Sequence record: PQ390715.1 | Strand: one strand, 5' to 3' | DNA: 64,000 nucleotides | In this document: positions 1 through 64,000 of the stretch, piece after piece | Numbering within the stretch: position 1 is the stretch's first letter | Layout of the letters: every line of letters starts with the position of its first letter | Position numbers and translations under genes: made by a program | Notes under the pieces: model-generated | Database searches by the model: none | What the model saw: the letters and a program-made list of their open reading frames with translations, nothing else | What the model was told of the DNA's origin: nothing

Positions 1-638
1 CGTGGCCCAAGAATAATACCATCGATGAAACCATGTTCACCATATTCAAGAGCTTCTTCTGCATTTAACCACAAATCACGGTCTGCATCTTTAAGTAGTT
101 GTTCGTGTGTTACACCAACTGCTTCTGCAATTTCTTTAGTCAATAGAGTGTTTAGGGCATCAGAATGTTTAAGTGAAATCTTCTGGTCAGTAATTAGACC
201 TTGTGTACCAGAACTTACTTGGTGACACATGAAATAAGAACGCTTACCACCTAAACGGAAACCTTTAGTACCAATTACAGATTGTGTATAGCAACCCATT
301 GATGCTGCATAGCCCATTACTACAGTGCGAATTGGAGAAATACAAGACTTAGCAACATCTGCAATACCCAAACCTGCGTGTACTGAACCACCCGGTGAAC
401 TAATGTAGAATGTAATAGGGGAATCACCTTGTGAGTCTAACCATACCAATTGTTGTTTGATGATATGTGCCATTTGATCATTGAAATCAGTATCAAGGAA
501 AATGATACGGTCTTGCATCATACGAGATGCTAGATCATATGTACGTTCTGAACCATTAACTTTCTCAACTACGTAAGGAATAGAAATGTTACGTACTTCG
601 CCATTAGCATAACCACCAAACATGAATTGTTCAACCAT
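1..638 (-). CDS. clpP: ATP-dependent Clp protease proteolytic subunit (3' end runs off the window; absent from the ORF track)
   Basis: Manual translation from ATG at 638: MVEQFMFGG...YDLASRMMQDRIIFL...YISSPGGSV...GYAASMG...MCHQVSSG...DADRDLWLNAEEALEYG..FIDGI; catalytic Ser (AASMG), His (MCHQ) and Asp (DRD) in ClpP spacing. Confidence 0.93.
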   Translation of the reverse strand, partial: MVEQFMFGGYANGEVRNISIPYVVEKVNGSERTYDLASRMMQDRIIFLDTDFNDQMAHIIKQQLVWLDSQGDSPITFYISSPGGSVHAGLGIADVAKSCISPIRTVVMGYAASMGCYTQSVIGTKGFRLGGKRSYFMCHQVSSGTQGLITDQKISLKHSDALNTLLTKEIAEAVGVTHEQLLKDADRDLWLNAEEALEYGEHGFIDGIILGP

Positions 639-672
639 TATTAATTTCCTCTATTATTTCGTTGTTGTGAGT

Positions 673-701
673 ATTATATCACTAAGATTTAAAATGTCCA
701 A
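673..701 (-). promoter_or_regulatory. sigma70-like promoter upstream of clpP
   Basis: Minus strand TTGGAC-N17-TATAAT with extended -10 TG. Confidence 0.6.
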
Positions 702-702
702 A

Positions 703-1143
703 CTATTTTACTGGAATATTTGAAAAGAAATCAGTCATCCAATACGCCGTCTCTTTGTTGAATAATACTGGATCAAACTTAAGTAACTCAACATGACTTG
801 TATCATACACGCTTGTATCGGTAATGTCAAACAAAGTTTTAGTACTGAATAATGGATTACTCACTAGAAAGTAGTAATCAGCAGTAGTGCTAATGTCATC
901 ATAAAACACACCGTCATACCATCCATCATCATATACAAAAACAGAATCGTCATGAAGATAGTAAACTTCTATATGTAAACTCAAGTTCTTCATGGTTTCA
1001 ATCATTTTTGCCGTATGAGGATTTAACTTATTGACATTTTCAAACACATAAGAGTGTTTTTTATTCATATCAACAAATGAAAATATTCGTACTGAACGTA
1101 TATTCATATTACTCCAAATAAACAAGTGAATTAATGAAATCAT
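703..1143 (-). CDS. hypothetical protein
   Basis: 146-aa ORF in the co-oriented minus-strand run; true start may be downstream. Confidence 0.65.
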   Translation of the reverse strand: MISLIHLFIWSNMNIRSVRIFSFVDMNKKHSYVFENVNKLNPHTAKMIETMKNLSLHIEVYYLHDDSVFVYDDGWYDGVFYDDISTTADYYFLVSNPLFSTKTLFDITDTSVYDTSHVELLKFDPVLFNKETAYWMTDFFSNIPVK

Positions 1144-1492
1144 ATTTCAATTTATCATCAACATAATTCAAATCAACTTTAATCATCGGAGCATGGGAAC
1201 GTATAGACAGTGTTTCCATAAAGTACTGATTAAGTTTGTATGTATGGAAAAGATGAATATCTCGTTTCAACACCACCATTACTTCCCCGAACAGATCACA
1301 GAGTTCAACTTCAGTGTTAGTTGGGTCAAACCCATAACGATTCTTTAATGTACGTGGTTCTTTATTTCGATAATAATGCACAGCTTTATTACTATTCACT
1401 AACAAGTGATGATATGCATTACTATAAACTGAGCAAATAACTCGGCTTGGATAATTGGTATATTCTGGTAGTTCAAAATAAATTAATGACAC
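1109..1492 (-). CDS. hypothetical protein
   Basis: 127-aa ORF, GAGG SD upstream. Confidence 0.7.
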   Translation of the reverse strand: MSLIYFELPEYTNYPSRVICSVYSNAYHHLLVNSNKAVHYYRNKEPRTLKNRYGFDPTNTEVELCDLFGEVMVVLKRDIHLFHTYKLNQYFMETLSIRSHAPMIKVDLNYVDDKLKYDFINSLVYLE

Positions 1493-1504
1493 AATATCCT
1501 CTCA

Positions 1505-2296
1505 TTAAATTTCAAATACAAATTTAGGATTGTAATCAAAATTCTCACAAGCTCCACTGTATGATTCATAGCCTCGTGGATTACAAATGATACGTGTCTT
1601 ACCAATGTGGTAGTCAAAACTACTATGAACATGACCATGAATCCAAACATCAGCACCCAAATCTTCAATGTACTGATCCATATCGGAACAGTAACAACCA
1701 TTCAGTGAATCATTTTTATATTTTGGTGAAACACTTTGATAACTTGGTGCGTGATGGGTAACCACGATTACCTTGAAATCATTATCATGCATAAAGCGAA
1801 CTGTGTCAATAGAATTTTTGATAAATTGTTTATCTTTGTGATGCATAAACTCAGTATCATCTGGTGTCAGTTTCTTACGCCAAGGCTCTGATGTTGTTCC
1901 ATGACGGATATGTTTGTAATCGTTCATCTTCAGACGAGCATCAAACTTCGTCAAAGAATTACCTTTATCGAAGTCTGTCCACAGAGTACTACCAACAAGC
2001 AGTACTCCATCCAGCCATACAAATTTGTTTTGCAAAAAGATGAAATTAGGAATCTCATCTTGCATATCGGACAGTACTTTATGCGTTTTGTGGATATTGG
2101 AACCATAATATTCATGATTGCCAGGAACCAGTACTACATTCTTAAACTGCTTACATAGTGATTCTATACCAGTACGGTAACGACTGCGTTTAACTTCATC
2201 GAAGTCCCCAGCAATAATCAGTACTGTATCACTGTAATCACCACTATGGAGGTAATCAGTCCCACCGTGTACATCAGATGTTACAACAAATTTCAT
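1505..2296 (-). CDS. calcineurin-like metallophosphoesterase
   Basis: Motifs SDVH, AGD, PGNHEYY, THHAP, HGHVH. Confidence 0.9.
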   Translation of the reverse strand: MKFVVTSDVHGGTDYLHSGDYSDTVLIIAGDFDEVKRSRYRTGIESLCKQFKNVVLVPGNHEYYGSNIHKTHKVLSDMQDEIPNFIFLQNKFVWLDGVLLVGSTLWTDFDKGNSLTKFDARLKMNDYKHIRHGTTSEPWRKKLTPDDTEFMHHKDKQFIKNSIDTVRFMHDNDFKVIVVTHHAPSYQSVSPKYKNDSLNGCYCSDMDQYIEDLGADVWIHGHVHSSFDYHIGKTRIICNPRGYESYSGACENFDYNPKFVFEI

Positions 2297-2315
2297 AATT
2301 ACCTCCTATAAATGA

Positions 2316-3734
2316 TTAACCGAGTGATTCAAGAATACTATTAGAGAACACCTCAACAGCACTATCACGAATTTCTAAGATACGAGTATAGTCGTCACAA
2401 GTGTTTTTGTCAAATCTAAATTCAATAAACACTGGTAAAAATAGTGATGGCTCACCAGTACGCTTATCGAATACAATATCATTGCACTCTACTGTTACTA
2501 CTTGACCGATGAGTTCTTGCATTCTTTCCCAAATGGTTTTAAACGTCCATTCTGCGTCTTTCTCTTTAATTCCAGTACCTACATTAACTTTCAATGTACC
2601 GCACGCACTTTCCAGTTGTAAAGAACCAAGGCTACCTTTACGCTTACCTTCACCTTCATTGAAACCAACAATACGCAAGTCCAGTTGCATTTTGAGTTTC
2701 ATTTTCAATTGCTTAGGAGAAGTGTGAGATTTCCAGATACCATCTTCACATTTCAGTACTGAACCCTCTTCACCTACGCTCATTAGTTCACTATTGTACT
2801 CAAATGCTTCTTTGATGTTTAGAACTTTACGGAATCCAACCATACGAACAAAATCACTACTGAGTTCGTTAATTGCATCTACTAAGATCTCGCGACGTTC
2901 TTTACGTTTTACATCCCATACACCTTCACAAAATGCATCATATGGAACAACATCCCATAGAACAAATACAGTACGCATTGCTTCATTCTGACTGATACTA
3001 TCTTTTCCAGCTTTCTGAATTATACCATTGCCAGTAGTGCGTGGGAGAATGGTTTCTCCATCATTGTCCAGTACTACACCTTCCCCCATAAAGACCACAC
3101 CACTACTAAAACGTTCATCTTTACTTTGGATGATGTGAGCAAGACCTGCCATCTCACCATCACGACAACCCAGGAAGTCGTATAGTTTACCATTACGGGA
3201 TGTAGAAGTTAATGAACCATTAATGACAACGTGGTTCAAGTACTGACCATCCATTTTCACTTCTGATATAGCGTAACCATAATCTTTGAAGTTGATGTTC
3301 TTTGCAGTCTTTTTGTCAATCAAAGAACAACGCATATATGGTTCGTCTTTAATAAAGCCTTTACCAAATACATCATTGCAGTTCTTTTCTTGAATACCAC
3401 AATCAAGGTTTTTAGTAAGCATTTTACGGAGAACTTCCTGATCATCTTCAGATACAGAACCCAGTACTGAAGCAATGAAATCACGCCCCGCATTTCCTGT
3501 CACATCACGCTTGTAAATGCATTCTAGCTTATCAATTGCTTCATCTAACGTCATATGTTGATATACGTCATCAGCGTCAGGGAGCTTCTTATAGCCACTT
3601 ACGATAGAAGGGTCTAGAGTATATTTCAGTACTTTTTGTAAAGTTACATTATCTTTATTTTGTTCAAGAATAGCTTTTTTGCCTAGTGTACTGCTAGTAT
3701 TTTTAATGCTTTCAAGAATTGCTAAAATGCTCAT
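2316..3734 (-). CDS. lig: ATP-dependent DNA ligase (T4 gp30-like)
   Basis: Adenylation motif EVKMDG, FMGEG, LWDV, EEGSVLK, K-x-K motif (KMKLK), OB-fold tail with LFLPVFIEFRFDK. Confidence 0.95.
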   Translation of the reverse strand: MSILAILESIKNTSSTLGKKAILEQNKDNVTLQKVLKYTLDPSIVSGYKKLPDADDVYQHMTLDEAIDKLECIYKRDVTGNAGRDFIASVLGSVSEDDQEVLRKMLTKNLDCGIQEKNCNDVFGKGFIKDEPYMRCSLIDKKTAKNINFKDYGYAISEVKMDGQYLNHVVINGSLTSTSRNGKLYDFLGCRDGEMAGLAHIIQSKDERFSSGVVFMGEGVVLDNDGETILPRTTGNGIIQKAGKDSISQNEAMRTVFVLWDVVPYDAFCEGVWDVKRKERREILVDAINELSSDFVRMVGFRKVLNIKEAFEYNSELMSVGEEGSVLKCEDGIWKSHTSPKQLKMKLKMQLDLRIVGFNEGEGKRKGSLGSLQLESACGTLKVNVGTGIKEKDAEWTFKTIWERMQELIGQVVTVECNDIVFDKRTGEPSLFLPVFIEFRFDKNTCDDYTRILEIRDSAVEVFSNSILESLG

Positions 3735-3745
3735 TGTATATTCCT

Positions 3746-4948
3746 TTATAGATAATACTTTCCAATATAAAGTGGATTACTAATTGATAGTTGAACGTGA
3801 CACGGCTTATCTTGGTAGTAACGAGAACTTGATGTTTTGCGTTCATTTGGTGGGAAGAATGGGGAACGATAGCCATTCCATGTACTAAATGATGAGTGTT
3901 CATTAATATCAACATCCATTACCATAATCCCATTATCATCAATTTGAACTGGATATGCACTAAAGCGTTCAAATTTATCATTATAATGGATATTATAATC
4001 TCCACTACGCCCATAATAACTACGCGTTGTATTATTACTTACACCAAAAAATACGCGATATGTTTGTTCATTATCTTTAGTCATAAATGGTACGTTCTCG
4101 TTGAAACGTCCATTATTCATAAGATCATCAACATTTATTTCTTCATATTTAATTTTTAGGTCTTTTGCTTTAAATGATTTATTGTGTACCAGTACTGGAA
4201 TGTTAGATTCACCTAATGGGTTATGTCTGTTTGTTCTATAGCTTTGCCAAAAATCATTAGCAAGTTTAATTTCTTCATCTGCCGTAGTCTTCTTATTCAA
4301 GAGTGCACGAGGTTCCAGATTGTAATTATCCAAACGTTGATTCAATGCATAAGTTCCACGAGTACTGTTGAAAAGTAAATGATAAACAGAACTTTTGTCG
4401 GGGTATGCAAATTCTTTAGTTTTCTTTATACAAATTGCATGAACTTTACCGCAGTAATAGTAATCTTCTTTGAGATAAGTGAAACCATCACCAACTTTAA
4501 GACCTGCTACAGTTTCTTTTTGTTGTTCTTTTTTATTTTCTTTTTCAACCAACTTAGCAAACGTTTTTGTTTTACCATTAATTAATTCTAAGTTATTGTT
4601 GAAAAACATTGGGTCTACAAAAACACCTTTGATTATATCGTTATTGATAATTAAATCATTCATGTTTTTGGCACTAATCATAAATTCAAATCCTTCTGGG
4701 TGACGGATCGTGAAATATGTTTCTCGTGCATGAGTTGTTAATTTATCAACTACACAAAATCCCGTAGTTGGAACGTTGTCAATATATAACGATGGAAGAT
4801 TGTTCTTCTTTGCCCAGTACTCTGCTCTCTCTTTCTTTGTTTCAAACGCTTTTGTATGTGATTTTGTTGCATCGATAATAAAACCATCAACTTGGTTGTG
4901 GTTTACATAGGAACGTGCAACAAATAACTTCTCTGGAAAATCCATCAA
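3746..4948 (-). CDS. hypothetical protein (400 aa)
   Basis: Long open frame; FTIRHPEGFEFMISAKN segment; no function recognised. Confidence 0.8.
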   Translation of the reverse strand: MMDFPEKLFVARSYVNHNQVDGFIIDATKSHTKAFETKKERAEYWAKKNNLPSLYIDNVPTTGFCVVDKLTTHARETYFTIRHPEGFEFMISAKNMNDLIINNDIIKGVFVDPMFFNNNLELINGKTKTFAKLVEKENKKEQQKETVAGLKVGDGFTYLKEDYYYCGKVHAICIKKTKEFAYPDKSSVYHLLFNSTRGTYALNQRLDNYNLEPRALLNKKTTADEEIKLANDFWQSYRTNRHNPLGESNIPVLVHNKSFKAKDLKIKYEEINVDDLMNNGRFNENVPFMTKDNEQTYRVFFGVSNNTTRSYYGRSGDYNIHYNDKFERFSAYPVQIDDNGIMVMDVDINEHSSFSTWNGYRSPFFPPNERKTSSSRYYQDKPCHVQLSISNPLYIGKYYL

Positions 4949-5364
4949 ATAGTCCTCATTGTGCTGATTGCTTTTAATGTGTCAAACAATGCACCATATT
5001 TTACTTGCATTAGTTGATCACCAGCAGGAAGATTCATACGCATAACAGCCATGTCTTCAATCATTTCAGACGTACACAGTACTGCTACACAGGTAATAGC
5101 ATCATTCAATCCAGCTTCATTGAATTTGGCAAACGGAACTTTTCCCTGTTTGCTAAGGTTGTTATAATAAGAATTTAACTTATCATGTCCACCAGCATTT
5201 AGTACTACAATAGTTTCGTGTTCATAGTACCATTCATCAATAATAGTACTGAAAGCAGTACCTTCATATTCTTTAATTAGTTTAACACCAGCATGGAATG
5301 CTTGAATACCAGCTTGGACACCTTGGCAGTACATATTAGTTAAACAATACAATTTCATTTCCAT
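4945..5364 (-). CDS. peptidyl-tRNA hydrolase 2 (Pth2)-like protein
   Basis: GIQAFHA (compare Pth2 AQxxHA), TIVVLN, FNEAG..AITCVAV; 139 aa. Confidence 0.6.
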   Translation of the reverse strand: MEMKLYCLTNMYCQGVQAGIQAFHAGVKLIKEYEGTAFSTIIDEWYYEHETIVVLNAGGHDKLNSYYNNLSKQGKVPFAKFNEAGLNDAITCVAVLCTSEMIEDMAVMRMNLPAGDQLMQVKYGALFDTLKAISTMRTI

Positions 5365-5582
5365 ACCTCTTGTTTTTCTACGTAGCCTTTCCCATCACAG
5401 TGTGGACAAGCATAAAAGCTGCGGTAATCTTCTGACGGTACTTGTTGTGTTCCATTACATGTAGGACATACTTTACGTGCACCCGAAATAATACGTTCAT
5501 GGTGTTCAGCTTGTTTAGCTGAATCAAAAATACGACCATCTTCAGTTTGGTATTTTTCTACCATAACTTGAATTACTTTCAT
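5355..5582 (-). CDS. small DnaJ-type zinc-finger protein
   Basis: CPTCNGT and CPHCDGKG repeats. Confidence 0.7.
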   Translation of the reverse strand: MKVIQVMVEKYQTEDGRIFDSAKQAEHHERIISGARKVCPTCNGTQQVPSEDYRSFYACPHCDGKGYVEKQEVWK

Positions 5583-5592
5583 TTCTATTTCC

Positions 5593-5862
5593 TTATAAAA
5601 ATGTTAAATCTTCAGTACTTAATTGTGATAATTTACCATCATATTCAATTTCAACATATACATTTTGGTCATAAACAGCAACTACACGTTTAATAACTCC
5701 AATCTTCACGACATTCTTTTTGTAGTTGAACTCAACTGAACAACCAATAAGTTTATTTGATAGAATCTCACGTATTTGATTAGCATGGTCTTTTAGGATA
5801 GAATTAATAGATTTTTTCATAATATATCTATCATTCAAATATTTTTTAACTACATCATGCAT
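5593..5862 (-). CDS. family C small paralogue
   Basis: N-terminal helix then NKLIGCSV and a beta-rich tail. Confidence 0.65.
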   Translation of the reverse strand: MHDVVKKYLNDRYIMKKSINSILKDHANQIREILSNKLIGCSVEFNYKKNVVKIGVIKRVVAVYDQNVYVEIEYDGKLSQLSTEDLTFL

Positions 5863-5867
5863 AATTA

Positions 5868-6626
5868 TTACCTTTTGAAACGATTGAATGAGTACTCATC
5901 TTTTTCTTTACGTAAGTATCTCATTCCACCACTTTGTGGAGTAGCGAGAGTTAAGTCACCCGTCAAGAACTGACTATCAATCCAAATGCGATTACCGTAA
6001 ATTAGTGGATCTGTAACTGCTGTATGTCCACTAAAGACACAATGCACTCCATCTAACTTAGGTGCATAATATGTATTATTAGTTCTACAATAATCGAATG
6101 TTTTTCTATCCCACAAGCACTTATCAATTATATCAGCACTAAGTGATTTTGTCCCATTAACAAATCGTTCCCATGTTGTATATTCCAACGGAACTCCAGC
6201 ATGAACTAACCCAATCTTCAATCCTCGGTGATTGATTTGGATAATCATAGGGAGATCCTTTAAGTACTGACGAAAGAATTGAATGCCTGTTCCTCCAACT
6301 TCATCAAGGAATTTATCACCACCATTACTTATCCAACAATGATACCAATCTCGAAGTGTTTCCGAATCAACGCACATCATCTCATGATTACCCGCAATCA
6401 TGTAACGATTTTCTCCGAACAAAAATTCAAAAAGGAGCTTTGAATTTTGTTCTCCACGGTCGATAATATCACCTACACTGAAAACATAATCATTGTGTGT
6501 AATACCAAATTCTTTCACTGTAGCATCCCATAGTTTACCATTACCATGCAAATCACCTACAATGTATAAATCTTTATCATCAGGTACGGTTACTTCTAAG
6601 AAGTGTTTCATTATTACTCCAACCAT
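5868..6626 (-). CDS. Ser/Thr protein phosphatase (lambda NinI/PrpA-like)
   Basis: VGDLHG, VGDIIDRG, GNHE, HAG, GHT motifs; likely start MKHFLEV. Confidence 0.9.
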   Translation of the reverse strand: MVGVIMKHFLEVTVPDDKDLYIVGDLHGNGKLWDATVKEFGITHNDYVFSVGDIIDRGEQNSKLLFEFLFGENRYMIAGNHEMMCVDSETLRDWYHCWISNGGDKFLDEVGGTGIQFFRQYLKDLPMIIQINHRGLKIGLVHAGVPLEYTTWERFVNGTKSLSADIIDKCLWDRKTFDYCRTNNTYYAPKLDGVHCVFSGHTAVTDPLIYGNRIWIDSQFLTGDLTLATPQSGGMRYLRKEKDEYSFNRFKR

Positions 6627-6865
6627 ATAATATTAGTGTGTTTAGTAACTTGTGTTCCAGCAAAAGAACCATCTTTAAGATAAGTATTAATTTTAAAACG
6701 CCATTCACCACCACTAATATACATATCAGTAATAATATACTTTCCATACCCTCTGGAGTTTATTAATCGTACTTCTTGACCAATATATTTTGGCTTCAGA
6801 TCATTTATAAAATCATCAGCCAAAGACATAAGATATCGCAGATGTGATAAGTCAGTGTTGAACAT
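6614..6865 (-). CDS. family C small paralogue
   Basis: KPKYIGQEVRL. Confidence 0.7.
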   Translation of the reverse strand: MFNTDLSHLRYLMSLADDFINDLKPKYIGQEVRLINSRGYGKYIITDMYISGGEWRFKINTYLKDGSFAGTQVTKHTNIIWLE

Positions 6866-7080
6866 TATTTCTTTCTCTTATATTTGTTAATAATATCTTG
6901 GGTAAGTGAAATAAAAATATATACTAATGTTACAGGCCAAATAATAGCCATCAGTGCTGCTGTTTGGAGATTCATGATAATCATGATTTCATCTTTAAAA
7001 CAACCCCAATTGAGTACTAGAAAGTTGGTTATAAATGTAACAAATGCTACAAATCCATATATTGCAAAAAATGTTATCAT
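6865..7080 (-). CDS. small membrane protein
   Basis: Two hydrophobic stretches, WP motif, basic C-terminus. Confidence 0.7.
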   Translation of the reverse strand: MITFFAIYGFVAFVTFITNFLVLNWGCFKDEIMIIMNLQTAALMAIIWPVTLVYIFISLTQDIINKYKRKK

Positions 7081-7082
7081 AA

Positions 7083-7412
7083 TTATTCCTCATCATCCAC
7101 TAAAACAAGATAATCCAAACTCAACTCGGTATCTATGTAACAATCACAATTCAAGTACTCAATTTCAGCACCTATAGTTCTCCCATTCTTAAATATCTCA
7201 ATGATTTTCATTCTAGTATTGGGATTAATGTGTTCAATGTCGTATTCGTATTCAGGGTCAATATACTCACTTGTCATACGTTTGATGTATTGTTCCGAAT
7301 ATCGTACAGTTTTACCTATAAGATCATTACTCAACGTCTGATAAAAATCATCTTGAATTTTGAATAATGACCTATAAAAAATATTATGTTGAATTAGTGG
7401 TTTCATTGACAT
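7083..7412 (-). CDS. family C small paralogue
   Basis: NDLIGKTVRY. Confidence 0.7.
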   Translation of the reverse strand: MSMKPLIQHNIFYRSLFKIQDDFYQTLSNDLIGKTVRYSEQYIKRMTSEYIDPEYEYDIEHINPNTRMKIIEIFKNGRTIGAEIEYLNCDCYIDTELSLDYLVLVDDEE

Positions 7413-8041
7413 TAATCACAACTTCCAGACGATGAACTTGAATCAGAACTAGAGCTATCATAGGAACAAGAATCAGAGGAAGAACTGCTGTGACGGCTAT
7501 AATCACTGTAATCATCATTGTTGTAGATTGGTGATGTTACGATTGCTGCTGCGGTCGCTGCCGTTGCAATTTGTGCAGTATGGTCATGAACATCTAGTTT
7601 TGGTTCATCCTTAGATTTACCTTTGTTCTTACCTTTAGTGTAACGAGCTTTCTTTGCAGTTTTAGTATTTTTCTGTACTTTAGGAGCTTTTGGTTTCACA
7701 TCTTCAACTACTGGAACTACATTCACTACAACTTTAGGATCAGTTTCTTCAAGTGTATTATACACTTTAACTTGCATTTGAACTTCAACTTCTTTAACTT
7801 CTTCTTTAACTTCTGGAATAACTGTTTCTGGTGCTGGAGTGATTTTATCAAGTTCTTTAGTAATAAAGAAGCTTGTATTTTTCTCACCTAGCATAACAAG
7901 AAGACCAATGGCAATCACTGGACTTAGTACTGTACCAAGTACTACATAACCTAGAACACTTCTGTTATAGTTATATGCAAGCATACCAGAAATAATAATA
8001 CCGATTACATATGCACTGCTAAGAATAATTGGGGTTAACAT
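7412..8041 (-). CDS. membrane-anchored protein with Lys-rich linker and Ser/Asp low-complexity tail
   Basis: Two N-terminal TM segments; tail SSSSSDSCSYDSSSSDSSSSSGSCD. Confidence 0.75.
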   Translation of the reverse strand: MLTPIILSSAYVIGIIISGMLAYNYNRSVLGYVVLGTVLSPVIAIGLLVMLGEKNTSFFITKELDKITPAPETVIPEVKEEVKEVEVQMQVKVYNTLEETDPKVVVNVVPVVEDVKPKAPKVQKNTKTAKKARYTKGKNKGKSKDEPKLDVHDHTAQIATAATAAAIVTSPIYNNDDYSDYSRHSSSSSDSCSYDSSSSDSSSSSGSCD

Positions 8042-8345
8042 ATTCTACTCCTTTGTATATAAATTTACTAACTTCTTCGATGTATAAAGACAACCCTGAA
8101 CGTTCATTTAGAACTAACCAAGCACCAAAACCACATCGAATCTCGGATATACGAAACTCTTCTACACTATAAATTGAATACGCGTTAAATGGACATATTT
8201 CATCAGATATACTTACCACATAGTTATTATTAATTGAATCTAACACCTGGGTATTGTATAAATTATTAGTACTGAAAATCTGCATTAACGAGCTAGAAAG
8301 CATCTCGGTTGTCTTTTCTAATATTGTTAAAAACGAACCATTCAC
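8019..8345 (-). CDS. hypothetical protein
   Basis: 108-aa ORF in run. Confidence 0.6.
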   Translation of the reverse strand: MNGSFLTILEKTTEMLSSSLMQIFSTNNLYNTQVLDSINNNYVVSISDEICPFNAYSIYSVEEFRISEIRCGFGAWLVLNERSGLSLYIEEVSKFIYKGVEYVNPNYS

Positions 8346-8402
8346 TTCAACTTCTCCCTATTGGTGATGTAATCAAATTATATCACCGAATTCTGATACG
8401 TC

Positions 8403-8708
8403 TCATGATATTCGCATTTCATCTATATATAATGAACATGATTCAGAATTATCGTCTAAACTTAAACCTAAATCGACCATCAAACCGCAATGCGTTCCCC
8501 AGAATTTCTTTATGTATAGTTTTTTGCTACTATTACCTAAATCATAAACATATTCATTTTTAAATATACTTTTTAATTCTTCACATATACATTTTATTAT
8601 CTTCATTACTTGATTATGATATTCGTATGGTATTCCATCAAGTTCGTTAATTATTAATGCAAAACCATTATCATAGTACTTAAGTTTATTGAATGTTTGT
8701 ATATCCAT
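8403..8708 (-). CDS. hypothetical protein (family C-like)
   Basis: 101-aa ORF abutting neighbours. Confidence 0.6.
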   Translation of the reverse strand: MDIQTFNKLKYYDNGFALIINELDGIPYEYHNQVMKIIKCICEELKSIFKNEYVYDLGNSSKKLYIKKFWGTHCGLMVDLGLSLDDNSESCSLYIDEMRIS

Positions 8709-9005
8709 TTAATATATAATCTCACTAGCTTCTATTGTGTAGACACCATCATCAGTCATTAATCTTACTGCAACTTTAATATTACTAGACATTCGTGTAA
8801 CTATCAATCCAATAATTATACCATTCTTTAAAGTACCATTATGGTATCTAACTTTTACTTCAGTTTTATTATCAATTAAGTATCTTCTAATTATGTGTAT
8901 TTCATTTCTGAATAATTCTAAAAAAGCTTCACTATTTTCTTTATCTGACCCGTCTGAACACCAGTACAATAAATTTACTTGTTCAAATAATTTTTTTATA
9001 TTCAT
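8709..9005 (-). CDS. family C-like small paralogue
   Basis: Helical N-half, beta tail KVRYHNGTLKNGIIIG. Confidence 0.6.
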   Translation of the reverse strand: MNIKKLFEQVNLLYWCSDGSDKENSEAFLELFRNEIHIIRRYLIDNKTEVKVRYHNGTLKNGIIIGLIVTRMSSNIKVAVRLMTDDGVYTIEASEIIY

Positions 9006-9361
9006 AAAAATCTCACAGATTTAATATTACTGGTTACATGATTTACCCAAGTGTTATCGAACTTGTAAACAATTGTATTAAGTGATTTATGAAAATTAAC
9101 CTCGCACACTAAAGCCTTGGAACCATTGATTGTACAGACCGTGGATGGTAAGTTGTTTGCTAATATCTCTTTTTCATCTAAACATAGTGAACTAATACAA
9201 TCATAATAGAGAGGTTCAAGAACTTTTTCAGTACTGAGAAAGTCAAAAGAAAGATCATCTATTAGTTTTATGTAATCGAATAAATTATGATAATATTCAT
9301 TCATTGTAGATCCTTTTAAATTTAGCATTATTAGAATATGTATATGAATGACCAAAATCAT
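9002..9361 (-). CDS. hypothetical protein (likely start MNEYY)
   Basis: ATGA overlap with neighbours. Confidence 0.6.
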   Translation of the reverse strand: MILVIHIHILIMLNLKGSTMNEYYHNLFDYIKLIDDLSFDFLSTEKVLEPLYYDCISSLCLDEKEILANNLPSTVCTINGSKALVCEVNFHKSLNTIVYKFDNTWVNHVTSNIKSVRFL

Positions 9362-9551
9362 TTACACCATGTACATTTAGTACACCGTCACTGAAATAAA
9401 TTCGATCAATAGTGAGTTCACGTTTATAATCCCAATCATCATACCAGCACAGAACACGAATGCCTTTGTACTTTGTAGTTAAATCATTTTCTAATATAGT
9501 CAAGTAATCAATATGACTTTTGAATATCTCTAAGTCCTGCTCAAACATCAT
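9297..9551 (-). CDS. family C small paralogue
   Basis: TTKYKGIRVLC. Confidence 0.7.
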   Translation of the reverse strand: MMFEQDLEIFKSHIDYLTILENDLTTKYKGIRVLCWYDDWDYKRELTIDRIYFSDGVLNVHGVNDFGHSYTYSNNAKFKRIYNE

Positions 9552-9808
9552 TGTTCCTCGTATAATTCTATATCATCAACTCCAACTTGGCGAATTGCAG
9601 TACTTCTGTTGAATGTATTTTTTTCAAACAAACATACTGTTAAACGTATTTCACACTTCAATGCACTGTAATAAATCATATCAATAACACCATATGTTTC
9701 ATACATTTCTACGTATACATTTCGACCTAAGTACTTTTCTTCTAAATCAGTAATTAGACTATTGATAAGATTACCTATCTGTGTTATATCTGTGTGAAAT
9801 TTATCCAT
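9548..9808 (-). CDS. family C small paralogue
   Basis: EEKYLGRNVYV. Confidence 0.7.
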   Translation of the reverse strand: MDKFHTDITQIGNLINSLITDLEEKYLGRNVYVEMYETYGVIDMIYYSALKCEIRLTVCLFEKNTFNRSTAIRQVGVDDIELYEEQ

Positions 9809-10053
9809 TATAATAAACCTCTCACATAAAACATTGATGAAAATAGATAATCATCAGTACTTGTGTTTAGATGTTTAGAAAAGCTATATTTTTTATGTTT
9901 TTTTTCGTATAAAGACAATCTATAGAACATTTCTATATTTTCTAAGTATTCTTTTTGTAATAACATCTGTGTTTTTACATTCATTATAATATTCCTTAAA
10001 AGAAAAAGGGACCAACATATGATCCCTTTTGTATTAGAAATTTCCTTCTGCAA
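9808..10053 (-). CDS. hypothetical protein
   Basis: Short ORF, probable start MNVKTQ. Confidence 0.5.
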   Translation of the reverse strand: MQKEISNTKGIICWSLFLLRNIIMNVKTQMLLQKEYLENIEMFYRLSLYEKKHKKYSFSKHLNTSTDDYLFSSMFYVRGLL

Positions 10054-10966
10054 CTTGAAAAACTTTCAAGCCAAGTAGCTTACGCCACATGAATACGACT
10101 TGTGTTCGGTCATCATATACCTTTTTAACATCGTAATGATCAACCACATTTTTCATGTACAGGTCGAATTTTACAACATCATCAGGACGTTTATCATCGA
10201 TATCTCGCATAAACAATGCATCGTAAGGAACACCCCAATTCTTAAGCCACTGTTCGGTATCCGCACGACACCCTTCAGTACGCCCACTCATGACGATAAT
10301 CTTGCGTTTATGAAAAACTGCTTCAGCGATAATAGACAAAATAACTTCTTCATCAGGTGTATCCTGAAGAACAGTACTTTCATCGTAAGGATTACGACCC
10401 CATTTATGAGCAAGAGTTCCATCGATATCAACGATGATAGCAGCTTCGCGTGAATTACCATAGTAACCAATGTGTAATGCTTTACTATAATAGTACGTAT
10501 CTGCCATTTTGTCAATGATATCATCTGGTACTGAACGCTCACGCTGGAGGTTATATTTCTTACAAAGTTTTACGAACTCTTTAATCTTAAAGAATTCATG
10601 AACATCTGCACCACGGTCTTCATTAGGTACAAAATCATCATAGAAGTTCTTTTCTTTGTAATCATAACCATTATCTGTAGCCCATACTTTCCAGAGATTA
10701 CGGAAATGTGGTTTAAGGTTTGTATCGGATACTATGATGTTCCAACCATTCTCTGCTGCTGAATTTGCTGCACTGAACTGTAAATTATCTACGTACTGCT
10801 CATTAGCATCGTTGAATTTGTAAGCATCATGTGACCCAGCCATAGATTCACGAATATCATCACGGTTGATGTTGATAGTCTTGGATTTGGCTTTTTTAAT
10901 CTCTTGCACTGCCCATGTAGTTTTACCACACCCAGGCAATCCAACTGTTAGTGTGATAGTTGGCAT
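10034..10966 (-). CDS. pseT: polynucleotide 5'-kinase / 3'-phosphatase
   Basis: N-terminal P-loop GLPGCGKTT + NRDDIR; C-terminal HAD motif DIDGT, MSGR, YDDR. Confidence 0.95.
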   Translation of the reverse strand: MPTITLTVGLPGCGKTTWAVQEIKKAKSKTININRDDIRESMAGSHDAYKFNDANEQYVDNLQFSAANSAAENGWNIIVSDTNLKPHFRNLWKVWATDNGYDYKEKNFYDDFVPNEDRGADVHEFFKIKEFVKLCKKYNLQRERSVPDDIIDKMADTYYYSKALHIGYYGNSREAAIIVDIDGTLAHKWGRNPYDESTVLQDTPDEEVILSIIAEAVFHKRKIIVMSGRTEGCRADTEQWLKNWGVPYDALFMRDIDDKRPDDVVKFDLYMKNVVDHYDVKKVYDDRTQVVFMWRKLLGLKVFQVAEGNF

Positions 10967-10969
10967 CCT

Positions 10970-11299
10970 TTAATCCTCTAAAAATTTAACATGCTCTATA
11001 TTATGATAGGTGAGCCATTCCTGTGGTGTTCCCTTTCGTATTAAAACACCAATATACGCAATACCATTAATTAGACCATTACTATCAGTATTCACATCAA
11101 CTTTCACAATCTCGGAATCGTACCAGTGTTTAAATGTGTAATCCCAACATCTGACTTTCTTCCCAATAAGATTGCTCTTGTATTTGTCAATCATTTCATC
11201 GACGATAGTTTGTACTGAATTTTTAATTTCAGCTTCTACTGACTTTATATATAGTAAATTACTTTGTGCATTGTTTATCATTATATTTCCCAACTCCAA
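10970..11299 (-). CDS. family C small paralogue
   Basis: SNLIGKKVRCW. Confidence 0.7.
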   Translation of the reverse strand: MELGNIMINNAQSNLLYIKSVEAEIKNSVQTIVDEMIDKYKSNLIGKKVRCWDYTFKHWYDSEIVKVDVNTDSNGLINGIAYIGVLIRKGTPQEWLTYHNIEHVKFLED

Positions 11300-11495
11300 A
11301 TCGCTTGGAGATTTTCACAAGTACAGATTCATCACAACGAATACTAGCAGTATCATTGGATGAACTGTACTTTAATGGGGTCCACTGTAATTGAGATTCT
11401 TCTAGGAACTTGATACATCTGAAATAATCTTTCAAGGAAAGAAATTTAACTACTGACATATCCTGAACAATACTATGCTGAACTTCAACTTTCAT
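11259..11495 (-). CDS. hypothetical protein
   Basis: GGAG SD before ATG at 11495. Confidence 0.65.
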   Translation of the reverse strand: MKVEVQHSIVQDMSVVKFLSLKDYFRCIKFLEESQLQWTPLKYSSSNDTASIRCDESVLVKISKRFGVGKYNDKQCTK

Positions 11496-11504
11496 ATGAA
11501 CTCC

Positions 11505-11762
11505 TTATAGTGGGTCAAATTTATTTTCACGTTTCGATGTATAGCGAGTTACATCATGTATTCTCGGCTTAACACCTTTTGGTTTCCTTTTCTTCTTGTA
11601 TTCAGTACTACTACATCCGAAGGTATTCTCGATTCGTTTCTTACTTATCTTCACACCTTTCATTGAGCGTTTGTGCTGTAATTCATCGATTTCTTCTTGT
11701 ATTTTCCTGAACTCAGTCGGAGAAAGGGAACCGTCATTTTTATACTTAGGTTTAGCCATCAC
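11505..11762 (-). CDS. small basic protein
   Basis: Lys/Arg-rich 85 aa; AAGGAG SD. Confidence 0.7.
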   Translation of the reverse strand: MMAKPKYKNDGSLSPTEFRKIQEEIDELQHKRSMKGVKISKKRIENTFGCSSTEYKKKRKPKGVKPRIHDVTRYTSKRENKFDPL

Positions 11763-11789
11763 TTCTCCTTGTGCTTAGGCTAGATAGTA

Positions 11790-12932
11790 CTAAAAATCCT
11801 TTAGTACAATTTTCATGTATTTTATAAGAGTCTCTTTGTAATCAACTTTCTTATTGTTATACATTGCAAAGGCCAAGCCCTGACGATTCAGTTCATTAGT
11901 TAAACACTCCTGAACCTTCATTGCGAATTCCTTTCGCTCCAAGTGCTTGTGTTCCTTGACGAAGCTTTCTACTTCATCTTGTAATGCATTATAGCACGAA
12001 AATACCAATTGTTCCATTCTTAATATCTTTTGCATAGCATATTCATCAGTACTGAACAATTGTTTTAAATCATCACTTGAACCATTTAATACTGCTTCAT
12101 ATAAATGAGAATCAATAATAATACTATCTTTTGTAAGATGTAATGAACTGTACCAGTCAGTCTTTATTTTACACATTGTCCCATTATTTAGGATGCACAC
12201 AAAACCCTCAATATCAAGCATTTTATGAACTTCCTCCACGCTTTCACGGAAGGTATTTCGTACCGGAAAAGTGTGATGAATATCTTTTCCAGTCATATTA
12301 GTACTGTACTGTGCAAGACATGGAAACTTATCACGTAGTGCTTTACCACATAGCAACTCACCACTCACACGATGACGAACGTTCAGTACAAACAGTTGTT
12401 CTACCTGATATGGTAATACAATTCGGTACTCTGGGCTTGTATACTCCATATTAACTGTGTAACCTAAACGTTCCGCTTCGTCGATGTACTGATACAAATT
12501 CTGGTTCTCGTTAATAAGTCGAGTACTGTTAATCGCATGGTCAGAATACAATGCAGTATGTGATTTACAACGAATCTCACCATCATTATCACGGTAAGTA
12601 CTGATAATCGAACCATCCAACTTAGGCATCACTACCGCAATGTCATCGCATGTGGTGTTAGCAGGGAACATTGTAGCAGGATTCTCGTAAGCATTGAAGA
12701 ACTTTTTCATTGTACGTGCTGCACAACGTATCATTTCACCTTCTTCATCAATTTCCCACATAGAGCCACGGGTTTCCAACGCATTTGGTTGCATGAAATC
12801 AGTGTATGATGCTAGACGATAACTGAATACACGATACGTGCCACCAGCAGGACTTTTATGATCCACATAAAAGAATGCATCGTTTGTATTACATAAGTGC
12901 ATTAAATCTTCATATATTTGCAAAAGGGTCAT
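11790..12932 (-). CDS. rnlA: RNA ligase 1 (T4 gp63/RnlA-like)
   Basis: YRLASY, RG..WEIDE, KFFN, KLDGSII, EYTSP.YRIV..Y, EGFV, KIKTDWY. Confidence 0.93.
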   Translation of the reverse strand: MTLLQIYEDLMHLCNTNDAFFYVDHKSPAGGTYRVFSYRLASYTDFMQPNALETRGSMWEIDEEGEMIRCAARTMKKFFNAYENPATMFPANTTCDDIAVVMPKLDGSIISTYRDNDGEIRCKSHTALYSDHAINSTRLINENQNLYQYIDEAERLGYTVNMEYTSPEYRIVLPYQVEQLFVLNVRHRVSGELLCGKALRDKFPCLAQYSTNMTGKDIHHTFPVRNTFRESVEEVHKMLDIEGFVCILNNGTMCKIKTDWYSSLHLTKDSIIIDSHLYEAVLNGSSDDLKQLFSTDEYAMQKILRMEQLVFSCYNALQDEVESFVKEHKHLERKEFAMKVQECLTNELNRQGLAFAMYNNKKVDYKETLIKYMKIVLKDF

Positions 12933-13237
12933 TTTATTACCTCTATATCTACATCAGTTCCATAATATGATATTAATCCATCATCAGATTCACACTGAAT
13001 AGACAACTCAGATTCATAGTATGTTACTTTATTCACTGTTAGTACTTGTTCTTCAATTACTCCAGAAAAATAATTCATCTCACGTACACGAACTTTAGTT
13101 CCTTTAGGTAGTTCATCTGAGATTTTTCGAACAAGATCATAAGCAGCCTGTTCAAGTGTGTACAGTAATTGTAATCTATCTTGAATATTCATATTATTTC
13201 CACCAACTGGTATCACGTCCATTAGACAAAGATTCAT
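12929..13237 (-). CDS. family C small paralogue
   Basis: DELPKGTKVRV; likely start MNIQDRL. Confidence 0.65.
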   Translation of the reverse strand: MNLCLMDVIPVGGNNMNIQDRLQLLYTLEQAAYDLVRKISDELPKGTKVRVREMNYFSGVIEEQVLTVNKVTYYESELSIQCESDDGLISYYGTDVDIEVIK

Positions 13238-13883
13238 TGTACTGATGCCTAAAATTAGTTTTTGGATTATTGTTCATAGTACTAATAAAATCAAATTTAA
13301 CATTCTCTTGAATATATTTTTTAACACTATCTTTAAATTTAATAGTACTGAAGTCTAAATCTAGATGTTCATACAATACCGGATGACAAAACTCATGTGT
13401 ACGCAACGCTGGCATGGTATCCTTAATGTATTGCACAGTGTTAATCATTGCATTGTATTCAGGCATAGCACGCATCATCATTAGCTGAAAGTGTTCTTCC
13501 TCTGACATTGACTCATCCAAATCAATAACGACTTCATCATTTTTAGAGTCATAAACTTTAATGGTACTCTTGGTTGGATCAAGCATAGCCCACTCTGGAT
13601 ACAGGCATGTTTTCCAAAAAGGATTATTGCACTGAAACATACTAATGAGATTTTGATCTTTATCAAAAATAGCAAATCCAAGATCCGAACTTGGTTGTAC
13701 TTCACATACACAAATATCGTAAGACGAGTCTTCAGTACTGAGTGAACCAACTACATTTGATATATGTGAATATGGAGTTTCTCTTGACTCCAACTGAAAT
13801 GTACTTTCAATTCGATTGATTTGTGGATGTAATGTAATTACACCCCTTAGTACATATAAAATTCTATCTAAATCTTTAATCAA
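13194..13883 (-). CDS. hypothetical protein with family A-like motif
   Basis: SEEEHFQLMMM. Confidence 0.7.
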   Translation of the reverse strand: MIKDLDRILYVLRGVITLHPQINRIESTFQLESRETPYSHISNVVGSLSTEDSSYDICVCEVQPSSDLGFAIFDKDQNLISMFQCNNPFWKTCLYPEWAMLDPTKSTIKVYDSKNDEVVIDLDESMSEEEHFQLMMMRAMPEYNAMINTVQYIKDTMPALRTHEFCHPVLYEHLDLDFSTIKFKDSVKKYIQENVKFDFISTMNNNPKTNFRHQYNESLSNGRDTSWWK

Positions 13884-14458
13884 AATTCTATCCCCGTATC
13901 AGTTAATTTCGTTCCGTCCATGTACTTAACAGTTATTTCAATGCGTCGATCAGTACTCAATTTTTGAAGATCATTGTAGTACAATTTAAATTCTTCAAAG
14001 AACTCAAGTGGTGGAATATCGTATAAAGTACTAATCTGGAAGTGCTCAGGTAATCCAAATTCCAATATATCAATCTTAGGCATAAGTCCATCGGCTGCTG
14101 CACCTTCTGGAGTACTGCTATCTGCTACATAAAACATAGAATTACCATGACGCTGGATAACGAATATGCAATCATCTTCACTTACATAAATCATATTTCC
14201 AAGGTATGGATCGTTATCACACCAATTATCATGGACGAGTTGTTCAACTTGAAGTAAATCTTTTATAATTCCCTGACCACTATCGTCAACTAGAATATGT
14301 AAACCAGAACAATCTTTGCTCAACCAGCGGTATCTTGCATCACATCCTGATTCCATAAATGGATATTTTGAAAAATCCATATCTGTACCATTATAAAACC
14401 AATCGTACCACTCGTTACGCATAGTAATCAGCTTAGTACTTAATTCTAATACATTCAT
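13880..14458 (-). CDS. hypothetical protein with family A-like motif
   Basis: LPEHFQISTLYD. Confidence 0.7.
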   Translation of the reverse strand: MNVLELSTKLITMRNEWYDWFYNGTDMDFSKYPFMESGCDARYRWLSKDCSGLHILVDDSGQGIIKDLLQVEQLVHDNWCDNDPYLGNMIYVSEDDCIFVIQRHGNSMFYVADSSTPEGAAADGLMPKIDILEFGLPEHFQISTLYDIPPLEFFEEFKLYYNDLQKLSTDRRIEITVKYMDGTKLTDTGIEF

Positions 14459-14465
14459 TTTAGTT

Positions 14466-14768
14466 TTATCCTCTTATTTTTATAGTACTGGCTGGATATT
14501 CTACCAAAGTATTATCTGGTAATCCTATACAGTAATAAGGGAAATACCCCATCTTTATATTAATACCAATTAAAATTCCTGTTTTATATGAAGTATTAAT
14601 TCCATAGTAATCGTCTATATCAACAGCAAGTCCATATAATGATATGTTACAATCCTTGATATATCGGTCAAACATTTTATACATTGCAGAATATAAAGTT
14701 CCATTGGATTGTCTCACCAAATCAGCCAACATTTTGATAGTACTGTTAATTAAATCTATACTGAACAT
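14466..14768 (-). CDS. family C-like small paralogue
   Basis: Helical N-half, beta tail KTGILIGI. Confidence 0.6.
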   Translation of the reverse strand: MFSIDLINSTIKMLADLVRQSNGTLYSAMYKMFDRYIKDCNISLYGLAVDIDDYYGINTSYKTGILIGINIKMGYFPYYCIGLPDNTLVEYPASTIKIRG

Positions 14769-14812
14769 CTTTGTACCTGCGAAAAAAGACCAGCAAACGC
14801 TGGCCTAAGAAT

Positions 14813-15094
14813 TTAAATTATTTCATAAAGACAATATACACCATCAACGCCATAATCAGGAAAATCAACATAGAAATTCACACTAACAGTGTCGTCATCT
14901 ATATCAGTGATTCGTCCGGTTTTACCTACACTTTTTACAAATATATCAGTACCAAGATACACGAACTCAAATTGGTCCGCATACTCTTTTATGATATCTG
15001 CGAACCCACAACCACACCTAGGTTCTGTGTTAATAATTTCAAGATATAATGTAATATATTGTTCGTATGTCCATGTGTGTAGATAAAAATCCAT
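14813..15094 (-). CDS. family C-like small paralogue
   Basis: FVYLGTDIFVKSVGKTGRITDI. Confidence 0.6.
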   Translation of the reverse strand: MDFYLHTWTYEQYITLYLEIINTEPRCGCGFADIIKEYADQFEFVYLGTDIFVKSVGKTGRITDIDDDTVSVNFYVDFPDYGVDGVYCLYEII

Positions 15095-15104
15095 AGCAGT
15101 TACC

Positions 15105-15842
15105 TTAGAAATATATCATACCCATCAATTCAGAATCGGCGGGGCGAGTATAACCTTGCTTCTTAACTTTAAAATAGAATGATTCATGCTCTTCTAAATT
15201 ATAACGTTTTTTCAAGCAACGAGTGTATGTCTGACAATTTGGGTGAACCCATTCATAAATGTGAATGCCATTTTCGTCATAACCATTTATACTACAACGA
15301 TTTCCTTCATGCTTCATGAAGTTTTTACTTTTTTCAGTAAATTCTTTCACTGTAGTTGTATATGGAGATTTGTATTCAAAAGGAACTTCAGTCATACGAA
15401 AATAATAGTATTCTTCGTCTTCATCATATCCCAAGAGCACTGTGTTAGTTTCACGTACATTGTAATGATTCTTACTTTTTAATTCATTTTCGTATATATC
15501 TTTCAGTACTTCTGCAAAAACTTCCTCGCTTGATGCATTAGGATTAGATACACCTGATACTCGTCGTTCAATAATAAAATCAGTGAATTTACGGTCTTCG
15601 GCAATATCTTCGTTCATATAAAGACTAACAAACTTATCCTTATATGTCTTTACACTATATTGCTTACTTTGTACTTCACTATAAACATCTGCTAACATAT
15701 TCTCCTGACCACACTGCACACCACTTACAGAATAAGCACATGCATGTTCAGCCATTACTGATGTTAACATTTGGAAATTTGCCATGTTTAATTCATTCGC
15801 CATCTCTGTAGCGAAACGGATACGGTCAAGCATTTCACACAC
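15105..15842 (-). CDS. hypothetical protein, possible PD-(D/E)xK nuclease
   Basis: 245 aa; ADV-x10-YSVKT pattern; GTG start with AAGGA SD. Confidence 0.6.
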   Translation of the reverse strand: MCEMLDRIRFATEMANELNMANFQMLTSVMAEHACAYSVSGVQCGQENMLADVYSEVQSKQYSVKTYKDKFVSLYMNEDIAEDRKFTDFIIERRVSGVSNPNASSEEVFAEVLKDIYENELKSKNHYNVRETNTVLLGYDEDEEYYYFRMTEVPFEYKSPYTTTVKEFTEKSKNFMKHEGNRCSINGYDENGIHIYEWVHPNCQTYTRCLKKRYNLEEHESFYFKVKKQGYTRPADSELMGMIYF

Positions 15843-15891
15843 TCCTTGTGTTAATTATTGTTCCTTACCCATTATTATATCATGAATTAAA

Positions 15892-16188
15892 CTATTGTCC
15901 CTGTTTATAGCAATAAAGATTCTCTAATTTAAAATCTACTAGATCACATTCAGAACGTACTCGATTCTTGTTCCAGAATAAAATACGAATCCTTTCATAA
16001 TCACGATAAACACTAATAATGCTTCTGTGCTTGGATTTGTAGTAATCCTGTACTATCCCCAGATACACAGTCCTCAATAAAGACTTAGTTGGATAGGGCA
16101 TATTCTGTGCTGACGTGATATCGTAAATCATCTTCATTGTTTCAGCAACAAGTACTTCATTTGTTCTCATTGTAATCCTTACATACAC
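15892..16188 (-). CDS. hypothetical protein (likely start MRTNEVL)
   Basis: ORF track; overlaps the small TM gene. Confidence 0.6.
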   Translation of the reverse strand: MYVRITMRTNEVLVAETMKMIYDITSAQNMPYPTKSLLRTVYLGIVQDYYKSKHRSIISVYRDYERIRILFWNKNRVRSECDLVDFKLENLYCYKQGQ

Positions 16189-16333
16189 TATGTAAAGTAA
16201 ATCCTAATCCAACACCGACAAATGGAAATAGTAAATTGATATACCAAGTATTAATTGATGAAAGTAAACAAATCCCACATACTGTCAGTACTGCCAATGA
16301 AAAAAGACTCCAGATAAAAAATACTGTTCTCAT
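16157..16333 (-). CDS. small membrane protein (58 aa, below track cutoff)
   Basis: Manual translation MRTVFFIWSLFSLAVLTVCGICLLSSINTWYINLLFPFVGVGLGFTLHSVCKDYNENK. Confidence 0.6.
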   Translation of the reverse strand: MRTVFFIWSLFSLAVLTVCGICLLSSINTWYINLLFPFVGVGLGFTLHSVCKDYNENK

Positions 16334-16620
16334 AAAAATGTTACCTCATCAAATGAAAAGTTTAAGTACGTTGTTGAATCTTGGTCTAAACTATGAATAG
16401 TAATATGACCATTGAAATAAAAAGAAACATCAACTATTTGAAGTTTTGGGTATTTTCTAGTACTGAAATACCTTCCTACTACTAAGTCAGAAAACATATT
16501 TCTGTATTCTTGTGTTACGTTTTTGTATAGGTTATGTAGAGCACTTTCTTGTGAATCGAAAGTAATGGAATAATCTTTCACCAATATAGCATATGTTTTC
16601 TGCATTAAAATGATATTCAT
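16330..16620 (-). CDS. family C small paralogue (TY subgroup)
   Basis: QKTYAIL...DLVVGRYF. Confidence 0.65.
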   Translation of the reverse strand: MNIILMQKTYAILVKDYSITFDSQESALHNLYKNVTQEYRNMFSDLVVGRYFSTRKYPKLQIVDVSFYFNGHITIHSLDQDSTTYLNFSFDEVTFL

Positions 16621-16880
16621 AAATCTCCTAATATCTCAAAAATTATTGATATTGGGTATACTGGGTTATCAGATGAAGTAACACATACTATTAGTACGTT
16701 TTTTCCAGGTGCTACATCCTTTACCGTGAAATTAATATTATTAAGAATCAGTGATTTACCAATATAATGCTCTTTCAATAATTCAACAAAATAATCCAGT
16801 ACTGGATTATCTGCACTATATGATAACTCAGTACTTGATATCATTTTATATGTATGAACTATTAGTTCAGCTTTAGTCAT
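16617..16880 (-). CDS. family C small paralogue (TY subgroup)
   Basis: Start reassigned to MTKAEL (ATGA overlap); HTYKMI...EHYIGKSL. Confidence 0.65.
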   Translation of the reverse strand: MTKAELIVHTYKMISSTELSYSADNPVLDYFVELLKEHYIGKSLILNNINFTVKDVAPGKNVLIVCVTSSDNPVYPISIIFEILGDL

Positions 16881-17073
16881 GAACACGCTCACAATTAAGG
16901 CAATAAATGCACTCAATGTCAGGTCGCCATGATTTATCAAAATCTTTGTGTTGTTCTTCGGTGTATTCCGCATCATCATTAATAGGGAAGAAATCACCAG
17001 CACCAGTCGCCCAGTCTGAATCTAAACGGAAACGAGCTAATTGAGTACTGTTACAATATGGACATTTATTCAA
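16873..17073 (-). CDS. small zinc-binding protein
   Basis: CPYC ... CLNC. Confidence 0.65.
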   Translation of the reverse strand: MNKCPYCNSTQLARFRLDSDWATGAGDFFPINDDAEYTEEQHKDFDKSWRPDIECIYCLNCERVHD

Positions 17074-17350
17074 AATTTATTCCTTCTAACTGATATACGT
17101 TTAATGAAAATGACCCACTATTATTATCGCATCTGAAACACAGTGTTAAAGAACCATTAAAACTAACTACATCCGTACAGATACATTTTTCACCATTGGA
17201 TATGATAGATTTTCCTATATATAAATCTCTTACTATAGTACGGTAATGTTGCCATAAAAAATAATACACACTTTCATAGTACTCATCTTTTACATATGAT
17301 AAGTATAAGAATTTATAAAATACTTGTATTTCCTTTAAGTTGTTTTTCAT
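17066..17350 (-). CDS. family C small paralogue (TY subgroup)
   Basis: EIQVFYKFLY...DLYIGKSI...DVVSFNG. Confidence 0.7.
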   Translation of the reverse strand: MKNNLKEIQVFYKFLYLSYVKDEYYESVYYFLWQHYRTIVRDLYIGKSIISNGEKCICTDVVSFNGSLTLCFRCDNNSGSFSLNVYQLEGINFE

Positions 17351-17624
17351 TCTTCAATTCCAGTAAATTTACACCAATCCAATCAACATCACTATCAGTA
17401 CTTAATTCCAATCGTAGCTTACCGCTATGACTAACAATATCGCGGAATTTGTATATTTTATTATCACGAACTATACACAAATCATGGTAATATTCATGTA
17501 ATTCATCCAAAAACTTTATCCATACCGAACGATAGATTTCACTGTAGAGATATTCTCCAGCATCAACCGTAGCGTATTGGATATACAAAAATTTGTATGT
17601 GAATTGTATATCATTTAATAACAT
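17313..17624 (-). CDS. family C small paralogue (TY subgroup)
   Basis: NDIQFTYKFLY...DIVSHSGK. Confidence 0.7.
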   Translation of the reverse strand: MLLNDIQFTYKFLYIQYATVDAGEYLYSEIYRSVWIKFLDELHEYYHDLCIVRDNKIYKFRDIVSHSGKLRLELSTDSDVDWIGVNLLELKNEKQLKGNTSIL

Positions 17625-17634
17625 ATGTAACCTC

Positions 17635-17946
17635 TTATAAATTCACCAACTTCACAACTTTAATCTCGATAAATCCCCTATCGGTTATTTCCTGAAATTG
17701 AACATGGATTATACCATTATATGATTGCACACCATAGAAATCGAATTTATCATTTCCATCGATAAAAGTACTGTAATTCTTTTTTATATATTCACCTACT
17801 GAATCTAAGTACTCAATATATAAATCAATAAATGGTTGTTCTTTGGATCGGTTATGTGAACCTATGTTGTTACTAACAAGGTATACATCATACAAATCAT
17901 ATAGGATCTTATAAGTGAATTGTATATCATTTAAATTTAATCCCAA
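17635..17946 (-). CDS. family C small paralogue (TY subgroup)
   Basis: NDIQFTYKILY...GVQSYNG. Confidence 0.7.
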   Translation of the reverse strand: MGLNLNDIQFTYKILYDLYDVYLVSNNIGSHNRSKEQPFIDLYIEYLDSVGEYIKKNYSTFIDGNDKFDFYGVQSYNGIIHVQFQEITDRGFIEIKVVKLVNL

Positions 17947-18203
17947 GGGAATATCTCCAACGGAATACTGGTAAATCCAAAATCAGTGTAGTACTGAACC
18001 TCAACTTTACCATCACGTCTAATGATTATATCAGAAAATTCTGCATGGTCATCACCAATAATAACAGTACTGAATTTTTTTTTAATCTTACCACGAATCG
18101 TATGAATCATTTCAGTGCATGTGTCTTCTAGACTAGGGCTATCATTGTCGTGTGCTAAATCTCGAATAATCTTGTATGTTAGTAGGAAATCTTTATAATT
18201 CAT
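17937..18203 (-). CDS. family C small paralogue (TY subgroup)
   Basis: MNYKDFLLTYKII. Confidence 0.7.
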   Translation of the reverse strand: MNYKDFLLTYKIIRDLAHDNDSPSLEDTCTEMIHTIRGKIKKKFSTVIIGDDHAEFSDIIIRRDGKVEVQYYTDFGFTSIPLEIFPWD

Positions 18204-18475
18204 ATGTCCACCAAATCTATACTATATCTTTCATTAGTATTACTATCTATAAATGATAGTACTAATTTACCACCAAAACTATTAACTTGTTCTATCTTCT
18301 GTTTTTTACCACGAATGATTATCTCACTATTAACAAAATATTCACGTATCATTATTAAGTGATTAATCCAGATAGTATGAGTGAATGTGTTTTCTCGTAT
18401 TGTATTGAGATATCTTCCATTGTGATGTAAATCAAACAAAACACTGTATGTATATTGTAGAACTTTATAATTCAT
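18200..18475 (-). CDS. family C small paralogue (TY subgroup)
   Basis: MNYKVLQYTYSVL...QVNSFGGK. Confidence 0.7.
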   Translation of the reverse strand: MNYKVLQYTYSVLFDLHHNGRYLNTIRENTFTHTIWINHLIMIREYFVNSEIIIRGKKQKIEQVNSFGGKLVLSFIDSNTNERYSIDLVDI

Positions 18476-18487
18476 ATATCCCCTTAC

Positions 18488-18517
18488 AAAAATAGCCCGA
18501 ACTTATGTCGGGCTATG
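18488..18517 (-). terminator. Rho-independent terminator
   Basis: Minus strand ATAGCCCGACATAAGTTCGGGCTATTTTT. Confidence 0.8.
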
Positions 18518-18521
18518 TACA

Positions 18522-19208
18522 TTATTCATCGTCGTCATCGTCATCTAGATCGATATAGATACTATCATCACCATCATCAAAGTACTCCACAATAACTCCT
18601 GGAATATTAAGAGCAGTAAACATTGCATCATATTTCTCATCAGATGGAATCAAAACAAATTCATCAATGTTTTGGACTTCTGGCATTTTATCTTCGGGGA
18701 TACCCATATCAACAAGTGACTGAATAATCTTTTCTTTGAATTCTAAAAACTTCTCTTCAGATTCAAAATCCATAATAAGCTGTGCAACATATCCTTCATC
18801 GTTACCGAATGAAATTGACATTTGTGCATCCGTACCGACATAGCACCAAACACGTTTACCTGTGTGCTGCTCAATAAAGTTTTGAATCTGTAACACAATG
18901 TCATGGCGAGAACTGTTAGCAATGTTGTTAATATTTTCTACACCAGCATTAATTCCAGTACTGTCATTTGTTTCTTCAAATTCACCATAATCACCCAATA
19001 CATACTGTACACCTTCATGATGTAATGCATATGCATAGTCAAGGTCAGCGAGTGAATCGCACTTTCCACGGATCGGACGTAGGGAAAGACCTAAGCGAAG
19101 ATAACGGAAATATGTATTAGTATTTGTATTTGTCAACGTAATGCTCCTTAACAATATAAAAGTAGTTGCTGTTATTGTCAAAAAAGATAACCATCCCTTT
19201 ATAGACAT
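18522..19208 (-). CDS. acidic hypothetical protein
   Basis: Long frame ending DLDDDDDE; start uncertain (92-nt overlap with upstream ORF). Confidence 0.7.
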   Translation of the reverse strand: MSIKGWLSFLTITATTFILLRSITLTNTNTNTYFRYLRLGLSLRPIRGKCDSLADLDYAYALHHEGVQYVLGDYGEFEETNDSTGINAGVENINNIANSSRHDIVLQIQNFIEQHTGKRVWCYVGTDAQMSISFGNDEGYVAQLIMDFESEEKFLEFKEKIIQSLVDMGIPEDKMPEVQNIDEFVLIPSDEKYDAMFTALNIPGVIVEYFDDGDDSIYIDLDDDDDDE

Positions 19209-19416
19209 TTACACCAATTTTGATTTCACATATGTTATTTGATTTACTGGCTTCAGTCAATAACATTTTGTGCTCTTTACTGAAAGTGTGGAACAGTGGT
19301 TTGACATGCCACATTTCGATACCATCCAGTACTGAAAATTTTTCACTAAATTTAATCATTGATTCTTGTAAAAAATATCCTGTAAGATTTATTTCATCAC
19401 ACATGCAAGTTTCCAA
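19117..19416 (-). CDS. hypothetical protein
   Basis: 99-aa ORF. Confidence 0.55.
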   Translation of the reverse strand: METCMCDEINLTGYFLQESMIKFSEKFSVLDGIEMWHVKPLFHTFSKEHKMLLTEASKSNNICEIKIGVNVYKGMVIFFDNNSNYFYIVKEHYVDKYKY

Positions 19417-19690
19417 GAAAATTAATCACATCTGCATGTGATAATGTATCATTACCTTCTAGTACATTAATGATAAACGGCACTTGACGATATAGTTCAG
19501 CCAGGAATTGAACCTCATCAGATGTGTAAGAATATCCCATAGGAACAACCTGTGCAGTCCAGTTTCCTAGAGTTTTGTTAGCAATAATTGCAACTACAGT
19601 ATTACCTTTGTATTCAACATGGATGGAACGAAATCCTGATTGCTCATTTTGATCCCAAAGTACTGGATTGGTTTTGAACAGTACTGACAT
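19397..19690 (-). CDS. hypothetical protein
   Basis: 97 aa; GAGG SD. Confidence 0.7.
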   Translation of the reverse strand: MSVLFKTNPVLWDQNEQSGFRSIHVEYKGNTVVAIIANKTLGNWTAQVVPMGYSYTSDEVQFLAELYRQVPFIINVLEGNDTLSHADVINFLGNLHV

Positions 19691-19692
19691 AA

Positions 19693-20226
19693 TTATTTCC
19701 TCATGTATTTTATAACGTCTTCAAATAATTGTATTTTTAAGTCCTCGTCATTTCCAGGTAAAAACTCACGAAAACTATCAAAATCTTCATTTTTTGCGAA
19801 GTTACGCATTTGTGTTGAGCTATATTGACTTACATTACGGTCAATACCTGCTTGAATTGCTTTTATACTACAAAAATTATACAACTTACCATTGTACATG
19901 TCAAGAGTTTTTTGAAAAGAATCAATACGGTCAGAACCACATATGAAAAGAACATCTAAGTACTTTCCATCCAGTTCTCTCATTATATCAAATAGATTGT
20001 CTTCTGTGTAGATGTTCTCTTGCACTGAAGGATAGAATCCCTCTGTATAATACATTTTTAGTTCAGGTGGGAGTGGGTTTTTTATATTGTCAGTACTGGT
20101 GCTTAGATATATTTTTAAATCAGCATTGTACTGTTCTTGTAATGTTTTGGCCTTTTCAAAAACTAAACCATGTCCACGATGTACGGGATTAACACGTCCA
20201 AAAGTTAATACGCATGTTTCTTTCAT
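19693..20226 (-). CDS. cytidylyltransferase-family (HxGH) nucleotidyltransferase, NMN adenylyltransferase-like
   Basis: TFGRVNPVHRGH, KNPL, CGSDR, SSTQMR. Confidence 0.8.
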   Translation of the reverse strand: MKETCVLTFGRVNPVHRGHGLVFEKAKTLQEQYNADLKIYLSTSTDNIKNPLPPELKMYYTEGFYPSVQENIYTEDNLFDIMRELDGKYLDVLFICGSDRIDSFQKTLDMYNGKLYNFCSIKAIQAGIDRNVSQYSSTQMRNFAKNEDFDSFREFLPGNDEDLKIQLFEDVIKYMRK

Positions 20227-20744
20227 AAATTCTTCATCACCAACCCAAGAGATTTAAGATAATTGATTTTAGCAGTGGTTAAGTACTTATCCAGTACTAT
20301 CAGACACGAAGGAAATGGTGCTGAATCTGTTTTCTTATCGGGTTCTTCTGGTATACCAAATCTCAATCTTCCCTTAATAAAACAAATACAATCACATATT
20401 TTAGCAGCATAATCCTGAAAAGCAATTGTATCGGTTCTTGAGGGTACAAGAATAACTACAGTTGCCCCGTTATTATATGCATCTACTGCTTTAGATAACC
20501 AAGTTTTCAAGTCACTATATGGTGGATTCAACCAAACTATATTATTTCCCCAATCCTGTGACAGTGAATCATCTTCTGGAGTGAAAAAATTATCACACAA
20601 TGCAGTTTCTTTGACACATGCTGCATCTAGTGTAAATTCCCAGAGTTCATCCAAATCTTCAAAGAAATCCTTTGGAGTTGTCCAGTTATCTTTTCCAGTA
20701 CTAAAATGTACTGAATGTTTTTTCGAAGCATCCTTCTTCGACAT
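20223..20744 (-). CDS. phage DNA N6-adenine methyltransferase (T1/lambdoid Dam-type family)
   Basis: NWTTP..FF..LD..W.FTLDA, catalytic WLNPPYS, VILVPSRTDT..F, FIKGRLRF. Confidence 0.88.
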   Translation of the reverse strand: MSKKDASKKHSVHFSTGKDNWTTPKDFFEDLDELWEFTLDAACVKETALCDNFFTPEDDSLSQDWGNNIVWLNPPYSDLKTWLSKAVDAYNNGATVVILVPSRTDTIAFQDYAAKICDCICFIKGRLRFGIPEEPDKKTDSAPFPSCLIVLDKYLTTAKINYLKSLGLVMKNL

Positions 20745-20760
20745 TATATAATTCCTTTTG

Positions 20761-21306
20761 TTAGAGACAGTTGTGTACTATCTTATCAAAAGTACTACTG
20801 TCAATGTTATATTCATATAAAAATTTAAAATGTGAACCGTAACGCATCATCAGATTAAACTCTTCTTCAGTATTGAACTTGTAATCGTGAATAGTCTCAG
20901 GGGTACATTTTAAACCTAAGAACTCTATAATTTCAGATGTTACATCATATCCTGAATTGAAGTATTTAACCCAAACACATTTTCCTTGTGGGTTGTATTT
21001 TCTATATTCTCCTTCTAGTTCTCCTTTAATAATATGAGCCTTAACACTTATTGAATTATTACTATATCTTTCTTCAAAATAATTACCATACTGGGCTTTT
21101 GATATTGTTGGTTTTTGAGTAGGAAGTAATTTAACTGAAGTTACTTCAATACCATTTTGCAATTCCTTTATATAAGAAATGCATCCTTTTTCTTTAATAA
21201 CCACATATCCAGTAAAGATATCTTCGTCTTGTGATTGATTAATACAATCATCAAAATTCAAAGTTTTATAAGTAACAGTTTTTTCTTTTCTAATAAATGC
21301 CATCAT
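20761..21306 (-). CDS. MORN-like repeat protein with C-terminal EEEFNLMMRYG motif
   Basis: GELEGEYRKYNPQG..VWVKYFNSG; start moved to MMAFIRK (AGGA SD) because the upstream track extension lies in two hairpins. Confidence 0.7.
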   Translation of the reverse strand: MMAFIRKEKTVTYKTLNFDDCINQSQDEDIFTGYVVIKEKGCISYIKELQNGIEVTSVKLLPTQKPTISKAQYGNYFEERYSNNSISVKAHIIKGELEGEYRKYNPQGKCVWVKYFNSGYDVTSEIIEFLGLKCTPETIHDYKFNTEEEFNLMMRYGSHFKFLYEYNIDSSTFDKIVHNCL

Positions 21307-21336
21307 TATTCCTATGGAAACATCAATGAATATACG

Positions 21337-21920
21337 TGACGTTGATTTCATCAACATCAGTAGAATTACCATGCTACGCATGTCTAATTCTACAAGTACT
21401 ATTTTCTTTTAATTAATATTGACGGGGTTTGCTTGAGCATATTTCATCCCCCCGCAGGGGAAAGAACAAAAAAGTTTGACGCTGGTGGCCTTCACATAGT
21501 TCATATCACGAATTCTCTTACGAGACGAAAGCGGGTTGCTCTGTTTCTCTCTATCGCGGTTCTTGTAGCAACGGTCGTCGGTCTTAAACATCCCGACACA
21601 TAATACAAATACCATATGACCAGTACTTGTATTTGATTTCACAAAATTTGGACGCAACTATATTGTATAATTCCGACCGCATATTTCTTATGAAATCTCC
21701 CTTAGATAATTGGTAAGGTGCGATCCTTATATGTCTATCGAGGAACTCTCTTTATCCTATTGGAGTTCTTTATACAGCCGCATTGCCGTGAGTGGTTCAA
21801 ACTATGCCATCATCTAACGGGTTTCATCTGCTGTTCGTACTGAAAGGACTACTCATCTACCCTCTACATTTTCGAGTGGATTAGGCTTTTAATCATTTCC
21901 TTATGGGAACCTTTCAGGAT
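21337..21920 (-). ncRNA. candidate large structured non-coding RNA (about 585 nt)
   Basis: Largest gene-free stretch; locally GC-richer; at least 10 hairpins, with G-U pairs and a GTAA tetraloop favouring the minus strand. Confidence 0.5.
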
Positions 21921-21922
21921 TA

Positions 21923-21958
21923 AAAAAAAGGTGACTAACATATTATGTTGTCACCTTA
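21923..21958 (-). terminator. Rho-independent terminator
   Basis: Minus strand AAGGTGACAACATAATATGTTAGTCACCTTTTTTTT. Confidence 0.8.
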
Positions 21959-21985
21959 TATTATATCATTAACTTATCATTTGTC

Positions 21986-22873
21986 TCAGTTATATTCGGT
22001 TTTTTCTGTGAAATTTGTTAGTATATCAACACTAAAACTTCGAATAACCTCAATCTTGCTTGGCATGAAACGGTGTTTATTTTTAATATACAACTCATCA
22101 TCTTCAATAAAAGATGTAAAAATGAATGCCATATCTTCACGTGGAATTTGTAAAATATCACACATTTCATTTGCCGATGCTACTGGTGAATCATTATAGT
22201 ACTGAGAGTATGCACTAGATTGGCGACCGATTATAATAGAATTTCTGATTAGAAAATTACTACAGTACTGAAAATCTTTGTAGTACTTTTCAATAATGTA
22301 CGGCATAAGTGCTTCTTTCACGTCTTCATACCCATTAGTACTATCAATTGCTATACAGTAATCTTCACGTTCTTTTTTCTCATGATGGTAATCATAAACA
22401 TACTCAAAGAATAAATTTTCATTTAATGAATCATTTAAACCAACTGATCCACTATAGTATGATTTTCTATCATTCATTCGATCATCTGGGCATGATGCAT
22501 ACATAGAAGTGTCATGTGATGATGTACCAATATAAATTTTCTTAGTAATATGATTATATGCTATGTAATCATAATCTTGAACTCCAGTTAGCATTAACTG
22601 GAACATTAAATCATCAGGAACATCAATTAACGGGTACTCAAACTTCGAATATCTACTGCGGCAGAAGTTCTTTTCAAATGCTCGGTATGTGATAAAATCT
22701 TTTAGATTTTTACAAGATTCATGTTCATGAGCATTACTGATACGTACATTGACATTAGTCGATGTGCAATATCCATCCGAATCTTCGGTGAAGTTACCAG
22801 CATAATCCTTATTGTAGTCAACGATTAGATAAAGTTTCATACATCTCCAGACAAAAAAAGGACGAGATAACAA
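21986..22873 (-). CDS. hypothetical protein with family A-like motif (likely start MKLYLIV)
   Basis: VPDDLMFQLMLTG. Confidence 0.75.
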   Translation of the reverse strand: MLSRPFFVWRCMKLYLIVDYNKDYAGNFTEDSDGYCTSTNVNVRISNAHEHESCKNLKDFITYRAFEKNFCRSRYSKFEYPLIDVPDDLMFQLMLTGVQDYDYIAYNHITKKIYIGTSSHDTSMYASCPDDRMNDRKSYYSGSVGLNDSLNENLFFEYVYDYHHEKKEREDYCIAIDSTNGYEDVKEALMPYIIEKYYKDFQYCSNFLIRNSIIIGRQSSAYSQYYNDSPVASANEMCDILQIPREDMAFIFTSFIEDDELYIKNKHRFMPSKIEVIRSFSVDILTNFTEKTEYN

Positions 22874-22885
22874 ATCCCGTCCTTT
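22854..22885 (-). terminator. Rho-independent terminator
   Basis: Minus strand AAAGGACGGGATTTGTTATCTCGTCCTTTTTTT. Confidence 0.8.
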
Positions 22886-22891
22886 GGTTTA

Positions 22892-23197
22892 TTAGTGACT
22901 TGCCCAGCAGTAAACAGGACGTAGATTTTCCATTGGATTTACTTCAGGCTTCAGTACTGTTACACGTACTTCATATGGAGTTCCATCTGCATGATGGAAT
23001 GTTTCATAATGAATACTTTCAATAAATGTTTCGTATTCTTCTTGTGAACGTGAACGTACTGCTGATGAATATTTCTTCTTAGAATCTGCTTTAAGTGTAA
23101 CACTGACTAGTTCTGATTCCTCACCTTCTTCAAGTTTGTTGAAATCGAACTCTGGTACACCTTCAAACATATCAAATTTCATTCCATTGTCTTCCAT
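22892..23197 (-). CDS. acidic hypothetical protein
   Basis: 101 aa; AAGGA SD. Confidence 0.7.
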   Translation of the reverse strand: MEDNGMKFDMFEGVPEFDFNKLEEGEESELVSVTLKADSKKKYSSAVRSRSQEEYETFIESIHYETFHHADGTPYEVRVTVLKPEVNPMENLRPVYCWASH

Positions 23198-23246
23198 TTT
23201 TAAATTCCTTTTATATAATGTTAATTAGATATTTTTAATAAGCAGA

Positions 23247-23633
23247 TTAGATTGTGTCATACTGTAGTGTTCCGTGACGGAATTTTTCAAGTCGTGCTAG
23301 GACTTCTTTTCGTTCGACAATTTCTGGAACATCTTCTTGTAGTTGATCACAAACTTCAACAATGAAGTCCCAATCACTCTCACAACTTTGTCGTACCGCC
23401 TCAATTGTTTTCCAATCAGTACTGATATCACCATCAGCATTTTGATATACAGGCCAAACTTTTCCATAATCAGCAATGGATTTGTCATTTAGAATACGAA
23501 TGGCATTGAAAATCTGACCAGTACTGAAGTGTTTTGTATTCTTCATATCTTCTAAACAGCATAGCTTTGGCTCACCTTTTACTTCAATGAGTAAAACACC
23601 ACCAATTGCTTTTAGGATTGAACTTGTATTCAT
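23247..23633 (-). CDS. hypothetical protein
   Basis: 128 aa; GGAG SD. Confidence 0.75.
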   Translation of the reverse strand: MNTSSILKAIGGVLLIEVKGEPKLCCLEDMKNTKHFSTGQIFNAIRILNDKSIADYGKVWPVYQNADGDISTDWKTIEAVRQSCESDWDFIVEVCDQLQEDVPEIVERKEVLARLEKFRHGTLQYDTI

Positions 23634-23649
23634 CTATATCTCCGTTATC

Positions 23650-23696
23650 AAAAAAAGATGTGAACATTATATCACAAGAATCTAATATGTTCACAT
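23650..23696 (-). terminator. terminator hairpin containing an extended -10 promoter
   Basis: 10-bp stem ATGTGAACAT/ATGTTCACAT + T7; TG-A-TATAAT at the base of the right arm. Confidence 0.7.
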
Positions 23697-23704
23697 TATT
23701 TTCA

Positions 23705-23998
23705 TTAGATTTTAATAATATTGTACCAGTTATCAAAATCCTCGATTGCTAGAATGAACATATTTTCATCATTGAAATCTAAAATATGTTCATTGTATAG
23801 GTAACTAATGTACTTGTTTTTGCATAGTCTAGCATTCATTAGTAACATTTCTACTGCACGTTCATAAGAACAAGGAACAAGGTATAACTTAGTACCATCT
23901 TGGTGAATAATTTCCTCAGCACCATGTGGTATAAAACGTTCTGCTGTATGTGGAATATACGGCTTAGTTTTAAAAATAATTTTGAATTTAGTATCCAT
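23705..23998 (-). CDS. hypothetical protein
   Basis: 97 aa; GGAGG SD. Confidence 0.7.
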   Translation of the reverse strand: MDTKFKIIFKTKPYIPHTAERFIPHGAEEIIHQDGTKLYLVPCSYERAVEMLLMNARLCKNKYISYLYNEHILDFNDENMFILAIEDFDNWYNIIKI

Positions 23999-24014
23999 AC
24001 CAAATCCTCCAGAT

Positions 24015-24860
24015 TTATAATGTTTCTTTTATGTTATGTAACATAGTATTAACTATGCACATCTTACCACCTAACTTGTAGTAATATTCTAACTTATTAA
24101 TAATATTACTTTTTAATATATCAAATATTTGATATTCATTTGGATCGAAACTAAGTTCGAATTGGAATGTATATAAATTGTTAAAGAGGTGAACTAATGA
24201 TGCATCTGGTGATTCCATTGTAACTGTATATTTTTCACGATAACCAGTACTAATCACTACTTCGGATATATCACCTTTCATGTATATGTCAATATTGTAC
24301 ATCATTGGTCTGCCTGTGGCAATATCTTTCATGCGAAAGAATGCAGTACTACGATATACAATGCCTTCTGAAACCTGTTCTTGTATAGTGATATTTGAAA
24401 CTTCACTCTCTTGGAATTTGGACTCGAATGAATGAGTGTAATTTGTTTTTTCATTATCCGTGTGCATAGTACATGTGTATTTTCCAAAATCATCTCTAGA
24501 TGTATATGATTTATCACTGCTAGTTTTATAGAACGAAACACCATTGATATGTTGTTCTTTATACATCATCGTGTCATGTGATTTGTAGTATGAACAATTA
24601 GGTGTTGCAAGAGATTCAAACTTGTTCACATCATGACAGTAATAAATAGAAGAATCGCTATACATTACTACATCACGAATTGCAACTTCTTTTGAAGTAC
24701 CTTTTTTGACAGAAATTTGAAAGTCATTGCATGGGAAGATTCTATATCCATCGTATGTATCTGATGTACTGATACCAAATGGTGTTGGGGAATTCAGAAA
24801 TTCGTTGATATGTTCAAGTACTGAATACTTTTTGAAATTACGAAAATCTGTTGTATCCAT
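24015..24860 (-). CDS. hypothetical protein
   Basis: 281 aa; AGGAG SD; N-terminus MDTTDF resembles MDTKF of the next gene. Confidence 0.75.
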   Translation of the reverse strand: MDTTDFRNFKKYSVLEHINEFLNSPTPFGISTSDTYDGYRIFPCNDFQISVKKGTSKEVAIRDVVMYSDSSIYYCHDVNKFESLATPNCSYYKSHDTMMYKEQHINGVSFYKTSSDKSYTSRDDFGKYTCTMHTDNEKTNYTHSFESKFQESEVSNITIQEQVSEGIVYRSTAFFRMKDIATGRPMMYNIDIYMKGDISEVVISTGYREKYTVTMESPDASLVHLFNNLYTFQFELSFDPNEYQIFDILKSNIINKLEYYYKLGGKMCIVNTMLHNIKETL

Positions 24861-24893
24861 AGTAATACAATCTCCTAAATTTCGGACAAAAAA

Positions 24894-25025
24894 TTAGTCG
24901 AGAATAAATCTCGACTTGTGTTTTACTTTACCATTCTTCATTGCTTTTTTACGGTCCACATGTGTCTGAGGCTTGTTAAACTCATTCATGTGTTTCTGCA
25001 CGAAATTGTTTACTTTCTTAGCCAT
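24894..25025 (-). CDS. small basic protein (43 aa, below track cutoff)
   Basis: MAKKVNNFVQKHMNEFNKPQTHVDRKKAMKNGKVKHKSRFILD; GGAG SD; its stop overlaps the terminator hairpin AGTCGAG/CTCGACT + T-run. Confidence 0.7.
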   Translation of the reverse strand: MAKKVNNFVQKHMNEFNKPQTHVDRKKAMKNGKVKHKSRFILD

Positions 25026-25027
25026 AC

Positions 25028-25501
25028 TTACTCCAAACTGGGATCTTTAACTGTTAGACTTTCTATGTCACTCGCATAAAGAACTACATTGGATTGATTT
25101 TCAGACACTTTAAAGTCGTGATAACTGTCTTTGACGATAAAATTATCTAATATAAACCCTTTACTACAGCACATCATAATTTTATCATCTTTGATTGTGT
25201 AGGTGTTTTTCTTTTTACGTACTTCAGATTGTGGCGTAATACTATCGTTATTACGAATAACACAATCAATATATTGTTCATTTGTACTCATAGGCATACC
25301 CATGATAAACGAGTTTTCAGTACTGATTGTTAGTATAAAAACGTTAGTATTTGGGTTGTGAAAAAAATCATGCATTGTCTTGCTACACAAAAATAGACAT
25401 TGAATAATGTCCTTCACATTAAACATTATATCATGAACTTTGAATGCGTCCAACTCTAAAATGTCATCAATTTTCCCATTTTCAACAGTTTTAATCTCCA
25501 T
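25028..25501 (-). CDS. hypothetical protein
   Basis: 157 aa. Confidence 0.7.
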   Translation of the reverse strand: MEIKTVENGKIDDILELDAFKVHDIMFNVKDIIQCLFLCSKTMHDFFHNPNTNVFILTISTENSFIMGMPMSTNEQYIDCVIRNNDSITPQSEVRKKKNTYTIKDDKIMMCCSKGFILDNFIVKDSYHDFKVSENQSNVVLYASDIESLTVKDPSLE

Positions 25502-25543
25502 GATCTATCCTTGATCTTCTAATGCACTCCATGTGCGTTTTTA

Positions 25544-26041
25544 TTAAGTCACTGCATTATACTTCTCTATAGCATTAGTAATATTTAATATAGCTTCAGG
25601 AACCATTTCTTTATTGTATTCACGTTTTAAATTTTCCATTTTCTTAATAATTTCCAAGAAAAATGGCAAAATACATGAAGTATCTGTAAAATTACATGAG
25701 TACAAAGTACTCATTTGAAATAATTCACCTGAATCAATATTAAGAGTATTGTATTCCTTAACAATGTTTTCGTTTGAATTGAAAATGTGAAATACTGTTC
25801 CCATGTGATGAAGATATACACCATTCTCATTTTGAATATGGCATGGTGTGATTACAATAGCAGTGTTGTCAATATTATTTACTATTGATAAACGTAGACT
25901 ATGTAAACCTAAAATAACAGTACAATCACTTGAACTGCTTTGAATTTGGTCAGCAGTTTGTGTAACACTTGTAATATTTTCCCCATCAAGACAACTCTTG
26001 ATTTTATCAAATGAATTTTTCATTGATTTAGTTAGATACAT
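25544..26041 (-). CDS. family A paralogue
   Basis: DSGELFQMSTLY. Confidence 0.75.
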   Translation of the reverse strand: MYLTKSMKNSFDKIKSCLDGENITSVTQTADQIQSSSSDCTVILGLHSLRLSIVNNIDNTAIVITPCHIQNENGVYLHHMGTVFHIFNSNENIVKEYNTLNIDSGELFQMSTLYSCNFTDTSCILPFFLEIIKKMENLKREYNKEMVPEAILNITNAIEKYNAVT

Positions 26042-26445
26042 TTATGAACACCTTCGAAATATTTGATTAATGATTTTATCATATCGCTACTAATGCCATG
26101 TAAGTCAACACCTAAACACTCGTATTGAAAAAAATCAATATCCTCCAGTGTGTTTAGATCAATTTCCACCTTATCATGACCCAACGAATTCATAATAACG
26201 TTTTTATCATTAATTGTCAAGAAAGTTTTTTTATTTGAACCTAAAAAGATTTTTACATGTTTTTTTGGCATTACATCATAAGATAAAGATTGTGAACCAT
26301 AAATGTATATGCCTTCCATTGAACCAATATCTATAAAATATAGACGAATCCCTTTGTGGTATTTTGACTCCTTAGTCATCGCCTCTATTAGTTCATCTGT
26401 GGTTGTTAACCTTGTTTCTTTCTTCTCTAAATTGCTCAAATGCAT
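26032..26445 (-). CDS. family A paralogue
   Basis: EDIDFFQYECLG. Confidence 0.7.
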   Translation of the reverse strand: MHLSNLEKKETRLTTTDELIEAMTKESKYHKGIRLYFIDIGSMEGIYIYGSQSLSYDVMPKKHVKIFLGSNKKTFLTINDKNVIMNSLGHDKVEIDLNTLEDIDFFQYECLGVDLHGISSDMIKSLIKYFEGVHKCI

Positions 26446-26866
26446 AAAATAATACCTTGATCATTTGTAATGTTTCTGACATTACATCAGCAGAAAATTG
26501 AACATCAGTGTATTTTACCATAGTACTTTGAGTAAAGAAAGTAGCTTCAATATCTTCAAGGTCAAATGGCTCATCAAATAAATTAGTACTGAACATATCA
26601 GTTTTTTTCTTATAAGTCAACATAAACTTAGCACTGTATCTCAATACAATTTCATCTTTACTTACTAAAATTCGTGCAATGTTCTGTCTACCCAGTGTTG
26701 TAATGTTAACATTAAACGTATTCTTTCGTGCCTCAACAATATCAACGAAATAACCATCACCTTGGTAAACGTTATGACGAACTTCTAATCCTTGTTGAAC
26801 TGTATTGAACAGTGCGTCCTGGATAAAATAATTTGCAGTATCGATGTTTCCTAAAATATCTAACAT
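26393..26866 (-). CDS. family A paralogue (divergent)
   Basis: IEATFFTQSTMV. Confidence 0.7.
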   Translation of the reverse strand: MLDILGNIDTANYFIQDALFNTVQQGLEVRHNVYQGDGYFVDIVEARKNTFNVNITTLGRQNIARILVSKDEIVLRYSAKFMLTYKKKTDMFSTNLFDEPFDLEDIEATFFTQSTMVKYTDVQFSADVMSETLQMIKVLFYAFEQFREERNKVNNHR

Positions 26867-27396
26867 AACTTCTCCTTTATAGCTGTCATATTTAGAAGAA
26901 ATTCAGTAAGCAATTCCTCCGTAACATGCTCTGTATACCAGAATATCACAATATCTTTTGAAAGTCGTGTATTCATAAAAATATCTACTAACTCTTTGTA
27001 GAACTCTAGTGTTTCGAGATTTGTGAGAATTAACGAGTACTGAAAGAGTAATTCTTCCGTTAGATTAAATTCTGGATAAAGTAAATCATTGAACTCATGT
27101 GATGCAGTTTGAACTTTAATTTCTTTGAAGTTATTGGTTATACAACCGGAATAAATATTTCTGTGCAACTCTCTGTACAACGCAGCATAATCTATGAATT
27201 TTGCTTTAGGGTTAAAATCAAGAACACTTTCACCTTTATATGACAATCGGTGGAACGCCGAGAACATAGTCACTTCCCACGGTTGCTTAATATCTAGCTC
27301 AGTGATATCAATATTATTGGACAGAAGAACCGTAAAAATCTCACCAATCTTTAATAGTAATTTTGTACGTGCCAGTGCTACCATCGGTTCAGACAT
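26860..27396 (-). CDS. family A paralogue
   Basis: TEELLFQYSLIL. Confidence 0.75.
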   Translation of the reverse strand: MSEPMVALARTKLLLKIGEIFTVLLSNNIDITELDIKQPWEVTMFSAFHRLSYKGESVLDFNPKAKFIDYAALYRELHRNIYSGCITNNFKEIKVQTASHEFNDLLYPEFNLTEELLFQYSLILTNLETLEFYKELVDIFMNTRLSKDIVIFWYTEHVTEELLTEFLLNMTAIKEKLC

Positions 27397-27809
27397 TATA
27401 CACCTTCATATTCATCAAGAAAATCTTCGATAATCATTTCAGCTTCATCCATATGCATAGCATCAACTTCAATGATGCGAACTTTAGATGCATCCCAAAT
27501 CATAAAGCTAGGAACATTGTCTGGCTCGTAATCATTTTTGTACTGAACAGCATCATAACCTTGAGCAGTGCAATTCTCAATAAGTGAACGCCACTCATCA
27601 TCACTGCCTAAATCTTCACACAGAAGCACGTTATCAACATCAACTTCTAAGGTATGCAAGTATACTGTACATGCGTCTACTACGTTCAGTGGGCTTCTCA
27701 GCTTGCGTAATGCAGCTTCCAAAGCACTGTGTTTACCTCCCATATGAAGACCACCATACGGGATATAAAAGTTATCAATTTTTACAGTACTCGCATGATA
27801 CAGTTTCAT
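27396..27809 (-). CDS. ADP-ribosyltransferase-fold protein (ART-PolyVal-like)
   Basis: LYHAS...GGLHMG...VYLHTLEV...GYDAVQYKNDYE...SFMIWDASKV, matching the YHGT/GYDxIxYxNxxE pattern. Confidence 0.6.
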   Translation of the reverse strand: MKLYHASTVKIDNFYIPYGGLHMGGKHSALEAALRKLRSPLNVVDACTVYLHTLEVDVDNVLLCEDLGSDDEWRSLIENCTAQGYDAVQYKNDYEPDNVPSFMIWDASKVRIIEVDAMHMDEAEMIIEDFLDEYEGV

Positions 27810-27818
27810 ATTTCATTC

Positions 27819-28403
27819 CTATTTCAGTACTTTAGTCAATGCTTTCACAGCGGTTTCGAGTTGAGCATAGTCGTTAATTGTAAGGTAATGAATACCATGT
27901 GCCTTCATTTCAGCATCTATTTTACTATATAAATCAAACATGTCAAGGATATGATTGTATGCATATGAAGTATTTGAAACACACAATTCTTGGAACAAAC
28001 GTTCTTCCAAGTCATTCACAACTTCTCCATGAATGTCAAGTACTACACCATCTTTGTAAGTGTAGTACTCTTCACTCCACTCTTCAGAAAGTCGGAACAG
28101 TAACGGATTCCCGCCGAACACTTCCATGTCATAGGAATTTATCTCACTAAGTAGTGTTTCACCTGGTTCTGGTGTGAAGTCAAAATATGCGAGTGTTGTA
28201 CCATCATAGTCCTTGAGTGATATACCAGTATGATTTAAGGTTACTTCACCATAATTATTATTCTTGAACTTGATTTTGATATTAATCTCAATGTATTTTA
28301 TTGTCTCATCATCACTGAAATTGTAATCAACTTTATACTTTTTCCAAAGAAGTTTGATATCTTTGAAGTACTTTAATTTACTTTCAATTTCTTTAAAGTC
28401 CAT
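27819..28403 (-). CDS. family A paralogue
   Basis: LEERLFQELCVS. Confidence 0.72.
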   Translation of the reverse strand: MDFKEIESKLKYFKDIKLLWKKYKVDYNFSDDETIKYIEINIKIKFKNNNYGEVTLNHTGISLKDYDGTTLAYFDFTPEPGETLLSEINSYDMEVFGGNPLLFRLSEEWSEEYYTYKDGVVLDIHGEVVNDLEERLFQELCVSNTSYAYNHILDMFDLYSKIDAEMKAHGIHYLTINDYAQLETAVKALTKVLK

Positions 28404-28995
28404 CTGGAACCACCATTTCTTGAATGTGCTTACATTTTATATTTGCCATATTGGTATGTAATATAATGCTGTGTTTACGCAATGATTTTACTTTGTAGCA
28501 CTCATTGAGTACTGAAATAATTCCCCATAACTCTTCTACACTAATAGTGATAGGTTCACTTGTACTCAGTTGCATCAGTGCTGCTTGAACATCATCTTTG
28601 TTATTAATAGTGAACTGGATTCCTCTTTTGAGAATTTTAGTTTTTGGATTGTACTCAGCTAATACATCACCTTCTGGATAACCCTCATGAAGTAATAATG
28701 TTGTTTCAAAATCACCGCAGTTGAAGTTAATTTCATCATAATCAGGTACACAAATGTTCCCTTCCCCGTACTCATTAGGTTCAGATTCTAGTGTTAAAAT
28801 ACGCTGAGTCTCATTGCTCAGGATGATAGAATCATTCCAGTACTGGGTAGTGAATGCTCTACGTTTCTTTTGAAAGCACATACTCGACATTGAACCATAC
28901 TTCTTGTATATGGACTTCTTGAACTCAATAGCAGCAGGAGCCACCTTGATAACTTCACGAATTAAGTCAATAGCTTCTTGATAACTTTTTCTCAT
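28393..28995 (-). CDS. family A paralogue (divergent)
   Basis: VQAALMQLSTSE. Confidence 0.7.
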   Translation of the reverse strand: MRKSYQEAIDLIREVIKVAPAAIEFKKSIYKKYGSMSSMCFQKKRRAFTTQYWNDSIILSNETQRILTLESEPNEYGEGNICVPDYDEINFNCGDFETTLLLHEGYPEGDVLAEYNPKTKILKRGIQFTINNKDDVQAALMQLSTSEPITISVEELWGIISVLNECYKVKSLRKHSIILHTNMANIKCKHIQEMVVPDGL

Positions 28996-29543
28996 TTATC
29001 GTATCCATATAAAATATGATCTAGTGTACTTTGTACTTCTTCATGAAAGAATGAAGGGTAAACTTGTATCAATTTATCTTTAAGTTCAAGGGAATGGCAT
29101 AGTTCTAATGTTTTGTAACAATCCTCGTACTGTGCCAGATCATGTAATGTACTTAACTGAAAATGTTGTTCTTCGGAGTACAATAAATCATAAACCATAT
29201 TATCGGATAAAAGATTAGATTTGATTGAAGGATCAAGTACTGTCTGGTGGTGACCAACCCAAAAGATAGCTTTTGAGTTAATGTTATTACAACCCCATCC
29301 TTTCCCCATCTTTTGGTGAATAGCAAATACACAGGAATCATACAAATTAATGCTCAGACGTTCTTCGTCTGCATGGATAGTTACACCATCAATAGATAGT
29401 GTATATTTGAAATCCATAGCCCCCTCACTTCGTGCACGAGAACTAAAGACCAGATATCGATGAATTATGGTATTGATTTTATCTGTCCATCCATCAACAC
29501 ATTTGGATGCACATAATGTAAAAAGATCATGATTGTAGTTCAT
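28992..29543 (-). CDS. family A paralogue
   Basis: SEEQHFQLSTLHD. Confidence 0.75.
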   Translation of the reverse strand: MNYNHDLFTLCASKCVDGWTDKINTIIHRYLVFSSRARSEGAMDFKYTLSIDGVTIHADEERLSINLYDSCVFAIHQKMGKGWGCNNINSKAIFWVGHHQTVLDPSIKSNLLSDNMVYDLLYSEEQHFQLSTLHDLAQYEDCYKTLELCHSLELKDKLIQVYPSFFHEEVQSTLDHILYGYDK

Positions 29544-29561
29544 AAAATTCTCCTTTAGGAC

Positions 29562-29599
29562 AATGTATCATACAAAAATACCAGAGTCAACCCCTGGTA
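29562..29599 (-). promoter_or_regulatory. sigma70 promoter overlapping a terminator hairpin
   Basis: TTGACT-N17-TACATT; the -35 sits in the loop of TACCAG/CTGGTA + TTTTT. Confidence 0.65.
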
Positions 29600-29604
29600 C
29601 GAAT

Positions 29605-30186
29605 TTAATCCATCATAAGTGGGATAATTGCCCATATCTTTTTCATAATCATATCTTCAGTAAAAACAAATGTTTTAGGAGCAGTATATGATATTGACAC
29701 ACCAAATGGAAGTTTGATTGCATCATCAATTATATTATGAATATCAAACCATGTTTTAACATAATCATACGGTGGAAGTTCATGAATTGTACTTAACTGA
29801 AAGTAATTCTCTTCACCAAAATCACTATATTCAATTTCACAAATTTTAGTGAATTGATGATTCCATTTAGATATAATACTATTTTTATTATTGTACATAG
29901 TAGTTCTATGCATAAAACCATTTTTGCTAGTATGATTTGATATTACGTTTTCTTCAATGTCAGTATCTATTTTAAAATTCATATCAAAGTTGTAGTACGG
30001 ACTTGACGATTCTTTGAATTTTAAATGTAAATTGCGATTGTTATTAATTTCAATTTCAATACAAAACACATCTGAATCAAAACGATTAAACTTGTAATCG
30101 TTATCTTCCGGTAGATTCTGTATTTTTTTCATAATACTAAGCATAGGGTGTACTACACTTTTAATAAAATCATTTGTTATTTTCAT
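29605..30186 (-). CDS. family A paralogue
   Basis: GEENYFQLSTIHE. Confidence 0.75.
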   Translation of the reverse strand: MKITNDFIKSVVHPMLSIMKKIQNLPEDNDYKFNRFDSDVFCIEIEINNNRNLHLKFKESSSPYYNFDMNFKIDTDIEENVISNHTSKNGFMHRTTMYNNKNSIISKWNHQFTKICEIEYSDFGEENYFQLSTIHELPPYDYVKTWFDIHNIIDDAIKLPFGVSISYTAPKTFVFTEDMIMKKIWAIIPLMMD

Positions 30187-30679
30187 AGTATTCCTTTAGA
30201 ACTTTATATGATTCAACAATACTATCTTGTGTATAATTTGAACTATATACAACAGCACTTGTTTTAGTTGACCATAGATATGACATAAAGGTTATAACAC
30301 TACTACATGGACTTAATGTATTGTTTTGAAATTCAATTTCTTCAATGTTATCAGTACTGGTATAGATGAATTGGAAAGTACCCATTGATTTATTGGACAG
30401 CGATACTATAGTAGAATCCGTACCAGGACTATACATGAATGTCTCATTACTAATTGAACTATCATTAGTATATGATGGTTTGGGAATATAAATCAAACGC
30501 ATGATATCGCGTTCAAGACCTGACTTATTACTTTCCACCAAAGAAATCATATCTATATTTGATATATGTTCAACACTGACATGGAACTTTTTGTCGAGAA
30601 TCACATCTCCATGAGAATTTTTATATGAAGACAAAATCTCATACATCTCAACTAATTCGCGTGCATTTAATAAACTCAT
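30170..30679 (-). CDS. family A paralogue
   Basis: IEEIEFQNNTLS. Confidence 0.7.
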   Translation of the reverse strand: MSLLNARELVEMYEILSSYKNSHGDVILDKKFHVSVEHISNIDMISLVESNKSGLERDIMRLIYIPKPSYTNDSSISNETFMYSPGTDSTIVSLSNKSMGTFQFIYTSTDNIEEIEFQNNTLSPCSSVITFMSYLWSTKTSAVVYSSNYTQDSIVESYKVLKEYYENNK

Positions 30680-31104
30680 GTTTTGTCTCTTAATGAAAGA
30701 ATATCCTTAGTATAAACTGAAACAGAAATATGATTATATTTCATCATTAATTTATACACATAAGAAGCTAGTACTAAATCGTAAATTAATTTAGTATTAT
30801 ACAGTACTTGGTATTGTAACGCAAGTGAATCAATATCATCTTTACTTTCAATATCCAGAAATGTACCGAAAAATGTAGTACCGTAGAGATGAAAAGTGGA
30901 ATTAATGCAATCAATGCATTCATTGTCCAATAGAGTAGATGCTGATGCCCTCGGTGAATCCCAAATAGTCACTGCGTGTATGCCCTCAACGAACAAATCT
31001 ATCCATATTTTGTGTCGTTGTCTTTTTTTTGTTTTATAATTTTCTGGATTTGAAAGTGTAGTTTCAATTATATCCCATATGTACAAACAATCATCTCTTG
31101 TCAT
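30676..31104 (-). CDS. family A paralogue (divergent)
   Basis: IDSLALQYQVLY. Confidence 0.65.
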   Translation of the reverse strand: MTRDDCLYIWDIIETTLSNPENYKTKKRQRHKIWIDLFVEGIHAVTIWDSPRASASTLLDNECIDCINSTFHLYGTTFFGTFLDIESKDDIDSLALQYQVLYNTKLIYDLVLASYVYKLMMKYNHISVSVYTKDILSLRDKT

Positions 31105-31682
31105 TGTAGCACCTTATCCATTGCTGCATTTAATGCTTTTAAACGATCAACATTCAAAGTATTGAAGATGTACGTTCCTAAAATGTGGAAATCGAATTGG
31201 TTCTTTTTGTATGTATGATAAATTAAACTACAAAAAACAACAGTACTAAGAACCTCTTCAGGTATAACAGTGCTCATCTGGAACAGTTCTTCTTCAACTG
31301 TACTTGAATCTGGATTGATAGCTTTTAACACATACTCTTCATCACCGAATAGTACTTTAATATTATATAAAACACCAATAGTACTAATATGGAATGGGTG
31401 ATGTGAAAAACTTCCATCATCCTTAATTTGTATATCGGTTCTAATCTCACACTCTTCATTACTTTTACTTTTATTTTTTACAATACAAATATTTCTGGCC
31501 CCAGAAATAGTAAGAATACCGTGGTCGTAATATTCATTTGACCAACATTTGGATGAAATTGATACATCACGGATGAGATATTGTTTTTCAATTTCTTTCG
31601 CACTACCAACAATTGATAGCATTTTTTTACTGATATCATATAATAACTGATGGCGTTCTGTCATATAACTATAAGCGTTCAT
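31101..31682 (-). CDS. family A paralogue
   Basis: VEEELFQMSTVI. Confidence 0.75.
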   Translation of the reverse strand: MNAYSYMTERHQLLYDISKKMLSIVGSAKEIEKQYLIRDVSISSKCWSNEYYDHGILTISGARNICIVKNKSKSNEECEIRTDIQIKDDGSFSHHPFHISTIGVLYNIKVLFGDEEYVLKAINPDSSTVEEELFQMSTVIPEEVLSTVVFCSLIYHTYKKNQFDFHILGTYIFNTLNVDRLKALNAAMDKVLQ

Positions 31683-32253
31683 ATTTTTCCTTAACAGATT
31701 CTATATTTTGAAGTAGTGTATTCAGAACATCAGTCTTGCAATTGATAAAATCATTGTACATAACTAGTTCACCACAATCAAGAATTTTTGCAGTATCGTA
31801 ACAAAGCATTAAGTACTCGAATTCTTTGTAATTGTCCAACAAGGATTTCTGGAAAATGAATGCATCTCGAATATCTTCACTTTGGTCTAATTCTGGTGGA
31901 ACATCCAACCCAATAAAACCATCATCTTCACTGAAATTAGATTCTACAATTTTATTCATTTTTTCATGTAATGCATTCGCAAATACCATATTATAAGAAA
32001 TAGAACCAATACGTTCACGATTTCTGGATGTGCGAATGTACATAGTAATCGTATCCCATGAACTTTTAATTTTTTTAGAAAATTCATAAGTTTTATATAC
32101 ATCCAACTGAACTGAACCAAAACGATGTTTGGATTTGTTTTCAATTTTCAGTCGATAATTATCAAATTCAACAATTTCTGTAATGTCATGAATCTCTGAA
32201 AGTTCTGCAATGTCATGCATGAGTCTCAAAATTTTAGTTCTGATATGGTTCAT
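31669..32253 (-). CDS. family A paralogue
   Basis: RDAFIFQKSLLD. Confidence 0.72.
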   Translation of the reverse strand: MNHIRTKILRLMHDIAELSEIHDITEIVEFDNYRLKIENKSKHRFGSVQLDVYKTYEFSKKIKSSWDTITMYIRTSRNRERIGSISYNMVFANALHEKMNKIVESNFSEDDGFIGLDVPPELDQSEDIRDAFIFQKSLLDNYKEFEYLMLCYDTAKILDCGELVMYNDFINCKTDVLNTLLQNIESVKEKYERL

Positions 32254-32828
32254 TGTGCATCCTCGAATTTAACAGGTACATGTTCATTAATGAAATTCTT
32301 AAGAGCCTGTACTAAATCCTCTAATTCTTTTGTACTGTATTTTAAAATAGTTTTAAAGTGAATCAAATCTTTTCTTTCCATGATCTTTGGAATTTTATAT
32401 GCTAACTCTAAACAGCGTACAGTACTGGCATCATACAAAAGGTTTGCGTTGAACATTAGAACATTGTATTCATCAGATGAAATTTTATAATTATATGTAT
32501 CAATCACTTCATGTGTGTATAAATTCTTATACACAATTTTATTCTCACTGAAGTTTGAGCAAACACACAGATGATCGTTGTAAAATGAAGAACGATAATC
32601 TTGTTTACGTTGTACATCTGATATGATTTGTAATACTGTATATTTTTCTTCAGAATCCAACTCAATGTTAGCATAACTGCTTGCAGTTTCGGATGCAAGG
32701 ATATTGATGTTATATTTCTCATTGACTTTAATGTACTGGCGGGAACCAGTATCAGGAATGAACTTAAAACAATGCTTCAGAAGTAATGTGACTTCTTTAA
32801 TTAATTCAGTACTCATAGATTCCTCCAA
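32250..32828 (-). CDS. family A paralogue (divergent)
   Basis: YNVLMFNANLLYD. Confidence 0.68.
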   Translation of the reverse strand: MEESMSTELIKEVTLLLKHCFKFIPDTGSRQYIKVNEKYNINILASETASSYANIELDSEEKYTVLQIISDVQRKQDYRSSFYNDHLCVCSNFSENKIVYKNLYTHEVIDTYNYKISSDEYNVLMFNANLLYDASTVRCLELAYKIPKIMERKDLIHFKTILKYSTKELEDLVQALKNFINEHVPVKFEDAQ

Positions 32829-32843
32829 CTCTATTTAAAATCA

Positions 32844-32872
32844 AGTATAACACACCTGAATGCTCTTGTAAA
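32844..32872 (-). promoter_or_regulatory. sigma70 promoter
   Basis: TTTACA-N17-TATACT with TG. Confidence 0.75.
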
Positions 32873-32883
32873 GCCATAAACAC

Positions 32884-32906
32884 AAAAAGACCCATACGGG
32901 TCTTTA
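32884..32906 (-). terminator. Rho-independent terminator
   Basis: AAAGACCCGTATGGGTCTTTTT. Confidence 0.8.
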
Positions 32907-33470
32907 TTTTGGTAAAACACTGTCAATGTACGCTAGAACCTCATCTCGAAGGTACGTTCCATCTATAGTTAGGTAATAGTTCATGGGAATATCACTCCCA
33001 ACCTTCTCATAAATTTTCATACATGATATCACATCTTCATCACAAATGGTACTCAATTGAAAAAGAACTTCATCGGTTAACGGTACGATATCATGTTTAG
33101 ATAGGGGATTTGTATTTTCATTCAACACAATATTAATCAAGTTAGGAGTATTCTTTGACGAAATATAACGATGCTTACTACGAATTACCATTCTCGATAG
33201 TGAAATACTGGAACTCCATCTTGGATCAACATCTTCATATGATAACGATATTAACATCTCGTGAAAATCTTGAAATTTCATTGACGCATAATATGTTTTA
33301 TCCTCACCGTACATACCAAATGATTTAAATTCAATATCCCCCACTTTGTATGTATCGACATCATTATTTGAGAACTTTATTAAACTATTAATTAGTCTAA
33401 TTAGAATATCATCTTTATCCATTCTTAAATAACTCCAAGTGCATGTCGTATAAATCTCTGAAGTCTTCAT
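32904..33470 (-). CDS. family A paralogue
   Basis: TDEVLFQLSTIC. Confidence 0.75.
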   Translation of the reverse strand: MKTSEIYTTCTWSYLRMDKDDILIRLINSLIKFSNNDVDTYKVGDIEFKSFGMYGEDKTYYASMKFQDFHEMLISLSYEDVDPRWSSSISLSRMVIRSKHRYISSKNTPNLINIVLNENTNPLSKHDIVPLTDEVLFQLSTICDEDVISCMKIYEKVGSDIPMNYYLTIDGTYLRDEVLAYIDSVLPK

Positions 33471-33978
33471 AGAAATCTTTTTCTTCGAGAATATTCTTTA
33501 AACTGGGAATCTCTTCCATAATTTCATCTATATCTGATTCTATGAAAAATCCTGATGGATTATCGTAGTTTTGTAACAGATAACTGAAAGTAATAATGTA
33601 AAGAAGTTCATTAGGATTGTGAATTAAACTTAGCTGGAACATAGCTGATTCTAAATCTGATTCAGTACTAAGATCAACCCAACGTGAATTTCTATAATCA
33701 ATTCGTACTTGACTTGTATTTGGATTCCATGTGAAGCAATGTGTACCAATATGACCTATACAACCAACCCTTGTACTGTCTCCGGTATCAACACTGATAT
33801 CAACAAATAGTTCAATACCGATATCGGTTGATGTTACACGACCTTTTTTCAGAAATAAATCATTATCCTTACGAAATTGTTTGGATGAAAGAGTGTCAAT
33901 GATGCACATCAATGTTTTTGCAAATGCAACACAATGACGAAATTCAAGCCTATGAAATTGGTAATCATTGATATTCAT
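33415..33978 (-). CDS. family A paralogue
   Basis: LESAMFQLSLIH. Confidence 0.75.
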   Translation of the reverse strand: MNINDYQFHRLEFRHCVAFAKTLMCIIDTLSSKQFRKDNDLFLKKGRVTSTDIGIELFVDISVDTGDSTRVGCIGHIGTHCFTWNPNTSQVRIDYRNSRWVDLSTESDLESAMFQLSLIHNPNELLYIITFSYLLQNYDNPSGFFIESDIDEIMEEIPSLKNILEEKDFYEDFRDLYDMHLELFKNG

Positions 33979-34517
33979 AATTCAACCCTCAATATTTTAT
34001 CAGCAATAGATATAACCTTATCATTGAATACATTACCAATCTCAATCCTTATATACATAGCAGGTGGAATCTTTCCTTGTAGTGAATAATATGTTTGTAT
34101 ACCTAAGTACTCATTATCTGATAATGAAAATTTGATTCTCTCCATATCAATGTCTGTTACTGGTAAATCTATCATTTCATAATGGTAGTCAACGTTTTCA
34201 TTGTATATTTTATCGAAGTAATTTGAATAATCACTACTAATGTAGATGCTATCATCACGAATAATTACTTTATAATCAGAAGGTTCAAATTTATCTTTAC
34301 AGGAAAAGAATGCATCATCTATTTTCTCTTCTCTTATGCCAAATAACATTCTACCATCATATTTTACATCAAGAATACTACCTAGTATATTAATGGTACA
34401 ATGCTCATCAATATTATGATGTAATGAACGTTTTTTGTATTTTGGGTTAATGAAAATTTTCATTAATTTTATACAAATTTCAGTAATGCATTTTACATTC
34501 TCATTTTCTATGTACAT
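33975..34517 (-). CDS. probable family A paralogue (motif degenerate)
   Basis: DMERIKFSLSDNE at the expected position. Confidence 0.6.
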   Translation of the reverse strand: MYIENENVKCITEICIKLMKIFINPKYKKRSLHHNIDEHCTINILGSILDVKYDGRMLFGIREEKIDDAFFSCKDKFEPSDYKVIIRDDSIYISSDYSNYFDKIYNENVDYHYEMIDLPVTDIDMERIKFSLSDNEYLGIQTYYSLQGKIPPAMYIRIEIGNVFNDKVISIADKILRVEL

Positions 34518-35004
34518 TAAAAGCCCTCTTTAATTCTTTTACATTTTTAATGAATACTTTCATTGCAGAAATCTCAAAAGATAATGTATTAAATTTGCAG
34601 TACTTTTTAAAGTACGACATAATATATAACATTTTGAGTTCTTTTTCTGTATAAATTAAACTGTTTTGAAAGTAACTTTCTTCGGAAATGTCCGTAAGAA
34701 AAGAATAAAATGTATTTTGCTTGTGCACAATTTTAATACTATCAGACCAAGATTTGTATGAAACGTAATCAGTACGTGCAAAATCATATAGTGAATTAGA
34801 TGTATCTGTGTATGTTTCCGAGAACACAATCTTATATATCTTATCTTGAATTCGAGAACATATGTACCTATGGTCATCTGTCTCACTGATTGCAATGTAT
34901 CTATGGAGTAAATCTTTATGAGCATTGATGAACTCAAACACTTCTAAACACTCCCTAGCGAACTTCATAGTTTCTCTGTACTTTCGGTTCATTAGTCTCT
35001 CCAA
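34501..35004 (-). CDS. family A paralogue
   Basis: SEESYFQNSLIY. Confidence 0.75.
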   Translation of the reverse strand: MERLMNRKYRETMKFARECLEVFEFINAHKDLLHRYIAISETDDHRYICSRIQDKIYKIVFSETYTDTSNSLYDFARTDYVSYKSWSDSIKIVHKQNTFYSFLTDISEESYFQNSLIYTEKELKMLYIMSYFKKYCKFNTLSFEISAMKVFIKNVKELKRAFNVHRK

Positions 35005-35405
35005 ACTTTACCAGGGAAGTGTTTCTCGTAGTACTCATCATCACTTAACATATAATCAGGAGTTTCTACTTCTATGGTTTTGAAGATTGTTTCTGGAATG
35101 TGTGTGACTTTATTGGGTTGTACTTTATGTTCGCGTAAAACCTTCTGTATCGCTCCTAGACGTTGTAAATCGATACATGTAGGAAAGACTAAGCTGTACT
35201 GAAATAACTCATCAGGGGTCATTATAGACACATCTTTAGCTTGTTTGATTTGATAATTAGTACTAATGAATATATCAAATCCTTGTACAGCATTATAGCT
35301 TACATAGGTTGTTTTATTTTTGTCAATAGGAGCACTTAAACGATATCCATATATCCCGTGTTGGTCAACAACACAACGTTGCATAATTTTAATCATTTCT
35401 AACAT
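34992..35405 (-). CDS. family A paralogue (short type)
   Basis: TPDELFQYSLVF. Confidence 0.75.
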   Translation of the reverse strand: MLEMIKIMQRCVVDQHGIYGYRLSAPIDKNKTTYVSYNAVQGFDIFISTNYQIKQAKDVSIMTPDELFQYSLVFPTCIDLQRLGAIQKVLREHKVQPNKVTHIPETIFKTIEVETPDYMLSDDEYYEKHFPGKVWRD

Positions 35406-35751
35406 AATTTACCTCATATGTATTGTAACACCACGGTTTAACAATATCGATTTGTATATCATTTGCTTCATGAAAATGTTTAAGTACCTTCTGGTATTCC
35501 ATTATTTCGTACACATCTTCAGTACTGATAGTGCTCTGCTGAAACAATTCCTCTTCTGATAAAGTACTATAATCAGGGATTTTTATTTCTGAATATATAT
35601 CATTTATCTTTCCATTATATTGATAAATCTGGATATAAAATTGATTGTATTCTGGAATATAGGTCACATAATGGTTGTGGTTGATTACATATCTTGAAAC
35701 AAAGTATTCAGTACCATCAGTCATGTACTGAATTGTTGTCGTATTTTTCAT
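35389..35751 (-). CDS. family A paralogue (short type)
   Basis: DYSTLSEEELFQQSTIS. Confidence 0.75.
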   Translation of the reverse strand: MKNTTTIQYMTDGTEYFVSRYVINHNHYVTYIPEYNQFYIQIYQYNGKINDIYSEIKIPDYSTLSEEELFQQSTISTEDVYEIMEYQKVLKHFHEANDIQIDIVKPWCYNTYEVNYVRND

Positions 35752-36211
35752 TCAAATAATCCACGCATTTATAGTATACTACTAAATCTAAAAAGAATCG
35801 TTGTTTGTATTTGTAATGATGAAGTAGTGCACCATAAAATAACATAGCATTAAGTACTTTTACATCATGAATACAAGAACCCTGAAAGTACATTTCCTCT
35901 GACATGAACACTAAATCATCATACTTAACAAATACTGCTTCTCTATAATTGTCAATATTAATCTTCAAATCAGACCCAGGGCAATATGAAATGTATCCGG
36001 CTTTGTAATGAAAGTCATTGTCATCAAAGTACTCGGCATAGATTTGATTACCTCTTTCATTAGTAAACGCAAGTCTTCCTTTGGATGAACTAAACTCATC
36101 GTATTCGAACATACCACCAAATGGGTCAGGACTTCTGAACTCCTTTGCAATGCGATAGATATTTTCTGCAAATTCTAAAACACCATCGTAATCATATTCT
36201 GTAGTAATCAT
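35717..36211 (-). CDS. family A paralogue (long type)
   Basis: SEEMYFQGSCIH...FFLD. Confidence 0.75.
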   Translation of the reverse strand: MITTEYDYDGVLEFAENIYRIAKEFRSPDPFGGMFEYDEFSSSKGRLAFTNERGNQIYAEYFDDNDFHYKAGYISYCPGSDLKINIDNYREAVFVKYDDLVFMSEEMYFQGSCIHDVKVLNAMLFYGALLHHYKYKQRFFLDLVVYYKCVDYLNEKYDNNSVHD

Positions 36212-36684
36212 AAACCATTTTTCTCCAGGTACTCAATAATACAATCGAGATTGTTCAGGTCCAAGTAGAAATGATCACTATCTGAATTTAGTTCATTTTT
36301 AAGGGCAGTGTAAATCACTGAACTGAAAACAATCCTCTCTGGATACACAGTACTGTACTGGAAGAACTCTTCTTCAGTGTTAATTTCAGCCGTATCAAAT
36401 CCTTCATTTATAAGATGATGATTGTAGTATTTGAAATTATCTGAACTTGGGAAATGGTATGAAATAAAATCACCACTTGGTACTTCATCAAGCACTCTAA
36501 TACTACAAGTTGATTCATCTGAACTATAGAGTAACCCATCCATAAAGGAAAGGTATCCATTTCGTTTTTTGACTGTATGTTTGCCTACGGAAAAATCTTC
36601 AGTAACATTTGTAAGGAATTTATAAACCCTGATAATGTCTTTTGCTATTTTTTGTGCATTGCTAAATGATAGGTCTTTGGACAT
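36208..36684 (-). CDS. family A paralogue (long type)
   Basis: TEEEFFQYSTVY...FYLD. Confidence 0.75.
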   Translation of the reverse strand: MSKDLSFSNAQKIAKDIIRVYKFLTNVTEDFSVGKHTVKKRNGYLSFMDGLLYSSDESTCSIRVLDEVPSGDFISYHFPSSDNFKYYNHHLINEGFDTAEINTEEEFFQYSTVYPERIVFSSVIYTALKNELNSDSDHFYLDLNNLDCIIEYLEKNGL

Positions 36685-36717
36685 TGTGATATAACCCTTT
36701 ACAATTAATATAAAGAG

Positions 36718-36747
36718 ATTATATCACAAAGAATCGGAGGGTGTCAA
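36718..36747 (-). promoter_or_regulatory. sigma70 promoter
   Basis: TTGACA-N18-TATAAT with TG. Confidence 0.75.
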
Positions 36748-37328
36748 GATGGGTTGCGAAGTTCTACCATTTCTTTCCAAACTAATTGGTAATCTTCTAA
36801 GTCCAGATAGAAGTCTTCATTCCAGTGCTCATGAAAGTACTTATACATGAATAGAACTCCTAAATCGTATGCAGGAAACAATAATGATAGTTGAAAGTAG
36901 TATTCCTGATTTAAAACTATATCAATAAACTCTAATGTACGTATGCCACCTTTCGATGAACGTATCTCAATGTGTGAGGTATCCTTCATACTGTAACACA
37001 TGAAACCACCTCTAAATTCTGGATCATATTCACATTCGAACTGCTCACTGTTGTTATAGAAATCTCTCCCACTTTCTTGATCTTTCGGTCTACGTACTGA
37101 TACATGAATATTTTTATCACGGTACATTGAACGATTTAGTATTTTCAAACATTTGAACTTATCTTCTTTAATGAACTTGATAATATCAATTATATCTTGT
37201 GCTGTACTGATAGCTGATTCGAATGTATCCAACTTAAGATGATTATATTGGGTTCCAGAGTTCATTTTTTTATCTAACATATAAACCTCATAATTCATAC
37301 ATTTTTGATTTGAACTGCATATGACCAC
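36744..37328 (-). CDS. family A paralogue (long type)
   Basis: NQEYYFQLSLLF...FYLD. Confidence 0.75.
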   Translation of the reverse strand: MVICSSNQKCMNYEVYMLDKKMNSGTQYNHLKLDTFESAISTAQDIIDIIKFIKEDKFKCLKILNRSMYRDKNIHVSVRRPKDQESGRDFYNNSEQFECEYDPEFRGGFMCYSMKDTSHIEIRSSKGGIRTLEFIDIVLNQEYYFQLSLLFPAYDLGVLFMYKYFHEHWNEDFYLDLEDYQLVWKEMVELRNPS

Positions 37329-37629
37329 CTATTTCACATGGATAACAATTCATAATTTTGTTCAATAGAATCTGGTATTTTTTAATAACTTCTATATCAA
37401 TTTTTATATTACTATTAAAAACTAATGATTCTTGAAATAATTCCCCCTCGTCAAGTGAAGTAAAATCATTTATCTTCAAGGGTATATTGTTGCATCGCAA
37501 GGAGAATGTATTTTCATCACGAATTAAAGTATAGAAATCATTATGTTTTTTATTATAATCAAATTTAACAAGTAGTAGTTTAATATGAGTAGCGTACATT
37601 ACTTTAACTAATTCAGATTCACGTCGCAT
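37288..37629 (-). CDS. family A paralogue (short type)
   Basis: DFTSLDEGELFQESLVF. Confidence 0.75.
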   Translation of the reverse strand: MRRESELVKVMYATHIKLLLVKFDYNKKHNDFYTLIRDENTFSLRCNNIPLKINDFTSLDEGELFQESLVFNSNIKIDIEVIKKYQILLNKIMNCYPCEIGGHMQFKSKMYEL

Positions 37630-38051
37630 ACAATACCTCTCTTATGATGCAAACATTCTTGCATAATGTGTTGTATTTTTCGTAACAGAAACACATCCAG
37701 TTCATTAAAAACAGTACTGTACTGGAACATCTCTTCTTCCCCGTACTCAGTTAAATCATCAATTTCATCTCTAGAAACAGCTACAATATTAAAACCACGT
37801 GTACTACAATAACCCTTAGTAAGATAATATATGTACTTGTACTCTCCGTTGATATCTAAGAGATCTTGTGTGATACAGAAGCTTTTGGGTGACAGTTTAT
37901 CATCAGGAACCATATGCCTTGCTTGTACATAGCAACGGATACCATCACCTATACTATATGTAATAACTTCAAATTCAATCTTCATAGGTGAATATAATCC
38001 TTTTATATTGCTCAGGTGCAGTACTGAAACGTTTGATTGGATAATTATCAA
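37608..38051 (-). CDS. family A paralogue (short type)
   Basis: GEEEMFQYSTVF. Confidence 0.75.
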   Translation of the reverse strand: MIIIQSNVSVLHLSNIKGLYSPMKIEFEVITYSIGDGIRCYVQARHMVPDDKLSPKSFCITQDLLDINGEYKYIYYLTKGYCSTRGFNIVAVSRDEIDDLTEYGEEEMFQYSTVFNELDVFLLRKIQHIMQECLHHKRGIVCDVNLN

Positions 38052-38337
38052 AGATTCTTTTCATTTCTTTCTGGATTAAACATAAGAAATCAAAGTTACA
38101 ATCGTACTTATTATCCCATACTAAACTTTCTTGGAATAACTCATCCTCTTGCATTAGTGTAGTGTCAATTACATCTTCACGGACATAGCTATATACTTCA
38201 TAGCTCTTGAAGCCATCTTCTGATAATTCTAATTCATATGCAGCCATATCAAACATATCATCATGGTTTGTCTTCAAAGATATTAAACAAGTAACTAATT
38301 TTTTAGTTGTATAGTATGTAATACTTAATGTGTTCAT
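37975..38337 (-). CDS. family A paralogue (short type)
   Basis: QEDELFQESLVWD. Confidence 0.75.
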   Translation of the reverse strand: MNTLSITYYTTKKLVTCLISLKTNHDDMFDMAAYELELSEDGFKSYEVYSYVREDVIDTTLMQEDELFQESLVWDNKYDCNFDFLCLIQKEMKRIFDNYPIKRFSTAPEQYKRIIFTYED

Positions 38338-38342
38338 TTGTT

Positions 38343-38945
38343 TTATACCTCAGTATATAGCTTACAATAGCTTTCATCGAAATTACAAACACTTCTCAAG
38401 TACTGACACAGGTCATTGAAAATATTTACATTTGATATATATACATTATCAAATTCTGTTCGTTGAAAGAATGTATACATAGAATTTGTAATATATCGCA
38501 TTGCATCTTCACGTCCCATAGTTATATCATTTGTGAACATTGCATCTTCATCAGTACTGATGTGTTCTATTTTAAATGATTTCATAAATGGAATACTCTT
38601 TCCTAGGGCATAACCATCACCATATGATGCTTCTACTGCACCTTTAGAATAAAGGAATTGATATAAGTCCGAATCACGATTATAAAAAGTACGACATACG
38701 GAGGAACATAATTTATTATCTATATGAAATAAAAATCTTTTAGCATTTTTGTCTAATACTATTCGCAATGCATCACTCTCTAGAAATATATCACCATCAA
38801 GCATAAATGAGAACTGTACTAATGCTTTTTCTAAATCCGCTCGTTTGTGATAAATCATTTCCTGCATATATATAATATCATTTGCTAATTTCTTAAAAAA
38901 CAAATGCACATCTGCACTACAACATTTATTTGCATTTATTGACAT
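38343..38945 (-). CDS. family A paralogue (divergent)
   Basis: DEDAMFTNDITM. Confidence 0.65.
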   Translation of the reverse strand: MSINANKCCSADVHLFFKKLANDIIYMQEMIYHKRADLEKALVQFSFMLDGDIFLESDALRIVLDKNAKRFLFHIDNKLCSSVCRTFYNRDSDLYQFLYSKGAVEASYGDGYALGKSIPFMKSFKIEHISTDEDAMFTNDITMGREDAMRYITNSMYTFFQRTEFDNVYISNVNIFNDLCQYLRSVCNFDESYCKLYTEV

Positions 38946-39496
38946 AATAGTTCCTTATACATATGATGTACTTTACAAATCTCATTATAGTATTTCATAT
39001 CAATGTCATTTGTATTAAAAACGGAAACAGACAATACTGCTAACTTATCAATTAAGTAATTATTATCGGCGTACTGTTTTAACTTATTGAACATATAGAT
39101 GCATTTTATACTTAATTCATCATGCAACACACTGTTCTGAAAAATATTCTCTTCAGTATTAGGAGATAAGTAATCTTCAATTATATACGATAAACTACTA
39201 TCGCAATCTTTATAGATTGAAATTGATGGATGTAATGTGTCATACATTACACTAAACAGATCACCGTCATATGTGGATATTAAACTATTATTGGAAACAG
39301 TAGGATGATAATATTTCAGTACTGAAAACTTTGAACAATCAGTGCAGTAAAAATGATCCATCCCTCGACGACTTTCGTATGAGAATAGTTTACTTGTATA
39401 TTCAATCCCTTTGGTGCGACGGATTGTTTCATGCATTTCTGCACATTGCATTAAAATTACCATACGTTCAAACGCAAGATCTAAATCATCGTACAT
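38936..39496 (-). CDS. family A paralogue
   Basis: TEENIFQNSVLHD. Confidence 0.75.
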   Translation of the reverse strand: MYDDLDLAFERMVILMQCAEMHETIRRTKGIEYTSKLFSYESRRGMDHFYCTDCSKFSVLKYYHPTVSNNSLISTYDGDLFSVMYDTLHPSISIYKDCDSSLSYIIEDYLSPNTEENIFQNSVLHDELSIKCIYMFNKLKQYADNNYLIDKLAVLSVSVFNTNDIDMKYYNEICKVHHMYKELLCQ

Positions 39497-39677
39497 AACG
39501 GATATCCTTCTTCAACGAATTAATATATTCCAAAATAACTTGTTCCTGATATTGGGTTCCCAAGTACATCAGTACTTTCAACTCTTTGAATTCAGTACTA
39601 TATGAGTCTGTTTGCATCATTCTAGTAGAATATATATTGAATAGTTTAGCAATATCATCTTGGTCTATTATTTTCAT
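39486..39677 (-). CDS. family B paralogue (dispersed)
   Basis: MYLGTQYQEQV. Confidence 0.75.
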   Translation of the reverse strand: MKIIDQDDIAKLFNIYSTRMMQTDSYSTEFKELKVLMYLGTQYQEQVILEYINSLKKDIRYVR

Positions 39678-39873
39678 TAACCCTCTTCTGAATTAGTTCC
39701 TGTAAGTGCTGAATATAACCCTTCATTGCAACATCCTGTTTGTTAGAGCCAACGAAGAACAAGAGCTTAAAGTCATGGTAATCCATTTTTGGTTTAGTAG
39801 TGAACCATATGTCCCACACTGCACTCACAGTTCTCATGTATTCAATTCGATTAAATGTTTTTGAATACTTCAT
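39655..39873 (-). CDS. family B paralogue (dispersed)
   Basis: FFVGSNKQDVA. Confidence 0.7.
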   Translation of the reverse strand: MKYSKTFNRIEYMRTVSAVWDIWFTTKPKMDYHDFKLLFFVGSNKQDVAMKGYIQHLQELIQKRVNENNRPR

Positions 39874-40387
39874 CGATGTTCATTGCCAATAAGTTAATAT
39901 ACAAATTACTGTTAAATGCTATCTGCAATTCCATATAGAACTGAATGATTGCATAGTCAGGGTCAGTACACGATAGTTGAAAACACTGTTCGTCAAATGC
40001 ATTGTAATTGTACTTAGGGATGTGAATTTCACGCTTCAAATCAGGTTGACCCCACTTCATCGCGTATACACCAATGTTATTGTTCTTTTTCCTTTTCTTA
40101 AATGTTAATTGTTGAATATTTCCTGCGTTATCCAGGAAAATAGAATTATTCGACACAGGTGCACCAATAGAAAACAATGATGTATCAATTACGTGTTTCT
40201 CACGTACATCACACTTCTGAAATGCACCTGTACCCTGTAATACACGATGAAAATTGTACTTCTCATTAACAACAGTACTAGGATCAATTAAACCAGTACT
40301 ACATTTTTTGAGTACTGGTACGATGATACGAATCTTTTTTGATAAATCTTGTAATGCATCAAAGTCATTGATGTTAACTTTCATCAC
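39851..40387 (-). CDS. family A paralogue
   Basis: FDEQCFQLSCTD. Confidence 0.72.
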   Translation of the reverse strand: MMKVNINDFDALQDLSKKIRIIVPVLKKCSTGLIDPSTVVNEKYNFHRVLQGTGAFQKCDVREKHVIDTSLFSIGAPVSNNSIFLDNAGNIQQLTFKKRKKNNNIGVYAMKWGQPDLKREIHIPKYNYNAFDEQCFQLSCTDPDYAIIQFYMELQIAFNSNLYINLLAMNIDEVFKNI

Positions 40388-40833
40388 TCAAATGTGGCCT
40401 CTTCAGTAGTAACAAAATTGATTAGTGTATCCAGTTCAGCAGTGTCAAGATAAAATACATCCAGTACTGATTTCTGATATATTACACTGAATGTGCATAG
40501 ATTGTCAAGTGTTCCTTGTTCATAAACAGTACTACCCTGGAAGTACCCTTCTTCAGTACTCAGGGATAAAATGTCTGAAATTTTAAAAGATTCTTCAGTC
40601 GCATGTCTTTCTATATTAACTAAATGTCCGTTTCGGTTCAATGAAATATAATCGTATGCTAACTCAATTAGACTATAATTATCCGCATTAGTGTCAAATA
40701 AAGCGACAATTTTTCGTCTCAATCTCTCATCGTGATCATGGTTTTCATCAGCTAAGTATTCAGGATTTTCTTTGAAGAACTGAACAACTTTTAGAATATC
40801 ATTTGCTTTCTTGATTGCACTTTCGTAACTCAT
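40384..40833 (-). CDS. family A paralogue (long type)
   Basis: TEEGYFQGSTVY...FYLD. Confidence 0.75.
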   Translation of the reverse strand: MSYESAIKKANDILKVVQFFKENPEYLADENHDHDERLRRKIVALFDTNADNYSLIELAYDYISLNRNGHLVNIERHATEESFKISDILSLSTEEGYFQGSTVYEQGTLDNLCTFSVIYQKSVLDVFYLDTAELDTLINFVTTEEATFE

Positions 40834-41138
40834 AATAATTCAACCACTCCATCTCTAAAGTACATATAACTACCACCATTGGATACCTTGAATTCTATTG
40901 TCCCCAATAATATATTATATTTTTTTATTTCACATGTAGTACTGGTAGTGTAAGGCTCACCATCTCCTAAGTACATTGACATATGACATAGAACTTTTCT
41001 ACCTGCATATTTCTCTTCAAACGATTGTTCAAAACTATGCATAATTTGATTTAAAGCTGAAATGTAATTAATAAAGTCAGGTATTTCTGTCAATGAATTA
41101 TAAACCGTACAAAGTGAATCAAATTCATTTTTAGTCAT
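40830..41138 (-). CDS. family C small paralogue (dispersed)
   Basis: EEKYAGRKVLC. Confidence 0.7.
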   Translation of the reverse strand: MTKNEFDSLCTVYNSLTEIPDFINYISALNQIMHSFEQSFEEKYAGRKVLCHMSMYLGDGEPYTTSTTCEIKKYNILLGTIEFKVSNGGSYMYFRDGVVELL

Positions 41139-41452
41139 TATATTTCTATCTCAATGTAATCCTGTGTGATTAAGTAATCCCAATGATACTTCACCTGCTT
41201 TTGTAATTCAATTAACGTAAAGAAGTTGATCGATTTATCCCATACGAGCGATTCCTGGAAAATAAATGATTCATGTTCATCGTAATAATCACACTCTAAA
41301 AAATCAGGTATATATTCACTATCGTGAATGTATTCAACAAACGAACTAGCTTGGCATTTCTTTACTACTAGTAATAATGAATTATCATGATCAAACAGAT
41401 ACAATAAACTAATTTCACCAGGGACGTACTGAACACTGAATAAGTTTTTCAT
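41138..41452 (-). CDS. family A paralogue (short type)
   Basis: HESFIFQESLVWD. Confidence 0.75.
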   Translation of the reverse strand: MKNLFSVQYVPGEISLLYLFDHDNSLLLVVKKCQASSFVEYIHDSEYIPDFLECDYYDEHESFIFQESLVWDKSINFFTLIELQKQVKYHWDYLITQDYIEIEI

Positions 41453-41901
41453 TCTATACCTTCTGGATCTTTACGAAGTTCTTCGAAATCCAAATAAAAT
41501 CGAGGACAGTTAACACTCTTTAAGTACCACATAATAACTAATGCTTCAAGTACTTCATCATCGTAAACAGTACTGTTTTGGAAGTAATACTCTTCACTAT
41601 CCCACGGACCATCCAGTACTTCATAATTCAAAATTAATGGTTTTTTGCGATTAATAAAACGAATGCTACCATTTTCAACATAACTAATAAATTCTGCATC
41701 TCTATTGTATTCAGAAAACGATATAGGACTATTGGAATTCAACCCAAGAATAACCCTTACACCCACGGAGTTATTATACATTTCATCTTTGTAGTAGTTG
41801 CCGTTCTCGGCTTTGTACACTTCTTTGAACTTTCCTGCCTTTATATCGTCAAAGTATCCATGTAGTTCTTTTGCTTTTTCAAGAGCACTTTGTAATGACA
41901 T
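41449..41901 (-). CDS. family A paralogue, MSLQSALE subfamily
   Basis: VLDGPWDSEEYYFQNSTVY. Confidence 0.8.
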   Translation of the reverse strand: MSLQSALEKAKELHGYFDDIKAGKFKEVYKAENGNYYKDEMYNNSVGVRVILGLNSNSPISFSEYNRDAEFISYVENGSIRFINRKKPLILNYEVLDGPWDSEEYYFQNSTVYDDEVLEALVIMWYLKSVNCPRFYLDFEELRKDPEGIE

Positions 41902-42367
41902 TACCTTCTCCTACAGTATTCTCTACATATTCATAATCAAAATAGAAACTACTGGAGTCAATACTTTTGAAATACCACATAATTACAATAACATCTAATT
42001 CTTCTTCATTGTACAACGTACTATTCTGGAAGTAATATTCTTCACTATCCCACGGTCCTTCCAGTACTGAATAAGGAATGATAGTGTCATCAGCATCACT
42101 ATCTGTGTTGTAGATGGTAATATCTTCATTACGGCAATAACTAATGTACTGATTGTACATATGATATTCACAGTTATCACTGTCACCAGTATCAGTGTGC
42201 AGTACTAATGTTTCTGCACATATCTCGGACTCGTCATAATCGTCACGGTCTTTTACAAAAAATTCAGTATCAGATGTTTTATATACACCTGGTACTGAAC
42301 CTTCCTGTACCATAATCATGTACTCATGAATCTTCTTTGCTTCTTTCAATGCACTTTGTAATGACAT
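41879..42367 (-). CDS. family A paralogue, MSLQSALE subfamily
   Basis: VLEGPWDSEEYYFQNSTLY. Confidence 0.8.
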   Translation of the reverse strand: MSLQSALKEAKKIHEYMIMVQEGSVPGVYKTSDTEFFVKDRDDYDESEICAETLVLHTDTGDSDNCEYHMYNQYISYCRNEDITIYNTDSDADDTIIPYSVLEGPWDSEEYYFQNSTLYNEEELDVIVIMWYFKSIDSSSFYFDYEYVENTVGEGNVITKCS

Positions 42368-42810
42368 TACAAATCCCCTGTACTTAAATATTCACATGCT
42401 CCCCAGTCAAGAAAGAATGGTTCAAAATTCAATTCCTTAAAGTACCACAACACAACCAAGGAATCAAGAATTTCTTGGTTAAAAATGAGACTCTGTTGGA
42501 AGTAATACTCTTCAGTACCCCACGGGCCATCAAGTACCCCGAAGTCAACAGGTGTATTTGTTGTGTCAAAAGTAATCTTAGTACCTGGAATATATACAAA
42601 AAAATTAGTATATTGACTACATGAAGAGTACTGTATAGTATTGTCTTTATCCTGTCCCATAAGTAAAATATCATCAGAGTATGTCTTTATACCTGATAGA
42701 TAATACTCATCACCAAATGCACTTACTTTATCACCATAGAACCCACTTTTTATGTTATCGTGGAAGTGATGTATTCTGTGTGCTAGTTCAAGTGCACTTG
42801 CTAAACTCAT
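42367..42810 (-). CDS. family A paralogue, MSLQSALE subfamily
   Basis: VLDGPWGTEEYYFQQSLIF. Confidence 0.8.
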   Translation of the reverse strand: MSLASALELAHRIHHFHDNIKSGFYGDKVSAFGDEYYLSGIKTYSDDILLMGQDKDNTIQYSSCSQYTNFFVYIPGTKITFDTTNTPVDFGVLDGPWGTEEYYFQQSLIFNQEILDSLVVLWYFKELNFEPFFLDWGACEYLSTGDL

Positions 42811-43277
42811 ATATCCTCTTTAATAACTCGTAGTAGATCCAAGTCCAAATAGAAGCTAGGACAATCTGTATTATTAAAGTACCACAGAATGACAAGCTTG
42901 TCAAGTACATCTTCCTCGTAGATAGTATTCTGCTGGAAGTAGTACTCTTCACTTCCCCAGTCATTATCCAGTACTGAATACGGAAGATGTTTCTCTGCTG
43001 CACCAGATATAATGTCAGAATCTTGTATTAAAATATCAGCATCACGACAGAAGTACATGTAATTATCTTCCAAATTAACATCACACCCATTGAGTGTTGT
43101 TTCAGAAGAATCTAAGTTTTCTTCATACATGTGAATGTACTCACTACTGTCATCGTATCTCATTCGACAATATGATTTACCTTCCTTGAATAGATATCCA
43201 TTAAGACAATTTGCTACAATTTCTTTGCTGCATAAATCAATTAACTTCGCAATCTCTAATGCTCTTTCTAAACTCAT
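42807..43277 (-). CDS. family A paralogue, MSLQSALE subfamily
   Basis: VLDNDWGSEEYYFQQNTIY. Confidence 0.8.
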   Translation of the reverse strand: MSLERALEIAKLIDLCSKEIVANCLNGYLFKEGKSYCRMRYDDSSEYIHMYEENLDSSETTLNGCDVNLEDNYMYFCRDADILIQDSDIISGAAEKHLPYSVLDNDWGSEEYYFQQNTIYEEDVLDKLVILWYFNNTDCPSFYLDLDLLRVIKEDI

Positions 43278-43278
43278 T

Positions 43279-43770
43279 TCAACCCCTGTTAATACCGTTA
43301 TCTACAGTTTTCTTTACGTATTTGTAATCGAAATAGAAGTTCCCAGAACCAATACTTTTAAAGTACCACATAATTATAATAACATCAAGTACTTCATTAT
43401 CATATACAGTACTTTGTTGGAAGTAATACTCTTCACTATCCCACGGACCTTCCAGTACTTCACTCGGAATTATAATGTCATTGGAATCGCTGTCAGTACT
43501 GTTGATGGTATCTGTATCATTAATATAGACCATGTACTCATTATGCATATTAATGAAGCATTCATAATCATTAGGGTCGGTATCTAGTATGCACGTTTCT
43601 GTATCCAGTACGCACGTTTCTGTATCTGAGCAGTCATTATAAAGGAGGTTATCCGGTACATAATATTGAGTACTTGTGTCTTTGAAAACACCGTAAACTG
43701 AACCTTCTTTTGCCATATTCATGTACTCATGAATCTTCTTTGCTTTTTCCAATGAACTCTGTAATGTCAT
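43279..43770 (-). CDS. family A paralogue, MSLQSALE subfamily
   Basis: VLEGPWDSEEYYFQQSTVY. Confidence 0.8.
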   Translation of the reverse strand: MTLQSSLEKAKKIHEYMNMAKEGSVYGVFKDTSTQYYVPDNLLYNDCSDTETCVLDTETCILDTDPNDYECFINMHNEYMVYINDTDTINSTDSDSNDIIIPSEVLEGPWDSEEYYFQQSTVYDNEVLDVIIIMWYFKSIGSGNFYFDYKYVKKTVDNGINRG

Positions 43771-43779
43771 TTTATAATC

Positions 43780-44139
43780 TCATATATTGAAATAATAATT
43801 ATTCGTTCTTGATGGGGATGGATTAAATACGTTTTCTTTTTCAAATCTCTTCATTTCATTTTGCAAAGAAACCATTTCTTCAAATGTACAGGAGTACTTA
43901 TTCTTATCAAACACTAATGCAGCCTGAAATAGTTCCCCATCGTCCAGTACTGTATAATCTATAAGACTCTCAGATTCATAGTCATAGTCGTCATGTGATA
44001 CATGAATAAATTTAAAACAAGAATCTTTGTAATGCATATATAAACTCAACTCATGTTCCGAGTCGCCCTTAATAAGATTACAGCACAAGTCCCATCCTTT
44101 AGGTAACTTATAATAGTACATAGAATAATCATATGTCAT
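43780..44139 (-). CDS. family A paralogue (short type)
   Basis: DYTVLDDGELFQAALVFDK. Confidence 0.78.
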   Translation of the reverse strand: MTYDYSMYYYKLPKGWDLCCNLIKGDSEHELSLYMHYKDSCFKFIHVSHDDYDYESESLIDYTVLDDGELFQAALVFDKNKYSCTFEEMVSLQNEMKRFEKENVFNPSPSRTNNYYFNI

Positions 44140-44492
44140 TCTTGAATTCCTAAATTGAATTTGTATTCTTGATTAATACTTGCATTGGGTTTATGCAAAG
44201 CAGCATACTCTTTCATTTCATTTTGTATTGCAATAACTTCTTCAAATGTACACAAGTACTTCTTATCAAATACTAATGATTCTTGGAATAGTTCTGCGGT
44301 ATCCATTAATGTATAGTCCGGCATATCTTGGTGTGGATACTGTAATGAACTGTAATCAATGAATGTAAATTTACCCTGAGTGTAATGAATATACTCATTT
44401 GCACTGTGCATTAAATCACCTTTGTTTAAATTACAAAAGTACTGATAACTGTGCTTGAAAGTATGTACTGATATTAAAAAATCAAATTCCAT
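44136..44492 (-). CDS. family A paralogue (short type)
   Basis: DYTLMDTAELFQESLVFDK. Confidence 0.78.
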   Translation of the reverse strand: MEFDFLISVHTFKHSYQYFCNLNKGDLMHSANEYIHYTQGKFTFIDYSSLQYPHQDMPDYTLMDTAELFQESLVFDKKYLCTFEEVIAIQNEMKEYAALHKPNASINQEYKFNLGIQE

Positions 44493-44863
44493 CAGTACTC
44501 AACCTCTACATAAATAGATTCAGGAAACTTAGTCATATAATCTTCTGGATAGTTCTGCATTACTTTGATCATTTCTGCCTGTGTAGCACGGACGTATTCA
44601 ATTGGTGCTCCTGGTAAATTCCAGACAGTACTTTCCTGAAAGAATTCCTCTTCTGACAGTACTGTCAGATTTACAAAATCATTACGGTAATTTTTTGAAT
44701 CATCATATGTGAAGATTTTAAAAGACCCATTTTCATATAGTACAAGAACAAAATGGGAGAATTTTTGTAATGCACCACCAAGGCTTTCCACGACCGCATG
44801 ATTCAGTGTACAGATGACCTCTTTTTTCCTCATACCGAATTGAATTCTAATTTCTTTTTTCAT
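44492..44863 (-). CDS. family A paralogue (short type)
   Basis: NLTVLSEEEFFQESTVW. Confidence 0.78.
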   Translation of the reverse strand: MKKEIRIQFGMRKKEVICTLNHAVVESLGGALQKFSHFVLVLYENGSFKIFTYDDSKNYRNDFVNLTVLSEEEFFQESTVWNLPGAPIEYVRATQAEMIKVMQNYPEDYMTKFPESIYVEVEY

Positions 44864-45021
44864 AAAATCTCCTTCAGATTAGTACTGAATTTGTACAGAA
44901 TATTAGAACTGTATACAGCCTCTGTATCTGTATCCATAATCAAATCACCTTTGTTTAAATTACAAAAGTACTGATAACTGTGCTTAAAAGAATGTACTGA
45001 TATTAAAAAATCAAATTCCAT
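44860..45021 (-). pseudogene. truncated family A gene fragment (53 aa)
   Basis: MEFDFLISVHSFKHSYQYFCNLNKGDLIMDTDTEAVYSSNILYKFSTNLKEIL*: same N-terminus as 44136..44492, no FQ motif. Confidence 0.65.
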
Positions 45022-45398
45022 CACACTTCCCCTAGATTGAAATGATTACAAAAATCATCTTCACCAGTACTGCACCAGATATCTATACATTCCCTGTGAA
45101 TACATTTAATTCTACGCTGTAATTCAATCATCTCTTCTAATGTACAGATGTACTTCTTATCAAATACTAATGCCGCCTGAAACAGTGCAGCATCATCAAG
45201 TACTGTATAGTCCAACATCTCGGTTGCTTTACCCCTAAACCCAGTACTAAAATCCATCAAATAAAAGTCAGCATTCCAGTACTTTAAAATCTTGTCCCTA
45301 GCGTAGTTTAAATCACCCTTGTATAAGTTAGAGTGCGTAACTAACTCACCAGTGTACATCCATGTCCTTGCACAAAATTCATTATATTTTATTTCCAT
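45021..45398 (-). CDS. family A paralogue (short type)
   Basis: DYTVLDDAALFQAALVFDK; start moved to MEIKYNEF. Confidence 0.75.
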   Translation of the reverse strand: MEIKYNEFCARTWMYTGELVTHSNLYKGDLNYARDKILKYWNADFYLMDFSTGFRGKATEMLDYTVLDDAALFQAALVFDKKYICTLEEMIELQRRIKCIHRECIDIWCSTGEDDFCNHFNLGEV

Positions 45399-45597
45399 CT
45401 TAATCTCTACTATAATTAATAAGGTAAACTCCAATATAAGGAGAACGTTCGGCGGCGGGGTATTTTTTGTTTCAAGAAACATGAACTGTACTCTGAAAAA
45501 CACAATATAAAACTTTATATTAAACATATACCTTAGCATGTTTTTCAGCGGAAATTTTTTTGACCCCCCCCCTGCGGCCTGTCAAAATGAAACGTCT

Positions 45598-45822
45598 CTA
45601 TTTATTCAGCCTAGAAACCTTGATTTCTTCAATCCTTTTCATTGCACAAAGCCTTCGACTCGTCCTCTCGTATATATTCAATACTCGCTGTAATGCATTA
45701 TCTGTATTATCTGCAACTGCAATCTGAACCAAATATGTATCCTTCAAAATAGAATCCATCATGAATTCAAAACCTTTCACACTAAAGCAATATGCCACTT
45801 CCGGCTCTTCAAACGTAATCAT
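45598..45822 (-). CDS. small hypothetical protein
   Basis: 74 aa; YLVQI...NALQRV. Confidence 0.6.
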   Translation of the reverse strand: MITFEEPEVAYCFSVKGFEFMMDSILKDTYLVQIAVADNTDNALQRVLNIYERTSRRLCAMKRIEEIKVSRLNK

Positions 45823-46039
45823 AATTCCAATCCCCTATTCCCTCTAACCTTCTAAGATATCTTGCGTAAATTATTTCGAAATATCGATGCAACGAAATTA
45901 CGGATTGTTCATAATCATCATTCCTGTACATTGTGCATGTAAGAAAATCATTTAAACCGTAATCTAAACTGCACTTAAACTTCTCCTTTGCAATATCACT
46001 ATTACTTGCACTTTTCATAATAAACCCTTTGTACCGCAT
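45809..46039 (-). CDS. small hypothetical protein
   Basis: Probable start MKSASN. Confidence 0.55.
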   Translation of the reverse strand: MRYKGFIMKSASNSDIAKEKFKCSLDYGLNDFLTCTMYRNDDYEQSVISLHRYFEIIYARYLRRLEGIGDWNYDYV

Positions 46040-46200
46040 TGGTGTACTGTGAACTCAGCACCACCAATAGGTAATCAATATTGTAAGCACGATTTCCTCG
46101 TTGACTAGCACGGCTGGAATAAAGAATATTATCCACATATGTATTGAACTGATCTTCAAATAACTCTTTCATCAGCATTATACCATCACATAATCATACA

Positions 46201-46815
46201 TCATACATTAACAACTTTATCGATGTAATCTTCTAACATATCAATATATCTGGTATTGGTTCTAACTAAAAGGTATGCAAATCCAGAAAACTCCTGTGTA
46301 TAATGCTTTACAGCGTACATACAACGAAGCTTATCATTGTCATACATTGTACTGTACTGAAACAAACTCTCGTCTGATAGCTCTAATAACGCTTGGGCTT
46401 CACTTCTCGTGAACTTCATAGGGTCATGTACTGCATCACAAAAACAAACCTGTGTCTCGCTATTGAAACCCTGTGATAGATATATACCTTCACACTCTGA
46501 ACGCACCGATACTGCATTATAACTATGTGTTGCCCCCATCATATCTGAACTCAAAACTAAAATCAACCCATTTTTATTTTTAATCAACAAATCTGACTTA
46601 AGGGATTTGATCTCCGTATGGGAAATATCACCAAATCTTCCTGGGACTTCAAACTTATCAACGTTGTATACAATCTTTTGTACTTGCTCTTTTAAACGCT
46701 TAATTGCACTTCTGTCTTTTTCTAATGTATCTAATAAACTCATTGTACTTTCCTTACATATTTGTACCGAACAAAACGGAACTTTGAATGCCATTAATCG
46801 ACACTTCATGTACAT
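46201..46815 (-). CDS. family A paralogue (likely start MSLLDTL)
   Basis: SDESLFQYSTMYD. Confidence 0.75.
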   Translation of the reverse strand: MYMKCRLMAFKVPFCSVQICKESTMSLLDTLEKDRSAIKRLKEQVQKIVYNVDKFEVPGRFGDISHTEIKSLKSDLLIKNKNGLILVLSSDMMGATHSYNAVSVRSECEGIYLSQGFNSETQVCFCDAVHDPMKFTRSEAQALLELSDESLFQYSTMYDNDKLRCMYAVKHYTQEFSGFAYLLVRTNTRYIDMLEDYIDKVVNV

Positions 46816-47098
46816 ATATATTTTGTCTGAACAAAGGAACTAATTGAACTAAACTCGTTTGCATAATAATATGCATATGTACATTGTCATATGCCGTTTC
46901 GTATTGAAAACGTGCTGCTTCATCTTCTATGAAATTCGGAACTTGGACTGGATTCTCAAAATTTGTCCTTGTACTGAACTGTACATCATTGTCCTGTACC
47001 TTAATACCATATGAATTATCATTGTTATCAACTACATCAAATTCAATTAAACTACCATCTTTACTGACGTTTACTATATAAACCGAAAATCGACTCAT
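46754..47098 (-). CDS. family A paralogue
   Basis: DEAARFQYETAYD. Confidence 0.7.
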   Translation of the reverse strand: MSRFSVYIVNVSKDGSLIEFDVVDNNDNSYGIKVQDNDVQFSTRTNFENPVQVPNFIEDEAARFQYETAYDNVHMHIIMQTSLVQLVPLFRQNIYVHEVSINGIQSSVLFGTNM

Positions 47099-47610
47099 AA
47101 ACCTATTTCCTCTAAATCTTTGACAAATGTATCATAATCCGATAATGACAAAAATATGTCTGTACTGATGTTCTGACGTAATGTATTAAACAAATTATGT
47201 ACCTGTAATAAATCAGGTGAATAAATCAGGGATTGCTGGAAATACGATTCTTCTGTATCTAATATATCCCTGCACTCAATTTCACGAACTCGTTGGTATA
47301 TTGAATTTAATAATACATTTTCATCTTTGAGCATTGGAAGGTATCGGATGTACATGTTCTCCATCAACTCATCTTGGATTGAACCCCTGAACTGCAACAC
47401 GTATTCAAAACACATCACTACATCTTGTAGGTAATTGGCACTGTACTGATTACTATACACGATTTTATGACAACTGAACTCGGAATCATTTCTGAACCAA
47501 TTGTTACCCTCTTTCCTGTACTTATGACTAAGCTTCCCATCCTCCAACGCTCGAATAAACTTCATAATGTTAATTGCAAAATCATATGAATGATGCTTGT
47601 GTTGATGCAT
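47095..47610 (-). CDS. family A paralogue (long type)
   Basis: TEESYFQQSLIY. Confidence 0.75.
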   Translation of the reverse strand: MHQHKHHSYDFAINIMKFIRALEDGKLSHKYRKEGNNWFRNDSEFSCHKIVYSNQYSANYLQDVVMCFEYVLQFRGSIQDELMENMYIRYLPMLKDENVLLNSIYQRVREIECRDILDTEESYFQQSLIYSPDLLQVHNLFNTLRQNISTDIFLSLSDYDTFVKDLEEIGL

Positions 47611-47618
47611 TTTTTACC

Positions 47619-47813
47619 TCAATTCTGTCCGAAAAAATAACCAAAATGTTTAAAGCAAGAAAGCATTACTATGTTCATCACTCTATCATCAAATTCATCT
47701 TGTGTTTCTGCACATAATGTTTCACTGATATTCATATGTAATAATTCAAGCTGGAAACTATCGGTGAACCAATCAAACTTACGGTATTTTTGTTTAATAT
47801 CAATTATAAGCAT
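47619..47813 (-). CDS. small hypothetical protein
   Basis: 64 aa, fills gap in run. Confidence 0.55.
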   Translation of the reverse strand: MLIIDIKQKYRKFDWFTDSFQLELLHMNISETLCAETQDEFDDRVMNIVMLSCFKHFGYFFGQN

Positions 47814-47814
47814 A

Positions 47815-48438
47815 CTATATATCCAACCCTTTTACAACATCTACGAAATGTTCAAACACTTCTTTTGAAAAATAACCTCCTTCACAAAAAAGCATACTAA
47901 ACGGTGGCAGCATGTCCGATAACTCTTTAGCTAAATTGATTTCTGCTCTTAACTCTTGAACATCAATGATATCATGTACTAAAGATAATTGAAACATGAA
48001 TGCATCTACATCTTCATTCATTTCTGAATTGTAATATAACTCTTCAGGGAATTTGTCGGTTTCGTAATAATAAAAAACTTTATTGTTGAACACACCACTA
48101 ATAGGAACATCATTTTCATCTTTCTTTGAAATGTTTGTTTCCCATGACTCGATGTTATTAGGAACAAAAAAATCATAGGCTGATTTAGAACCCTGTACTG
48201 AATCCAACTTTATTCCATAATATTCCGTATCCATGTATTTCTGCTGCAATGTAATACCACGTGTACTGACATTCACTTGGAATATATCATCTTTATCTGG
48301 AACACTAAATGGAATACATAACACTGAATTCTCAGGGTATTTGGCAATGAATGCATCCAGCACTTTATTAAGCACTGGAATGGCAATTTTACTGTACTGC
48401 ATCAAATCATACATTTTAATTCTGGTCATATCATTCAC
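47815..48438 (-). CDS. family A paralogue
   Basis: VDAFMFQLSLVHD. Confidence 0.75.
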   Translation of the reverse strand: MNDMTRIKMYDLMQYSKIAIPVLNKVLDAFIAKYPENSVLCIPFSVPDKDDIFQVNVSTRGITLQQKYMDTEYYGIKLDSVQGSKSAYDFFVPNNIESWETNISKKDENDVPISGVFNNKVFYYYETDKFPEELYYNSEMNEDVDAFMFQLSLVHDIIDVQELRAEINLAKELSDMLPPFSMLFCEGGYFSKEVFEHFVDVVKGLDI

Positions 48439-48970
48439 CTGTGTATGTTTTCACCCTTAGCGATTCAAAATCCCATACATCACTGATTGTACCATTGTGC
48501 CTGTAATCATAATATTCTACTAATACATTATACAATAACTTCAACGATACAAATTCATGATTCCACGGAGCTTTATTCTCATGAACACATTTGGTGATAT
48601 AAGGTATAATATATAAACTAAACAACACTAATGGTGAATGTATACATTGCATTTGAAAATATTCTTCTTCTTGCATACAATGTTCAGGAATAATTAGATC
48701 ATAATGTGTCTCAAATAAATGTAAACCTATTGTGGTTTTTTTCGTATCACATGCGTACCATATTGTACTATCCGAAATAAATGGAATGATACCATTATTG
48801 TTTGCAATGTACATCATATGGTAAGAGCGATTTGTCTTGTTAAATATCTCGATACTTTCGATATTACTACAAATCATGTATTCAAGGCAATCAATGATCT
48901 TATCTTTAAATGTACCAATTTCATTGAATGACATTGCTTTCTGTACTTTTGATACTGTTGTACTGCTCAT
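48431..48970 (-). CDS. family A paralogue
   Basis: QEEEYFQMQCIH. Confidence 0.72.
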   Translation of the reverse strand: MSSTTVSKVQKAMSFNEIGTFKDKIIDCLEYMICSNIESIEIFNKTNRSYHMMYIANNNGIIPFISDSTIWYACDTKKTTIGLHLFETHYDLIIPEHCMQEEEYFQMQCIHSPLVLFSLYIIPYITKCVHENKAPWNHEFVSLKLLYNVLVEYYDYRHNGTISDVWDFESLRVKTYTGE

Positions 48971-49509
48971 ATGTTCTCCTTAAAAAAATCCAAATACTCT
49001 TCATTGAAAGCATATGTATCATCTTTTATGTTATGCACCACATAATCATAAAGAGCTATGAATGCAGGGATTATGATCTTACATGATTTATTATTGTATT
49101 TGTACTGCTCCAAATCAACGGTGTTCAATTTAGCAATAAGCATAGCAGCAAAGATATCTTCATGGCGGTGTACTGTGCTGTACTGAAAATACTCATCCTC
49201 TCCAATATCGGGATGATATAACGGTATAACCAAATTATTACGAATTGACATTTTATATTTTTGTAATGCAGCTAAATGCATGAACCACAATCTATCTTCA
49301 TGGAAAGATGGAAAAATAATTTTGTCTGTGCTAATAAAAATTTCTTCATTTCGATTATTTGTCACAAGAGGTGCATACATTTTAATTTTTGCAGATTTAA
49401 TAATTAAATTAAAAATATAATGAATCTTATGAACTGCACTTGATGCATCTTCGTATGTACTTGGGATTATGAAACTCACTATATGTTCTCCTTTAAAATG
49501 AATACACAT
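48967..49509 (-). CDS. family A paralogue
   Basis: GEDEYFQYSTVH. Confidence 0.72.
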   Translation of the reverse strand: MCIHFKGEHIVSFIIPSTYEDASSAVHKIHYIFNLIIKSAKIKMYAPLVTNNRNEEIFISTDKIIFPSFHEDRLWFMHLAALQKYKMSIRNNLVIPLYHPDIGEDEYFQYSTVHRHEDIFAAMLIAKLNTVDLEQYKYNNKSCKIIIPAFIALYDYVVHNIKDDTYAFNEEYLDFFKENI

Positions 49510-49536
49510 GATAACAGCTTTGGTCTTCTATGTCAA
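49508..49536 (-). promoter_or_regulatory. sigma70 promoter
   Basis: TTGACA-N17-TATCAT with TG. Confidence 0.75.
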
Positions 49537-49546
49537 TACCAAAACG

Positions 49547-49574
49547 AAAAAAGCCCATATCTTACGATACAGGC
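49547..49574 (-). terminator. Rho-independent terminator
   Basis: GCCTGTATC-GTAA-GATATGGGC + TTTTTT. Confidence 0.7.
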
Positions 49575-50068
49575 GTTATGGGCATGTTGATTTGAATTTC
49601 ATTGTACAAATCATCAATATATAGACATGAAAAAAACACACTATCTTGTACTATATTGTTGTGATAAAGCATTTTAAATACTACATAAAAAAATAAATCA
49701 ATATCATCGTGGACTAAATTCTGCTGGAACCACCACTCGTCTGTTAAATCTTGTGCATTAAAATCATCAGGAACTTCAATGAACGACATATCACAATCTT
49801 CTTTGTACTCAAACCACATGTCGTCATTCGGATAACGTTCATGCTTCTCTGGGTAACAATTGCTGGGATTAAATGTTAAAATATTAAACCCCGTAGAGCA
49901 ACGTTCTTTATTTAAAAATGTATTATTCCATACCTGATATTTTTCACCAACATCAAGCTCTTCTGTTACTGATTTTATTGCACATAATGTACTGTATATT
50001 GTTTCTATCTTGTGAACATATTTAAATGCAGCATCTAAGCTGAACTCTAAATCATACATGTACTGCAT
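49562..50068 (-). CDS. family A paralogue
   Basis: TDEWWFQQNLVHD. Confidence 0.72.
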   Translation of the reverse strand: MQYMYDLEFSLDAAFKYVHKIETIYSTLCAIKSVTEELDVGEKYQVWNNTFLNKERCSTGFNILTFNPSNCYPEKHERYPNDDMWFEYKEDCDMSFIEVPDDFNAQDLTDEWWFQQNLVHDDIDLFFYVVFKMLYHNNIVQDSVFFSCLYIDDLYNEIQINMPITPVS

Positions 50069-50388
50069 AAAATTACCTCAACTAAAGCAAGGACTGTATT
50101 GAATTCCACTATACTTGTAATTCCTTGAAGGTACATGTACTTTGCTACTACATATTTCTGTACTAAATTATAATTATTAAATTCCTCAAAATTGTAATTT
50201 AGAACAAAATCTGTACTCAAAAATATCTTATGCATCTCTAATGCACTTTGATAATACGCGTACAACTCACTGATATCAATACTGGTTAAATTATATTGTT
50301 CATATCTATGATACGGGATGGCTTCAATTTCAATACTATAAAACCATTCTCTTAACTTATTAATATCAAATGTATTATTCAGCTTCAT
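50047..50388 (-). CDS. hypothetical protein
   Basis: 113 aa, helical. Confidence 0.6.
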   Translation of the reverse strand: MKLNNTFDINKLREWFYSIEIEAIPYHRYEQYNLTSIDISELYAYYQSALEMHKIFLSTDFVLNYNFEEFNNYNLVQKYVVAKYMYLQGITSIVEFNTVLALVEVILCSTCMI

Positions 50389-50941
50389 AACTCAATACCT
50401 CCATTAAACACTCATACACACCATCAATCGCATAAGCACAAAAATTGAAATTAATTTTGTGATTCTTGTGTAATGGACTATTGTGTACTGTACTCATTAT
50501 GACATTATAAAATAACAAACGCACTGGTACAAGCATTGAACCTTGGAAAAATTCTTCCTCTGATTTATATGTATTGTACTCTATTGTTTTGTTCGTTTCT
50601 TTATCATATGTTACCATTACTAATGGGGCATTTTTATTATACCATGCGTACTCTAAATCATTCTTTCCAATAACAGCACCAGGGGCGAAATCCAAAAGAC
50701 CAATAACACTACGGGAATTTGGGGTATCAGGTGTATTGAATCGTTTATCAAAATGACTCGTGCACGCAATATATGTATTGTACTTCGATGGAATAATACC
50801 AATACATTTGTGGAAATGACGCTTGTGATATTTCTGGGCATTATATAAGGCTGCAACAATACAAGCTAACTTTTGTCCCATAAGGATTGCATTAGCGTAG
50901 GTGTACTGAATTTCATTGCTGGTACGGTACTTCGAGGTCAT
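50375..50941 (-). CDS. family A paralogue
   Basis: SEEEFFQGSMLV. Confidence 0.75.
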   Translation of the reverse strand: MTSKYRTSNEIQYTYANAILMGQKLACIVAALYNAQKYHKRHFHKCIGIIPSKYNTYIACTSHFDKRFNTPDTPNSRSVIGLLDFAPGAVIGKNDLEYAWYNKNAPLVMVTYDKETNKTIEYNTYKSEEEFFQGSMLVPVRLLFYNVIMSTVHNSPLHKNHKINFNFCAYAIDGVYECLMEVLSYEAE

Positions 50942-51224
50942 AATATTTCCTTTGCCATATCATGGGCTTAAAATCAATAACAGCTTTCTGTATCTTTTTT
51001 AATAATAAGACATCATAACCACCCGTGTCAATCACTAATTGCTGTTGGAACAATTCTTCATCGGATAATGTATTGAAATCTACAAAATAATCTGTAACTA
51101 TCGAATCATTTAAATGTGCCATGTACCAACCTGAACTTCTTGAATAAATCAAATTCCACCCATCGTCATCATCTTCTAATTCAACATAAATCATATCTGG
51201 GGTATACATCATTTTATACTTCAT
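50913..51224 (-). CDS. family A paralogue (short type)
   Basis: DFNTLSDEELFQQQLVID. Confidence 0.75.
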   Translation of the reverse strand: MKYKMMYTPDMIYVELEDDDDGWNLIYSRSSGWYMAHLNDSIVTDYFVDFNTLSDEELFQQQLVIDTGGYDVLLLKKIQKAVIDFKPMIWQRKYYDLEVPYQQ

Positions 51225-51762
51225 AACTATATCCTTGCATTAATAAATCATAAACTACATGGACTAAATTTAATTGAATATAAAATTTTAAACCTTTAAT
51301 TAATGGATTCAAATGCATTGTACTGAATAACATTAGATACATCATCTCATGCGGTTTTGTGATTAATGATTTTTGAAATACTTCAGCTTCATCATAAGGG
51401 TCTATGAACTGAAATTTGTCTTCATCATAATTTGTATTGGAATGCTGATATATAAAATAATCATCATTGGTATTGTACCACAAATATCCTTCGAATCCTG
51501 TACTAACATCTTTGGTCAATGGGGATGCTGATACTGGATTTGAACTGATTAATGCACCTACATCAACAATCCCCGTTGTATCATATTCGATTTCAACATC
51601 AATATCAATGTATTTCCTTGCGATATCTGCGTTTATGGACAAATATAAACTACCACCTGTCCTCTGACTCAGGATTCCATCTATATGCGATATAGGATGG
51701 TTGTTATTGAGGATAAGCATTATTGTACTTATCTTGTGTGCTAATAACTCTATCTCATTCAT
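51214..51762 (-). CDS. family A paralogue
   Basis: DEAEVFQKSLIT. Confidence 0.75.
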   Translation of the reverse strand: MNEIELLAHKISTIMLILNNNHPISHIDGILSQRTGGSLYLSINADIARKYIDIDVEIEYDTTGIVDVGALISSNPVSASPLTKDVSTGFEGYLWYNTNDDYFIYQHSNTNYDEDKFQFIDPYDEAEVFQKSLITKPHEMMYLMLFSTMHLNPLIKGLKFYIQLNLVHVVYDLLMQGYSYEV

Positions 51763-51962
51763 AATTTACCTATCGATGGATACCTAGGATTTGTAGGATG
51801 TAAAATCCTGTCCTGTACTGAAAGGTGCTCAAATGTAATTAAACTCAAATAATAATCGTAATTATCAATACCACCCTTCAAATGTATATTGTAATACATC
51901 TTAATACTATCTAATAATGAATCCTGTAATGCATTTAATGTTATCGTATTAATCTTTTGCAT
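51759..51962 (-). CDS. small hypothetical protein
   Basis: 67 aa. Confidence 0.55.
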   Translation of the reverse strand: MQKINTITLNALQDSLLDSIKMYYNIHLKGGIDNYDYYLSLITFEHLSVQDRILHPTNPRYPSIGKL

Positions 51963-52110
51963 TAATGTTCTTCTCTTAAAAATCGTTTGATAGCATAATC
52001 TAAATAAAATTCATAACACATGCTATCTCTGTTCTTTATCCATATTTTGTAATCGGATTTTATATTACGCAACAAATAATTTGTATTAATTGTGTAATAA
52101 TCTAATCGCC

Positions 52111-52503
52111 CTAATCTTTCCATTTAATAGGATACTCCTTTCCTTGTACTATATATGACAAAATCCATCCGTAATGAATAGGATGATTTTTATCTGAATC
52201 AGGAATAAAATATAAAGCTGTACTTGGATTATGACTGAATAAATCTTTATTGTCAAATGTAAAATGTGATAATATAATTTTCCTTGCACTTGGACGAATA
52301 ACATTCTTAACACTGAACTCTGAACCTTTGTATTTCTCCGATAATTCAAATAATGCATCTGTAATTAAATCACTGATCTCTTGGATTACAAAATTCTGAT
52401 AAAATGCATTAATCTCTTTTAACTCTGTATACAATTCACTTCTGGTATTCAAAAGAAATATTACTTTTTTAAGATCCTGAACTATTTCTGGATTCATATT
52501 CAT
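52111..52503 (-). CDS. family C-like paralogue (dispersed)
   Basis: SEKYKGSEFSV. Confidence 0.65.
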   Translation of the reverse strand: MNMNPEIVQDLKKVIFLLNTRSELYTELKEINAFYQNFVIQEISDLITDALFELSEKYKGSEFSVKNVIRPSARKIILSHFTFDNKDLFSHNPSTALYFIPDSDKNHPIHYGWILSYIVQGKEYPIKWKD

Positions 52504-52735
52504 TTATCTCATTCTGTAACTTAAGCATCAAAATTTGCATATTAATTTTTTGTAAAAGGTGCTTGATAAATTTCTGTGCCATTTCTTCTTGTTCTTTTGT
52601 ACCAAGATAAAATAACAGATTAAATTCTGATAATCGCAAAGAAAAATCTTCATCACCACCCTTTAAACAAAAATCCCTGTACTTTGTAGCGTACAAATAT
52701 TGGTTTACCTTTTTATAATACCCTGTGTTTTGCAT
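52469..52735 (-). CDS. family B paralogue (dispersed)
   Basis: FYLGTKEQEEM. Confidence 0.72.
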   Translation of the reverse strand: MQNTGYYKKVNQYLYATKYRDFCLKGGDEDFSLRLSEFNLLFYLGTKEQEEMAQKFIKHLLQKINMQILMLKLQNEINEYESRNSSGS

Positions 52736-52923
52736 ACTATCTCCGTTCGCAACGAATTTATATAATAATGAACAAATTGTTCTTGTGAACGTGTTCCAAG
52801 AAAAATAAACATATCAAACTCTGTTGTTTTTAAATTCAATGCATCTTTTGTAAAACTCCTGTTGAATTCCCTGTACTTTTGGGTCTTCCATTCTTGATTA
52901 ATTGTCTTGTATATCGATTTCAA
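52705..52923 (-). CDS. family B paralogue (dispersed)
   Basis: IFLGTRSQEQF. Confidence 0.72.
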   Translation of the reverse strand: MKSIYKTINQEWKTQKYREFNRSFTKDALNLKTTEFDMFIFLGTRSQEQFVHYYINSLRTEIVCKTQGIIKR

Positions 52924-53224
52924 TGATTCTCCCTGATGTACCTTGTATTAGCTTATCATACATATCGAGCATCACTTTTTGAATACTAATTAGTACTGGC
53001 ATCGTGCAAATATCAATGTCGTATACTAAGCTGTACTGGAATAATTCATCTTCCTGCATTTGTACTAAATTAGGTAAAGGATAATTGTCTGCCTCTTCAT
53101 CCTGGTACTTGAAATGCATAACACCATCCTTTTTGTACAAAAGAATGTCAATATCACCTAACTCATCAGCATAACCAAAAATACATATACTCGATGTTTT
53201 TGCTATATTAAATTTCATCTCCAC
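52898..53224 (-). CDS. family A paralogue (short type)
   Basis: QEDELFQYSLVYD. Confidence 0.75.
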   Translation of the reverse strand: MEMKFNIAKTSSICIFGYADELGDIDILLYKKDGVMHFKYQDEEADNYPLPNLVQMQEDELFQYSLVYDIDICTMPVLISIQKVMLDMYDKLIQGTSGRIIEIDIQDN

Positions 53225-53460
53225 CTCTCACCGTCAGCACAAGAGTACTGGTACGTTGTCGTTAGGGTAGGGACCATGTTTGTAATGGGCATGTTGTTAA
53301 CAATAACCGTAACAGGCATAAGAATCGTCTCTTCTCTACTCTGTCCTGTCCTTGTGCAATTCATCTTCTGCATTTCATCTGAATCCATGAAATACAATAC
53401 AAATGGTGCAATCCCAAGAACAATACACAAAACGATAAGGAAATTTAAAAAATTTAACAT
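53215..53460 (-). CDS. small membrane-anchored protein
   Basis: N-terminal TM; Cys pair in the tail. Confidence 0.7.
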   Translation of the reverse strand: MLNFLNFLIVLCIVLGIAPFVLYFMDSDEMQKMNCTRTGQSREETILMPVTVIVNNMPITNMVPTLTTTYQYSCADGERWR

Positions 53461-53489
53461 AATTTTTACCCTATGATTAACGTTAGTGT

Positions 53490-53518
53490 ACTATATCAGT
53501 AATGAAAAGTACTGTCAA
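53490..53518 (-). promoter_or_regulatory. sigma70 promoter
   Basis: TTGACA-N17-TATAGT with TG; AGTACT abuts the -35. Confidence 0.8.
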
Positions 53519-53519
53519 G

Positions 53520-53924
53520 CTAGTATTGCACTGTTCTAATGAAAGTACCTGAACTCATGGATTTAAGCTTATGAACCTCTTCCTGTATACCCTTGAGCAA
53601 CTCTAAAGGTATAGGTACATCATGTACTAAGCTGTACTGAAAGTATTCTTCTTCAGATAAAGTACTAACATCTGGAACGCCAATTTTAGTTATATAATCT
53701 TGATGTGTTGACCAATAAATTATATCTTCAGTAGAATTGTACTCCCCATATACTGAACAGTATTGATGAATATCTTTCCTGTACCCTTGAGCAATAAAGA
53801 ACTTATCTACTGCATTACCAGCATTAATAGAATTCACTTCGATTGTCACAGTACTTGAGCTTGTATAACTCTTAGTATTATCAGTACTTTTAATACTCAA
53901 CTGTGTGTTCTTCATAATCACCAT
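53520..53924 (-). CDS. family A paralogue (short type)
   Basis: DVSTLSEEEYFQYSLVHD. Confidence 0.78.
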   Translation of the reverse strand: MVIMKNTQLSIKSTDNTKSYTSSSTVTIEVNSINAGNAVDKFFIAQGYRKDIHQYCSVYGEYNSTEDIIYWSTHQDYITKIGVPDVSTLSEEEYFQYSLVHDVPIPLELLKGIQEEVHKLKSMSSGTFIRTVQY

Positions 53925-54234
53925 TAGGCTCCTGTTTAGATTCTTTCATTAGTACTATCATCTTATGTACTAATGGCATAGGAAACTCTAAATCCCATAC
54001 TAATGATTCCTGAAAGTATTCCTCTGGTGATAAAGTACTTAAATCTTTAATATCAACGTGCTTGTATATTTTATTTTCGTAATTAACAAATGATATATAT
54101 AAATCACTAACATAAGAATCATAGGTAATTGTGAATGGCTTACCCTTGTAATCCATTACATCTCTACATAGACTACTTTTGATATATGTATGTTCAAATG
54201 ATTTATATACCTTGAGTTGTATATTAGTTTTCAT
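53890..54234 (-). CDS. family A paralogue (short type)
   Basis: DLSTLSPEEYFQESLVWD. Confidence 0.78.
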   Translation of the reverse strand: MKTNIQLKVYKSFEHTYIKSSLCRDVMDYKGKPFTITYDSYVSDLYISFVNYENKIYKHVDIKDLSTLSPEEYFQESLVWDLEFPMPLVHKMIVLMKESKQEPNGDYEEHTVEY

Positions 54235-54499
54235 ATTTCTCTTTATTAGCTTGTTTGGTTTTATAGTGAATTAAATCTATTAATGTAATCAAGTACAACG
54301 TCAAATAGTACTCTTGTTGATCTGTACCTAATGATACAAAGAACTTGTGCTCATAGATTAAAACCTGTTTCTCTTCAAATGGACATTTAATCCTCTGTAT
54401 AGGCTTAAGTAAATGATAGTACTTATTAAATCTATGATACATTTCTAGTTCTGTCAGTACTTTCATATTAAACACATACTCCATTAGCAGTAGCATCAC
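54224..54499 (-). CDS. family B paralogue
   Basis: VSLGTDQQEYY. Confidence 0.75.
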   Translation of the reverse strand: MMLLLMEYVFNMKVLTELEMYHRFNKYYHLLKPIQRIKCPFEEKQVLIYEHKFFVSLGTDQQEYYLTLYLITLIDLIHYKTKQANKEKYEN

Positions 54500-54689
54500 G
54501 TAAAGCTGTCAAATACTTCTGTACGGCTTGCTCTTGCTTATTTGTACCTAAAAGTATATACATCCATAATTCACTGTAATGTACATCTTGTGTATAAGGG
54601 TCATTGTAACTTTTTGATAATATAGCATCAAATTCAGATGCATGAACCCTTGTGAACTTAAGAATATCTTGTTGTGTTATGATTCTCAT
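54468..54689 (-). CDS. family B paralogue
   Basis: ILLGTNKQEQA. Confidence 0.78.
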   Translation of the reverse strand: MRIITQQDILKFTRVHASEFDAILSKSYNDPYTQDVHYSELWMYILLGTNKQEQAVQKYLTALRDATANGVCV

Positions 54690-54901
54690 ATCTTTTCCTG
54701 TACAATCTGTATAAGAATACCTATGTGTGAATTAACAGTTCTCTCTTGATGCTGTGTTCCTAAGAGTGTCAGTACTATCATATCTGAACGCAAAAGATTT
54801 TTTTCAAGTTCACTTATATCAGTTCTTGAATCAAGTGCCATATATTTGTGATTATTCTTCCTGAATAGTGCCAAGTACTCTTGGTTTGATATTATCTTCA
54901 T
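54686..54901 (-). CDS. family B paralogue
   Basis: TLLGTQHQERT. Confidence 0.78.
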   Translation of the reverse strand: MKIISNQEYLALFRKNNHKYMALDSRTDISELEKNLLRSDMIVLTLLGTQHQERTVNSHIGILIQIVQEKI

Positions 54902-55113
54902 AGTTTACTTTTAATTTCCATTAAAAGTGCTCTAATATGCTCATTGACAAATCGCTCTTGGGAATCTGTGTCTAGGGTGAGAAGCATTCTTAAATCGGAA
55001 CCTCTGATGGTATATTCTAAATCATTCTTTGATTCTCGCATAAGTTTCTGAAAGGATGAGAAGTGTAATCCCATGAGTTCAATGTATTCTGCTGTTCCTA
55101 GTGGTTTTGGCAT
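54898..55113 (-). CDS. family B paralogue
   Basis: LTLDTDSQERF. Confidence 0.75.
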   Translation of the reverse strand: MPKPLGTAEYIELMGLHFSSFQKLMRESKNDLEYTIRGSDLRMLLTLDTDSQERFVNEHIRALLMEIKSKL

Positions 55114-55331
55114 TTTAGTTCAATCGCTCGTTTAAGTGTATTAATATAATCTTTAATGTCGTGTTCTTGATAGTTCGTTCCAAGGGTAGCTAGAACATAG
55201 ACTTCATTTCTCTTAATAATTTTATCCATATCTGGTATATCTGATGTGTTAATGACGAAGAGCTTCAAAAACAGTCCATTTATGATTGTTAGGTATTCTA
55301 CATCGGTAATGATTTTCATTTGCATTTGCAT
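55098..55331 (-). CDS. family B paralogue
   Basis: ATLGTNYQEHD. Confidence 0.78.
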   Translation of the reverse strand: MQMQMKIITDVEYLTIINGLFLKLFVINTSDIPDMDKIIKRNEVYVLATLGTNYQEHDIKDYINTLKRAIELKCQNH

Positions 55332-55537
55332 TTTCTCAGTACTGATTCTTTAAGTTCATTGATGTAGCACTCTACATATTCTTCTTGTAGGTTTGTTCCG
55401 ATATGTAACAGTACTCTTAAATCTGCTCTCAGTACTTCTTTATCATCTTCATCTATATCAGACAGTGTTATGTTTAAGAATTTACTTGAACTCTCTATAA
55501 GTAATATTACTGAATCACCTTTGCTTAAAATTTTCAT
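55316..55537 (-). CDS. family B paralogue
   Basis: LHIGTNLQEEY. Confidence 0.78.
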   Translation of the reverse strand: MKILSKGDSVILLIESSSKFLNITLSDIDEDDKEVLRADLRVLLHIGTNLQEEYVECYINELKESVLRKCKCK

Positions 55538-55745
55538 AATCTCTTTTTGCTTTCCTCGCCAAAAGGTACATATACGATTCTTCGTATTGTGCTTGGTAGT
55601 TTGTGTTTAAGAGTCGAAACAACTTCTGTTCTGCTAGAACGAGTTGCTTATCTTCATAACAACGATAGCGTATCAACTTTTTGTATTCGATGTTGATTAC
55701 ATCCATTACTATAAGCCCATGTTCATCATCTGTCAAGTGTTTCAT
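55515..55745 (-). CDS. family B paralogue
   Basis: RLLNTNYQAQY. Confidence 0.75.
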   Translation of the reverse strand: MKHLTDDEHGLIVMDVINIEYKKLIRYRCYEDKQLVLAEQKLFRLLNTNYQAQYEESYMYLLARKAKRDYENFKQR

Positions 55746-55984
55746 GCATTTTTTCTTTTTCTTATATGTTTAGTTAAAAGGTATATTAGTTTTCTATTGT
55801 ATTCTTCCTGATAGTTTGTTCCTAATAGTGCAAGAAGTTTTGCTTCAACTAAAGCTAATTGACGTTCTTCAAATGTGTGTTCCAGTATGTACTTTGGGTT
55901 TGATTTTTTAGCGTAATCACTATTAGTTTTCATTACAATCTTATGATATTCATTAACTGTTAGGATTTTTAAATACTTGATCAT
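55742..55984 (-). CDS. family B paralogue
   Basis: ALLGTNYQEEY. Confidence 0.78.
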   Translation of the reverse strand: MIKYLKILTVNEYHKIVMKTNSDYAKKSNPKYILEHTFEERQLALVEAKLLALLGTNYQEEYNRKLIYLLTKHIRKRKNA

Positions 55985-56204
55985 GTATCTTTTCCTTTAT
56001 AGAGAATTTAAGATATCGAAGCATACTTTCAATGTAATACTCTTGTCTGTCAGTGCCAAGAAAGTACATGAGTTGAATGTATAAAACTTCTGCACTCCTT
56101 TCCGCTGGAGACTTGTTTGTGTCGTTTGGAAGTTGATTTGTATGTTTTCTTGATTTAATTAGTCGTTCTTTTAACTCATCGTCTGTTAAGTATTTCATTT
56201 GCAT
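55953..56204 (-). CDS. family B paralogue
   Basis: YFLGTDRQEYY. Confidence 0.78.
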   Translation of the reverse strand: MQMKYLTDDELKERLIKSRKHTNQLPNDTNKSPAERSAEVLYIQLMYFLGTDRQEYYIESMLRYLKFSIKEKIHDQVFKNPNS

Positions 56205-56430
56205 TTACTTTTTCCTTAATAGTGATTTTAAGATATCTAATCATACGTGCAACATATTCCTCTTGTCTATCAGTTCCCAGAAGATATGGTAGTGATTGGA
56301 ATAATACTTCTGCACTCCTTTCTGCTGGGGTTTGGTTTAGGTCAATTGGACGTTTATTGGTATATCTCTTGGCACGAACTAATCTCTCGACGTATTCATT
56401 ATAGGTTAAGTATATCATTTCATTTTGCAT
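56176..56430 (-). CDS. family B paralogue
   Basis: YLLGTDRQEEY. Confidence 0.78.
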   Translation of the reverse strand: MQNEMIYLTYNEYVERLVRAKRYTNKRPIDLNQTPAERSAEVLFQSLPYLLGTDRQEEYVARMIRYLKITIKEKVNANEILNRR

Positions 56431-56650
56431 TTACTTTTTCCTTAATACTCATTATAAGATGTTCAATCATATTTTGAACCATAAATTCTTGTTTATCAGT
56501 TCCAAGAACGTATGGTAGCTTCTGAAACAATACATTTGCAGATACTTCAGATATTGATTGATTTGGACCGAACTTAAGAGTAATGTTTTTGGTTTTTAAC
56601 ATCTTCTCTTGAAATTCTTCATTCGTTAAGTATATCATTTCATTTTGCAT
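56420..56650 (-). CDS. family B paralogue
   Basis: YVLGTDKQEFM. Confidence 0.78.
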   Translation of the reverse strand: MQNEMIYLTNEEFQEKMLKTKNITLKFGPNQSISEVSANVLFQKLPYVLGTDKQEFMVQNMIEHLIMSIKEKVNAK

Positions 56651-56866
56651 TTACATTCTCTCATATATATTTTGGGTTAAAAGGTCAATCCAGATTTCCA
56701 CATATCGTTGTTGGTGTTGCGTCCCTAACAGTACACCCAACTTAGCTTCACACTCTAATAACAATCTGGTTTTGTATGGTAGACTTTGGAATCCTATAGT
56801 AGCATCTAATTTGGTAATTGCATAGTTGATTCGGATGAATCTTTCTTGCAATGTGATGTTGATCAT
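56651..56866 (-). CDS. family B paralogue
   Basis: VLLGTQHQQRY. Confidence 0.78.
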   Translation of the reverse strand: MINITLQERFIRINYAITKLDATIGFQSLPYKTRLLLECEAKLGVLLGTQHQQRYVEIWIDLLTQNIYERM

Positions 56867-57153
56867 TTCTTAGTACACCTCAGTGGTTGGGTCATTTGAT
56901 GAAAGTACAGCTTACCTCTGATTTCCAGTAGTAACTCCGCGATTAAGCGATTTACTTCTGTATCTTGATAGTTTGTTCCTAAGAATACACCCATCTTTAA
57001 CTCACGCATCATAATCATTTTCTTACTGTGTTGAATTTCTGGGTTGTGATAGATTGTATTACGTTTGTGCGTAATTTTTGTCATACGCTCGGTATATTCA
57101 TCTTTACTTAAATTGATCATTTGCATGTTCATCAACCTCACATTTATTTTCAA
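56863..57153 (-). CDS. family B paralogue
   Basis: VFLGTNYQDTE. Confidence 0.78.
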   Translation of the reverse strand: MKINVRLMNMQMINLSKDEYTERMTKITHKRNTIYHNPEIQHSKKMIMMRELKMGVFLGTNYQDTEVNRLIAELLLEIRGKLYFHQMTQPLRCTKK

Positions 57154-57155
57154 TA

Positions 57156-57422
57156 CTATTCTTTAGTTTGTAGATATAGTTTTCTTCCAATATATCTCTT
57201 AAGTGCGATTATGTATTCATCTACATAATACTCCTGATAGTTTGTTCCTATGAATGCACCCACCTTTAACTCAAGTTTCATAATCATCTTATTTCCGTGT
57301 TTAATGACTTCTCCGTGATGGATTTCATTAAGTCCAGGTGCAATTTTTACCAGGCGTTCTTTATATTTTGCTTGAGATAATTTAATCATTTTCATGTTAA
57401 TTACCCTTACATTTATTTTCAA
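57156..57422 (-). CDS. family B paralogue
   Basis: AFIGTNYQEYY. Confidence 0.78.
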   Translation of the reverse strand: MKINVRVINMKMIKLSQAKYKERLVKIAPGLNEIHHGEVIKHGNKMIMKLELKVGAFIGTNYQEYYVDEYIIALKRYIGRKLYLQTKE

Positions 57423-57621
57423 TACTATTCATTAGTTCTCTAAGATAGTTTTTTACCTTACCTGCCTGATAGTTGGTCCCTAGAAAGTTGCATAACTCTG
57501 CTTCTATAATTTTGATTTTTCTGATATCAGGCTTCAATCTTTTGTTATTGAATATTTGAATCCTTATATCTCTGGATGCATTTAAACGTTTTTGATATTC
57601 ATGGTAAGTTAAATTAATCAT
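57397..57621 (-). CDS. family B paralogue
   Basis: NFLGTNYQAGK. Confidence 0.78.
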   Translation of the reverse strand: MINLTYHEYQKRLNASRDIRIQIFNNKRLKPDIRKIKIIEAELCNFLGTNYQAGKVKNYLRELMNSIENKCKGN

Positions 57622-57836
57622 TTACTTTGTATCTCTCTCTGGAGGGCATCAATTAACATCAGTACAGCATTCTCTTGATAGTTTGTTCCTAAGACTGAAA
57701 GCATCTTAATCTCATTTACTAAAATCAACTTCTTTGAGGGTTCAATAATGTGACTATCATAAACGGCCTTCCGTGCTGGATAAGTTTTCGCCAGTAGAAC
57801 ATAAAATTCGTCTTTACTTAAATTAATCATTTGCAT
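57618..57836 (-). CDS. family B paralogue
   Basis: SVLGTNYQENA. Confidence 0.78.
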   Translation of the reverse strand: MQMINLSKDEFYVLLAKTYPARKAVYDSHIIEPSKKLILVNEIKMLSVLGTNYQENAVLMLIDALQREIQSK

Positions 57837-58045
57837 TTACTTTTAACCTCTTTCTGTAGAGCGTCAATCCATAGATCTACATACATTTGTTGATAGTTTG
57901 TGCCTAAGAGTGCACCTACATAGAGTTCAGTTACTAGTGCGTGCTTAAGGTTAGCTTGGATGCTCTTATCGCTTGATATCATTCTCCTTCTGCTTCCACA
58001 TGTTTTCAGGAGTCTGATGTATTCAAAGCCTTGTAAATTTCTCAT
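57827..58045 (-). CDS. family B paralogue
   Basis: ALLGTNYQQMY. Confidence 0.78.
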   Translation of the reverse strand: MRNLQGFEYIRLLKTCGSRRRMISSDKSIQANLKHALVTELYVGALLGTNYQQMYVDLWIDALQKEVKSKCK

Positions 58046-58257
58046 ATTTTGGATACCACCTTGTTACGTAAGGAACTTAATAATACGTCAGTGTAGATGT
58101 TTTGATAGTTTGTCCCTACGAATACACCCAACTTCATTTCAGCTATTATAACACATTTGTCCTCTTGTGCAATAGATTTGTTTAACACAATACTATACAC
58201 TTTTGATTTGATAGTTTGTAACCTCCAATGATACTGATACTCATTAAGGATTATCAT
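58042..58257 (-). CDS. family B paralogue
   Basis: VFVGTNYQNIY. Confidence 0.78.
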   Translation of the reverse strand: MIILNEYQYHWRLQTIKSKVYSIVLNKSIAQEDKCVIIAEMKLGVFVGTNYQNIYTDVLLSSLRNKVVSKI

Positions 58258-58504
58258 TCTCTTTCCTCCAGATTTCGGTTCTCATGTGTTGGCAGTGTGC
58301 ATCAATATATTGCTCTATCGATCTGGCGATTGCTGTTTTATCAGTGCCTGTCATCAGTACAAGCATCTCGGCCTCACAGTGAAGTAAACGCATGATATCA
58401 TAGGGTAATATTTCAGATACCGTGTCATAGTGTTTCTGTGCCAGTGTCTGCAATAGTTTACAATACATTTTGTGATTTAGTCTTTGTCGCATTGTTTCTT
58501 CCAT
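58244..58504 (-). CDS. family B paralogue (divergent)
   Basis: EAEMLVLMTGTDKTAI. Confidence 0.68.
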   Translation of the reverse strand: MEETMRQRLNHKMYCKLLQTLAQKHYDTVSEILPYDIMRLLHCEAEMLVLMTGTDKTAIARSIEQYIDAHCQHMRTEIWRKENDNP

Positions 58505-58749
58505 TCTCTTCTGGCTTGGCGGGTTTTATCTGATATTTCGTTTCTCAATGCAGAGATATATCGTAGAGTGAACAGTTCTTGATAGTTAGTCCCTATGAAT
58601 TTATTAAGATATACATCAGCGTTGACGATATCAGCTTCACGGGAATTATAAAGTTTATTGTTCGTGCGGAGGGTGTTTAGAAGAGAGAAGAGGGCAGTCT
58701 GATACTCCACTCCTGATAAAATCTTCATGTTTTGTGAGCAAATAATCAT
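58477..58749 (-). CDS. family B paralogue
   Basis: KFIGTNYQELF. Confidence 0.75.
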   Translation of the reverse strand: MIICSQNMKILSGVEYQTALFSLLNTLRTNNKLYNSREADIVNADVYLNKFIGTNYQELFTLRYISALRNEISDKTRQARREWKKQCDKD

Positions 58750-58969
58750 CTAGTTTATCCTGTATAACATTCGTTAATTGTTCGATATATTCTGTGCAAA
58801 ACTTATCTTGATATTGAGTCCCCATAAAGTACAGCAACCATAGCTCATTAACTTTAGCTCGCATTTGGTTCCATGTAAGGCTGGGGTCACCGTAGACTAT
58901 CCTTGTGATGGGGGTTAGTTTACGAATTATAGTTTCAAATTCATCATCAGTTAAGTGTTTCATTTGCAT
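58655..58969 (-). CDS. family B paralogue
   Basis: YFMGTQYQDKF. Confidence 0.75.
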   Translation of the reverse strand: MQMKHLTDDEFETIIRKLTPITRIVYGDPSLTWNQMRAKVNELWLLYFMGTQYQDKFCTEYIEQLTNVIQDKLDDYLLTKHEDFIRSGVSDCPLLSSKHPPHEQ

Positions 58970-59178
58970 TTGTCCCTTATTAAATCAGTGAGGGCAACTA
59001 TGTGTGCAACAACATACTCTTCCTGAAAGTTCGTCCCCAGTACAGCCATCATGCGTATATCGGTGGTGTTTATCCTGTGTTCCCTTACACATAAACCTTC
59101 TGTGTGAGGAAGTGTAAAATATTTGTTTATTGCAGCAACGATAATTTTATTCTTCTCGTAATTACTTAAATGTTTCAT
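58960..59178 (-). CDS. family B paralogue
   Basis: AVLGTNFQEEY. Confidence 0.78.
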   Translation of the reverse strand: MKHLSNYEKNKIIVAAINKYFTLPHTEGLCVREHRINTTDIRMMAVLGTNFQEEYVVAHIVALTDLIRDKCK

Positions 59179-59387
59179 AGTTTGCTCTTAATGTAGTTCT
59201 GAAGTTCAATTAAGTATTTCCCTACATAATACTCCTGAAAGTCTGTATCCAAAAATGCACCCATAAGTAAATCCTTCTCCATTGCCCTTGATAAGTTAAG
59301 GTCTGCATTTGAAAGGTATATAAGTAATATTTCAGTCTGGACAGAATTGAAACGTTTCTTATATTCTTCTGGTGTTAATATAATCAT
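59175..59387 (-). CDS. family B paralogue
   Basis: AFLDTDFQEYY. Confidence 0.78.
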   Translation of the reverse strand: MIILTPEEYKKRFNSVQTEILLIYLSNADLNLSRAMEKDLLMGAFLDTDFQEYYVGKYLIELQNYIKSKL

Positions 59388-59599
59388 AATTTGCTCCTGA
59401 TGTATTTCTCAAGAGATGACAAATACTTTTCCTCATAATACTCCTGATAGTCTGTTCCCAAGAATGCACCCAAAAGTATTTCATTTTCCAATACCTCGGC
59501 TAAGTTTAAATCAGACGTCTCTTCGTATATTATGAGGATTTCAAGTTGTCTGGCAGCGATGCGTTCAGTATATTGATATGAGTTTTCTATAATAATCAT
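59384..59599 (-). CDS. family B paralogue
   Basis: AFLGTDYQEYY. Confidence 0.78.
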   Translation of the reverse strand: MIIIENSYQYTERIAARQLEILIIYEETSDLNLAEVLENEILLGAFLGTDYQEYYEEKYLSSLEKYIRSKL

Positions 59600-59805
59600 A
59601 TTTTACTCTTAATATCTTCTATTAAAAATCGAATCCATTCTTCAACATAATCTTCCTGATGGTTTGTGTTCAGTACAGCCAACATGCGGATCTCTGCTCT
59701 TGCAACTTCAATTTCAGTTTTAGGCAGGTCTTTGCTGATATCCACCATTAAGTCCATGTATTTCAAGATAAGACCGTATGATTGGGTTCGTGTTATAGTT
59801 TTCAT
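59596..59805 (-). CDS. family B paralogue
   Basis: AVLNTNHQEDY. Confidence 0.78.
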   Translation of the reverse strand: MKTITRTQSYGLILKYMDLMVDISKDLPKTEIEVARAEIRMLAVLNTNHQEDYVEEWIRFLIEDIKSKI

Positions 59806-60002
59806 TGTTTCCTCGTGGACAATATTTTATTTTTCAATGTATCCATATATTGCCACACCCATCTACCCTGATAGTTTGTTCCCAATGTAATCAAAAGGTA
59901 TAACTCCATTCGTTCTACGTGTGTGTCTGTGTTGTAAATCTTTACGTAGTTTTTACGTAACAGTGATTGATATTCTTCTTTATTTAAAATACGCATTTTC
60001 AT
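59802..60002 (-). CDS. family B paralogue
   Basis: ITLGTNYQGRW. Confidence 0.78.
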   Translation of the reverse strand: MKMRILNKEEYQSLLRKNYVKIYNTDTHVERMELYLLITLGTNYQGRWVWQYMDTLKNKILSTRKQ

Positions 60003-60226
60003 AGTTTACTCGTTATATCTTCAATTAAATACCAAATCCAATCGTTGACATACCTTTCCTGAAAGTTAGTTCCAATGAATAGTGCCATAATTAATTCACG
60101 CTTATAGGCAATACCACGGTCATGGGACTTATACATTATCATAGCCATGTTATTGATAAGTCTTTCGTGGTGCTGTTCTTTAGTTAAAATACGCATAGGG
60201 ACTCCCTTAAAATTAATATCAATCAT
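59999..60226 (-). CDS. family B paralogue (likely start MRIL)
   Basis: LFIGTNFQERY. Confidence 0.78.
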   Translation of the reverse strand: MIDINFKGVPMRILTKEQHHERLINNMAMIMYKSHDRGIAYKRELIMALFIGTNFQERYVNDWIWYLIEDITSKL

Positions 60227-60254
60227 ATTTTATACGATTCATATAAAAAGTCAA
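60227..60254 (-). promoter_or_regulatory. sigma70-like promoter heading the family B array
   Basis: TTGACT-N16-TAAAAT. Confidence 0.6.
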
Positions 60255-60351
60255 TAACATTTTATTCGTAATACCCCTTTATCGAAGTCGCTAAGGTTAC
60301 CCGCCCTTTAGCCCCCTACGCATTTTGCCATAGTCCAATCCCTTTTATTTC

Positions 60352-60417
60352 AAAAAAGTCAAGGGATTACCTATGCATTTTTTTAACGCATAATTTTAAA
60401 AACGCCTTGACTTTTTT
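60352..60417. repeat. 13-bp perfect inverted repeat in a gene-free junction
   Basis: AAAAAAGTCAAGG (60352-60364) and CCTTGACTTTTTT (60405-60417). Confidence 0.8.
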
Positions 60418-60445
60418 CTGAATCAGTACTAGATCCCTTTACGCA

Positions 60446-60655
60446 TTAATCCTTCGTTACGCTAACGATTATCTGTGTATCCCCGTAGTCCTGCCATACT
60501 TCCACGCCATCGGTCGCCCTGGTTAGTCGTGCTGTCATCTGCTTAATGGTCTTAGGCTTTAGTGGAACCTGTTGCAGTACTGTACGCATAGCATCATTGA
60601 CGTTATCATGTACGCCTGCAATAGTACCTAGAACGCTGTATACTGTATAGAACAT
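60446..60655 (-). CDS. hypothetical early-region protein
   Basis: 69 aa; GGAGG SD; GC-richer codons. Confidence 0.75.
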   Translation of the reverse strand: MFYTVYSVLGTIAGVHDNVNDAMRTVLQQVPLKPKTIKQMTARLTRATDGVEVWQDYGDTQIIVSVTKD

Positions 60656-60723
60656 ATGTATGCCCTCCTGATATAGTTAAGGCCGCTACAAGGCGGCCTA
60701 TGATGTTTGGTGATGTGTAACGC

Positions 60724-61125
60724 TTACAGTCCTAAGATAGTGCGTGCTTCGTTACGTTCCGTACACAGCTGCATGATGTGAGCAAGTAAGTCCTTGCTAA
60801 TGTATCCGGTGTTCATAGCTTCACGAATAGATACATCATAAGCACCGAACCCCGTGCGAACGATACGCACATCATTCAGGTTAGTATTATAGATACCGCC
60901 GAGATCAACGGCTTCGAATACTACATCAACAGAATATTCATTGTTGCCATCGTGGAAGTTTTCCAGTGCAATAGTATTGGATACCGCCCAACGTTTGCAG
61001 TTTCCAATGATGCGGCACTGTTCCGGTTGGATAGTACCATTACTTACAGCGTACTCCAGTGCATCTTTACCAAAAGTCCGAGCCAGTACTAAAACGTCAG
61101 CGAAGGAATTGATTGAGAAGGTCAT
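60724..61125 (-). CDS. hypothetical early-region protein
   Basis: Start moved to MTFSINS (AAGGAG SD). Confidence 0.75.
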   Translation of the reverse strand: MTFSINSFADVLVLARTFGKDALEYAVSNGTIQPEQCRIIGNCKRWAVSNTIALENFHDGNNEYSVDVVFEAVDLGGIYNTNLNDVRIVRTGFGAYDVSIREAMNTGYISKDLLAHIMQLCTERNEARTILGL

Positions 61126-61147
61126 GATAAAACTCCTTAATTTAGGA

Positions 61148-61212
61148 GGGAGAACCATTTCCCCCTCTCTATGTAAAACATTATACTTGATTCTAAGTAC
61201 TATGCAAGTACT
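61148..61212 (-). promoter_or_regulatory. promoter + 5' stem-loop cassette, copy 1
   Basis: TTGCAT-N16-TATAAT then GGGGGAA-ATGG-TTCTCCC hairpin. Confidence 0.8.
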
Positions 61213-61214
61213 TT

Positions 61215-61547
61215 TTACATTTTAATACCTGGATTCAGGTAACGGTGAGATCCATATTCTGGATAGGTTTCGTTCCAGTACTGTAAATCGATAGTACCTT
61301 TCGCGTTAATCTTGTCTACCAGCTTATTCATCTTAGCGTATACTACGTCAGCATCGATGCGTTTAAAGCCAGTAGCTTTAGTGAAGTAGTAGTGATTTGC
61401 TTCACTATCATTAAGGATATACCGAGCACCGTTTGCAGTCTGTGCGATAATGATTGAGTATTCTACTTCCCGATCCAGACCGTCGATGAATACAGATGAA
61501 ACATTGGTACGGATGAAAGCTTTAACGATAGCGATTGAAGTACTCAT
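61215..61547 (-). CDS. hypothetical early-region protein
   Basis: 110 aa; AGGAG SD. Confidence 0.75.
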   Translation of the reverse strand: MSTSIAIVKAFIRTNVSSVFIDGLDREVEYSIIIAQTANGARYILNDSEANHYYFTKATGFKRIDADVVYAKMNKLVDKINAKGTIDLQYWNETYPEYGSHRYLNPGIKM

Positions 61548-61751
61548 TTTGAATCTCCTAACTTTGTGGGCCGTCGCACCATTGCCGCCCTACGAGATAC
61601 ATTATTGCAGTACTGATATACTTTGTCAATACTTTTTTATTAATAGTTTTCACTCCACCAGCAGATAGTTACTCACCGTTATTAACTATATATTTTGGAT
61701 ACACTTATGCACCCTGTGGGCTAGTTTTTGTCTATGCGTATATAATAGCAA

Positions 61752-61780
61752 AGGGACTGACCGGAGTCAATCCCTTTTTT
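61752..61780. terminator. terminator hairpin (possibly bidirectional)
   Basis: GGGATTGAC-TCCG-GTCAGTCCC on minus; long T-run on plus. Confidence 0.7.
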
Positions 61781-61792
61781 TATTCTTTTTTG

Positions 61793-61993
61793 TTAGATGA
61801 TTCTCCAATCTTCTACGATCATGGTAAGATAACGGACCATCGATTCAAGTGATTCGAATTCCCGATAGTCTGCCGCTCCACCAGCGGTACAAGTACAGCC
61901 GATTAAACCATTTTGCAATTCCTTAATCTGTACATCGATAAGGTTGGCTTTAGCTTCTTTCAGTACTTCAACCAGGGCGATAGCGATAGACAT
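61793..61993 (-). CDS. hypothetical early-region protein
   Basis: 66 aa; GGAG SD. Confidence 0.72.
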   Translation of the reverse strand: MSIAIALVEVLKEAKANLIDVQIKELQNGLIGCTCTAGGAADYREFESLESMVRYLTMIVEDWRII

Positions 61994-62017
61994 AATGTTT
62001 TACTCCAAACTATTGAC

Positions 62018-62076
62018 GGGAGAACTATTCCCCCGCTCGATGTAAAACATTATACATTACTGGTTAGTACTGTCAA
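62018..62076 (-). promoter_or_regulatory. promoter + 5' stem-loop cassette, copy 2
   Basis: TTGACA-N16-TATAAT, GGGGGAA-TAG-TTCTCCC. Confidence 0.8.
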
Positions 62077-62083
62077 ATAGTTT

Positions 62084-62341
62084 TTATGAAATATCTTCGA
62101 TGTAGTCGGCCCATTTCATTTTTTCAGTACTGTCAACGGCGACCGGATTATTTGGATCAAACCATTCACCATTACCGCAGTACATACCGACAGCTACGGT
62201 TTTATAGCCATCCTGGGCCGTACTCCACGACATTGCACGATAGATATGGCCTTTAACTGGTTGCAGTACTGGTAACGTTTTATGGTCTTCTACGTAGGCC
62301 ATAGCTTGAGGATTTACCCGATATTGTGTGAACTGTTCCAT
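62084..62341 (-). CDS. hypothetical early-region protein
   Basis: 85 aa. Confidence 0.72.
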   Translation of the reverse strand: MEQFTQYRVNPQAMAYVEDHKTLPVLQPVKGHIYRAMSWSTAQDGYKTVAVGMYCGNGEWFDPNNPVAVDSTEKMKWADYIEDIS

Positions 62342-62417
62342 TATGTTTCCCCTTGTAGTTAGTAAAGTTATTACATCAGTACTATCAAGCTATGTCAATA
62401 GTACTGAAATAAAACTT

Positions 62418-62642
62418 TTAGATTAGATTATTGATGCCGTTGATGGTAGACTCGCTTTCTTCTTTCTCCCATTGGCGGTAGTACTTCCATGCTTCATGAT
62501 ATGTGGCGATTAGTTCATCTTTTTGATCCTGAGTACATGCCAGTACTGAATCACGGTAAGAGGTGTTATAGATAGAATCGAATGATTTCTTCTCTTCTGC
62601 CAGGGTAGCTACTTCCCGCATCAGTTCATCAAAGTTAGCCAT
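62418..62642 (-). CDS. hypothetical early-region protein
   Basis: 74 aa; AAGGAG SD. Confidence 0.72.
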   Translation of the reverse strand: MANFDELMREVATLAEEKKSFDSIYNTSYRDSVLACTQDQKDELIATYHEAWKYYRQWEKEESESTINGINNLI

Positions 62643-62660
62643 TTTATTACTCCTTTTAGT

Positions 62661-62722
62661 GGGGGAGGATATCTCCCCCTATGCAAAACATTATACTTTG
62701 TTTTAGTTATTATGCAAGTACT
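62661..62722 (-). promoter_or_regulatory. promoter + 5' stem-loop cassette, copy 3
   Basis: TTGCAT-N16-TATAAT, GGGGGAG-ATATC-CTCCCCC. Confidence 0.8.
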
Positions 62723-62973
62723 TTTTTCATATAAAGATTATATTCTACACCGCCGTAACCTTCTAAGATGATATGTTTTGCGTTATCACGTTTGCACATA
62801 GTGAAACCGTTGTTGATGTGTTCTGCATTTTCCAGGGCTACATCACCGATTGCAGCACATACAGCACTTACAACGGTATTCCGCAAAGTACTGGTATCAT
62901 TAGCGGTCATAGTAGTTTGCAGTACTACGTTGTCGTATACGTGTGCATTGATAGTGATTTCGATAGTGTTCAT
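62710..62973 (-). CDS. hypothetical early-region protein
   Basis: 87 aa; GGAG SD. Confidence 0.72.
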   Translation of the reverse strand: MNTIEITINAHVYDNVVLQTTMTANDTSTLRNTVVSAVCAAIGDVALENAEHINNGFTMCKRDNAKHIILEGYGGVEYNLYMKKVLA

Positions 62974-62993
62974 GGTGTATCTCCCGGACTGGC

Positions 62994-63057
62994 GGGAGAA
63001 CTATTCCCCCGCTCTATGTAAAACATTATACGTTAATCTAACTACAATGCAAGTACT
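62994..63057 (-). promoter_or_regulatory. promoter + 5' stem-loop cassette, copy 4
   Basis: TTGCAT-N16-TATAAT, GGGGGAA-TAG-TTCTCCC. Confidence 0.8.
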
Positions 63058-63059
63058 TT

Positions 63060-63251
63060 TTAAATTTTATTTCCGATATAGTCCGGTCTATTCTTTTCGG
63101 TCATACGCTTTGCTAATGTTTGCATATGGCTTATTGCGTTTAATGTGTCTTCCTCCAGGGATGAATCAACATAATCAGGATCATTCTTCACCTTGCAATG
63201 GTTATGATAGCGTAGTACTGCCAGTACTTTTTTAACTTCTTCAACTGTCAT
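63060..63251 (-). CDS. hypothetical early-region protein
   Basis: 63 aa; ATGA overlap. Confidence 0.7.
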   Translation of the reverse strand: MTVEEVKKVLAVLRYHNHCKVKNDPDYVDSSLEEDTLNAISHMQTLAKRMTEKNRPDYIGNKI

Positions 63252-63520
63252 AATAAGTATTCCACTTCGTTAGCTTTCAGGTTAGTATCAATCATCAGTG
63301 GATTTTTGTAGTTCACAAAACGATTAGTTTTCTCGATAGCGAATCCCATATAATCCAGCTTACTTACAGTACATTCATTCTTAAAAACTTCTTTCGCTGC
63401 ATTGATGGCTGATTCAATTGATAACCGACCATCTAAGTTAATGTTTCCAAATGATCCACCAGCAGAAGTAGGATTACCGTTCATATCTTTAATGATCATA
63501 GTAGCGGAGTAGCTGGACAT
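63248..63520 (-). CDS. hypothetical early-region protein
   Basis: 90 aa; AAGGA SD. Confidence 0.72.
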   Translation of the reverse strand: MSSYSATMIIKDMNGNPTSAGGSFGNINLDGRLSIESAINAAKEVFKNECTVSKLDYMGFAIEKTNRFVNYKNPLMIDTNLKANEVEYLL

Positions 63521-63542
63521 AATTTTGTTTCCTTTTAGTATC

Positions 63543-63601
63543 GGGGAGAACTATTCTCCCCTTGATGTAAACTATTATACAGTACTAAGATACTTTGTCA
63601 A
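63543..63601 (-). promoter_or_regulatory. promoter + 5' stem-loop cassette, copy 5
   Basis: TTGACA-N16-TATAAT, GGGGAGAA-TAG-TTCTCCCC. Confidence 0.8.
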
Positions 63602-63604
63602 TAC

Positions 63605-63826
63605 TTAATTACGTTTAAAATGATATGTACCGTTATCATCCTGTACGCCCCATACTGATTTACCATCAACACCAGTGAAGCCGGATTGTATTTCAATATG
63701 GAAACCATTATTATCAACTACAAAAACTTTTTTATTTTCATCCCGATAACATTGATATTCTGAATCAACATTAAAGGCCGCATCATTCAGAAGATTGGAA
63801 GCGTAAATGCAAGTCATTGTAGTCAT
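63605..63826 (-). CDS. hypothetical early-region protein
   Basis: Start moved to MTTMTCIY (AAGGA SD). Confidence 0.72.
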   Translation of the reverse strand: MTTMTCIYASNLLNDAAFNVDSEYQCYRDENKKVFVVDNNGFHIEIQSGFTGVDGKSVWGVQDDNGTYHFKRN

Positions 63827-63848
63827 GATTTTATTCCTTATTCTTTGA

Positions 63849-63914
63849 GGGAGAACCGTTCCCCCCCTCTCGATATAAAACATTATACTTGATTCTAAGT
63901 ACAATGCAAGTACT
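63849..63914 (-). promoter_or_regulatory. promoter + 5' stem-loop cassette, copy 6
   Basis: Near-identical to copy 1; TTGCAT-N16-TATAAT. Confidence 0.8.
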
Positions 63915-64000
63915 TTTTAAAAATAGTTTTCAGTACTGAATACTTATATAATAGATACATTTATGCACCCTGTGGGTCAGTGAGCTATCTCTCAATGAAT

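Follow-up and report, generated by a model that had tools for sequence, protein, structure and literature searches.

The palindrome AGTACT is highly iterated in the genomes of Rak2-like jumbo phages of Enterobacterales

AGTACT is carried by Rak2-like jumbo phages at about eight to nine times chance, a load of ~900-1000 copies per genome. The window analysed here comprises bases 1-64000 of Escherichia phage SHEFM2K (record PQ390715.1), a 348-kb Asteriusvirus and "Rak2-like" jumbo phage infecting E. coli. It holds 199 copies (1..64000, either strand), the preferred 8-mer being CAGTACTG; some 920 copies are present in the 350-kb record of a close relative. We tentatively propose that AGTACT, optimally C-AGTACT-G, is a selected, clade-wide iterated palindrome, recognised at high density on duplex DNA by a dimeric, sequence-specific binding protein that the phage itself most likely encodes.

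Excess, conservation and spread of AGTACT

Markov models of order 0, 1, 2 and 3 predict 21.4, 17.1, 38.8 and 78.1 copies of AGTACT in the window against the 199 observed (z = 38, 44, 26 and 14, respectively), and AGTACT heads the ranking of hexamers under orders 1-3. The order-4 expectation is high (171) only as a result of enrichment in the sub-words: AGTAC (273 copies) and GTACT (340 copies) head the window's list of over-represented pentamers. The earlier note on this DNA, which had called the palindrome strongly over-represented on a count of 30 in positions 1-10000 (31 on recounting), was thus right. It had also considered that other palindromic hexamers might be equally common; the next, ATGCAT, has 56 copies in the window, or 2.6x expectation. 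Phages are commonly said to rid themselves of short palindromes, and such avoidance, to which the note had referred, is seen here as well: neither GCGC nor any of more than 20 G+C-rich hexamer palindromes occurs, and GATC shows a 2.4-fold deficit.

Is the excess imposed by the encoded proteins? In the window the sites fall in all three sense-strand frames (76/42/59) of unrelated genes, and 17 are intergenic. Coding DNA has 182 copies, compared with 51.2±6.0 when synonymous codons are shuffled within genes (z=21.6) and 23.5±4.7 when codon order is shuffled (z=34), so that the z-score does not collapse under codon control, an outcome that the note had raised. Because AGTACT is found in every frame and between genes, and because its excess survives codon shuffling, it is a DNA-level feature and not a protein or paralogue artefact, as had been claimed.

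It is accordingly very improbable that AGTACT is a functionless by-product of mutation or repair bias, of codon or dipeptide usage, or of repeated paralogous genes. The window does have large arrays of small paralogous genes, and the order-4 expectation comes near the observed count, but the latter merely mirrors sub-word enrichment. A codon, dipeptide or paralogue artefact is contradicted by the shuffles, the frame counts and the diverse sequences that flank the sites. Nor does a bias of the Vsr or deamination type fit, since none of the one-mismatch neighbours of AGTACT is depleted, AGTATT and AATACT included. Together with the site conservation above background described next, the shuffles and neighbour counts have already largely refuted this reading.

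In TH47, an 83%-identical relative, 103 of 142 AGTACT sites are conserved (72.5%), whereas hexamers as a whole reach 43% and codon-position identities predict ~33%; AGTACT ranks first of 201 hexamers in this comparison. Identity per base to TH47 is 0.90-0.95 within AGTACT and 0.80-0.90 in its flanks. In CBB, 6 of 28 sites are at a shared position, where 0.13 would be expected at random and, by our own estimate, ~1.3 from the 60% nucleotide identity. The excess is also found in Mimasvirus, Alcyoneusvirus and Eneladusvirus, and four genera, with different hosts, keep its density even as most positions change. Since AGTACT is the best-conserved hexamer against the 83%-identical relative and keeps its density as positions turn over, the evidence points to maintenance by selection, in line with the selection that the note had supposed.

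All the AGTACT-rich jumbo genera infect Enterobacterales; the phage Sharanji, for one, can be propagated on E. coli K-12 MG1655. There is no AGTACT in a 12-kb sample of the Pseudomonas relative PA5oct and no enrichment in a 25-kb sample of T4; the excess is likewise absent from 50 kb sampled from the E. coli chromosome, relative to which phage density is ~12 times higher. The same 8-mer, CAGTACTG, is nevertheless borne by an unrelated group of small metagenomic phages, which requires horizontal transfer of the reader or a reader encoded by the host. The non-structural ORFs of the small-phage contigs gave no Pfam matches and essentially no PHROG matches, and one of them gave no tblastn match in the phage collection. 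A scan for Dam relatives, made in looking for a gene common to these contigs and the jumbo phages, found only 121Q. In the literature that could be searched on phages and Asteriusvirus, the CBB, Sharanji and fEgEco12 papers included, no mention of the motif was found.

Site form and candidate readers

The preferred form, C-AGTACT-G (CAGTACTG), has 45 copies in the window against 2.2 expected. C stands directly 5' of AGTACT at 47-55% of the sites and G at no more than 2-6%, and the flank preferences are symmetric, giving a site of 8 bp. Beyond plus or minus 1 the flanks are only weakly biased outside the terminal cluster; near the genome terminus the site grows to ~14 bp, ATTCAGTACTGAAT. Enrichment in the window falls from 9.3x expectation for AGTACT to 3.4x for AGTACA plus TGTACT and 1.8x for TGTACA, so that the contributions of the half-sites are graded and roughly additive. 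The weaker variant is conserved in TH47 too (64% overall, and 62% in the 7.7-kb island described below). Because enrichment is graded by half-site and the weaker variant is itself conserved, we read the gradation, on sequence evidence, as a graded affinity series in place of the sharper specificity of a restriction or modification enzyme. Each half of a dimer would read one half-site, favouring AGT over TGT and accepting other triplets much less.

Only one recognisable DNA methyltransferase is encoded in the window, a Dam-family N6-adenine enzyme (20223..20744, minus strand; 173 aa with an NPPY motif, Pfam PF05869 at E=2e-31) whose CBB homologue is annotated gp072. It is a weak candidate for the reader or writer of AGTACT, and the PF05869 members known to have been characterised act on GATC. 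Elsewhere the genome encodes a C5 methyltransferase (286 aa, 76% conserved in CBB); judged by gene presence, phages beyond the clade have it as well, namely phi92, Campylobacter and ICP1-type phages. The "methyltransferase" of the Sharanji paper (window 24015-24860) was discarded: neither Pfam nor PDB gave a match, and its homologues are confined to Asteriusvirus. No ScaI-type pair of endonuclease and methyltransferase for AGTACT was identified.

These enzymes bear on the idea, voiced in the earlier note, that AGTACT is a modification mark, set by a phage methyltransferase or other base-modifying enzyme and read for protection, timing or self-recognition. We consider this unlikely, although a methyltransferase or a nuclease could leave very similar sequence statistics. 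As a short palindrome the site is of the restriction-modification type, the phage has both a Dam-family and a C5 enzyme, and the sites cluster in terminal non-coding DNA; modified sites cluster in a parallel way at oriC and at P1 pac, where the word is GATC. But the known characterised PF05869 enzymes act on GATC, the C5 enzyme is not confined to the clade, and the Sharanji protein contributes nothing recognisable. The signature of deamination and very-short-patch repair is absent, and graded selection on TGTACT and TGTACA would be unusual for a Type II methyltransferase. A precedent is HIP1, an iterated palindrome tied to orphan methyltransferases (PMC4390886).

The reader might instead be an Enterobacterales host protein that the phage exploits or titrates, such as the nucleoid-occlusion factor SlmA or another host regulator. 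A common host factor would be the simplest account of the same 8-mer in two unrelated phage lineages, and it suits the host range of the AGTACT-rich genera and the lack of AGTACT in the PA5oct sample. The SlmA site, a 12-bp palindrome GTGAGTACTCAC, has the identical core AGTACT; its criteria are G1, T2, A4 and G5, plus a purine as third base (PMC3020112). It is in the flanks that this match fails: SlmA strongly needs G1 and T2 and takes only a purine at position 3 (PMC3020112), but in the phage that position is C in about 50% of sites and G in 2-7%, 350 kb of sequence contain no GTRAGTACTYAC, and flanks that match a half-site number 19 where ~44 are expected. We therefore rejected AGTACT as a set of SlmA-binding sites, the core fitting and the flanks being wrong and depleted. 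As regards host readers in general, the coliphage T4 sample is not enriched; such a reader seems to us improbable.

Distribution along the genome and the polar island

The density had been thought to persist to the end of the window, which proved incorrect: AGTACT has zero copies in 45,284-52,991 and in 55,437-60,424, followed by 25 in 60,425-64,000. The bulk region (1..45283, either strand) has 158 copies, or 3.5 per kb, in minus-strand genes and in all three frames, with roughly Poisson spacing; counts per 1-kb bin outside the gaps average 3.7, with a variance of 4.0. The stretch between the gaps (52992..55436, either strand) has 16 copies in 2.4 kb, a normal to high density. The last part of the window (60295..64000, either strand) is the inner end of the terminal repeat, a direct repeat with early genes, and carries its 25 copies at ~7 per kb. 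Its inner boundary was placed by mapping fEgEco12 position 20,993 to window ~60,294 (PMC13070987). The variant island, the terminal-repeat concentration and the spread over the clade and beyond were not features of the earlier note.

The 21-kb terminal repeat is the densest part, with 6-8 copies per kb, both in close relatives of SHEFM2K and in CBB, whose first kb alone has 11 copies. Genome-wide, non-coding DNA has twofold the density of coding DNA (5.07 vs 2.51 per kb), with ~92% of the sites inside genes. Eleven of the 25 sites in the terminal-repeat part of the window are intergenic, most of them within or beside sigma70-like promoters. At such early promoters AGTACT abuts the -35 (AGTAC-TTGCAT), overlaps it (TTGAC-AGTACT) or adjoins the -10, and a subset of sites shows the pattern AGTAC-TTGACA or AGTAC-TTGCAT. 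A sigma70-like promoter at ~53,508, in the stretch between the gaps, also overlaps a site (TTGAC-AGTACT). AGTACT was rejected as a promoter element as such: most sites are within genes, and the positions at promoters vary and are not fixed to the -35, the -10 or gene starts.

The first gap, island 1 (45284..52991, minus strand; 7.7 kb), is not simply poor in sites. It has no AGTACT; its plus strand carries 42 TGTACT (AGTACA in the sense direction), all in a single orientation. There are 44 AGTAC units on the sense strand and 0 on the other, where 7.2 are expected. The 42 copies compare with 11.0±3.2 in order-2 simulations (maximum 21), an enrichment of 4-fold, or 15-fold over composition; they lie in frames 15/13/12 and have C and G flanks as at AGTACT. 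Against TH47, 18 of 29 aligned TGTACT sites are conserved, and the homologous TH47 stretch is also without AGTACT. A Pfam scan of ten island-1 proteins gave no match. A simple symmetric binder by itself leaves unexplained these 42 one-way, half-broken sites and zero intact palindromes.

Island 2 (55437..60294, either strand; ~5 kb) is motif-poor, with zero AGTACT and 9 AGTACA on the plus strand, and runs up to the inner edge of the terminal repeat. It consists of small paralogous genes (PHROG 4148); by our own reading 5 of the 9 AGTACA are at a paralogous position, and paralogy accounts for most of its opposite polarity. Between the two islands, at ~54-55 kb, the GC and AT skews shift. A replication origin may lie there, but the shift coincides with a change of gene family and the polarity of island 2 is largely paralogous. 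No polar islands were found in CBB just after its terminal repeat.

Island 1 is one argument for another reading, in which the unit is the polar pentamer AGTAC, read on one strand by a phage enzyme moving along or cutting DNA, and the palindrome is merely the cheapest way to place it on both strands. The enzyme could be a nicking enzyme, a helicase-nuclease responding to a Chi-like signal, or one for which AGTAC marks a primase or recombination start. Site-specific single-strand nicks occur in T5 and some Pseudomonas phages, and the Chi of B. subtilis is a 5-mer. Besides the strict polarity of island 1, this reading has in its favour that AGTAC and GTACT are the top pentamers and that density peaks at the genome ends, where terminal-repeat recombination and end protection would matter. 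Yet the symmetric C and G flanks, and the excess of the full palindrome over AGTACV, speak for a symmetric reader of duplex DNA; outside island 1 there is just a 1.6:1 sense-strand bias, tracking gene orientation, and no other polarity; the opposite polarity of island 2 is largely accounted for by paralogues; and no dedicated nuclease was identified. On balance we think the polar reading quite unlikely.

The dimeric binder is supported by the excess over codon and Markov controls, the conservation in TH47, the graded half-sites, the symmetric flanks, the non-coding and terminal density, the overlap with promoters and the retention in four genera; we infer a binder, encoded by the phage, in preference to a modification enzyme or nuclease. 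With ~900-1000 sites, such a protein could mark or coat phage DNA, its occupancy being heaviest on the 21-kb terminal repeat and around the early promoters there. By analogy with T5, that repeat is probably the first DNA into the cell. Binding might then bring about protection, organisation of phage DNA, or the switching off of early transcription. The candidates that the note had put forward, a methyltransferase, a coating protein or a self tag, are still reasonable possibilities. No candidate reader protein was identified; ~80% of the genes lack an assigned function.

More speculatively still, Rak2-like jumbo phages may carry a ~1000-copy palindromic "self" tag, densest on the terminal repeat that probably enters first, by which a dedicated protein would tell the phage's DNA from the host's, in the service of protection, organisation or timing. 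The 7.7-kb region would be governed by a polar version built on half-sites, and the code would have been adopted independently, or by transfer, in unrelated small phages. In the largest enterobacterial phages, then, a whole clade accumulates one palindrome under measurable selection, against the usual purging. Such selection implies an undescribed sequence-reading component in jumbo phages, acting in genome marking, protection, regulation or processing. AGTACT is also a simple signature for spotting these phages in metagenomes, and possibly an engineering handle. Two natural comparisons for locating the reader are at hand in the variant island and in the unrelated small-phage lineage.

Comparison with known systems

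The closest analogue of AGTACT is HIP1, the highly iterated palindrome GCGATCGC of cyanobacteria (PMC4390886, PMC5861425). Both are short palindromes strongly over-represented throughout the genome, within genes in every frame as well as between them, with a many-fold excess that in AGTACT holds over composition, Markov and codon-aware nulls. Both are conserved between related genomes beyond background, which argues for selection and not biased repair. They differ in that HIP1 is an 8-bp word of cellular chromosomes, enriched 15- to 300-fold, periodic, and with two known orphan methyltransferases, whereas AGTACT is a 6-bp core in a viral genome, enriched 8- to 9-fold, with Poisson-like 1-kb bins, a density that varies by region and not periodically, and a concentration in the terminal repeat.

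SlmA sites resemble AGTACT in their core, their palindromic form and their setting in Enterobacterales, and are dimer-read; they number ~50 per E. coli chromosome, and their flanks (G1, T2 and purine-3) are those depleted at phage AGTACT (PMC3020112).

Chi and DNA uptake sequences are, like AGTACT, frequent short words that statistically separate own from foreign DNA. Those words are asymmetric and orientation-dependent, whereas most AGTACT-type copies are palindromic, the strictly polar island 1 (44 vs 0) excepted. A further likeness is to T5 and T7. The first-step-transfer DNA of T5 is without EcoRI sites, and the EcoP15I sites of T7 are all in one orientation; similarly, islands 1 and 2 are local, adjoin the terminal repeat and are free of the palindrome, and the island 1 variant has one orientation. 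The T5 and T7 sites, however, are at or below chance and related to host restriction, whereas the island 1 variant is enriched and the rest of the SHEFM2K genome is packed with AGTACT.

AGTACT excess and selection on its sites

The sequence matches bases 1-64000 of Escherichia phage SHEFM2K at 100% identity (full record PQ390715.1, 348,006 bp). SHEFM2K belongs to Asteriusvirus and so to the "Rak2-like" jumbo myophages, along with PBECO4, 121Q, and phAPEC6; in the window nearly all genes lie on the minus strand and the majority have no assigned function. The earlier note claimed that the palindrome AGTACT is over-represented here, and counting bears this out: there are 199 copies in 64 kb against 21 expected from base composition, and the 30 copies reported for the first 10 kb become 31 on recount. 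AGTACT ranks first among hexamers under base composition and under Markov models of orders 1, 2, and 3 (expectations 17, 39, and 78 per 64 kb), the next palindromic hexamer, ATGCAT, reaching merely 2.6 times its expectation. An order-4 model expects 171 copies in the window, a figure that is high only because no pentamers are more enriched than AGTAC and GTACT. Coding DNA contains 182 copies, against 51±6 when synonymous codons are shuffled within each gene and 23.5±4.7 when codon order is shuffled. Sites occur, as the note had said, in every frame (76/42/59) and between genes (17 intergenic). The excess thus neither collapses under codon or Markov control nor is matched by another palindromic hexamer, so the outcomes named beforehand as counting against it did not occur. 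Deamination or very-short-patch repair has left no signature, since none of the one-mismatch neighbors of AGTACT is depleted.

Are the sites under selection? When 201 frequent hexamers were ranked by their conservation in Escherichia virus TH47, which is 83% identical over 45 kb, AGTACT came first: 103 of 142 aligned sites (72.5%) are intact in TH47, whereas hexamers overall reach 43% and codon-position identities predict about 33%. Identity per base is 0.90-0.95 within the sites and 0.80-0.90 around them. Nine orthologues from Pectobacterium phage CBB (51-65% nucleotide identity) keep the density (28 against 33 sites), and six sites share position, versus 0.13 at random and about 1.3 estimated from 60% identity. 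Conservation in TH47, taken with kept density but few shared positions in CBB, suggests that selection acts mainly on site number, position appearing to persist moderately.

Other palindromes are strongly avoided in the window: no copies are present of GCGC (21-46 expected) or of over 20 hexamer palindromes rich in G+C, and GATC (91 versus about 219) and CTAG (77 versus about 138) are scarce. The phage encodes a Dam-family methyltransferase despite this avoidance, which includes GATC. A 680-bp stretch at 21304-21985, annotated only with short plus-strand ORFs and having no convincing gene, contains two AGTACT and may harbor an RNA gene or regulatory sequence.

Motif form, distribution, and possible readers

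The 5' neighbor of AGTACT is C in about half of the sites and the 3' neighbor is G in about 43%; CAGTACTG has 45 copies in the window against 2.2 expected, and G directly 5' is nearly excluded (2-7%). Beyond plus or minus 1 the flanks are weakly A/T-biased genome-wide. Enrichment is graded, at 9.3 times expectation for AGTACT, 3.4 times for AGTACA plus TGTACT, and 1.8 times for TGTACA, and GTAC totals 543 against about 190.

ECO103 4-12-1, a 98%-identical relative with an unannotated record, has 918 AGTACT in 350 kb (119 expected), carried by gene blocks of both strands; each kb of non-coding DNA holds 5.07 on average, and each kb of coding DNA 2.51. The densest zone (10-16 per 2 kb) matches the early-gene region plus the direct terminal repeat. 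This repeat is 20,993 bp in fEgEco12, with experimental support (PMC13070987), and its inner boundary maps to about 60,294 in the window; the dense zone has its last AGTACT at 60,425, and no copy follows in the next 5 kb beyond the repeat. Within the repeat, AGTACT lies in or beside sigma70-like early promoters, at variable positions. Another sigma70-like promoter (TTGACT, 17-bp spacer, TATATT; 60294-60200, minus strand), directly past the mapped inner end, heads a motif-poor gene array.

Near the genome terminus, a non-coding 2 kb (record 78.4-80.4 kb) has about 22 AGTACT, many of which, judged by reading the sequence, take the longer form ATTCAGTACTGAAT. Here, just beyond the window, four AGTACT stand exactly 13 bp apart in AGTACTATTATTC repeats (record about 78,510-78,554; 28510-28554 of L002, a stretch beyond the window). 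The same 2 kb, which may serve as a terminus, packaging, or origin region, also has several promoters and recurring copies of the words 'GGGGAACTATC' and 'CCATCCAGGG'.

A functional site in duplex DNA with a symmetric, probably dimeric reader fits these data. A DNA-binding protein would be the favored reader because the half-site series is graded and additive, with selection even on weaker variants, because there are flank preferences, because non-coding density is two-fold higher, and because sites concentrate on the terminal repeat and the promoters there; the effect of binding we can only infer. A serious rival is a modification enzyme, for which the cyanobacterial palindrome HIP1 is a precedent, but the two recognizable methyltransferases, a PF05869 Dam-type enzyme and a C5 enzyme common to phages outside the clade, are no obvious fit.

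Two AGTACT-free islands

Across the 350 kb of ECO103 4-12-1, the only stretches free of AGTACT are the two gaps that in the window form islands 1 (45,284-52,991) and 2 (55,437-60,294). Island 1 has instead 42 TGTACT on the plus strand (AGTACA on the sense strand), against 2.7 from composition and 11±3 by order-2 simulation, in all frames and with C and G flanks as at AGTACT; plus-strand AGTAC is absent (7.2 expected). TH47 has the same pattern in its homologous stretch. Of 29 aligned variant sites, 18 are kept, and none of those aligned is AGTACT there. In this one region, then, the palindrome is consistently disrupted on one side, and the disrupted form is itself preserved. No other result is as puzzling, and none of the explanations considered accounts for it fully. 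An enzyme that reads one strand at AGTAC (for instance a nickase, or one for which AGTAC is a priming or Chi-like signal) would account for island 1 best but for the symmetric flanks worst. Island 2 is motif-poor, with nine AGTACA; little weight rests on the opposite polarity they seem to show, because most of them occupy a single paralogous position in a small-gene family that is repeated there. Outside the islands the sense-strand bias of AGTACA is about 1.6:1 in genes of both orientations, against 1.28 from composition.

Long tandem arrays of paralogous genes of about 70 codons (PHROG 4148, about 25 copies, and PHROG 11711) occupy 54224-60142 and record 80.4-85.2 kb, and record 85-100 kb has another, encoding about 14 RCC1-like repeat proteins. 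Strand composition changes abruptly at about 54000-55500, where the PHROG 4148 array begins: GC skew is about -0.15/-0.2 before and about -0.02/-0.06 after, AT skew is about -0.03 before and about -0.23 after, and gene orientation is unchanged.

Taxonomic spread and relation to HIP1

A window-like excess was found in the sampled parts of CBB (Mimasvirus; 153 AGTACT in 41 kb, about 14-24 expected, and 168 in 27 kb of the left end including the terminal repeat), Klebsiella phage K64-1 (Alcyoneusvirus; 39 in 14 kb, 3.2 expected), and Serratia phage BF (Eneladusvirus; 48 in 14 kb, 3.6 expected). It was absent from the samples of the distant relative Pseudomonas phage PA5oct (0 in 12 kb, 3.5 expected), phage T4 (3 in 25 kb, 5.0 expected), and E. 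coli K-12 (11 in 50 kb, or 0.22 per kb, 4.6 expected).

Scanning IMG/VR with a 14-mer gave a set of metagenomic viral contigs of 16-34 kb, with 4-5.5 AGTACT per kb in the group; the AGTACT-rich ones include L069 (IMGVR_UViG_3300011786_000006), L071, L083, L068, L060, L044, L051, L039, L031, and others. L069 (GC 0.42) has 72 AGTACT and 24 CAGTACTG (0.27 expected) in 14.3 kb, carries genes of the lambda/HK97 type for terminase, portal, capsid, and tail, and showed no nucleotide similarity to known phages, indicating that a second, unrelated phage lineage has the same 8-mer. The simplest account of a motif common to two unrelated lineages would be a rival in which a host factor reads AGTACT. The named candidate is SlmA, whose site GTGAGTACTCAC has an AGTACT core (PMC3020112), but it fails on the specificity-determining flanks.

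The motif is unmentioned in the Asteriusvirus, CBB, Sharanji, and fEgEco12 papers, and full-text searches returned no mention of it. The closest known phenomenon is HIP1, which is likewise conserved and whose function is still uncertain (PMC5861425). Its viral setting, link to the terminal repeat, and polar variant island set AGTACT apart from HIP1.

Follow-up and report, generated by a model that had tools for sequence, protein, structure and literature searches.

Evidence for a new structured-RNA family of RaK2-like jumbo phages that recurs in enterobacterial chromosomal islands

Why does Escherichia phage SHEFM2K keep a stretch without an evident gene between M2K_0054 (21986-22840, minus strand) and M2K_0049 (20761-21303, minus strand), and what does that stretch do? 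Both genes lie in the window analysed here, nucleotides 1-64000 of the 348-kb record PQ390715.1; SHEFM2K is a RaK2-like jumbo phage of the 121Q/PBECO4 type (Asteriusvirus). An earlier note on this DNA had proposed that the interval is a gene-free, hairpin-packed element and a candidate large structured RNA, whereas GenBank fills it with four opposite-strand PHANOTATE ORFs labelled 'No_PHROG'. We found no credible ORF between the M2K_0054 stop codon (TGA, 21986-21988) and the start of M2K_0049 at 21303, and each sense frame is interrupted by at least five stops in all 59 homologues, so that the gene-free claim was borne out. Variability among the homologues lacks 3-nt periodicity (0.266, 0.246, 0.246), and a small-peptide reading of GGGGGGAUGA, which carries an apparent SD-AUG, was rejected, as neither its frame nor its start codon is conserved. 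The GC content within the element is 0.38-0.445, as against ~0.30 in the flanks. The proposed location of the RNA on the minus strand likewise holds, as indicated by G-U pairs in helices P14 and P17 and by the promoter.

With respect to known RNA classes, the earlier note had seen no motif of ROOL, OLE, GOLLD, tmRNA, RNase P or group I introns, and the cmscan comparison that it called for agrees. Specifically, a search of the whole window against Rfam 15 at gathering thresholds returned no match, positions 21200-22100 at E<=10 gave chance sRNA and snoRNA matches at the terminator only, and a scan of ten further copies at E<=1 was without a match within the RNA. ROOL, GOLLD, OLE, raiA and HEARO are thus ruled out for want of a covariance-model match. 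Neither intron model (group I, RF00028; group II, RF00029) matched, and the element, which is flanked by complete genes, has a promoter of its own; RNase P RNA, tmRNA and tRNA-like RNAs were likewise without an Rfam match, and ARAGORN found no genes in 21000-22300. No prior description of the element was found in the searchable literature. It is nearly certain that the element represents a new structured-RNA family, and we rate it as a new class.

Folding of the single sequence is only mildly better than that of shuffled controls (z = -2.18 for the minus strand and -1.64 for the plus strand), which is weak evidence on its own. The proof of structure must therefore come from homologues. No further copy is present within the window, and the remaining copies lie elsewhere in the SHEFM2K genome, which contains exactly four according to whole-genome searches with nhmmer and a covariance model:

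21,415-21,921 of PQ390715.1, minus strand: copy A (the copy in the window)
125,908-126,389 of PQ390715.1, minus strand: copy B
236,311-236,806 of PQ390715.1, minus strand: copy C
315,033-315,584 of PQ390715.1, minus strand: copy D

The presence of four copies per genome, the promoter at 21960-21988 and the sharing of the element with chromosomal islands were all beyond what the earlier note could see.

Searches of phage records by blastn matched 62-71 records at 4-5 places each, and none of the GenBank records inspected carries an RNA annotation at the element. Pattern scans of IMG/VR combined with nhmmer yielded ~60 distinct full-length copies, again 4-5 per genome, from 121Q, GAP32, CBB, BF, fHe-Yen9-04 and uncultured contigs of ~350 kb; pairwise identity averages 68% and falls to a minimum of 54%. 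In bacterial genomes and metagenomes, matches to a loose gapped pattern were mostly due to chance in GC-rich genomes, and the true ones were recovered through nhmmer. A maximum-likelihood tree resolves about five paralogue clades with one copy per genome in each, which indicates that the duplication is old, and in RaK2-like jumbo phages each diverged copy occupies a conserved genomic position. The copy in Klebsiella phage K64-1 (Alcyoneusvirus), more diverged and scored at 95.6 bits by the covariance model, lies in the gene context of copy A, upstream of the DNA methyltransferase gene. Two other candidates proved unrelated. A second gene-free region of SHEFM2K, beside tRNA-Thr at 138.8 kb of the record, is not homologous to the element, and ncRNA002 of PA5oct, an abundant lncRNA known from RNA-seq of that distant relative, showed no homology by eye, by nhmmer or by covariance model.

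The comparison of these homologues, a check that had also been suggested at the outset, revealed strong compensatory covariation. In the full set of 108 curated pairs (MAFFT alignment, 59 copies), 87% of pairings are canonical, as compared with 38-44% in slid controls, where the 3' partners are displaced by 1-3 columns. For the 86 well-aligned pairs the figure is 92.6%, against 73.3 +/- 0.4% (maximum 74.5%) in 300 partner shuffles, and both sides have changed in 64 of the 86. RNAalifold, applied to a 55-sequence alignment, predicted 49 pairs, 30 of which carry compensatory changes. The 3' subdomain was treated separately by means of a covariance model, R1, comprising 28 pairs, to which 65 matches were realigned with Infernal. 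Here 98.7% of cells hold a standard pair (68.2 +/- 0.8% shuffled, with 0 of 500 shuffles attaining the observed value; 38-49% slid), the covariation score is 0.848 (0.250 shuffled, again 0 of 500; 0.06-0.12 slid), and 24 of the 28 pairs have changed on both sides. On the minus strand of copy A, and with its promoter included, the parts are as follows:

21982-21988, minus strand: -35-like box TGAGACA, overlapping the M2K_0054 stop codon (21986-21988); promoter scan
21960-21968, minus strand: extended -10 box TGATATAAT, preceded by TG in copy A; promoter scan, promoter function inferred
21922-21955, minus strand: terminator-like hairpin (GGTGAC...GTCACC) and T8, read from the sequence and specific to A-type copies
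21837-21921, minus strand: 5' domain, with P1, the P2 and P3 hairpins and GAUGAG; covariation
21910-21917 with 21840-21847, minus strand: P1; covariation
21705-21834, minus strand: central domain, with P4, P5, P7, P8 and PK1; covariation
21830-21834 with 21774-21778, minus strand: P4 (P4, P5 and P7 are 98-100% paired, with 2-5 pair types)
21763-21768 with 21743-21748, minus strand: P7 hairpin (GAACTC/GAGTTC); covariation
within the central domain, minus strand: P8 hairpin (CCTTA/TAAGG); covariation
21752-21756 (P7 loop) with 21705-21709, minus strand: PK1, immediately 5' of the invariant UAAGGGAG; moderate support
21635-21697, minus strand: P9 helix with an inserted peripheral module (stem AAUU/AAUU); homologue comparison
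21650-21667, minus strand: loop of the P9 module, UACAAUAUAGUUGCGUCC
21501-21633, minus strand: 3' pseudoknot domain, with P10, P11, P12, P13, P14, P15 and PK2; covariance model R1 and pair counts
within the 3' pseudoknot domain, minus strand: P10 hairpin (CAAATAC/GTATTTG); covariation
within the 3' pseudoknot domain, minus strand: P11 (GTCGG/CCGAC); covariation
21568-21572 with 21535-21539, minus strand: P12 (TTGCT/AGCAA), crossing P13 and P14; 100% paired
within the 3' pseudoknot domain, minus strand: P15 GNRA hairpin (TCTC-GTAA-GAGA); covariation
21614-21619 (P10 loop) with 21501-21506, minus strand: PK2; 14 haplotypes
21420-21500, minus strand: P16 region CAGCGUCA, followed by a U-rich linker, P17 and the 3' tail; conserved blocks
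21447-21463, minus strand: P17 hairpin UUUCCCC-UGC-GGGGGGA (CCCC-TGC-GGGG), varying only from C-G to U-G
21420-21430, minus strand: conserved 3' tail AAACCCCGUCA
21360-21393, minus strand: H1, a 3' extension hairpin with a GAAUU...AAUUC frame; compensatory changes
21337-21359, minus strand: H2, a 3' extension hairpin; compensatory changes

Most of the hairpins that had been listed from the single sequence recur in homologues with covariation; AATTATA-CAA-TATAGTT and ATTTC-ATAA-GAAAT do not, and are specific to copy A. The small multi-way junction suspected at the 5' end corresponds to a junction of P1-P3 near 21840-21917 that is backed by covariation. In this 5' domain the P3 loop GAAAAYGUA is conserved, and a 3-bp helix of the form G-x-A/U-x'-C brackets the 3' strand of P1 and is 100% paired (x/x' is UA in 30 copies, AU in 18 and CG in 11). 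The peripheral module (stem AAUUUU/AAAAUU, loop UACAAnAnAG.U.CGUC) is found in P9 of some copies, in P15 of others and in both positions in copy D, and P9 is a plain hairpin without the module in some copies. In those phage and island copies that were inspected, the core is followed on its 3' side by hairpins homologous to H1 and H2 with compensatory changes, and the unit therefore spans roughly the interval first proposed. Immediately after H2 a gene begins directly in some copies.

Crossing interactions are supported as well. P12 (GUUGC/GCAAC in the family) crosses both P13 and P14, and all three are 100% paired with 2-5 pair types. In PK2, the apical loop of P10 pairs with the strand just 3' of P13, and the 14 haplotypes include at least nine distinct, perfectly complementary 7-mers (for example AUUGUAU/AUACAAU, UUCAUGU/ACAUGAA and GUCGAAU/AUUCGAC). 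This test relied on column-based haplotypes, earlier 110-nt windows having been uninformative, and the 7-bp pairing differs among the four paralogues of one genome. Support for PK1 is moderate, with cognate runs averaging 4.0 nt versus 3.0 nt for non-cognate ones; PK1 and P9 are less certain because variable hairpins are imperfectly aligned. With this reservation, the data support at least three pseudoknots (the P12 crossing, PK1 and PK2). The single-stranded blocks GAUGAG, the GAAAAYGUA loop, CACGGCAAUGCGGC, UAUAAAG, GAUAGACAUAU, UAAGGGAG, GACCGU, GAAAC..ACCCGC and CGUCA are invariant or nearly so, a pattern typical of compact tertiary folds. A compact fold of the transcript core, with several pseudoknots and numerous invariant unpaired nucleotides, is well supported, as is the conclusion that selection acts on the RNA rather than on a protein or on the DNA duplex.

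In terms of transcription, every copy, whether from phage or island (~60 copies), is preceded by a promoter of the TG(A/G)AAC(A/G)-N15-17-TGnTATAAT type, with the TG(A/G)AAC(A/G) box at the same distance throughout. TATAAT was invariant in a first alignment of 17 copies, and TATACT occurs in some island-type copies of the ~63. A TGAAACG box together with a -10 box defines the 'divergent RpoD-like' class upstream of DNA-synthesis genes in CBB and GAP32 (PMC5259590). The promoter of the element matches this TGAAACG/TATAAT class by sequence; its timing and activator are not known. It may instead be simply sigma-70 dependent through the extended -10 box, and the islands would then make the RNA constitutively, without infection being needed to induce it. 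The strong terminator described in the earlier note does exist (stem 21930-21955, T8 21922-21929). It does not simply lie upstream of the RNA, however, but between the element's own -10 box (21960-21965) and the core, and it is absent at that position in the other paralogues. Copy A may as a consequence be poorly expressed from this promoter. Were transcription to start ~7 nt downstream of the -10 box, it would begin within the hairpin's 5' arm, and transcripts so initiated are inferred to lack the full stem.

Copy C stands in antisense orientation, with plus-strand genes on both sides, and its bidirectional terminator is ~190 nt beyond the core. Its orthologues in GAP32, CBB, BF and Yen9-04 show the same terminator arrangement without a co-oriented downstream gene, from which we conclude that the family includes free-standing RNA genes. 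The other copies have unrelated genes directly downstream, and a hairpin with a U-run 5' of P17 is found in 25 of 63 copies, A and B not among them. The transcription signals and the 5' and 3' transcript ends remain inferences, in the absence of expression data for any copy. Covariation above controls, lack of a coding signal and a promoter of its own nonetheless satisfy the generic criteria for a structured ncRNA gene and, with at least three pseudoknots, support the large-structured-RNA proposal. The best explanation of copy A (21337-21921, with the promoter extending to 21988) is that it is one of several independently transcribed ncRNA genes of ~0.5-0.65 kb.

The same RNA, with the same promoter type, is also a core part of small integrative islands in E. 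coli, Enterobacter, Klebsiella-type, Buttiauxella and Atlantibacter chromosomes, and was present in all seven islands examined. This census is incomplete, the pattern scans of bacterial genomes and metagenomes extending only to what was among the matches listed. A homologue at 74% identity occurs in 2 of 5,426 complete E. coli genomes, and no homologue was matched in plasmids. In E. coli LR-29-1 the RNA is complete and lies in a ~10 kb island adjoining ffs, together with a tyrosine integrase split by IS3, hypothetical genes, a DuOB/DUF488/mSLOG-DUF4326 trio (the PADLOC candidate PDC-M45A) and a resolvase. A Buttiauxella contig carries an integrase, the RNA, a cI-like S24 repressor, HTH_35, a 286-aa membrane-like protein, an LprI-type lysozyme inhibitor and a resolvase. 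The order in the islands is RNA, convergent cI-like repressor, HTH_35, the 286-aa protein, LprI and resolvase, plus cargo. The 286-aa protein belongs to a family (hyp286) of 56 clusters in Enterobacter, Klebsiella and relatives, and in 6 of 6 hyp286 contexts the RNA occupies a gene-free gap and points into the convergent repressor gene; these six represent four places of one island type, Atlantibacter and an unclassified member of the Enterobacteriaceae. Cargo varies among the islands (Kiwa KwaAB, PLDc_2, SMC_N/DUF6602, DuOB/DUF488), as does the integrase type, and no homologues of the island proteins were found in the phage loci. With an integrase, a repressor, defence cargo and no virion genes, the islands meet the gene-content criterion for PICI-like satellites.

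On the tree of the RNA, the copy from the E. coli island falls within the C-type clade, next to those of Yen9-04 and BF, and the copies from Enterobacter and Buttiauxella group apart from it, in a clade that also includes a 349-kb metagenomic phage contig. Island copies in two separate clades imply at least two transfers between phage and island. Since the RNA is common to jumbo phages and to islands that carry defence genes, it is probably the point at which RaK2-like phages and these islands interact. The islands resemble the P4, cos-PICI and I55 satellites in being small, in having an integrase, a repressor and defence cargo without structural genes, and in sharing one non-coding element with virulent phages; unlike in P4 and the cos-PICIs, the shared element here is a structured RNA gene with its own promoter, and no phage has been shown to mobilise the islands. 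A Pseudomonas jumbo phage has been shown to transduce, as its satellites, defence islands that have no transfer genes (PMC12595487; commentary PMC12772148), and how such satellites are recognised and selectively packaged was unexplained in 2025 (PMC12595487; PMC12772148). The paper on the I55 satellite mentions no RNA element (PMC12595487). The RNA described here is a concrete candidate for the recognition handle of enterobacterial jumbo-phage satellites, one for which there are no mobilisation data.

The reading that we favour, at a probability a little below one half (roughly 0.45) and with function inferred only, is that of a trans-acting folded RNA that engages middle-phase phage machinery and is mimicked by the islands. 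This estimate, which covers an RNP, a ribozyme and a self-assembling RNA, rests on the extent of selection on tertiary structure and on the free-standing C-type genes. The RNA would be made from a 'middle'-type phage promoter of the class that precedes DNA-synthesis genes, and would act in its folded state, as the scaffold or cofactor of an RNP or as a self-assembling or catalytic RNA, on machinery of the replication and packaging phase. Enterobacterial islands with anti-phage cargo have captured the whole cassette at least twice. Since an island keeps both fold and promoter, infection by a cognate phage would lead it to make a look-alike RNA, which might tap the same machinery (hitch-hiking) or titrate it (decoy defence). 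Several observations weigh against this mechanism: there are no expression data, no partner protein has been identified, no island protein is common to the phages, and diverged paralogues every 54-110 kb fit a cis site such as an origin more naturally. The possibly poor expression of copy A and the possible sigma-70 dependence of the promoter belong here as well. More tentative still, with the odds clearly against it at present, is the proposal that a helper-satellite relationship has this RNA as its specific handle: the phages would need the RNA, and the copy in the islands would either get the islands replicated and packaged or block the phages. The RNA might in that case serve as an origin or primer or as a component of a self-assembling RNP, with PK2 as an 'address' that differs among paralogues.

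The main rival to a trans-acting RNA, which is not excluded and which we hold to be possible if rather doubtful, is a cis-acting replication-origin RNA of the T4 type, in which the middle-promoter transcript stays in place as an R-loop and primes leading-strand synthesis. The fold would then position or process the primer, as in ColE1 RNA II, and the islands would carry a helper-type origin that lets the phage amplify and package them. T4 oriF and oriG have a middle-mode promoter, with several origins per genome, and ColE1 RNA II must fold in order to prime; plasmids bearing T4 origins were reportedly amplified and packaged by T4 in the work of Kreuzer and Alberts in 1985. The element is comparable to these systems as a promoter-driven transcript of several hundred nucleotides, and an origin explains the dispersed copies, the promoter class and the retention in islands more naturally than does a trans-acting RNA. 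Specifically, the spacings of the four copies are 104, 110, 79 and 54 kb (random placement gives a minimum gap of this size with a probability of 0.053), paralogues are kept at syntenic sites without homogenisation, the promoter is of the class preceding DNA-synthesis genes, and the genes of the phage include those for a T4-like replisome, RNase H and endonuclease VII. The islands examined, moreover, kept the cassette although they have no recognisable replication or packaging genes. A conserved G6 run and an AT-rich spacer lie 3' of the core; the G-run could help hybrid formation, but it is sequestered in a hairpin, the U-rich linker 5' of P17 disfavours an R-loop, and the spacer says little in a genome of ~30-35% GC. 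What an origin does not readily accommodate is the selection seen on an elaborate tertiary fold of the RNA. Its three pseudoknots and invariant junction nucleotides go far beyond the needs of known primer RNAs, and the fold is far more conserved than in ColE1 RNA II or the T4 origin transcripts. The whole unit, H1 and H2 included, is under RNA-structure selection, no DNA-only element (iterons or a conserved unwinding element) is common to the copies, and there is no evidence of an R-loop or of priming for the element.

It is less likely that the RNA is a cis-regulatory leader whose action is confined to its own transcript or to the polymerase that transcribes it, whether as a very large riboswitch or attenuator (the internal hairpin and U-run) or as a put-like antiterminator that controls read-through downstream or into the island cI gene. 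Copies A, B and D and those of several other clades do lie directly 5' of co-oriented genes, sometimes with the SD in the H2 loop, but the downstream genes are unrelated between copies, and the C-type copies have none, their own terminator facing a convergent gene, so that the criterion for a riboswitch or attenuator is not met. The terminator-like hairpin and U-run 5' of P17 would suit attenuation in the 25 of 63 copies that possess it, yet the gene-followed copies A and B are the ones without it, and a size and complexity far above those of known leaders must be set against the way in which the island RNA points into a repressor gene. We give still less weight to a DNA packaging or recognition signal, a cis site for terminase or another packaging factor that islands would have copied as P4 and the cos-PICIs copied cos. 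Satellites that copy helper packaging sites are an established precedent, the element is common to phage and islands, and the packaging selectivity of jumbo-phage satellites is unexplained; 4-5 dispersed copies per genome are nevertheless unlike pac or cos, relatives have defined terminal repeats, and strand-specific RNA covariation with G-U pairs argues against recognition of duplex DNA. That the element is not functional at all, its hairpins having arisen by chance in a degenerate gene or in a repeated piece of DNA, could appeal only to the single-sequence folding z of -2.2, and we regard it as negligible in view of the contrary data on covariation, conservation, promoter and distribution.

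Returning to the trans-acting RNA, its closest counterparts in form are ROOL and GOLLD (RF03087, RF01998), which are likewise 0.5-0.8 kb in length, rich in helices and pseudoknots, phage-associated and of unknown function. The element differs from them in having no sequence or structure match, in belonging to Enterobacterales jumbo phages rather than to Lactobacillales or rumen sources, and in occurring as 4-5 diverged copies per genome that are not beside tRNA genes and as a core part of chromosomal islands. In ROOL and GOLLD, the covarying loop pairings proved to be intermolecular contacts in homo-oligomeric cages (bioRxiv 10.1101/2024.12.08.627333). The pRNA of phi29, another structured phage RNA, multimerises by covarying loop-loop pairing that invites comparison with PK2, for which an intramolecular or intermolecular pairing is undecided. 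phi29 pRNA works with late DNA machinery; in contrast to the element it is ~174 nt long, single copy and from a different phage group, and no homology is expected.

Few large RNAs possess a conserved tertiary fold, and every such class has pointed the way to new biochemistry. What makes this family unusual is the combination of ancient paralogues within each genome, at least three covariation-supported pseudoknots and a presence in both virulent jumbo phages and defence islands. The findings bear on the question, open in 2025, of how jumbo-phage satellites are recognised; if true, the handle proposal would provide the first case in which an RNA serves as the recognition element between a jumbo phage and chromosomal islands. 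For annotation, the 4-5 loci per genome in ~70 phage records should be entered as ncRNA genes rather than as hypothetical ORFs. The candidate is testable in E. coli, because Sharanji, a close relative of SHEFM2K, is recorded with K-12 MG1655 as its host.

With respect to gene annotation over copy A of the RNA, a mechanical ORF list moved the start of M2K_0049 out to an ATG at 21381, which lies within the 3′ extension hairpin H1 (window 21301-21381). The shorter annotated start at 21303 is supported over this ATG, as H1 and the adjacent hairpin H2 are conserved as RNA and an AGGA box precedes position 21303. The RNA of copy A is itself overlain, on the wrong strand, by small GenBank ORFs, and copies B, C and D are likewise covered by filler ORFs of the same kind. 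These ORFs, together with two further gene-poor stretches of the phage genome (PQ390715.1), are as follows.

Window 21314-21884, plus strand: M2K_0050 to M2K_0053, ORFs of 30-56 aa with no PHROG match.
About 78.85-80.38 kb of PQ390715.1 (L002:14850-16384): gene-poor stretch of ~1.5 kb with only tiny opposite-strand filler ORFs.
138.78-139.38 kb of PQ390715.1 (L003:25784-26375): gene-free stretch of ~590 nt at one edge of the tRNA cluster, beside tRNA-Thr.

The model of the RNA gave no match in the 78.85-80.38 kb stretch, which may therefore contain a different non-coding feature, and the 138.78-139.38 kb stretch showed no homology to the RNA. Long tandem arrays of paralogous genes occupy about 80.4-99.9 kb (L002:16384-35853), in the order ~25 small phrog_11711-like genes, then ~14 RCC1-like genes that carry the annotation ‘regulator of chromosome condensation’.

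In terms of the build of the other copies, the small peripheral stem-loop module occurs twice in copy D, in core helices P9 and P15 (L059:11170-11340). The helix hosting this module varies between paralogues, and the module thus behaves like a movable structural cassette. Directly downstream of M2K_0334, which encodes the phage's RNA polymerase sigma factor, lies copy B, and the terminator of that gene abuts the promoter of the RNA (L003:13429-13452 and 13458 onward). In one paralogue clade (L019, L046), a gene beginning MSNNLDRSIGALVGLAVGDALG... starts right after H2, ~150 nt after the RNA; from this sequence alone, its product looks like an ADP-ribosylglycohydrolase.

The integrative island of E. 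coli LR-29-1 carries an AT-rich segment with three ATCGATCGTT-type repeats (L301:12940-13035), located ~400 nt downstream of the RNA and ahead of a gene for a 257-aa membrane-like protein. These repeats resemble iterons and are possibly the island's own origin. Island cores also contain a membrane-like protein gene followed by an LprI-type lysozyme inhibitor gene (L302:8001-9293; L123:5039-6331), a pairing that we liken to Imm/Sp, the superinfection-exclusion pair of T4. Purely as an idea, this pairing could act against the phage tail lysozyme.

What the first reader, a model, noticed from the sequence alone, without database searches (positions are those of the whole stretch)
25544..54234. 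About 50-gene array of diverged paralogues tied together by one short acidic-FQ motif (family A)
Seen: almost every ORF over 29 kb carries a motif of the form [ST]-E-E-x-[LYF]-F-Q-x-S-[LT]-[VI]-x-D about two-thirds along, followed by an amphipathic helix (e.g. SEEELFQQST, TEEEFFQYSTVY, SEEYYFQNSTVY, QEDELFQYSLVYD). The beta-rich N-terminal parts are barely alignable by eye. Inference: a conserved docking module on hypervariable target-binding domains is the logic of an adaptor library (analogy: F-box or poxvirus PRANC proteins). About 50 specificities could be plugged into one shared phage or host hub (protease, RNA polymerase, virion/ejection or membrane partner), plausibly to neutralise diverse host defence proteins. 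I recognise no named family with this motif.
Basis: partly seen in the sequence, partly recalled or inferred. Interest (0 to 1): 0.9.

Follow-up and report, generated by a model that had tools for sequence, protein, structure and literature searches.

The report
Jumbo-phage multigene family with FQ motif
A giant E. coli phage devotes about 20 kb to some 45 diverged copies of one small, uncharacterised protein that shares a short acidic-Phe-Gln motif; the family is real and has a fold with no solved relative, but the motif looks like part of that fold rather than a separable docking tag, and the function is unknown.

Summary
The window is bases 1-64000 of Escherichia phage SHEFM2K, a 348-kb jumbo myovirus of the 121Q/Asteriusvirus group. 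Between 25544 and 54234, 42 of the 56 minus-strand ORFs of at least 100 aa belong to one family. One firm member (13194-13883) and one borderline member (13880-14458) lie at 13.2-14.5 kb, next to RNA ligase. F and Q are invariant, and synonymous codons vary freely, so selection acts on the protein.

Pfam, NCBIfam, PADLOC, PDB sequences and Foldseek against the PDB all found nothing. The only relatives are hypothetical proteins of RaK2-like jumbo phages. Two AlphaFold models (pLDDT 85-87, pTM 0.8) give one compact alpha/beta domain. The motif is the start of its first core helix, with an N-cap, acidic first turn and hydrophobic staple.

Orthologues are under purifying selection along their whole length, at omega 0.32 (N-terminal part), 0.15 (motif) and 0.29 (C-terminal tail). 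None of the phAPEC6 orthologues is a virion protein. Consensus sigma-70 promoters sit in the intergenic gaps.

My best reading is an old, early-expressed, cytoplasmic single-scaffold family, probably a repertoire of binders of host or defence proteins. The "adaptor library on a shared hub" idea is neither supported nor excluded.

The parts
25544..26041 (-). family A member (165 aa; DSGELFQMSTLY)
   Evidence: (E 1.6e-7)
26860..27396 (-). family A member (178 aa)
   Evidence: E 4e-11
28992..29543 (-). family A member (183 aa)
   Evidence: E 3.6e-7
29605..30186 (-). family A member (193 aa)
30170..30679 (-). diverged family A member (169 aa; IEEIEFQNNTL)
   Evidence: E 3.9e-4
31101..31682 (-). 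family A member (193 aa)
31669..32253 (-). diverged family A member (194 aa; RDAFIFQKSLL)
   Evidence: E 1.4e-3
32904..33470 (-). family A member (188 aa)
33415..33978 (-). family A member (187 aa)
34501..35004 (-). family A member (167 aa)
34992..35405 (-). family A member, short form (137 aa)
35389..35751 (-). family A member, short form (120 aa)
35717..36211 (-). family A member (164 aa)
36208..36684 (-). family A member (158 aa)
36744..37328 (-). family A member (194 aa as ORF; relatives start about 16 codons later)
37288..37629 (-). family A member, short form (113 aa)
37608..38051 (-). family A member (147 aa)
37975..38337 (-). family A member, short form (120 aa)
38936..39496 (-). family A member (186 aa)
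40384..40833 (-). family A member (149 aa)
41138..41452 (-). family A member, short form (104 aa)
41449..43770 (-). youngest tandem cluster: five members (41449-41901, 41879-42367, 42367-42810, 42807-43277, 43279-43770), 35-56% aa identity; 43279-43770 is the protein modelled
   Evidence: repeat family D1, spacing about 450 nt
43780..44139 (-). family A member, short form (119 aa)
44136..44492 (-). family A member, short form (118 aa); second protein modelled
44492..44863 (-). family A member, short form (123 aa)
44860..45024 (-). truncated 54-aa copy of the 5' end of gene 44136-44492 (85-nt repeat, 96% identical)
   Evidence: D8
45021..45539 (-). family A member; the first about 47 codons of the ORF are probably not translated (phAPEC6 annotates 378 nt)
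46201..46815 (-). family A member (204 aa)
46754..47098 (-). borderline member (114 aa; DEAARFQYETAYD)
   Evidence: E 0.018
47095..47610 (-). family A member (171 aa)
47815..48438 (-). diverged family A member (207 aa; VDAFMFQLSLVHD)
   Evidence: E 3.1e-4
48431..48970 (-). family A member (179 aa)
48967..49509 (-). family A member (180 aa)
49562..50068 (-). family A member (168 aa)
50375..50941 (-). family A member (188 aa)
50913..51224 (-). family A member, short form (103 aa)
51214..51762 (-). family A member (182 aa)
52898..53224 (-). family A member, short form (108 aa)
53520..53924 (-). family A member, short form (134 aa)
53890..54234 (-). family A member, short form (114 aa)
13194..13883 (-). 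outlying family A member (229 aa; SEEEHFQLMMM) directly upstream of RNA ligase; its orthologue holds the same position in a distant uncultured jumbo phage
   Evidence: (E 5.3e-5)
13880..14458 (-). borderline outlying member (192 aa; GLPEHFQISTLYD), syntenic with clear members in locus L005
   Evidence: (E 0.031)
39851..40387 (-). possible very diverged member (motif FDEQCFQLSCTD only)
36718..36747 (-). sigma-70 consensus promoter-like site (12/12, TG) in the gap upstream of 36208-36684
49508..49536 (-). sigma-70-like site (11/12, TG) in an intergenic gap, next to terminator-like hairpin 49553-49574
53490..53518 (-). sigma-70-like site (11/12, TG) in an intergenic gap
32844..32905 (-). terminator-like hairpin (32886-32905) followed by a sigma-70-like site (10/12, TG) in the gap 32829-32903

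Best explanation
Family A is an old lineage-specific multigene family of RaK2-like jumbo phages of Enterobacterales. This genome has 43 firm and up to 46 copies. Asteriusvirus relatives have 41, Salmonella phage Munch at least 16, and an uncultured relative at least 9.

Each gene encodes a small (about 100-230 aa), mostly acidic, soluble, non-virion protein. The protein has one compact alpha/beta domain: an optional N-terminal helix, a five-stranded beta meander, a short helix, a long helix, a final beta strand, and an optional C-terminal helix.

The 'acidic-FQ' motif is the beginning of the first core helix and its link to the second. A hydrophobic residue at -6 pairs with one at -1 as a staple. 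S/T/D at -5 is the N-cap, and the acidic residues at -4/-3(/-2) form the first turn. Then come the invariant F and Q, S at +3, hydrophobic residues at +4 to +6, and D/N at +7 as the N-cap of helix 2. On this reading the motif is conserved mainly because it defines the fold.

The genes sit in tightly packed operons driven by sigma-70-type promoters. They lie upstream of early-type enzymes (Dam methylase, RNA ligase, polynucleotide kinase, DNA ligase, ClpP). They are therefore most likely made early, by host RNA polymerase, in the cytoplasm.

Inferred function: a repertoire of one-scaffold binders, inhibitors or decoys. Each would recognise a different host or defence protein through the variable beta-sheet and loop surface. 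The repertoire would have been built by tandem duplication and then kept by purifying selection.

Shown: family, motif, protein-level selection, phyletic range, lack of known relatives, purifying selection, absence from the virion proteome.
Predicted: the fold.
Inferred: early timing, cytoplasmic action, binder function.
For: Identity of the window: (100% identity to PQ390715.1, same coordinates).

Family and motif.

Protein-level constraint. At the invariant F the codons are TTT 21 and TTC 18. At Q they are CAG 25 and CAA 14. The conserved Ser uses both codon boxes.

No known relative:
- Pfam, NCBIfam, PADLOC and a PDB sequence profile (47, best E 1.3) found nothing.
- Foldseek against the PDB found nothing for either model (best E 2.6 and 0.28).
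- PHROGs returned only 'unknown function' families.
- BFVD matched only uncharacterised proteins of 121Q, SP27, RaK2, GAP32, Serratia phage BF and Yersinia phage fHe-Yen9-04.

Range: 193 clusters among 1.84 billion representatives. Of the 150 listed, 147 carry the motif. All named sources are contigs of about 350 kb, either jumbo phages or labelled as their hosts.

Fold: (pLDDT 85.4 and 86.9; pTM 0.80 and 0.82). The motif region is the most confident part.

Motif logo over 185 sequences.

Full-length homology: alignment spans.

Selection against ph0011:
- 38 of 43 members have an orthologue, with median identity 76%.
- Median dN/dS is 0.28, against 0.15 for flanking genes.
- By region, omega is 0.32 (N-terminal part), 0.15 (motif) and 0.29 (C-terminal tail).

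Age: most paralogue pairs are only 23-40% identical. Syntenic arrays occur in Munch and in locus L005.

Not virion: the orthologues gp404c-gp466c are absent from the 62 phAPEC6 virion proteins.

Soluble and acidic: median pI is 4.96, and no real member has a transmembrane-like segment.

Promoters: 6 of the 12 strongest minus-strand sigma-70-like sites lie in the 4% of the DNA that is intergenic.

Ongoing turnover: an 85-nt repeat at 96% identity makes a truncated copy. Close relatives differ by indels in the array.
Against: - No experiment or homology links any member to a target. The binder or anti-defence function is inferred from size, timing, copy number and analogy.
- dN/dS is below 1 everywhere, and most copies have stable orthologues across the genus. 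There is no arms-race signature at this time scale.
- I had no model coordinates, so burial of F and Q was not measured.
- An absolutely invariant Gln and an 89% conserved Ser are more than helix capping requires. They could mark a shared functional site.
- Early expression rests on promoter-like consensus sites only. I found no transcriptome for this phage group.
- The total number of promoter-like sites does not exceed the number in shuffled sequence.
- E-values for the 39 core members come from a model that contains them.
Confidence: 0.4

Rival explanations
1. Adaptor library. The E-E-x-x-F-Q-x-S element is a conserved surface that docks every member onto one shared hub, while the variable part selects different targets. 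A concrete candidate hub exists in the window: a phage-encoded ClpP (bases 1-638, minus strand), which would work with host ClpX or ClpA.
For: - Five polar positions stay conserved across paralogues with 12% mean identity.
- Q is invariant in all 185 motif-bearing sequences collected.
- The short subfamily has a second nearly invariant Q in helix 2.
- A true ClpP homologue (PF00574, E 1.6e-41) is encoded on the same strand about 25 kb downstream. It is conserved at 66-76% identity in the phages that carry the family.
Against: - The proteins are predicted as single domains with full-length homology.
- The motif is never combined with other domain types.
- The conserved polar positions coincide with helix-capping positions.
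- The tail after the motif is as variable as the N-terminal part.
- ClpP is also present in jumbo phages not seen to carry the family, such as PA5oct, Lak and XaC1. Co-occurrence is therefore not specific.
- Neither model shows fold similarity to any solved structure, and no Clp adaptor appears among the top 50 Foldseek rows for either.
Confidence: 0.15
2. Shared ligand or catalytic site. The conserved E, E, Q, S and D/N residues form a common small-molecule, metal or nucleotide-binding pocket. The members would be sponges for immune signalling molecules, or small enzymes that differ in specificity.
For: Conserved acidic and polar residues cluster within 13 residues. The proteins are early, small, acidic and cytoplasmic, as many known phage sponges are (background knowledge, not tested here).
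Against: - There is no match to any known sponge, enzyme or defence-related family in Pfam, PADLOC or the PDB.
- No conserved residue lies outside the motif.
- About 45 paralogues for one pocket is hard to rationalise.
- The acidic residues sit at helix positions N1-N3, where they are expected for structural reasons.
Confidence: 0.1
3. Processing site. E-x-x-[Y/L]-F-Q followed by x-S resembles, from memory, the Gln-specific sites of 3C/NIa-type proteases. Each member would be cut after Q into an N-terminal beta part and a C-terminal piece of about 50 aa.
For: Pattern resemblance only: E at -4, an aromatic or Leu at -1, then F-Q, with G at +2 in 3 of 39 members and S at +3 in most.
Against: - The motif is predicted as a well-ordered helix inside the fold, with the highest pLDDT of the model. 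It is not an exposed extended linker.
- I know of no Gln-specific protease in E. coli.
- The two phage genes annotated as proteases near this region are a ClpP homologue and a 198-aa protein with no Pfam match.
Confidence: 0.03
4. Virion or ejected proteins. The members would be internal-protein-like cargo, inner-body or scaffold components, with the motif acting as a packaging signal.
For: phAPEC6 has a capsid inner body whose components are not fully assigned (PMC7247149). T4-type phages carry variable internal-protein loci (background knowledge).
Against: None of gp404c-gp466c is among the 62 virion proteins found by MS. The genes lie in an early-type region behind sigma-70-like promoters.
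Confidence: 0.03
5. Dispensable duplicated DNA. The array would be a by-product of recombination with little or no function.
For: Gene content differs among close relatives, 5 of 43 members lack an orthologue in ph0011, and a truncated copy exists.
Against: - All 43 firm members have intact reading frames.
- Median dN/dS is 0.28, and 0.15 at the motif.
- Synonymous changes are saturated between paralogues while the motif is kept.
- Arrays are retained in phages whose conserved neighbour proteins are only about 65% identical.
Confidence: 0.03

Closest known systems
PHROG families of unknown function (phrog_9317, 12674, 13866, 15629, 34636, 30243, 28549, 30978, 38478, 19795)
   Same: The window's proteins are members of these clusters, with E values down to 1e-138. 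Cross-hits between the clusters show that they are one superfamily.
   Different: PHROGs splits the family into many unlinked groups and gives no function, motif or fold. The unity of the family and its motif is not recorded there.
Paralogue-rich gene content reported for RaK2-like jumbo phages (RaK2 paper PMC3622015; CBB paper PMC5259590)
   Same: Those papers state that about 10% of RaK2 gene products, and 22 CBB ORFs, are paralogues of other proteins in the same phage. Family A is part of that phenomenon, and BFVD matches include RaK2 proteins.
   Different: In the text searched, neither paper describes this family, its motif, its copy number or its structure.
   Same: Dozens of tandem, deeply diverged paralogues in a giant virus genome, presumably directed at the host.
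   Different: Those families join a separable docking motif to independently folding repeat domains. Family A is predicted as one small domain with the motif inside it. It has no sequence or fold similarity to any Pfam family or solved structure.
Tandem arrays of immunity proteins (SUKH/Imm families) in bacterial polymorphic-toxin loci, and small early phage inhibitors of host proteins
   Same: Small, acidic alpha+beta proteins in arrays of diverged paralogues, plausibly each neutralising a different protein.
   Different: There is no Pfam match to any family and no match to a solved structure. The resemblance is functional analogy recalled from background knowledge and was not tested.
T4-type internal proteins (IPI-III) and their variable loci
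   Same: A variable set of small phage proteins aimed at host defences.
   Different: Internal proteins carry an N-terminal capsid-targeting sequence and are packaged. Family A has an internal motif and was not found in virions.

Membership tests
Family A itself (RaK2-like jumbo-phage 'acidic-FQ' family; PHROG 9317/12674/13866 group) | Full-length HMM match plus the motif h-[STD]-[ED]-[ED]-x-h-F-Q-x-S-[LT]-[VIL]-[aromatic]-[DN] | tested here: met
   43 ORFs at E<2e-3. The motif pattern is present in 40 of 43. Logo. PHROG hits.
Docking-motif adaptor families (F-box, PRANC, BTB type) | Sequence match to the docking domain | tested here: not met
   No Pfam hit at E<=1 for the 10 members scanned. 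NCBIfam and PADLOC gave nothing consistent for all 39: only isolated weak single-member hits.
Docking-motif adaptor families (F-box, PRANC, BTB type) | Separable docking module combined with independently folding, varied target-binding domains | tested here: not met
   Models are single compact domains with pTM 0.80-0.82. Homology runs the full length. All members share one architecture.
Docking-motif adaptor families (F-box, PRANC, BTB type) | All members bind one common hub protein | not testable with these tools
   This needs AP-MS or co-folding. Only a candidate hub (phage ClpP) could be named.
Known anti-phage-defence or counter-defence protein families with a profile or solved structure | Sequence or fold similarity | tested here: not met
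   PADLOC gave nothing consistent. Pfam gave nothing. The best PDB profile hit has E 1.3. Foldseek against the PDB gave best E 2.6 and 0.28.
Virion internal or ejected proteins (T4 IP-like) | Presence in purified virions | tested here: not met
   The phAPEC6 orthologues gp404c-gp466c are absent from the 62 MS-identified virion proteins.
Virion internal or ejected proteins (T4 IP-like) | N-terminal capsid-targeting sequence removed by the prohead protease | tested here: not met
   The only conserved element is internal, at median residue 109.
Substrates of Gln-specific (3C/NIa-like) proteases | Exposed, extended E-x-x-Y-x-Q/(S,G) site, and a cognate protease in the system | tested here: inconclusive
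   The pattern partly fits, but the segment is predicted helical with pLDDT 94-97. No such protease was identified: one search found a ClpP and one protein with no domain match.

The most novel reading that the evidence does not exclude
The roughly 45 proteins are a plug-in library that shares one partner through the E-E-x-x-F-Q-x-S element. The partner could be, for example, the phage's own ClpP working with host Clp unfoldases. Each member would deliver or sequester a different host defence protein, giving this jumbo-phage clade a broad, modular counter-defence system built on a fold with no solved relative.
Probability: 0.12. Interest if true: 0.9.

Novelty: new member of a known kind. Interest (0 to 1): 0.55.

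Why it matters
About 6% of a 348-kb phage genome (20 kb) goes to one uncharacterised protein family. The family is kept under purifying selection across a whole clade of Enterobacterales jumbo phages, several of which are being proposed for therapy.

Among phages this expansion is comparable in scale to the multigene families of poxviruses or African swine fever virus. Its predicted fold has no solved relative, and it has a sharply defined motif that gives a clean mutational handle (FQ to AA).

If the members are host- or defence-directed binders, the array is a ready-made panel of some 45 candidates for finding new phage inhibitors of bacterial proteins. If they share a hub, it would be the first adaptor-library logic described in a phage.

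Even the conservative reading helps annotation. It merges more than ten unlinked 'unknown' PHROGs into one family with a signature.

Tried and rejected
1. DNA-level explanation of the motif (an embedded promoter, a recombination site or an RNA element). Rejected: synonymous codons are mixed at every conserved position, and DNA identity around the motif is only 60-74% (family D2).
2. Known-family assignment. Pfam, NCBIfam, PADLOC, a PDB profile search and two Foldseek PDB searches were all negative.
3. The search for related loci with alignment A1 on genome contigs and viral contigs. Phyletic range was taken instead from the 1.84-billion-protein profile search and cluster look-ups.
4. A link between family A and the neighbouring family of about 70-aa proteins (family B). 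hhalign gives probability 0.3%, so they are unrelated.
5. Virion role. Rejected on the phAPEC6 proteome.
6. Positive selection on the N-terminal part. Not seen: omega is 0.32, close to the 0.29 of the C-terminal tail.
7. Interspersed non-member ORFs. No Pfam domains. The 'putative ADP-ribosyl transferase' label that the ph0011 record gives to the orthologue of 27396-27809 has no Pfam support.
8. Literature. Nothing on this family in papers on 121Q, PBECO4, phAPEC6, Sharanji, RaK2, CBB or the jumbo-phage comparative survey. One search was too broad and returned nothing useful.
9. Burial of F and Q. I could not compute it, because the structure tool returns no coordinates.

Full report
**Where the window comes from**

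Bases 40000-48000 match Escherichia phage SHEFM2K (PQ390715.1, 348,006 bp) at 100% identity and at the same coordinates, so the window is bases 1-64000 of that genome. The same stretch is at least 95% identical in about 20 other Asteriusvirus jumbo coliphages, including 121Q, G17, phAPEC6 and slurp01. Every gene under it is annotated 'hypothetical protein'. Almost all genes in the window are on the minus strand.

**Check of the observation**

- A scan of all ORFs shows the FQ motif in most minus-strand ORFs between 25.5 and 54.2 kb.
- BLAST clustering gives a core of 27 ORFs.
- Iterated HMM searches within the window give 39 members at E<1e-3.
- An HMM enlarged with 147 outside relatives adds 30170-30679, 31669-32253, 47815-48438 and 13194-13883 at E<2e-3. 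It leaves 46754-47098 and 13880-14458 borderline. Synteny with a distant phage supports 13880-14458 as a true member.
- Within 25544-54234 there are 56 non-overlapping minus ORFs of at least 100 aa. Of these, 42 are members, covering 20.1 of 28.7 kb.
- A motif pattern hits 40 of 43 members and 1 of 116 other ORFs. Shuffled member sequences give 0.22 hits.
- In the 39-sequence alignment only F and Q are invariant, and mean column identity is 12%.
- The motif lies at median residue 109 and is followed by 39-75 residues.

The corrections are a count of about 45 rather than 50, about three-quarters of the larger ORFs rather than nearly all, and one firm and one borderline member outside the stated range.

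**The constraint is on the protein**

At the invariant F the codons are TTT 21 and TTC 18. At Q they are CAG 25 and CAA 14. The conserved Ser uses both AGY and TCN codons. Nucleotide identity around the motif is only 60-74% (family D2). A hidden DNA or RNA signal is therefore excluded.

**What the proteins look like**

- Members are 103-229 aa long, with median pI 4.96. None has a transmembrane-like segment, apart from a probably untranslated N-terminal extension of ORF 45021-45539.
- The long member 43279-43770 was modelled with the paralogue alignment and gives pLDDT 85.4 and pTM 0.80. Its elements are helix 3-21, five strands, a short helix 103-107, helix 113-119 (EEYYFQQ), helix 125-139, strand 145-148 and helix 149-158.
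- The short member 44136-44492 gives pLDDT 86.9 and pTM 0.82. It has five strands, helix 65-74 (the motif), helix 83-99 and strand 109-112.
- The common core is therefore a beta meander, two helices and a closing strand. Long members add terminal helices.
- The motif region is the most confidently predicted part of the models.
- HMM alignments to close and distant relatives span nearly the whole length. The N-terminal parts are diverged but homologous.

**Reading the motif**

The logo below comes from 185 family sequences. Positions are numbered from the invariant F as position 0.

| Position | Residues | Frequency |
|---|---|---|
| -6 | hydrophobic | 70% |
| -5 | S/T/D/N | 84% |
| -4 | acidic | 89% |
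| -3 | acidic | 85% |
| -2 | E | 35% |
| -1 | hydrophobic | 92% |
| 0 | F | invariant |
| +1 | Q | invariant |
| +3 | S | 89% |
| +4 | L or T | 93% |
| +5 | V/I/L | 92% |
| +6 | Y/F/W/H (aromatic or His) | 76% |
| +7 | D/N/S/T | 76% |

Set against the predicted helix boundaries, this is the classic signature of a helix start, which I name here from established knowledge of helix capping:
- an N-cap Ser/Thr;
- acidic residues in the first turn;
- a capping-box Glu at N3 in about a third of members;
- a hydrophobic staple between N' and N4.

In the long form, +7 is then the N-cap of the next helix. This explains most of the conserved polar positions structurally. The invariant Gln and the Ser at +3 remain unexplained. 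I could not measure burial, because the tool returns no coordinates.

**No known relatives**

- Pfam gave nothing for 10 members or for 20 neighbouring ORFs.
- NCBIfam and PADLOC gave nothing consistent for all 39 members.
- The best profile hit against PDB sequences has E 1.3.
- Foldseek against the PDB gave best E 2.6 and 0.28 for the two models.
- PHROGs places the proteins in more than ten separate 'unknown function' families that cross-hit one another.
- Foldseek against BFVD matched only uncharacterised proteins of 121Q, SP27, RaK2, GAP32, Serratia phage BF and Yersinia phage fHe-Yen9-04.

**Distribution**

- A profile search of 1.84 billion representative proteins found only 193 at E<=1e-3. 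Of the 150 listed, 147 carry the motif.
- The named sources are jumbo phages: Munch, SE_PL, 7t3, fENko-Kae01, JNE01 and A4. The others are contigs of about 350 kb labelled as Salmonella or E. coli. The rest are metagenomic contigs.
- Copy number is 41 in phAPEC6 and in ph0011, at least 16 in Salmonella phage Munch (a syntenic array upstream of Dam methylase), and at least 9 in an uncultured relative, locus L005.
- In L005 the array abuts RNA ligase and polynucleotide kinase. The orthologue of 13194-13883 holds the same position next to RnlA as in the window. It is 28% identical, while a conserved neighbour protein is 65% identical.

**Evolution**

- Most paralogue pairs are 23-40% identical over short stretches. 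Only 41449-43770 (five genes, 35-56%) and the short genes at 43780-45539 look recent.
- Against ph0011, 38 of 43 members have an orthologue, with median identity 76%. Median dN/dS is 0.28, against 0.15 for genes in the first 25 kb.
- Concatenated by region, omega is 0.32 for the N-terminal part, 0.15 for the motif and 0.29 for the tail.
- The family is therefore old and under purifying selection along its whole length, though it evolves faster than enzymes.
- Turnover continues. Five members lack an orthologue in ph0011. Close relatives differ by indels. An 85-nt repeat at 96% identity has created a truncated 54-aa copy of the start of gene 44136-44492.

**Expression and location**

- 55 of 69 gene junctions overlap, and only 8 gaps exceed 20 nt.
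- Of the 12 strongest minus-strand sigma-70-like sites between 25 and 64 kb, 6 lie in the 4% of the DNA that is intergenic. By my own binomial estimate this has a chance probability of about 4e-6.
- Three of those six lie inside the array, at 36747, 49536 and 53518. Terminator-like hairpins sit beside two gaps, at 32886-32905 and 49553-49574.
- The total count of promoter-like sites is not above the count in shuffled sequence, so only the placement is informative.
- Downstream on the same strand are Dam methylase, a cytidylyltransferase, RNA ligase, polynucleotide kinase, a phosphatase, DNA ligase and ClpP. This is an early-type neighbourhood.
- phAPEC6 is reported to encode a sigma factor. 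The more distant relative PA5oct relies on host RNA polymerase.
- In phAPEC6 the orthologues are gp404c-gp466c. None is among the 62 virion proteins detected by mass spectrometry.

**Interpretation**

The evidence supports an old, clade-specific multigene family of small cytoplasmic proteins. They are probably made early, are built on one predicted fold with no solved relative, and carry the FQ motif as a fold-defining helix start.

For function I commit to a one-scaffold repertoire of binders or inhibitors of host or defence proteins, with about 0.4 confidence. This is inference from timing, size, acidity, copy number and retention, not from any direct evidence.

- the single-domain prediction;
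- the full-length homology;
- the structural reading of the conserved residues;
- the similar evolutionary rates of the parts before and after the motif.

It is not excluded, because Q is invariant and burial could not be measured. A concrete candidate hub does exist: a true ClpP homologue at window 1-638. It is conserved in the phages that carry the family but also in others.

Weaker rivals are a shared ligand or catalytic site, a Gln-specific processing site, virion cargo, and non-functional duplicated DNA.

**Novelty**

Papers on this phage group note many paralogues in general terms. In the library searched, none describes this family, its motif or its structure. I rate it as a new member of a known kind, namely lineage-specific multigene families of large viruses, with moderate-to-good interest. 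The high-interest reading, a hub-docking counter-defence library, keeps a probability of about 0.12.

Noticed in passing
54224-60226 (also 39486-39873 and 52469-52923), minus strand: A second, unrelated tandem family ('family B'): 30 ORFs by BLAST clustering, each 63-104 aa, mostly 66-91 aa. In the 24 aligned, the motif is LGT[ND]xQE..V, with an invariant Q and an invariant L. There is no consistent Pfam match. hhalign probability against family A is 0.3%. Median dN/dS against ph0011 is 0.34.
   Followed up: partly
17066-18475, minus strand: A third small tandem family of five ORFs, each about 90-100 aa, found by BLAST clustering.
   Followed up: no
1-638, minus strand (the gene runs across the record origin): A true ClpP-family protease homologue. 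It is 97% identical to the ph0011 protein, which matches PF00574 at E 1.6e-41. The SHEFM2K record annotates it as 'head maturation protease'. It is conserved at 66-76% identity in K64-1, GAP32, BF, fHe-Yen9-04 and SE_PL, and more distantly in PA5oct and Lak phages. It is not listed among phAPEC6 virion proteins, which do include a separate prohead protease (gp227c).
   Followed up: partly
44410-44494 and 44939-45023: An 85-nt direct repeat at 96% identity. The upstream copy forms the start of a 54-aa ORF (44860-45024) that duplicates the first 28 residues of gene 44136-44492. This is a recent partial duplication inside the array.
   Followed up: yes
61601-63601, minus strand: Three consensus or near-consensus sigma-70 promoter-like sites lie in successive intergenic gaps: 63601-63574 (12/12), 62076-62049 (12/12) and 61629-61601 (11/12). 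At 61777-61742 a 12-bp-stem hairpin overlaps a promoter-like site. From memory, this is reminiscent of the promoter-plus-stem-loop cassettes described in T4-type phages.
   Followed up: no
27396-27809, minus strand: A non-member ORF inside the array. The ph0011 record labels its orthologue 'putative ADP-ribosyl transferase', but Pfam gives no support at E<=0.1.
   Followed up: partly
10034-14458, minus strand; locus L005 9483-13993: The gene order 'family A members - RnlA RNA ligase - small ORFs - polynucleotide kinase' is conserved between this phage and a distant uncultured jumbo phage. The oldest family members are therefore tied to the tRNA-repair module.
   Followed up: partly
Clusters of P0037, P0063 and P0054: Several public contigs of about 350 kb labelled Salmonella enterica or Escherichia coli carry these proteins. 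Their size and content suggest complete jumbo-phage genomes sequenced along with the host (carrier state or contamination).
   Followed up: no
45021-45539, minus strand: The longest ORF begins with a hydrophobic stretch of about 47 residues that phAPEC6 does not annotate. The phAPEC6 gene is 378 nt and carries an unsupported 'amidohydrolase 3' label. The real start is probably the internal ATG.
   Followed up: partly
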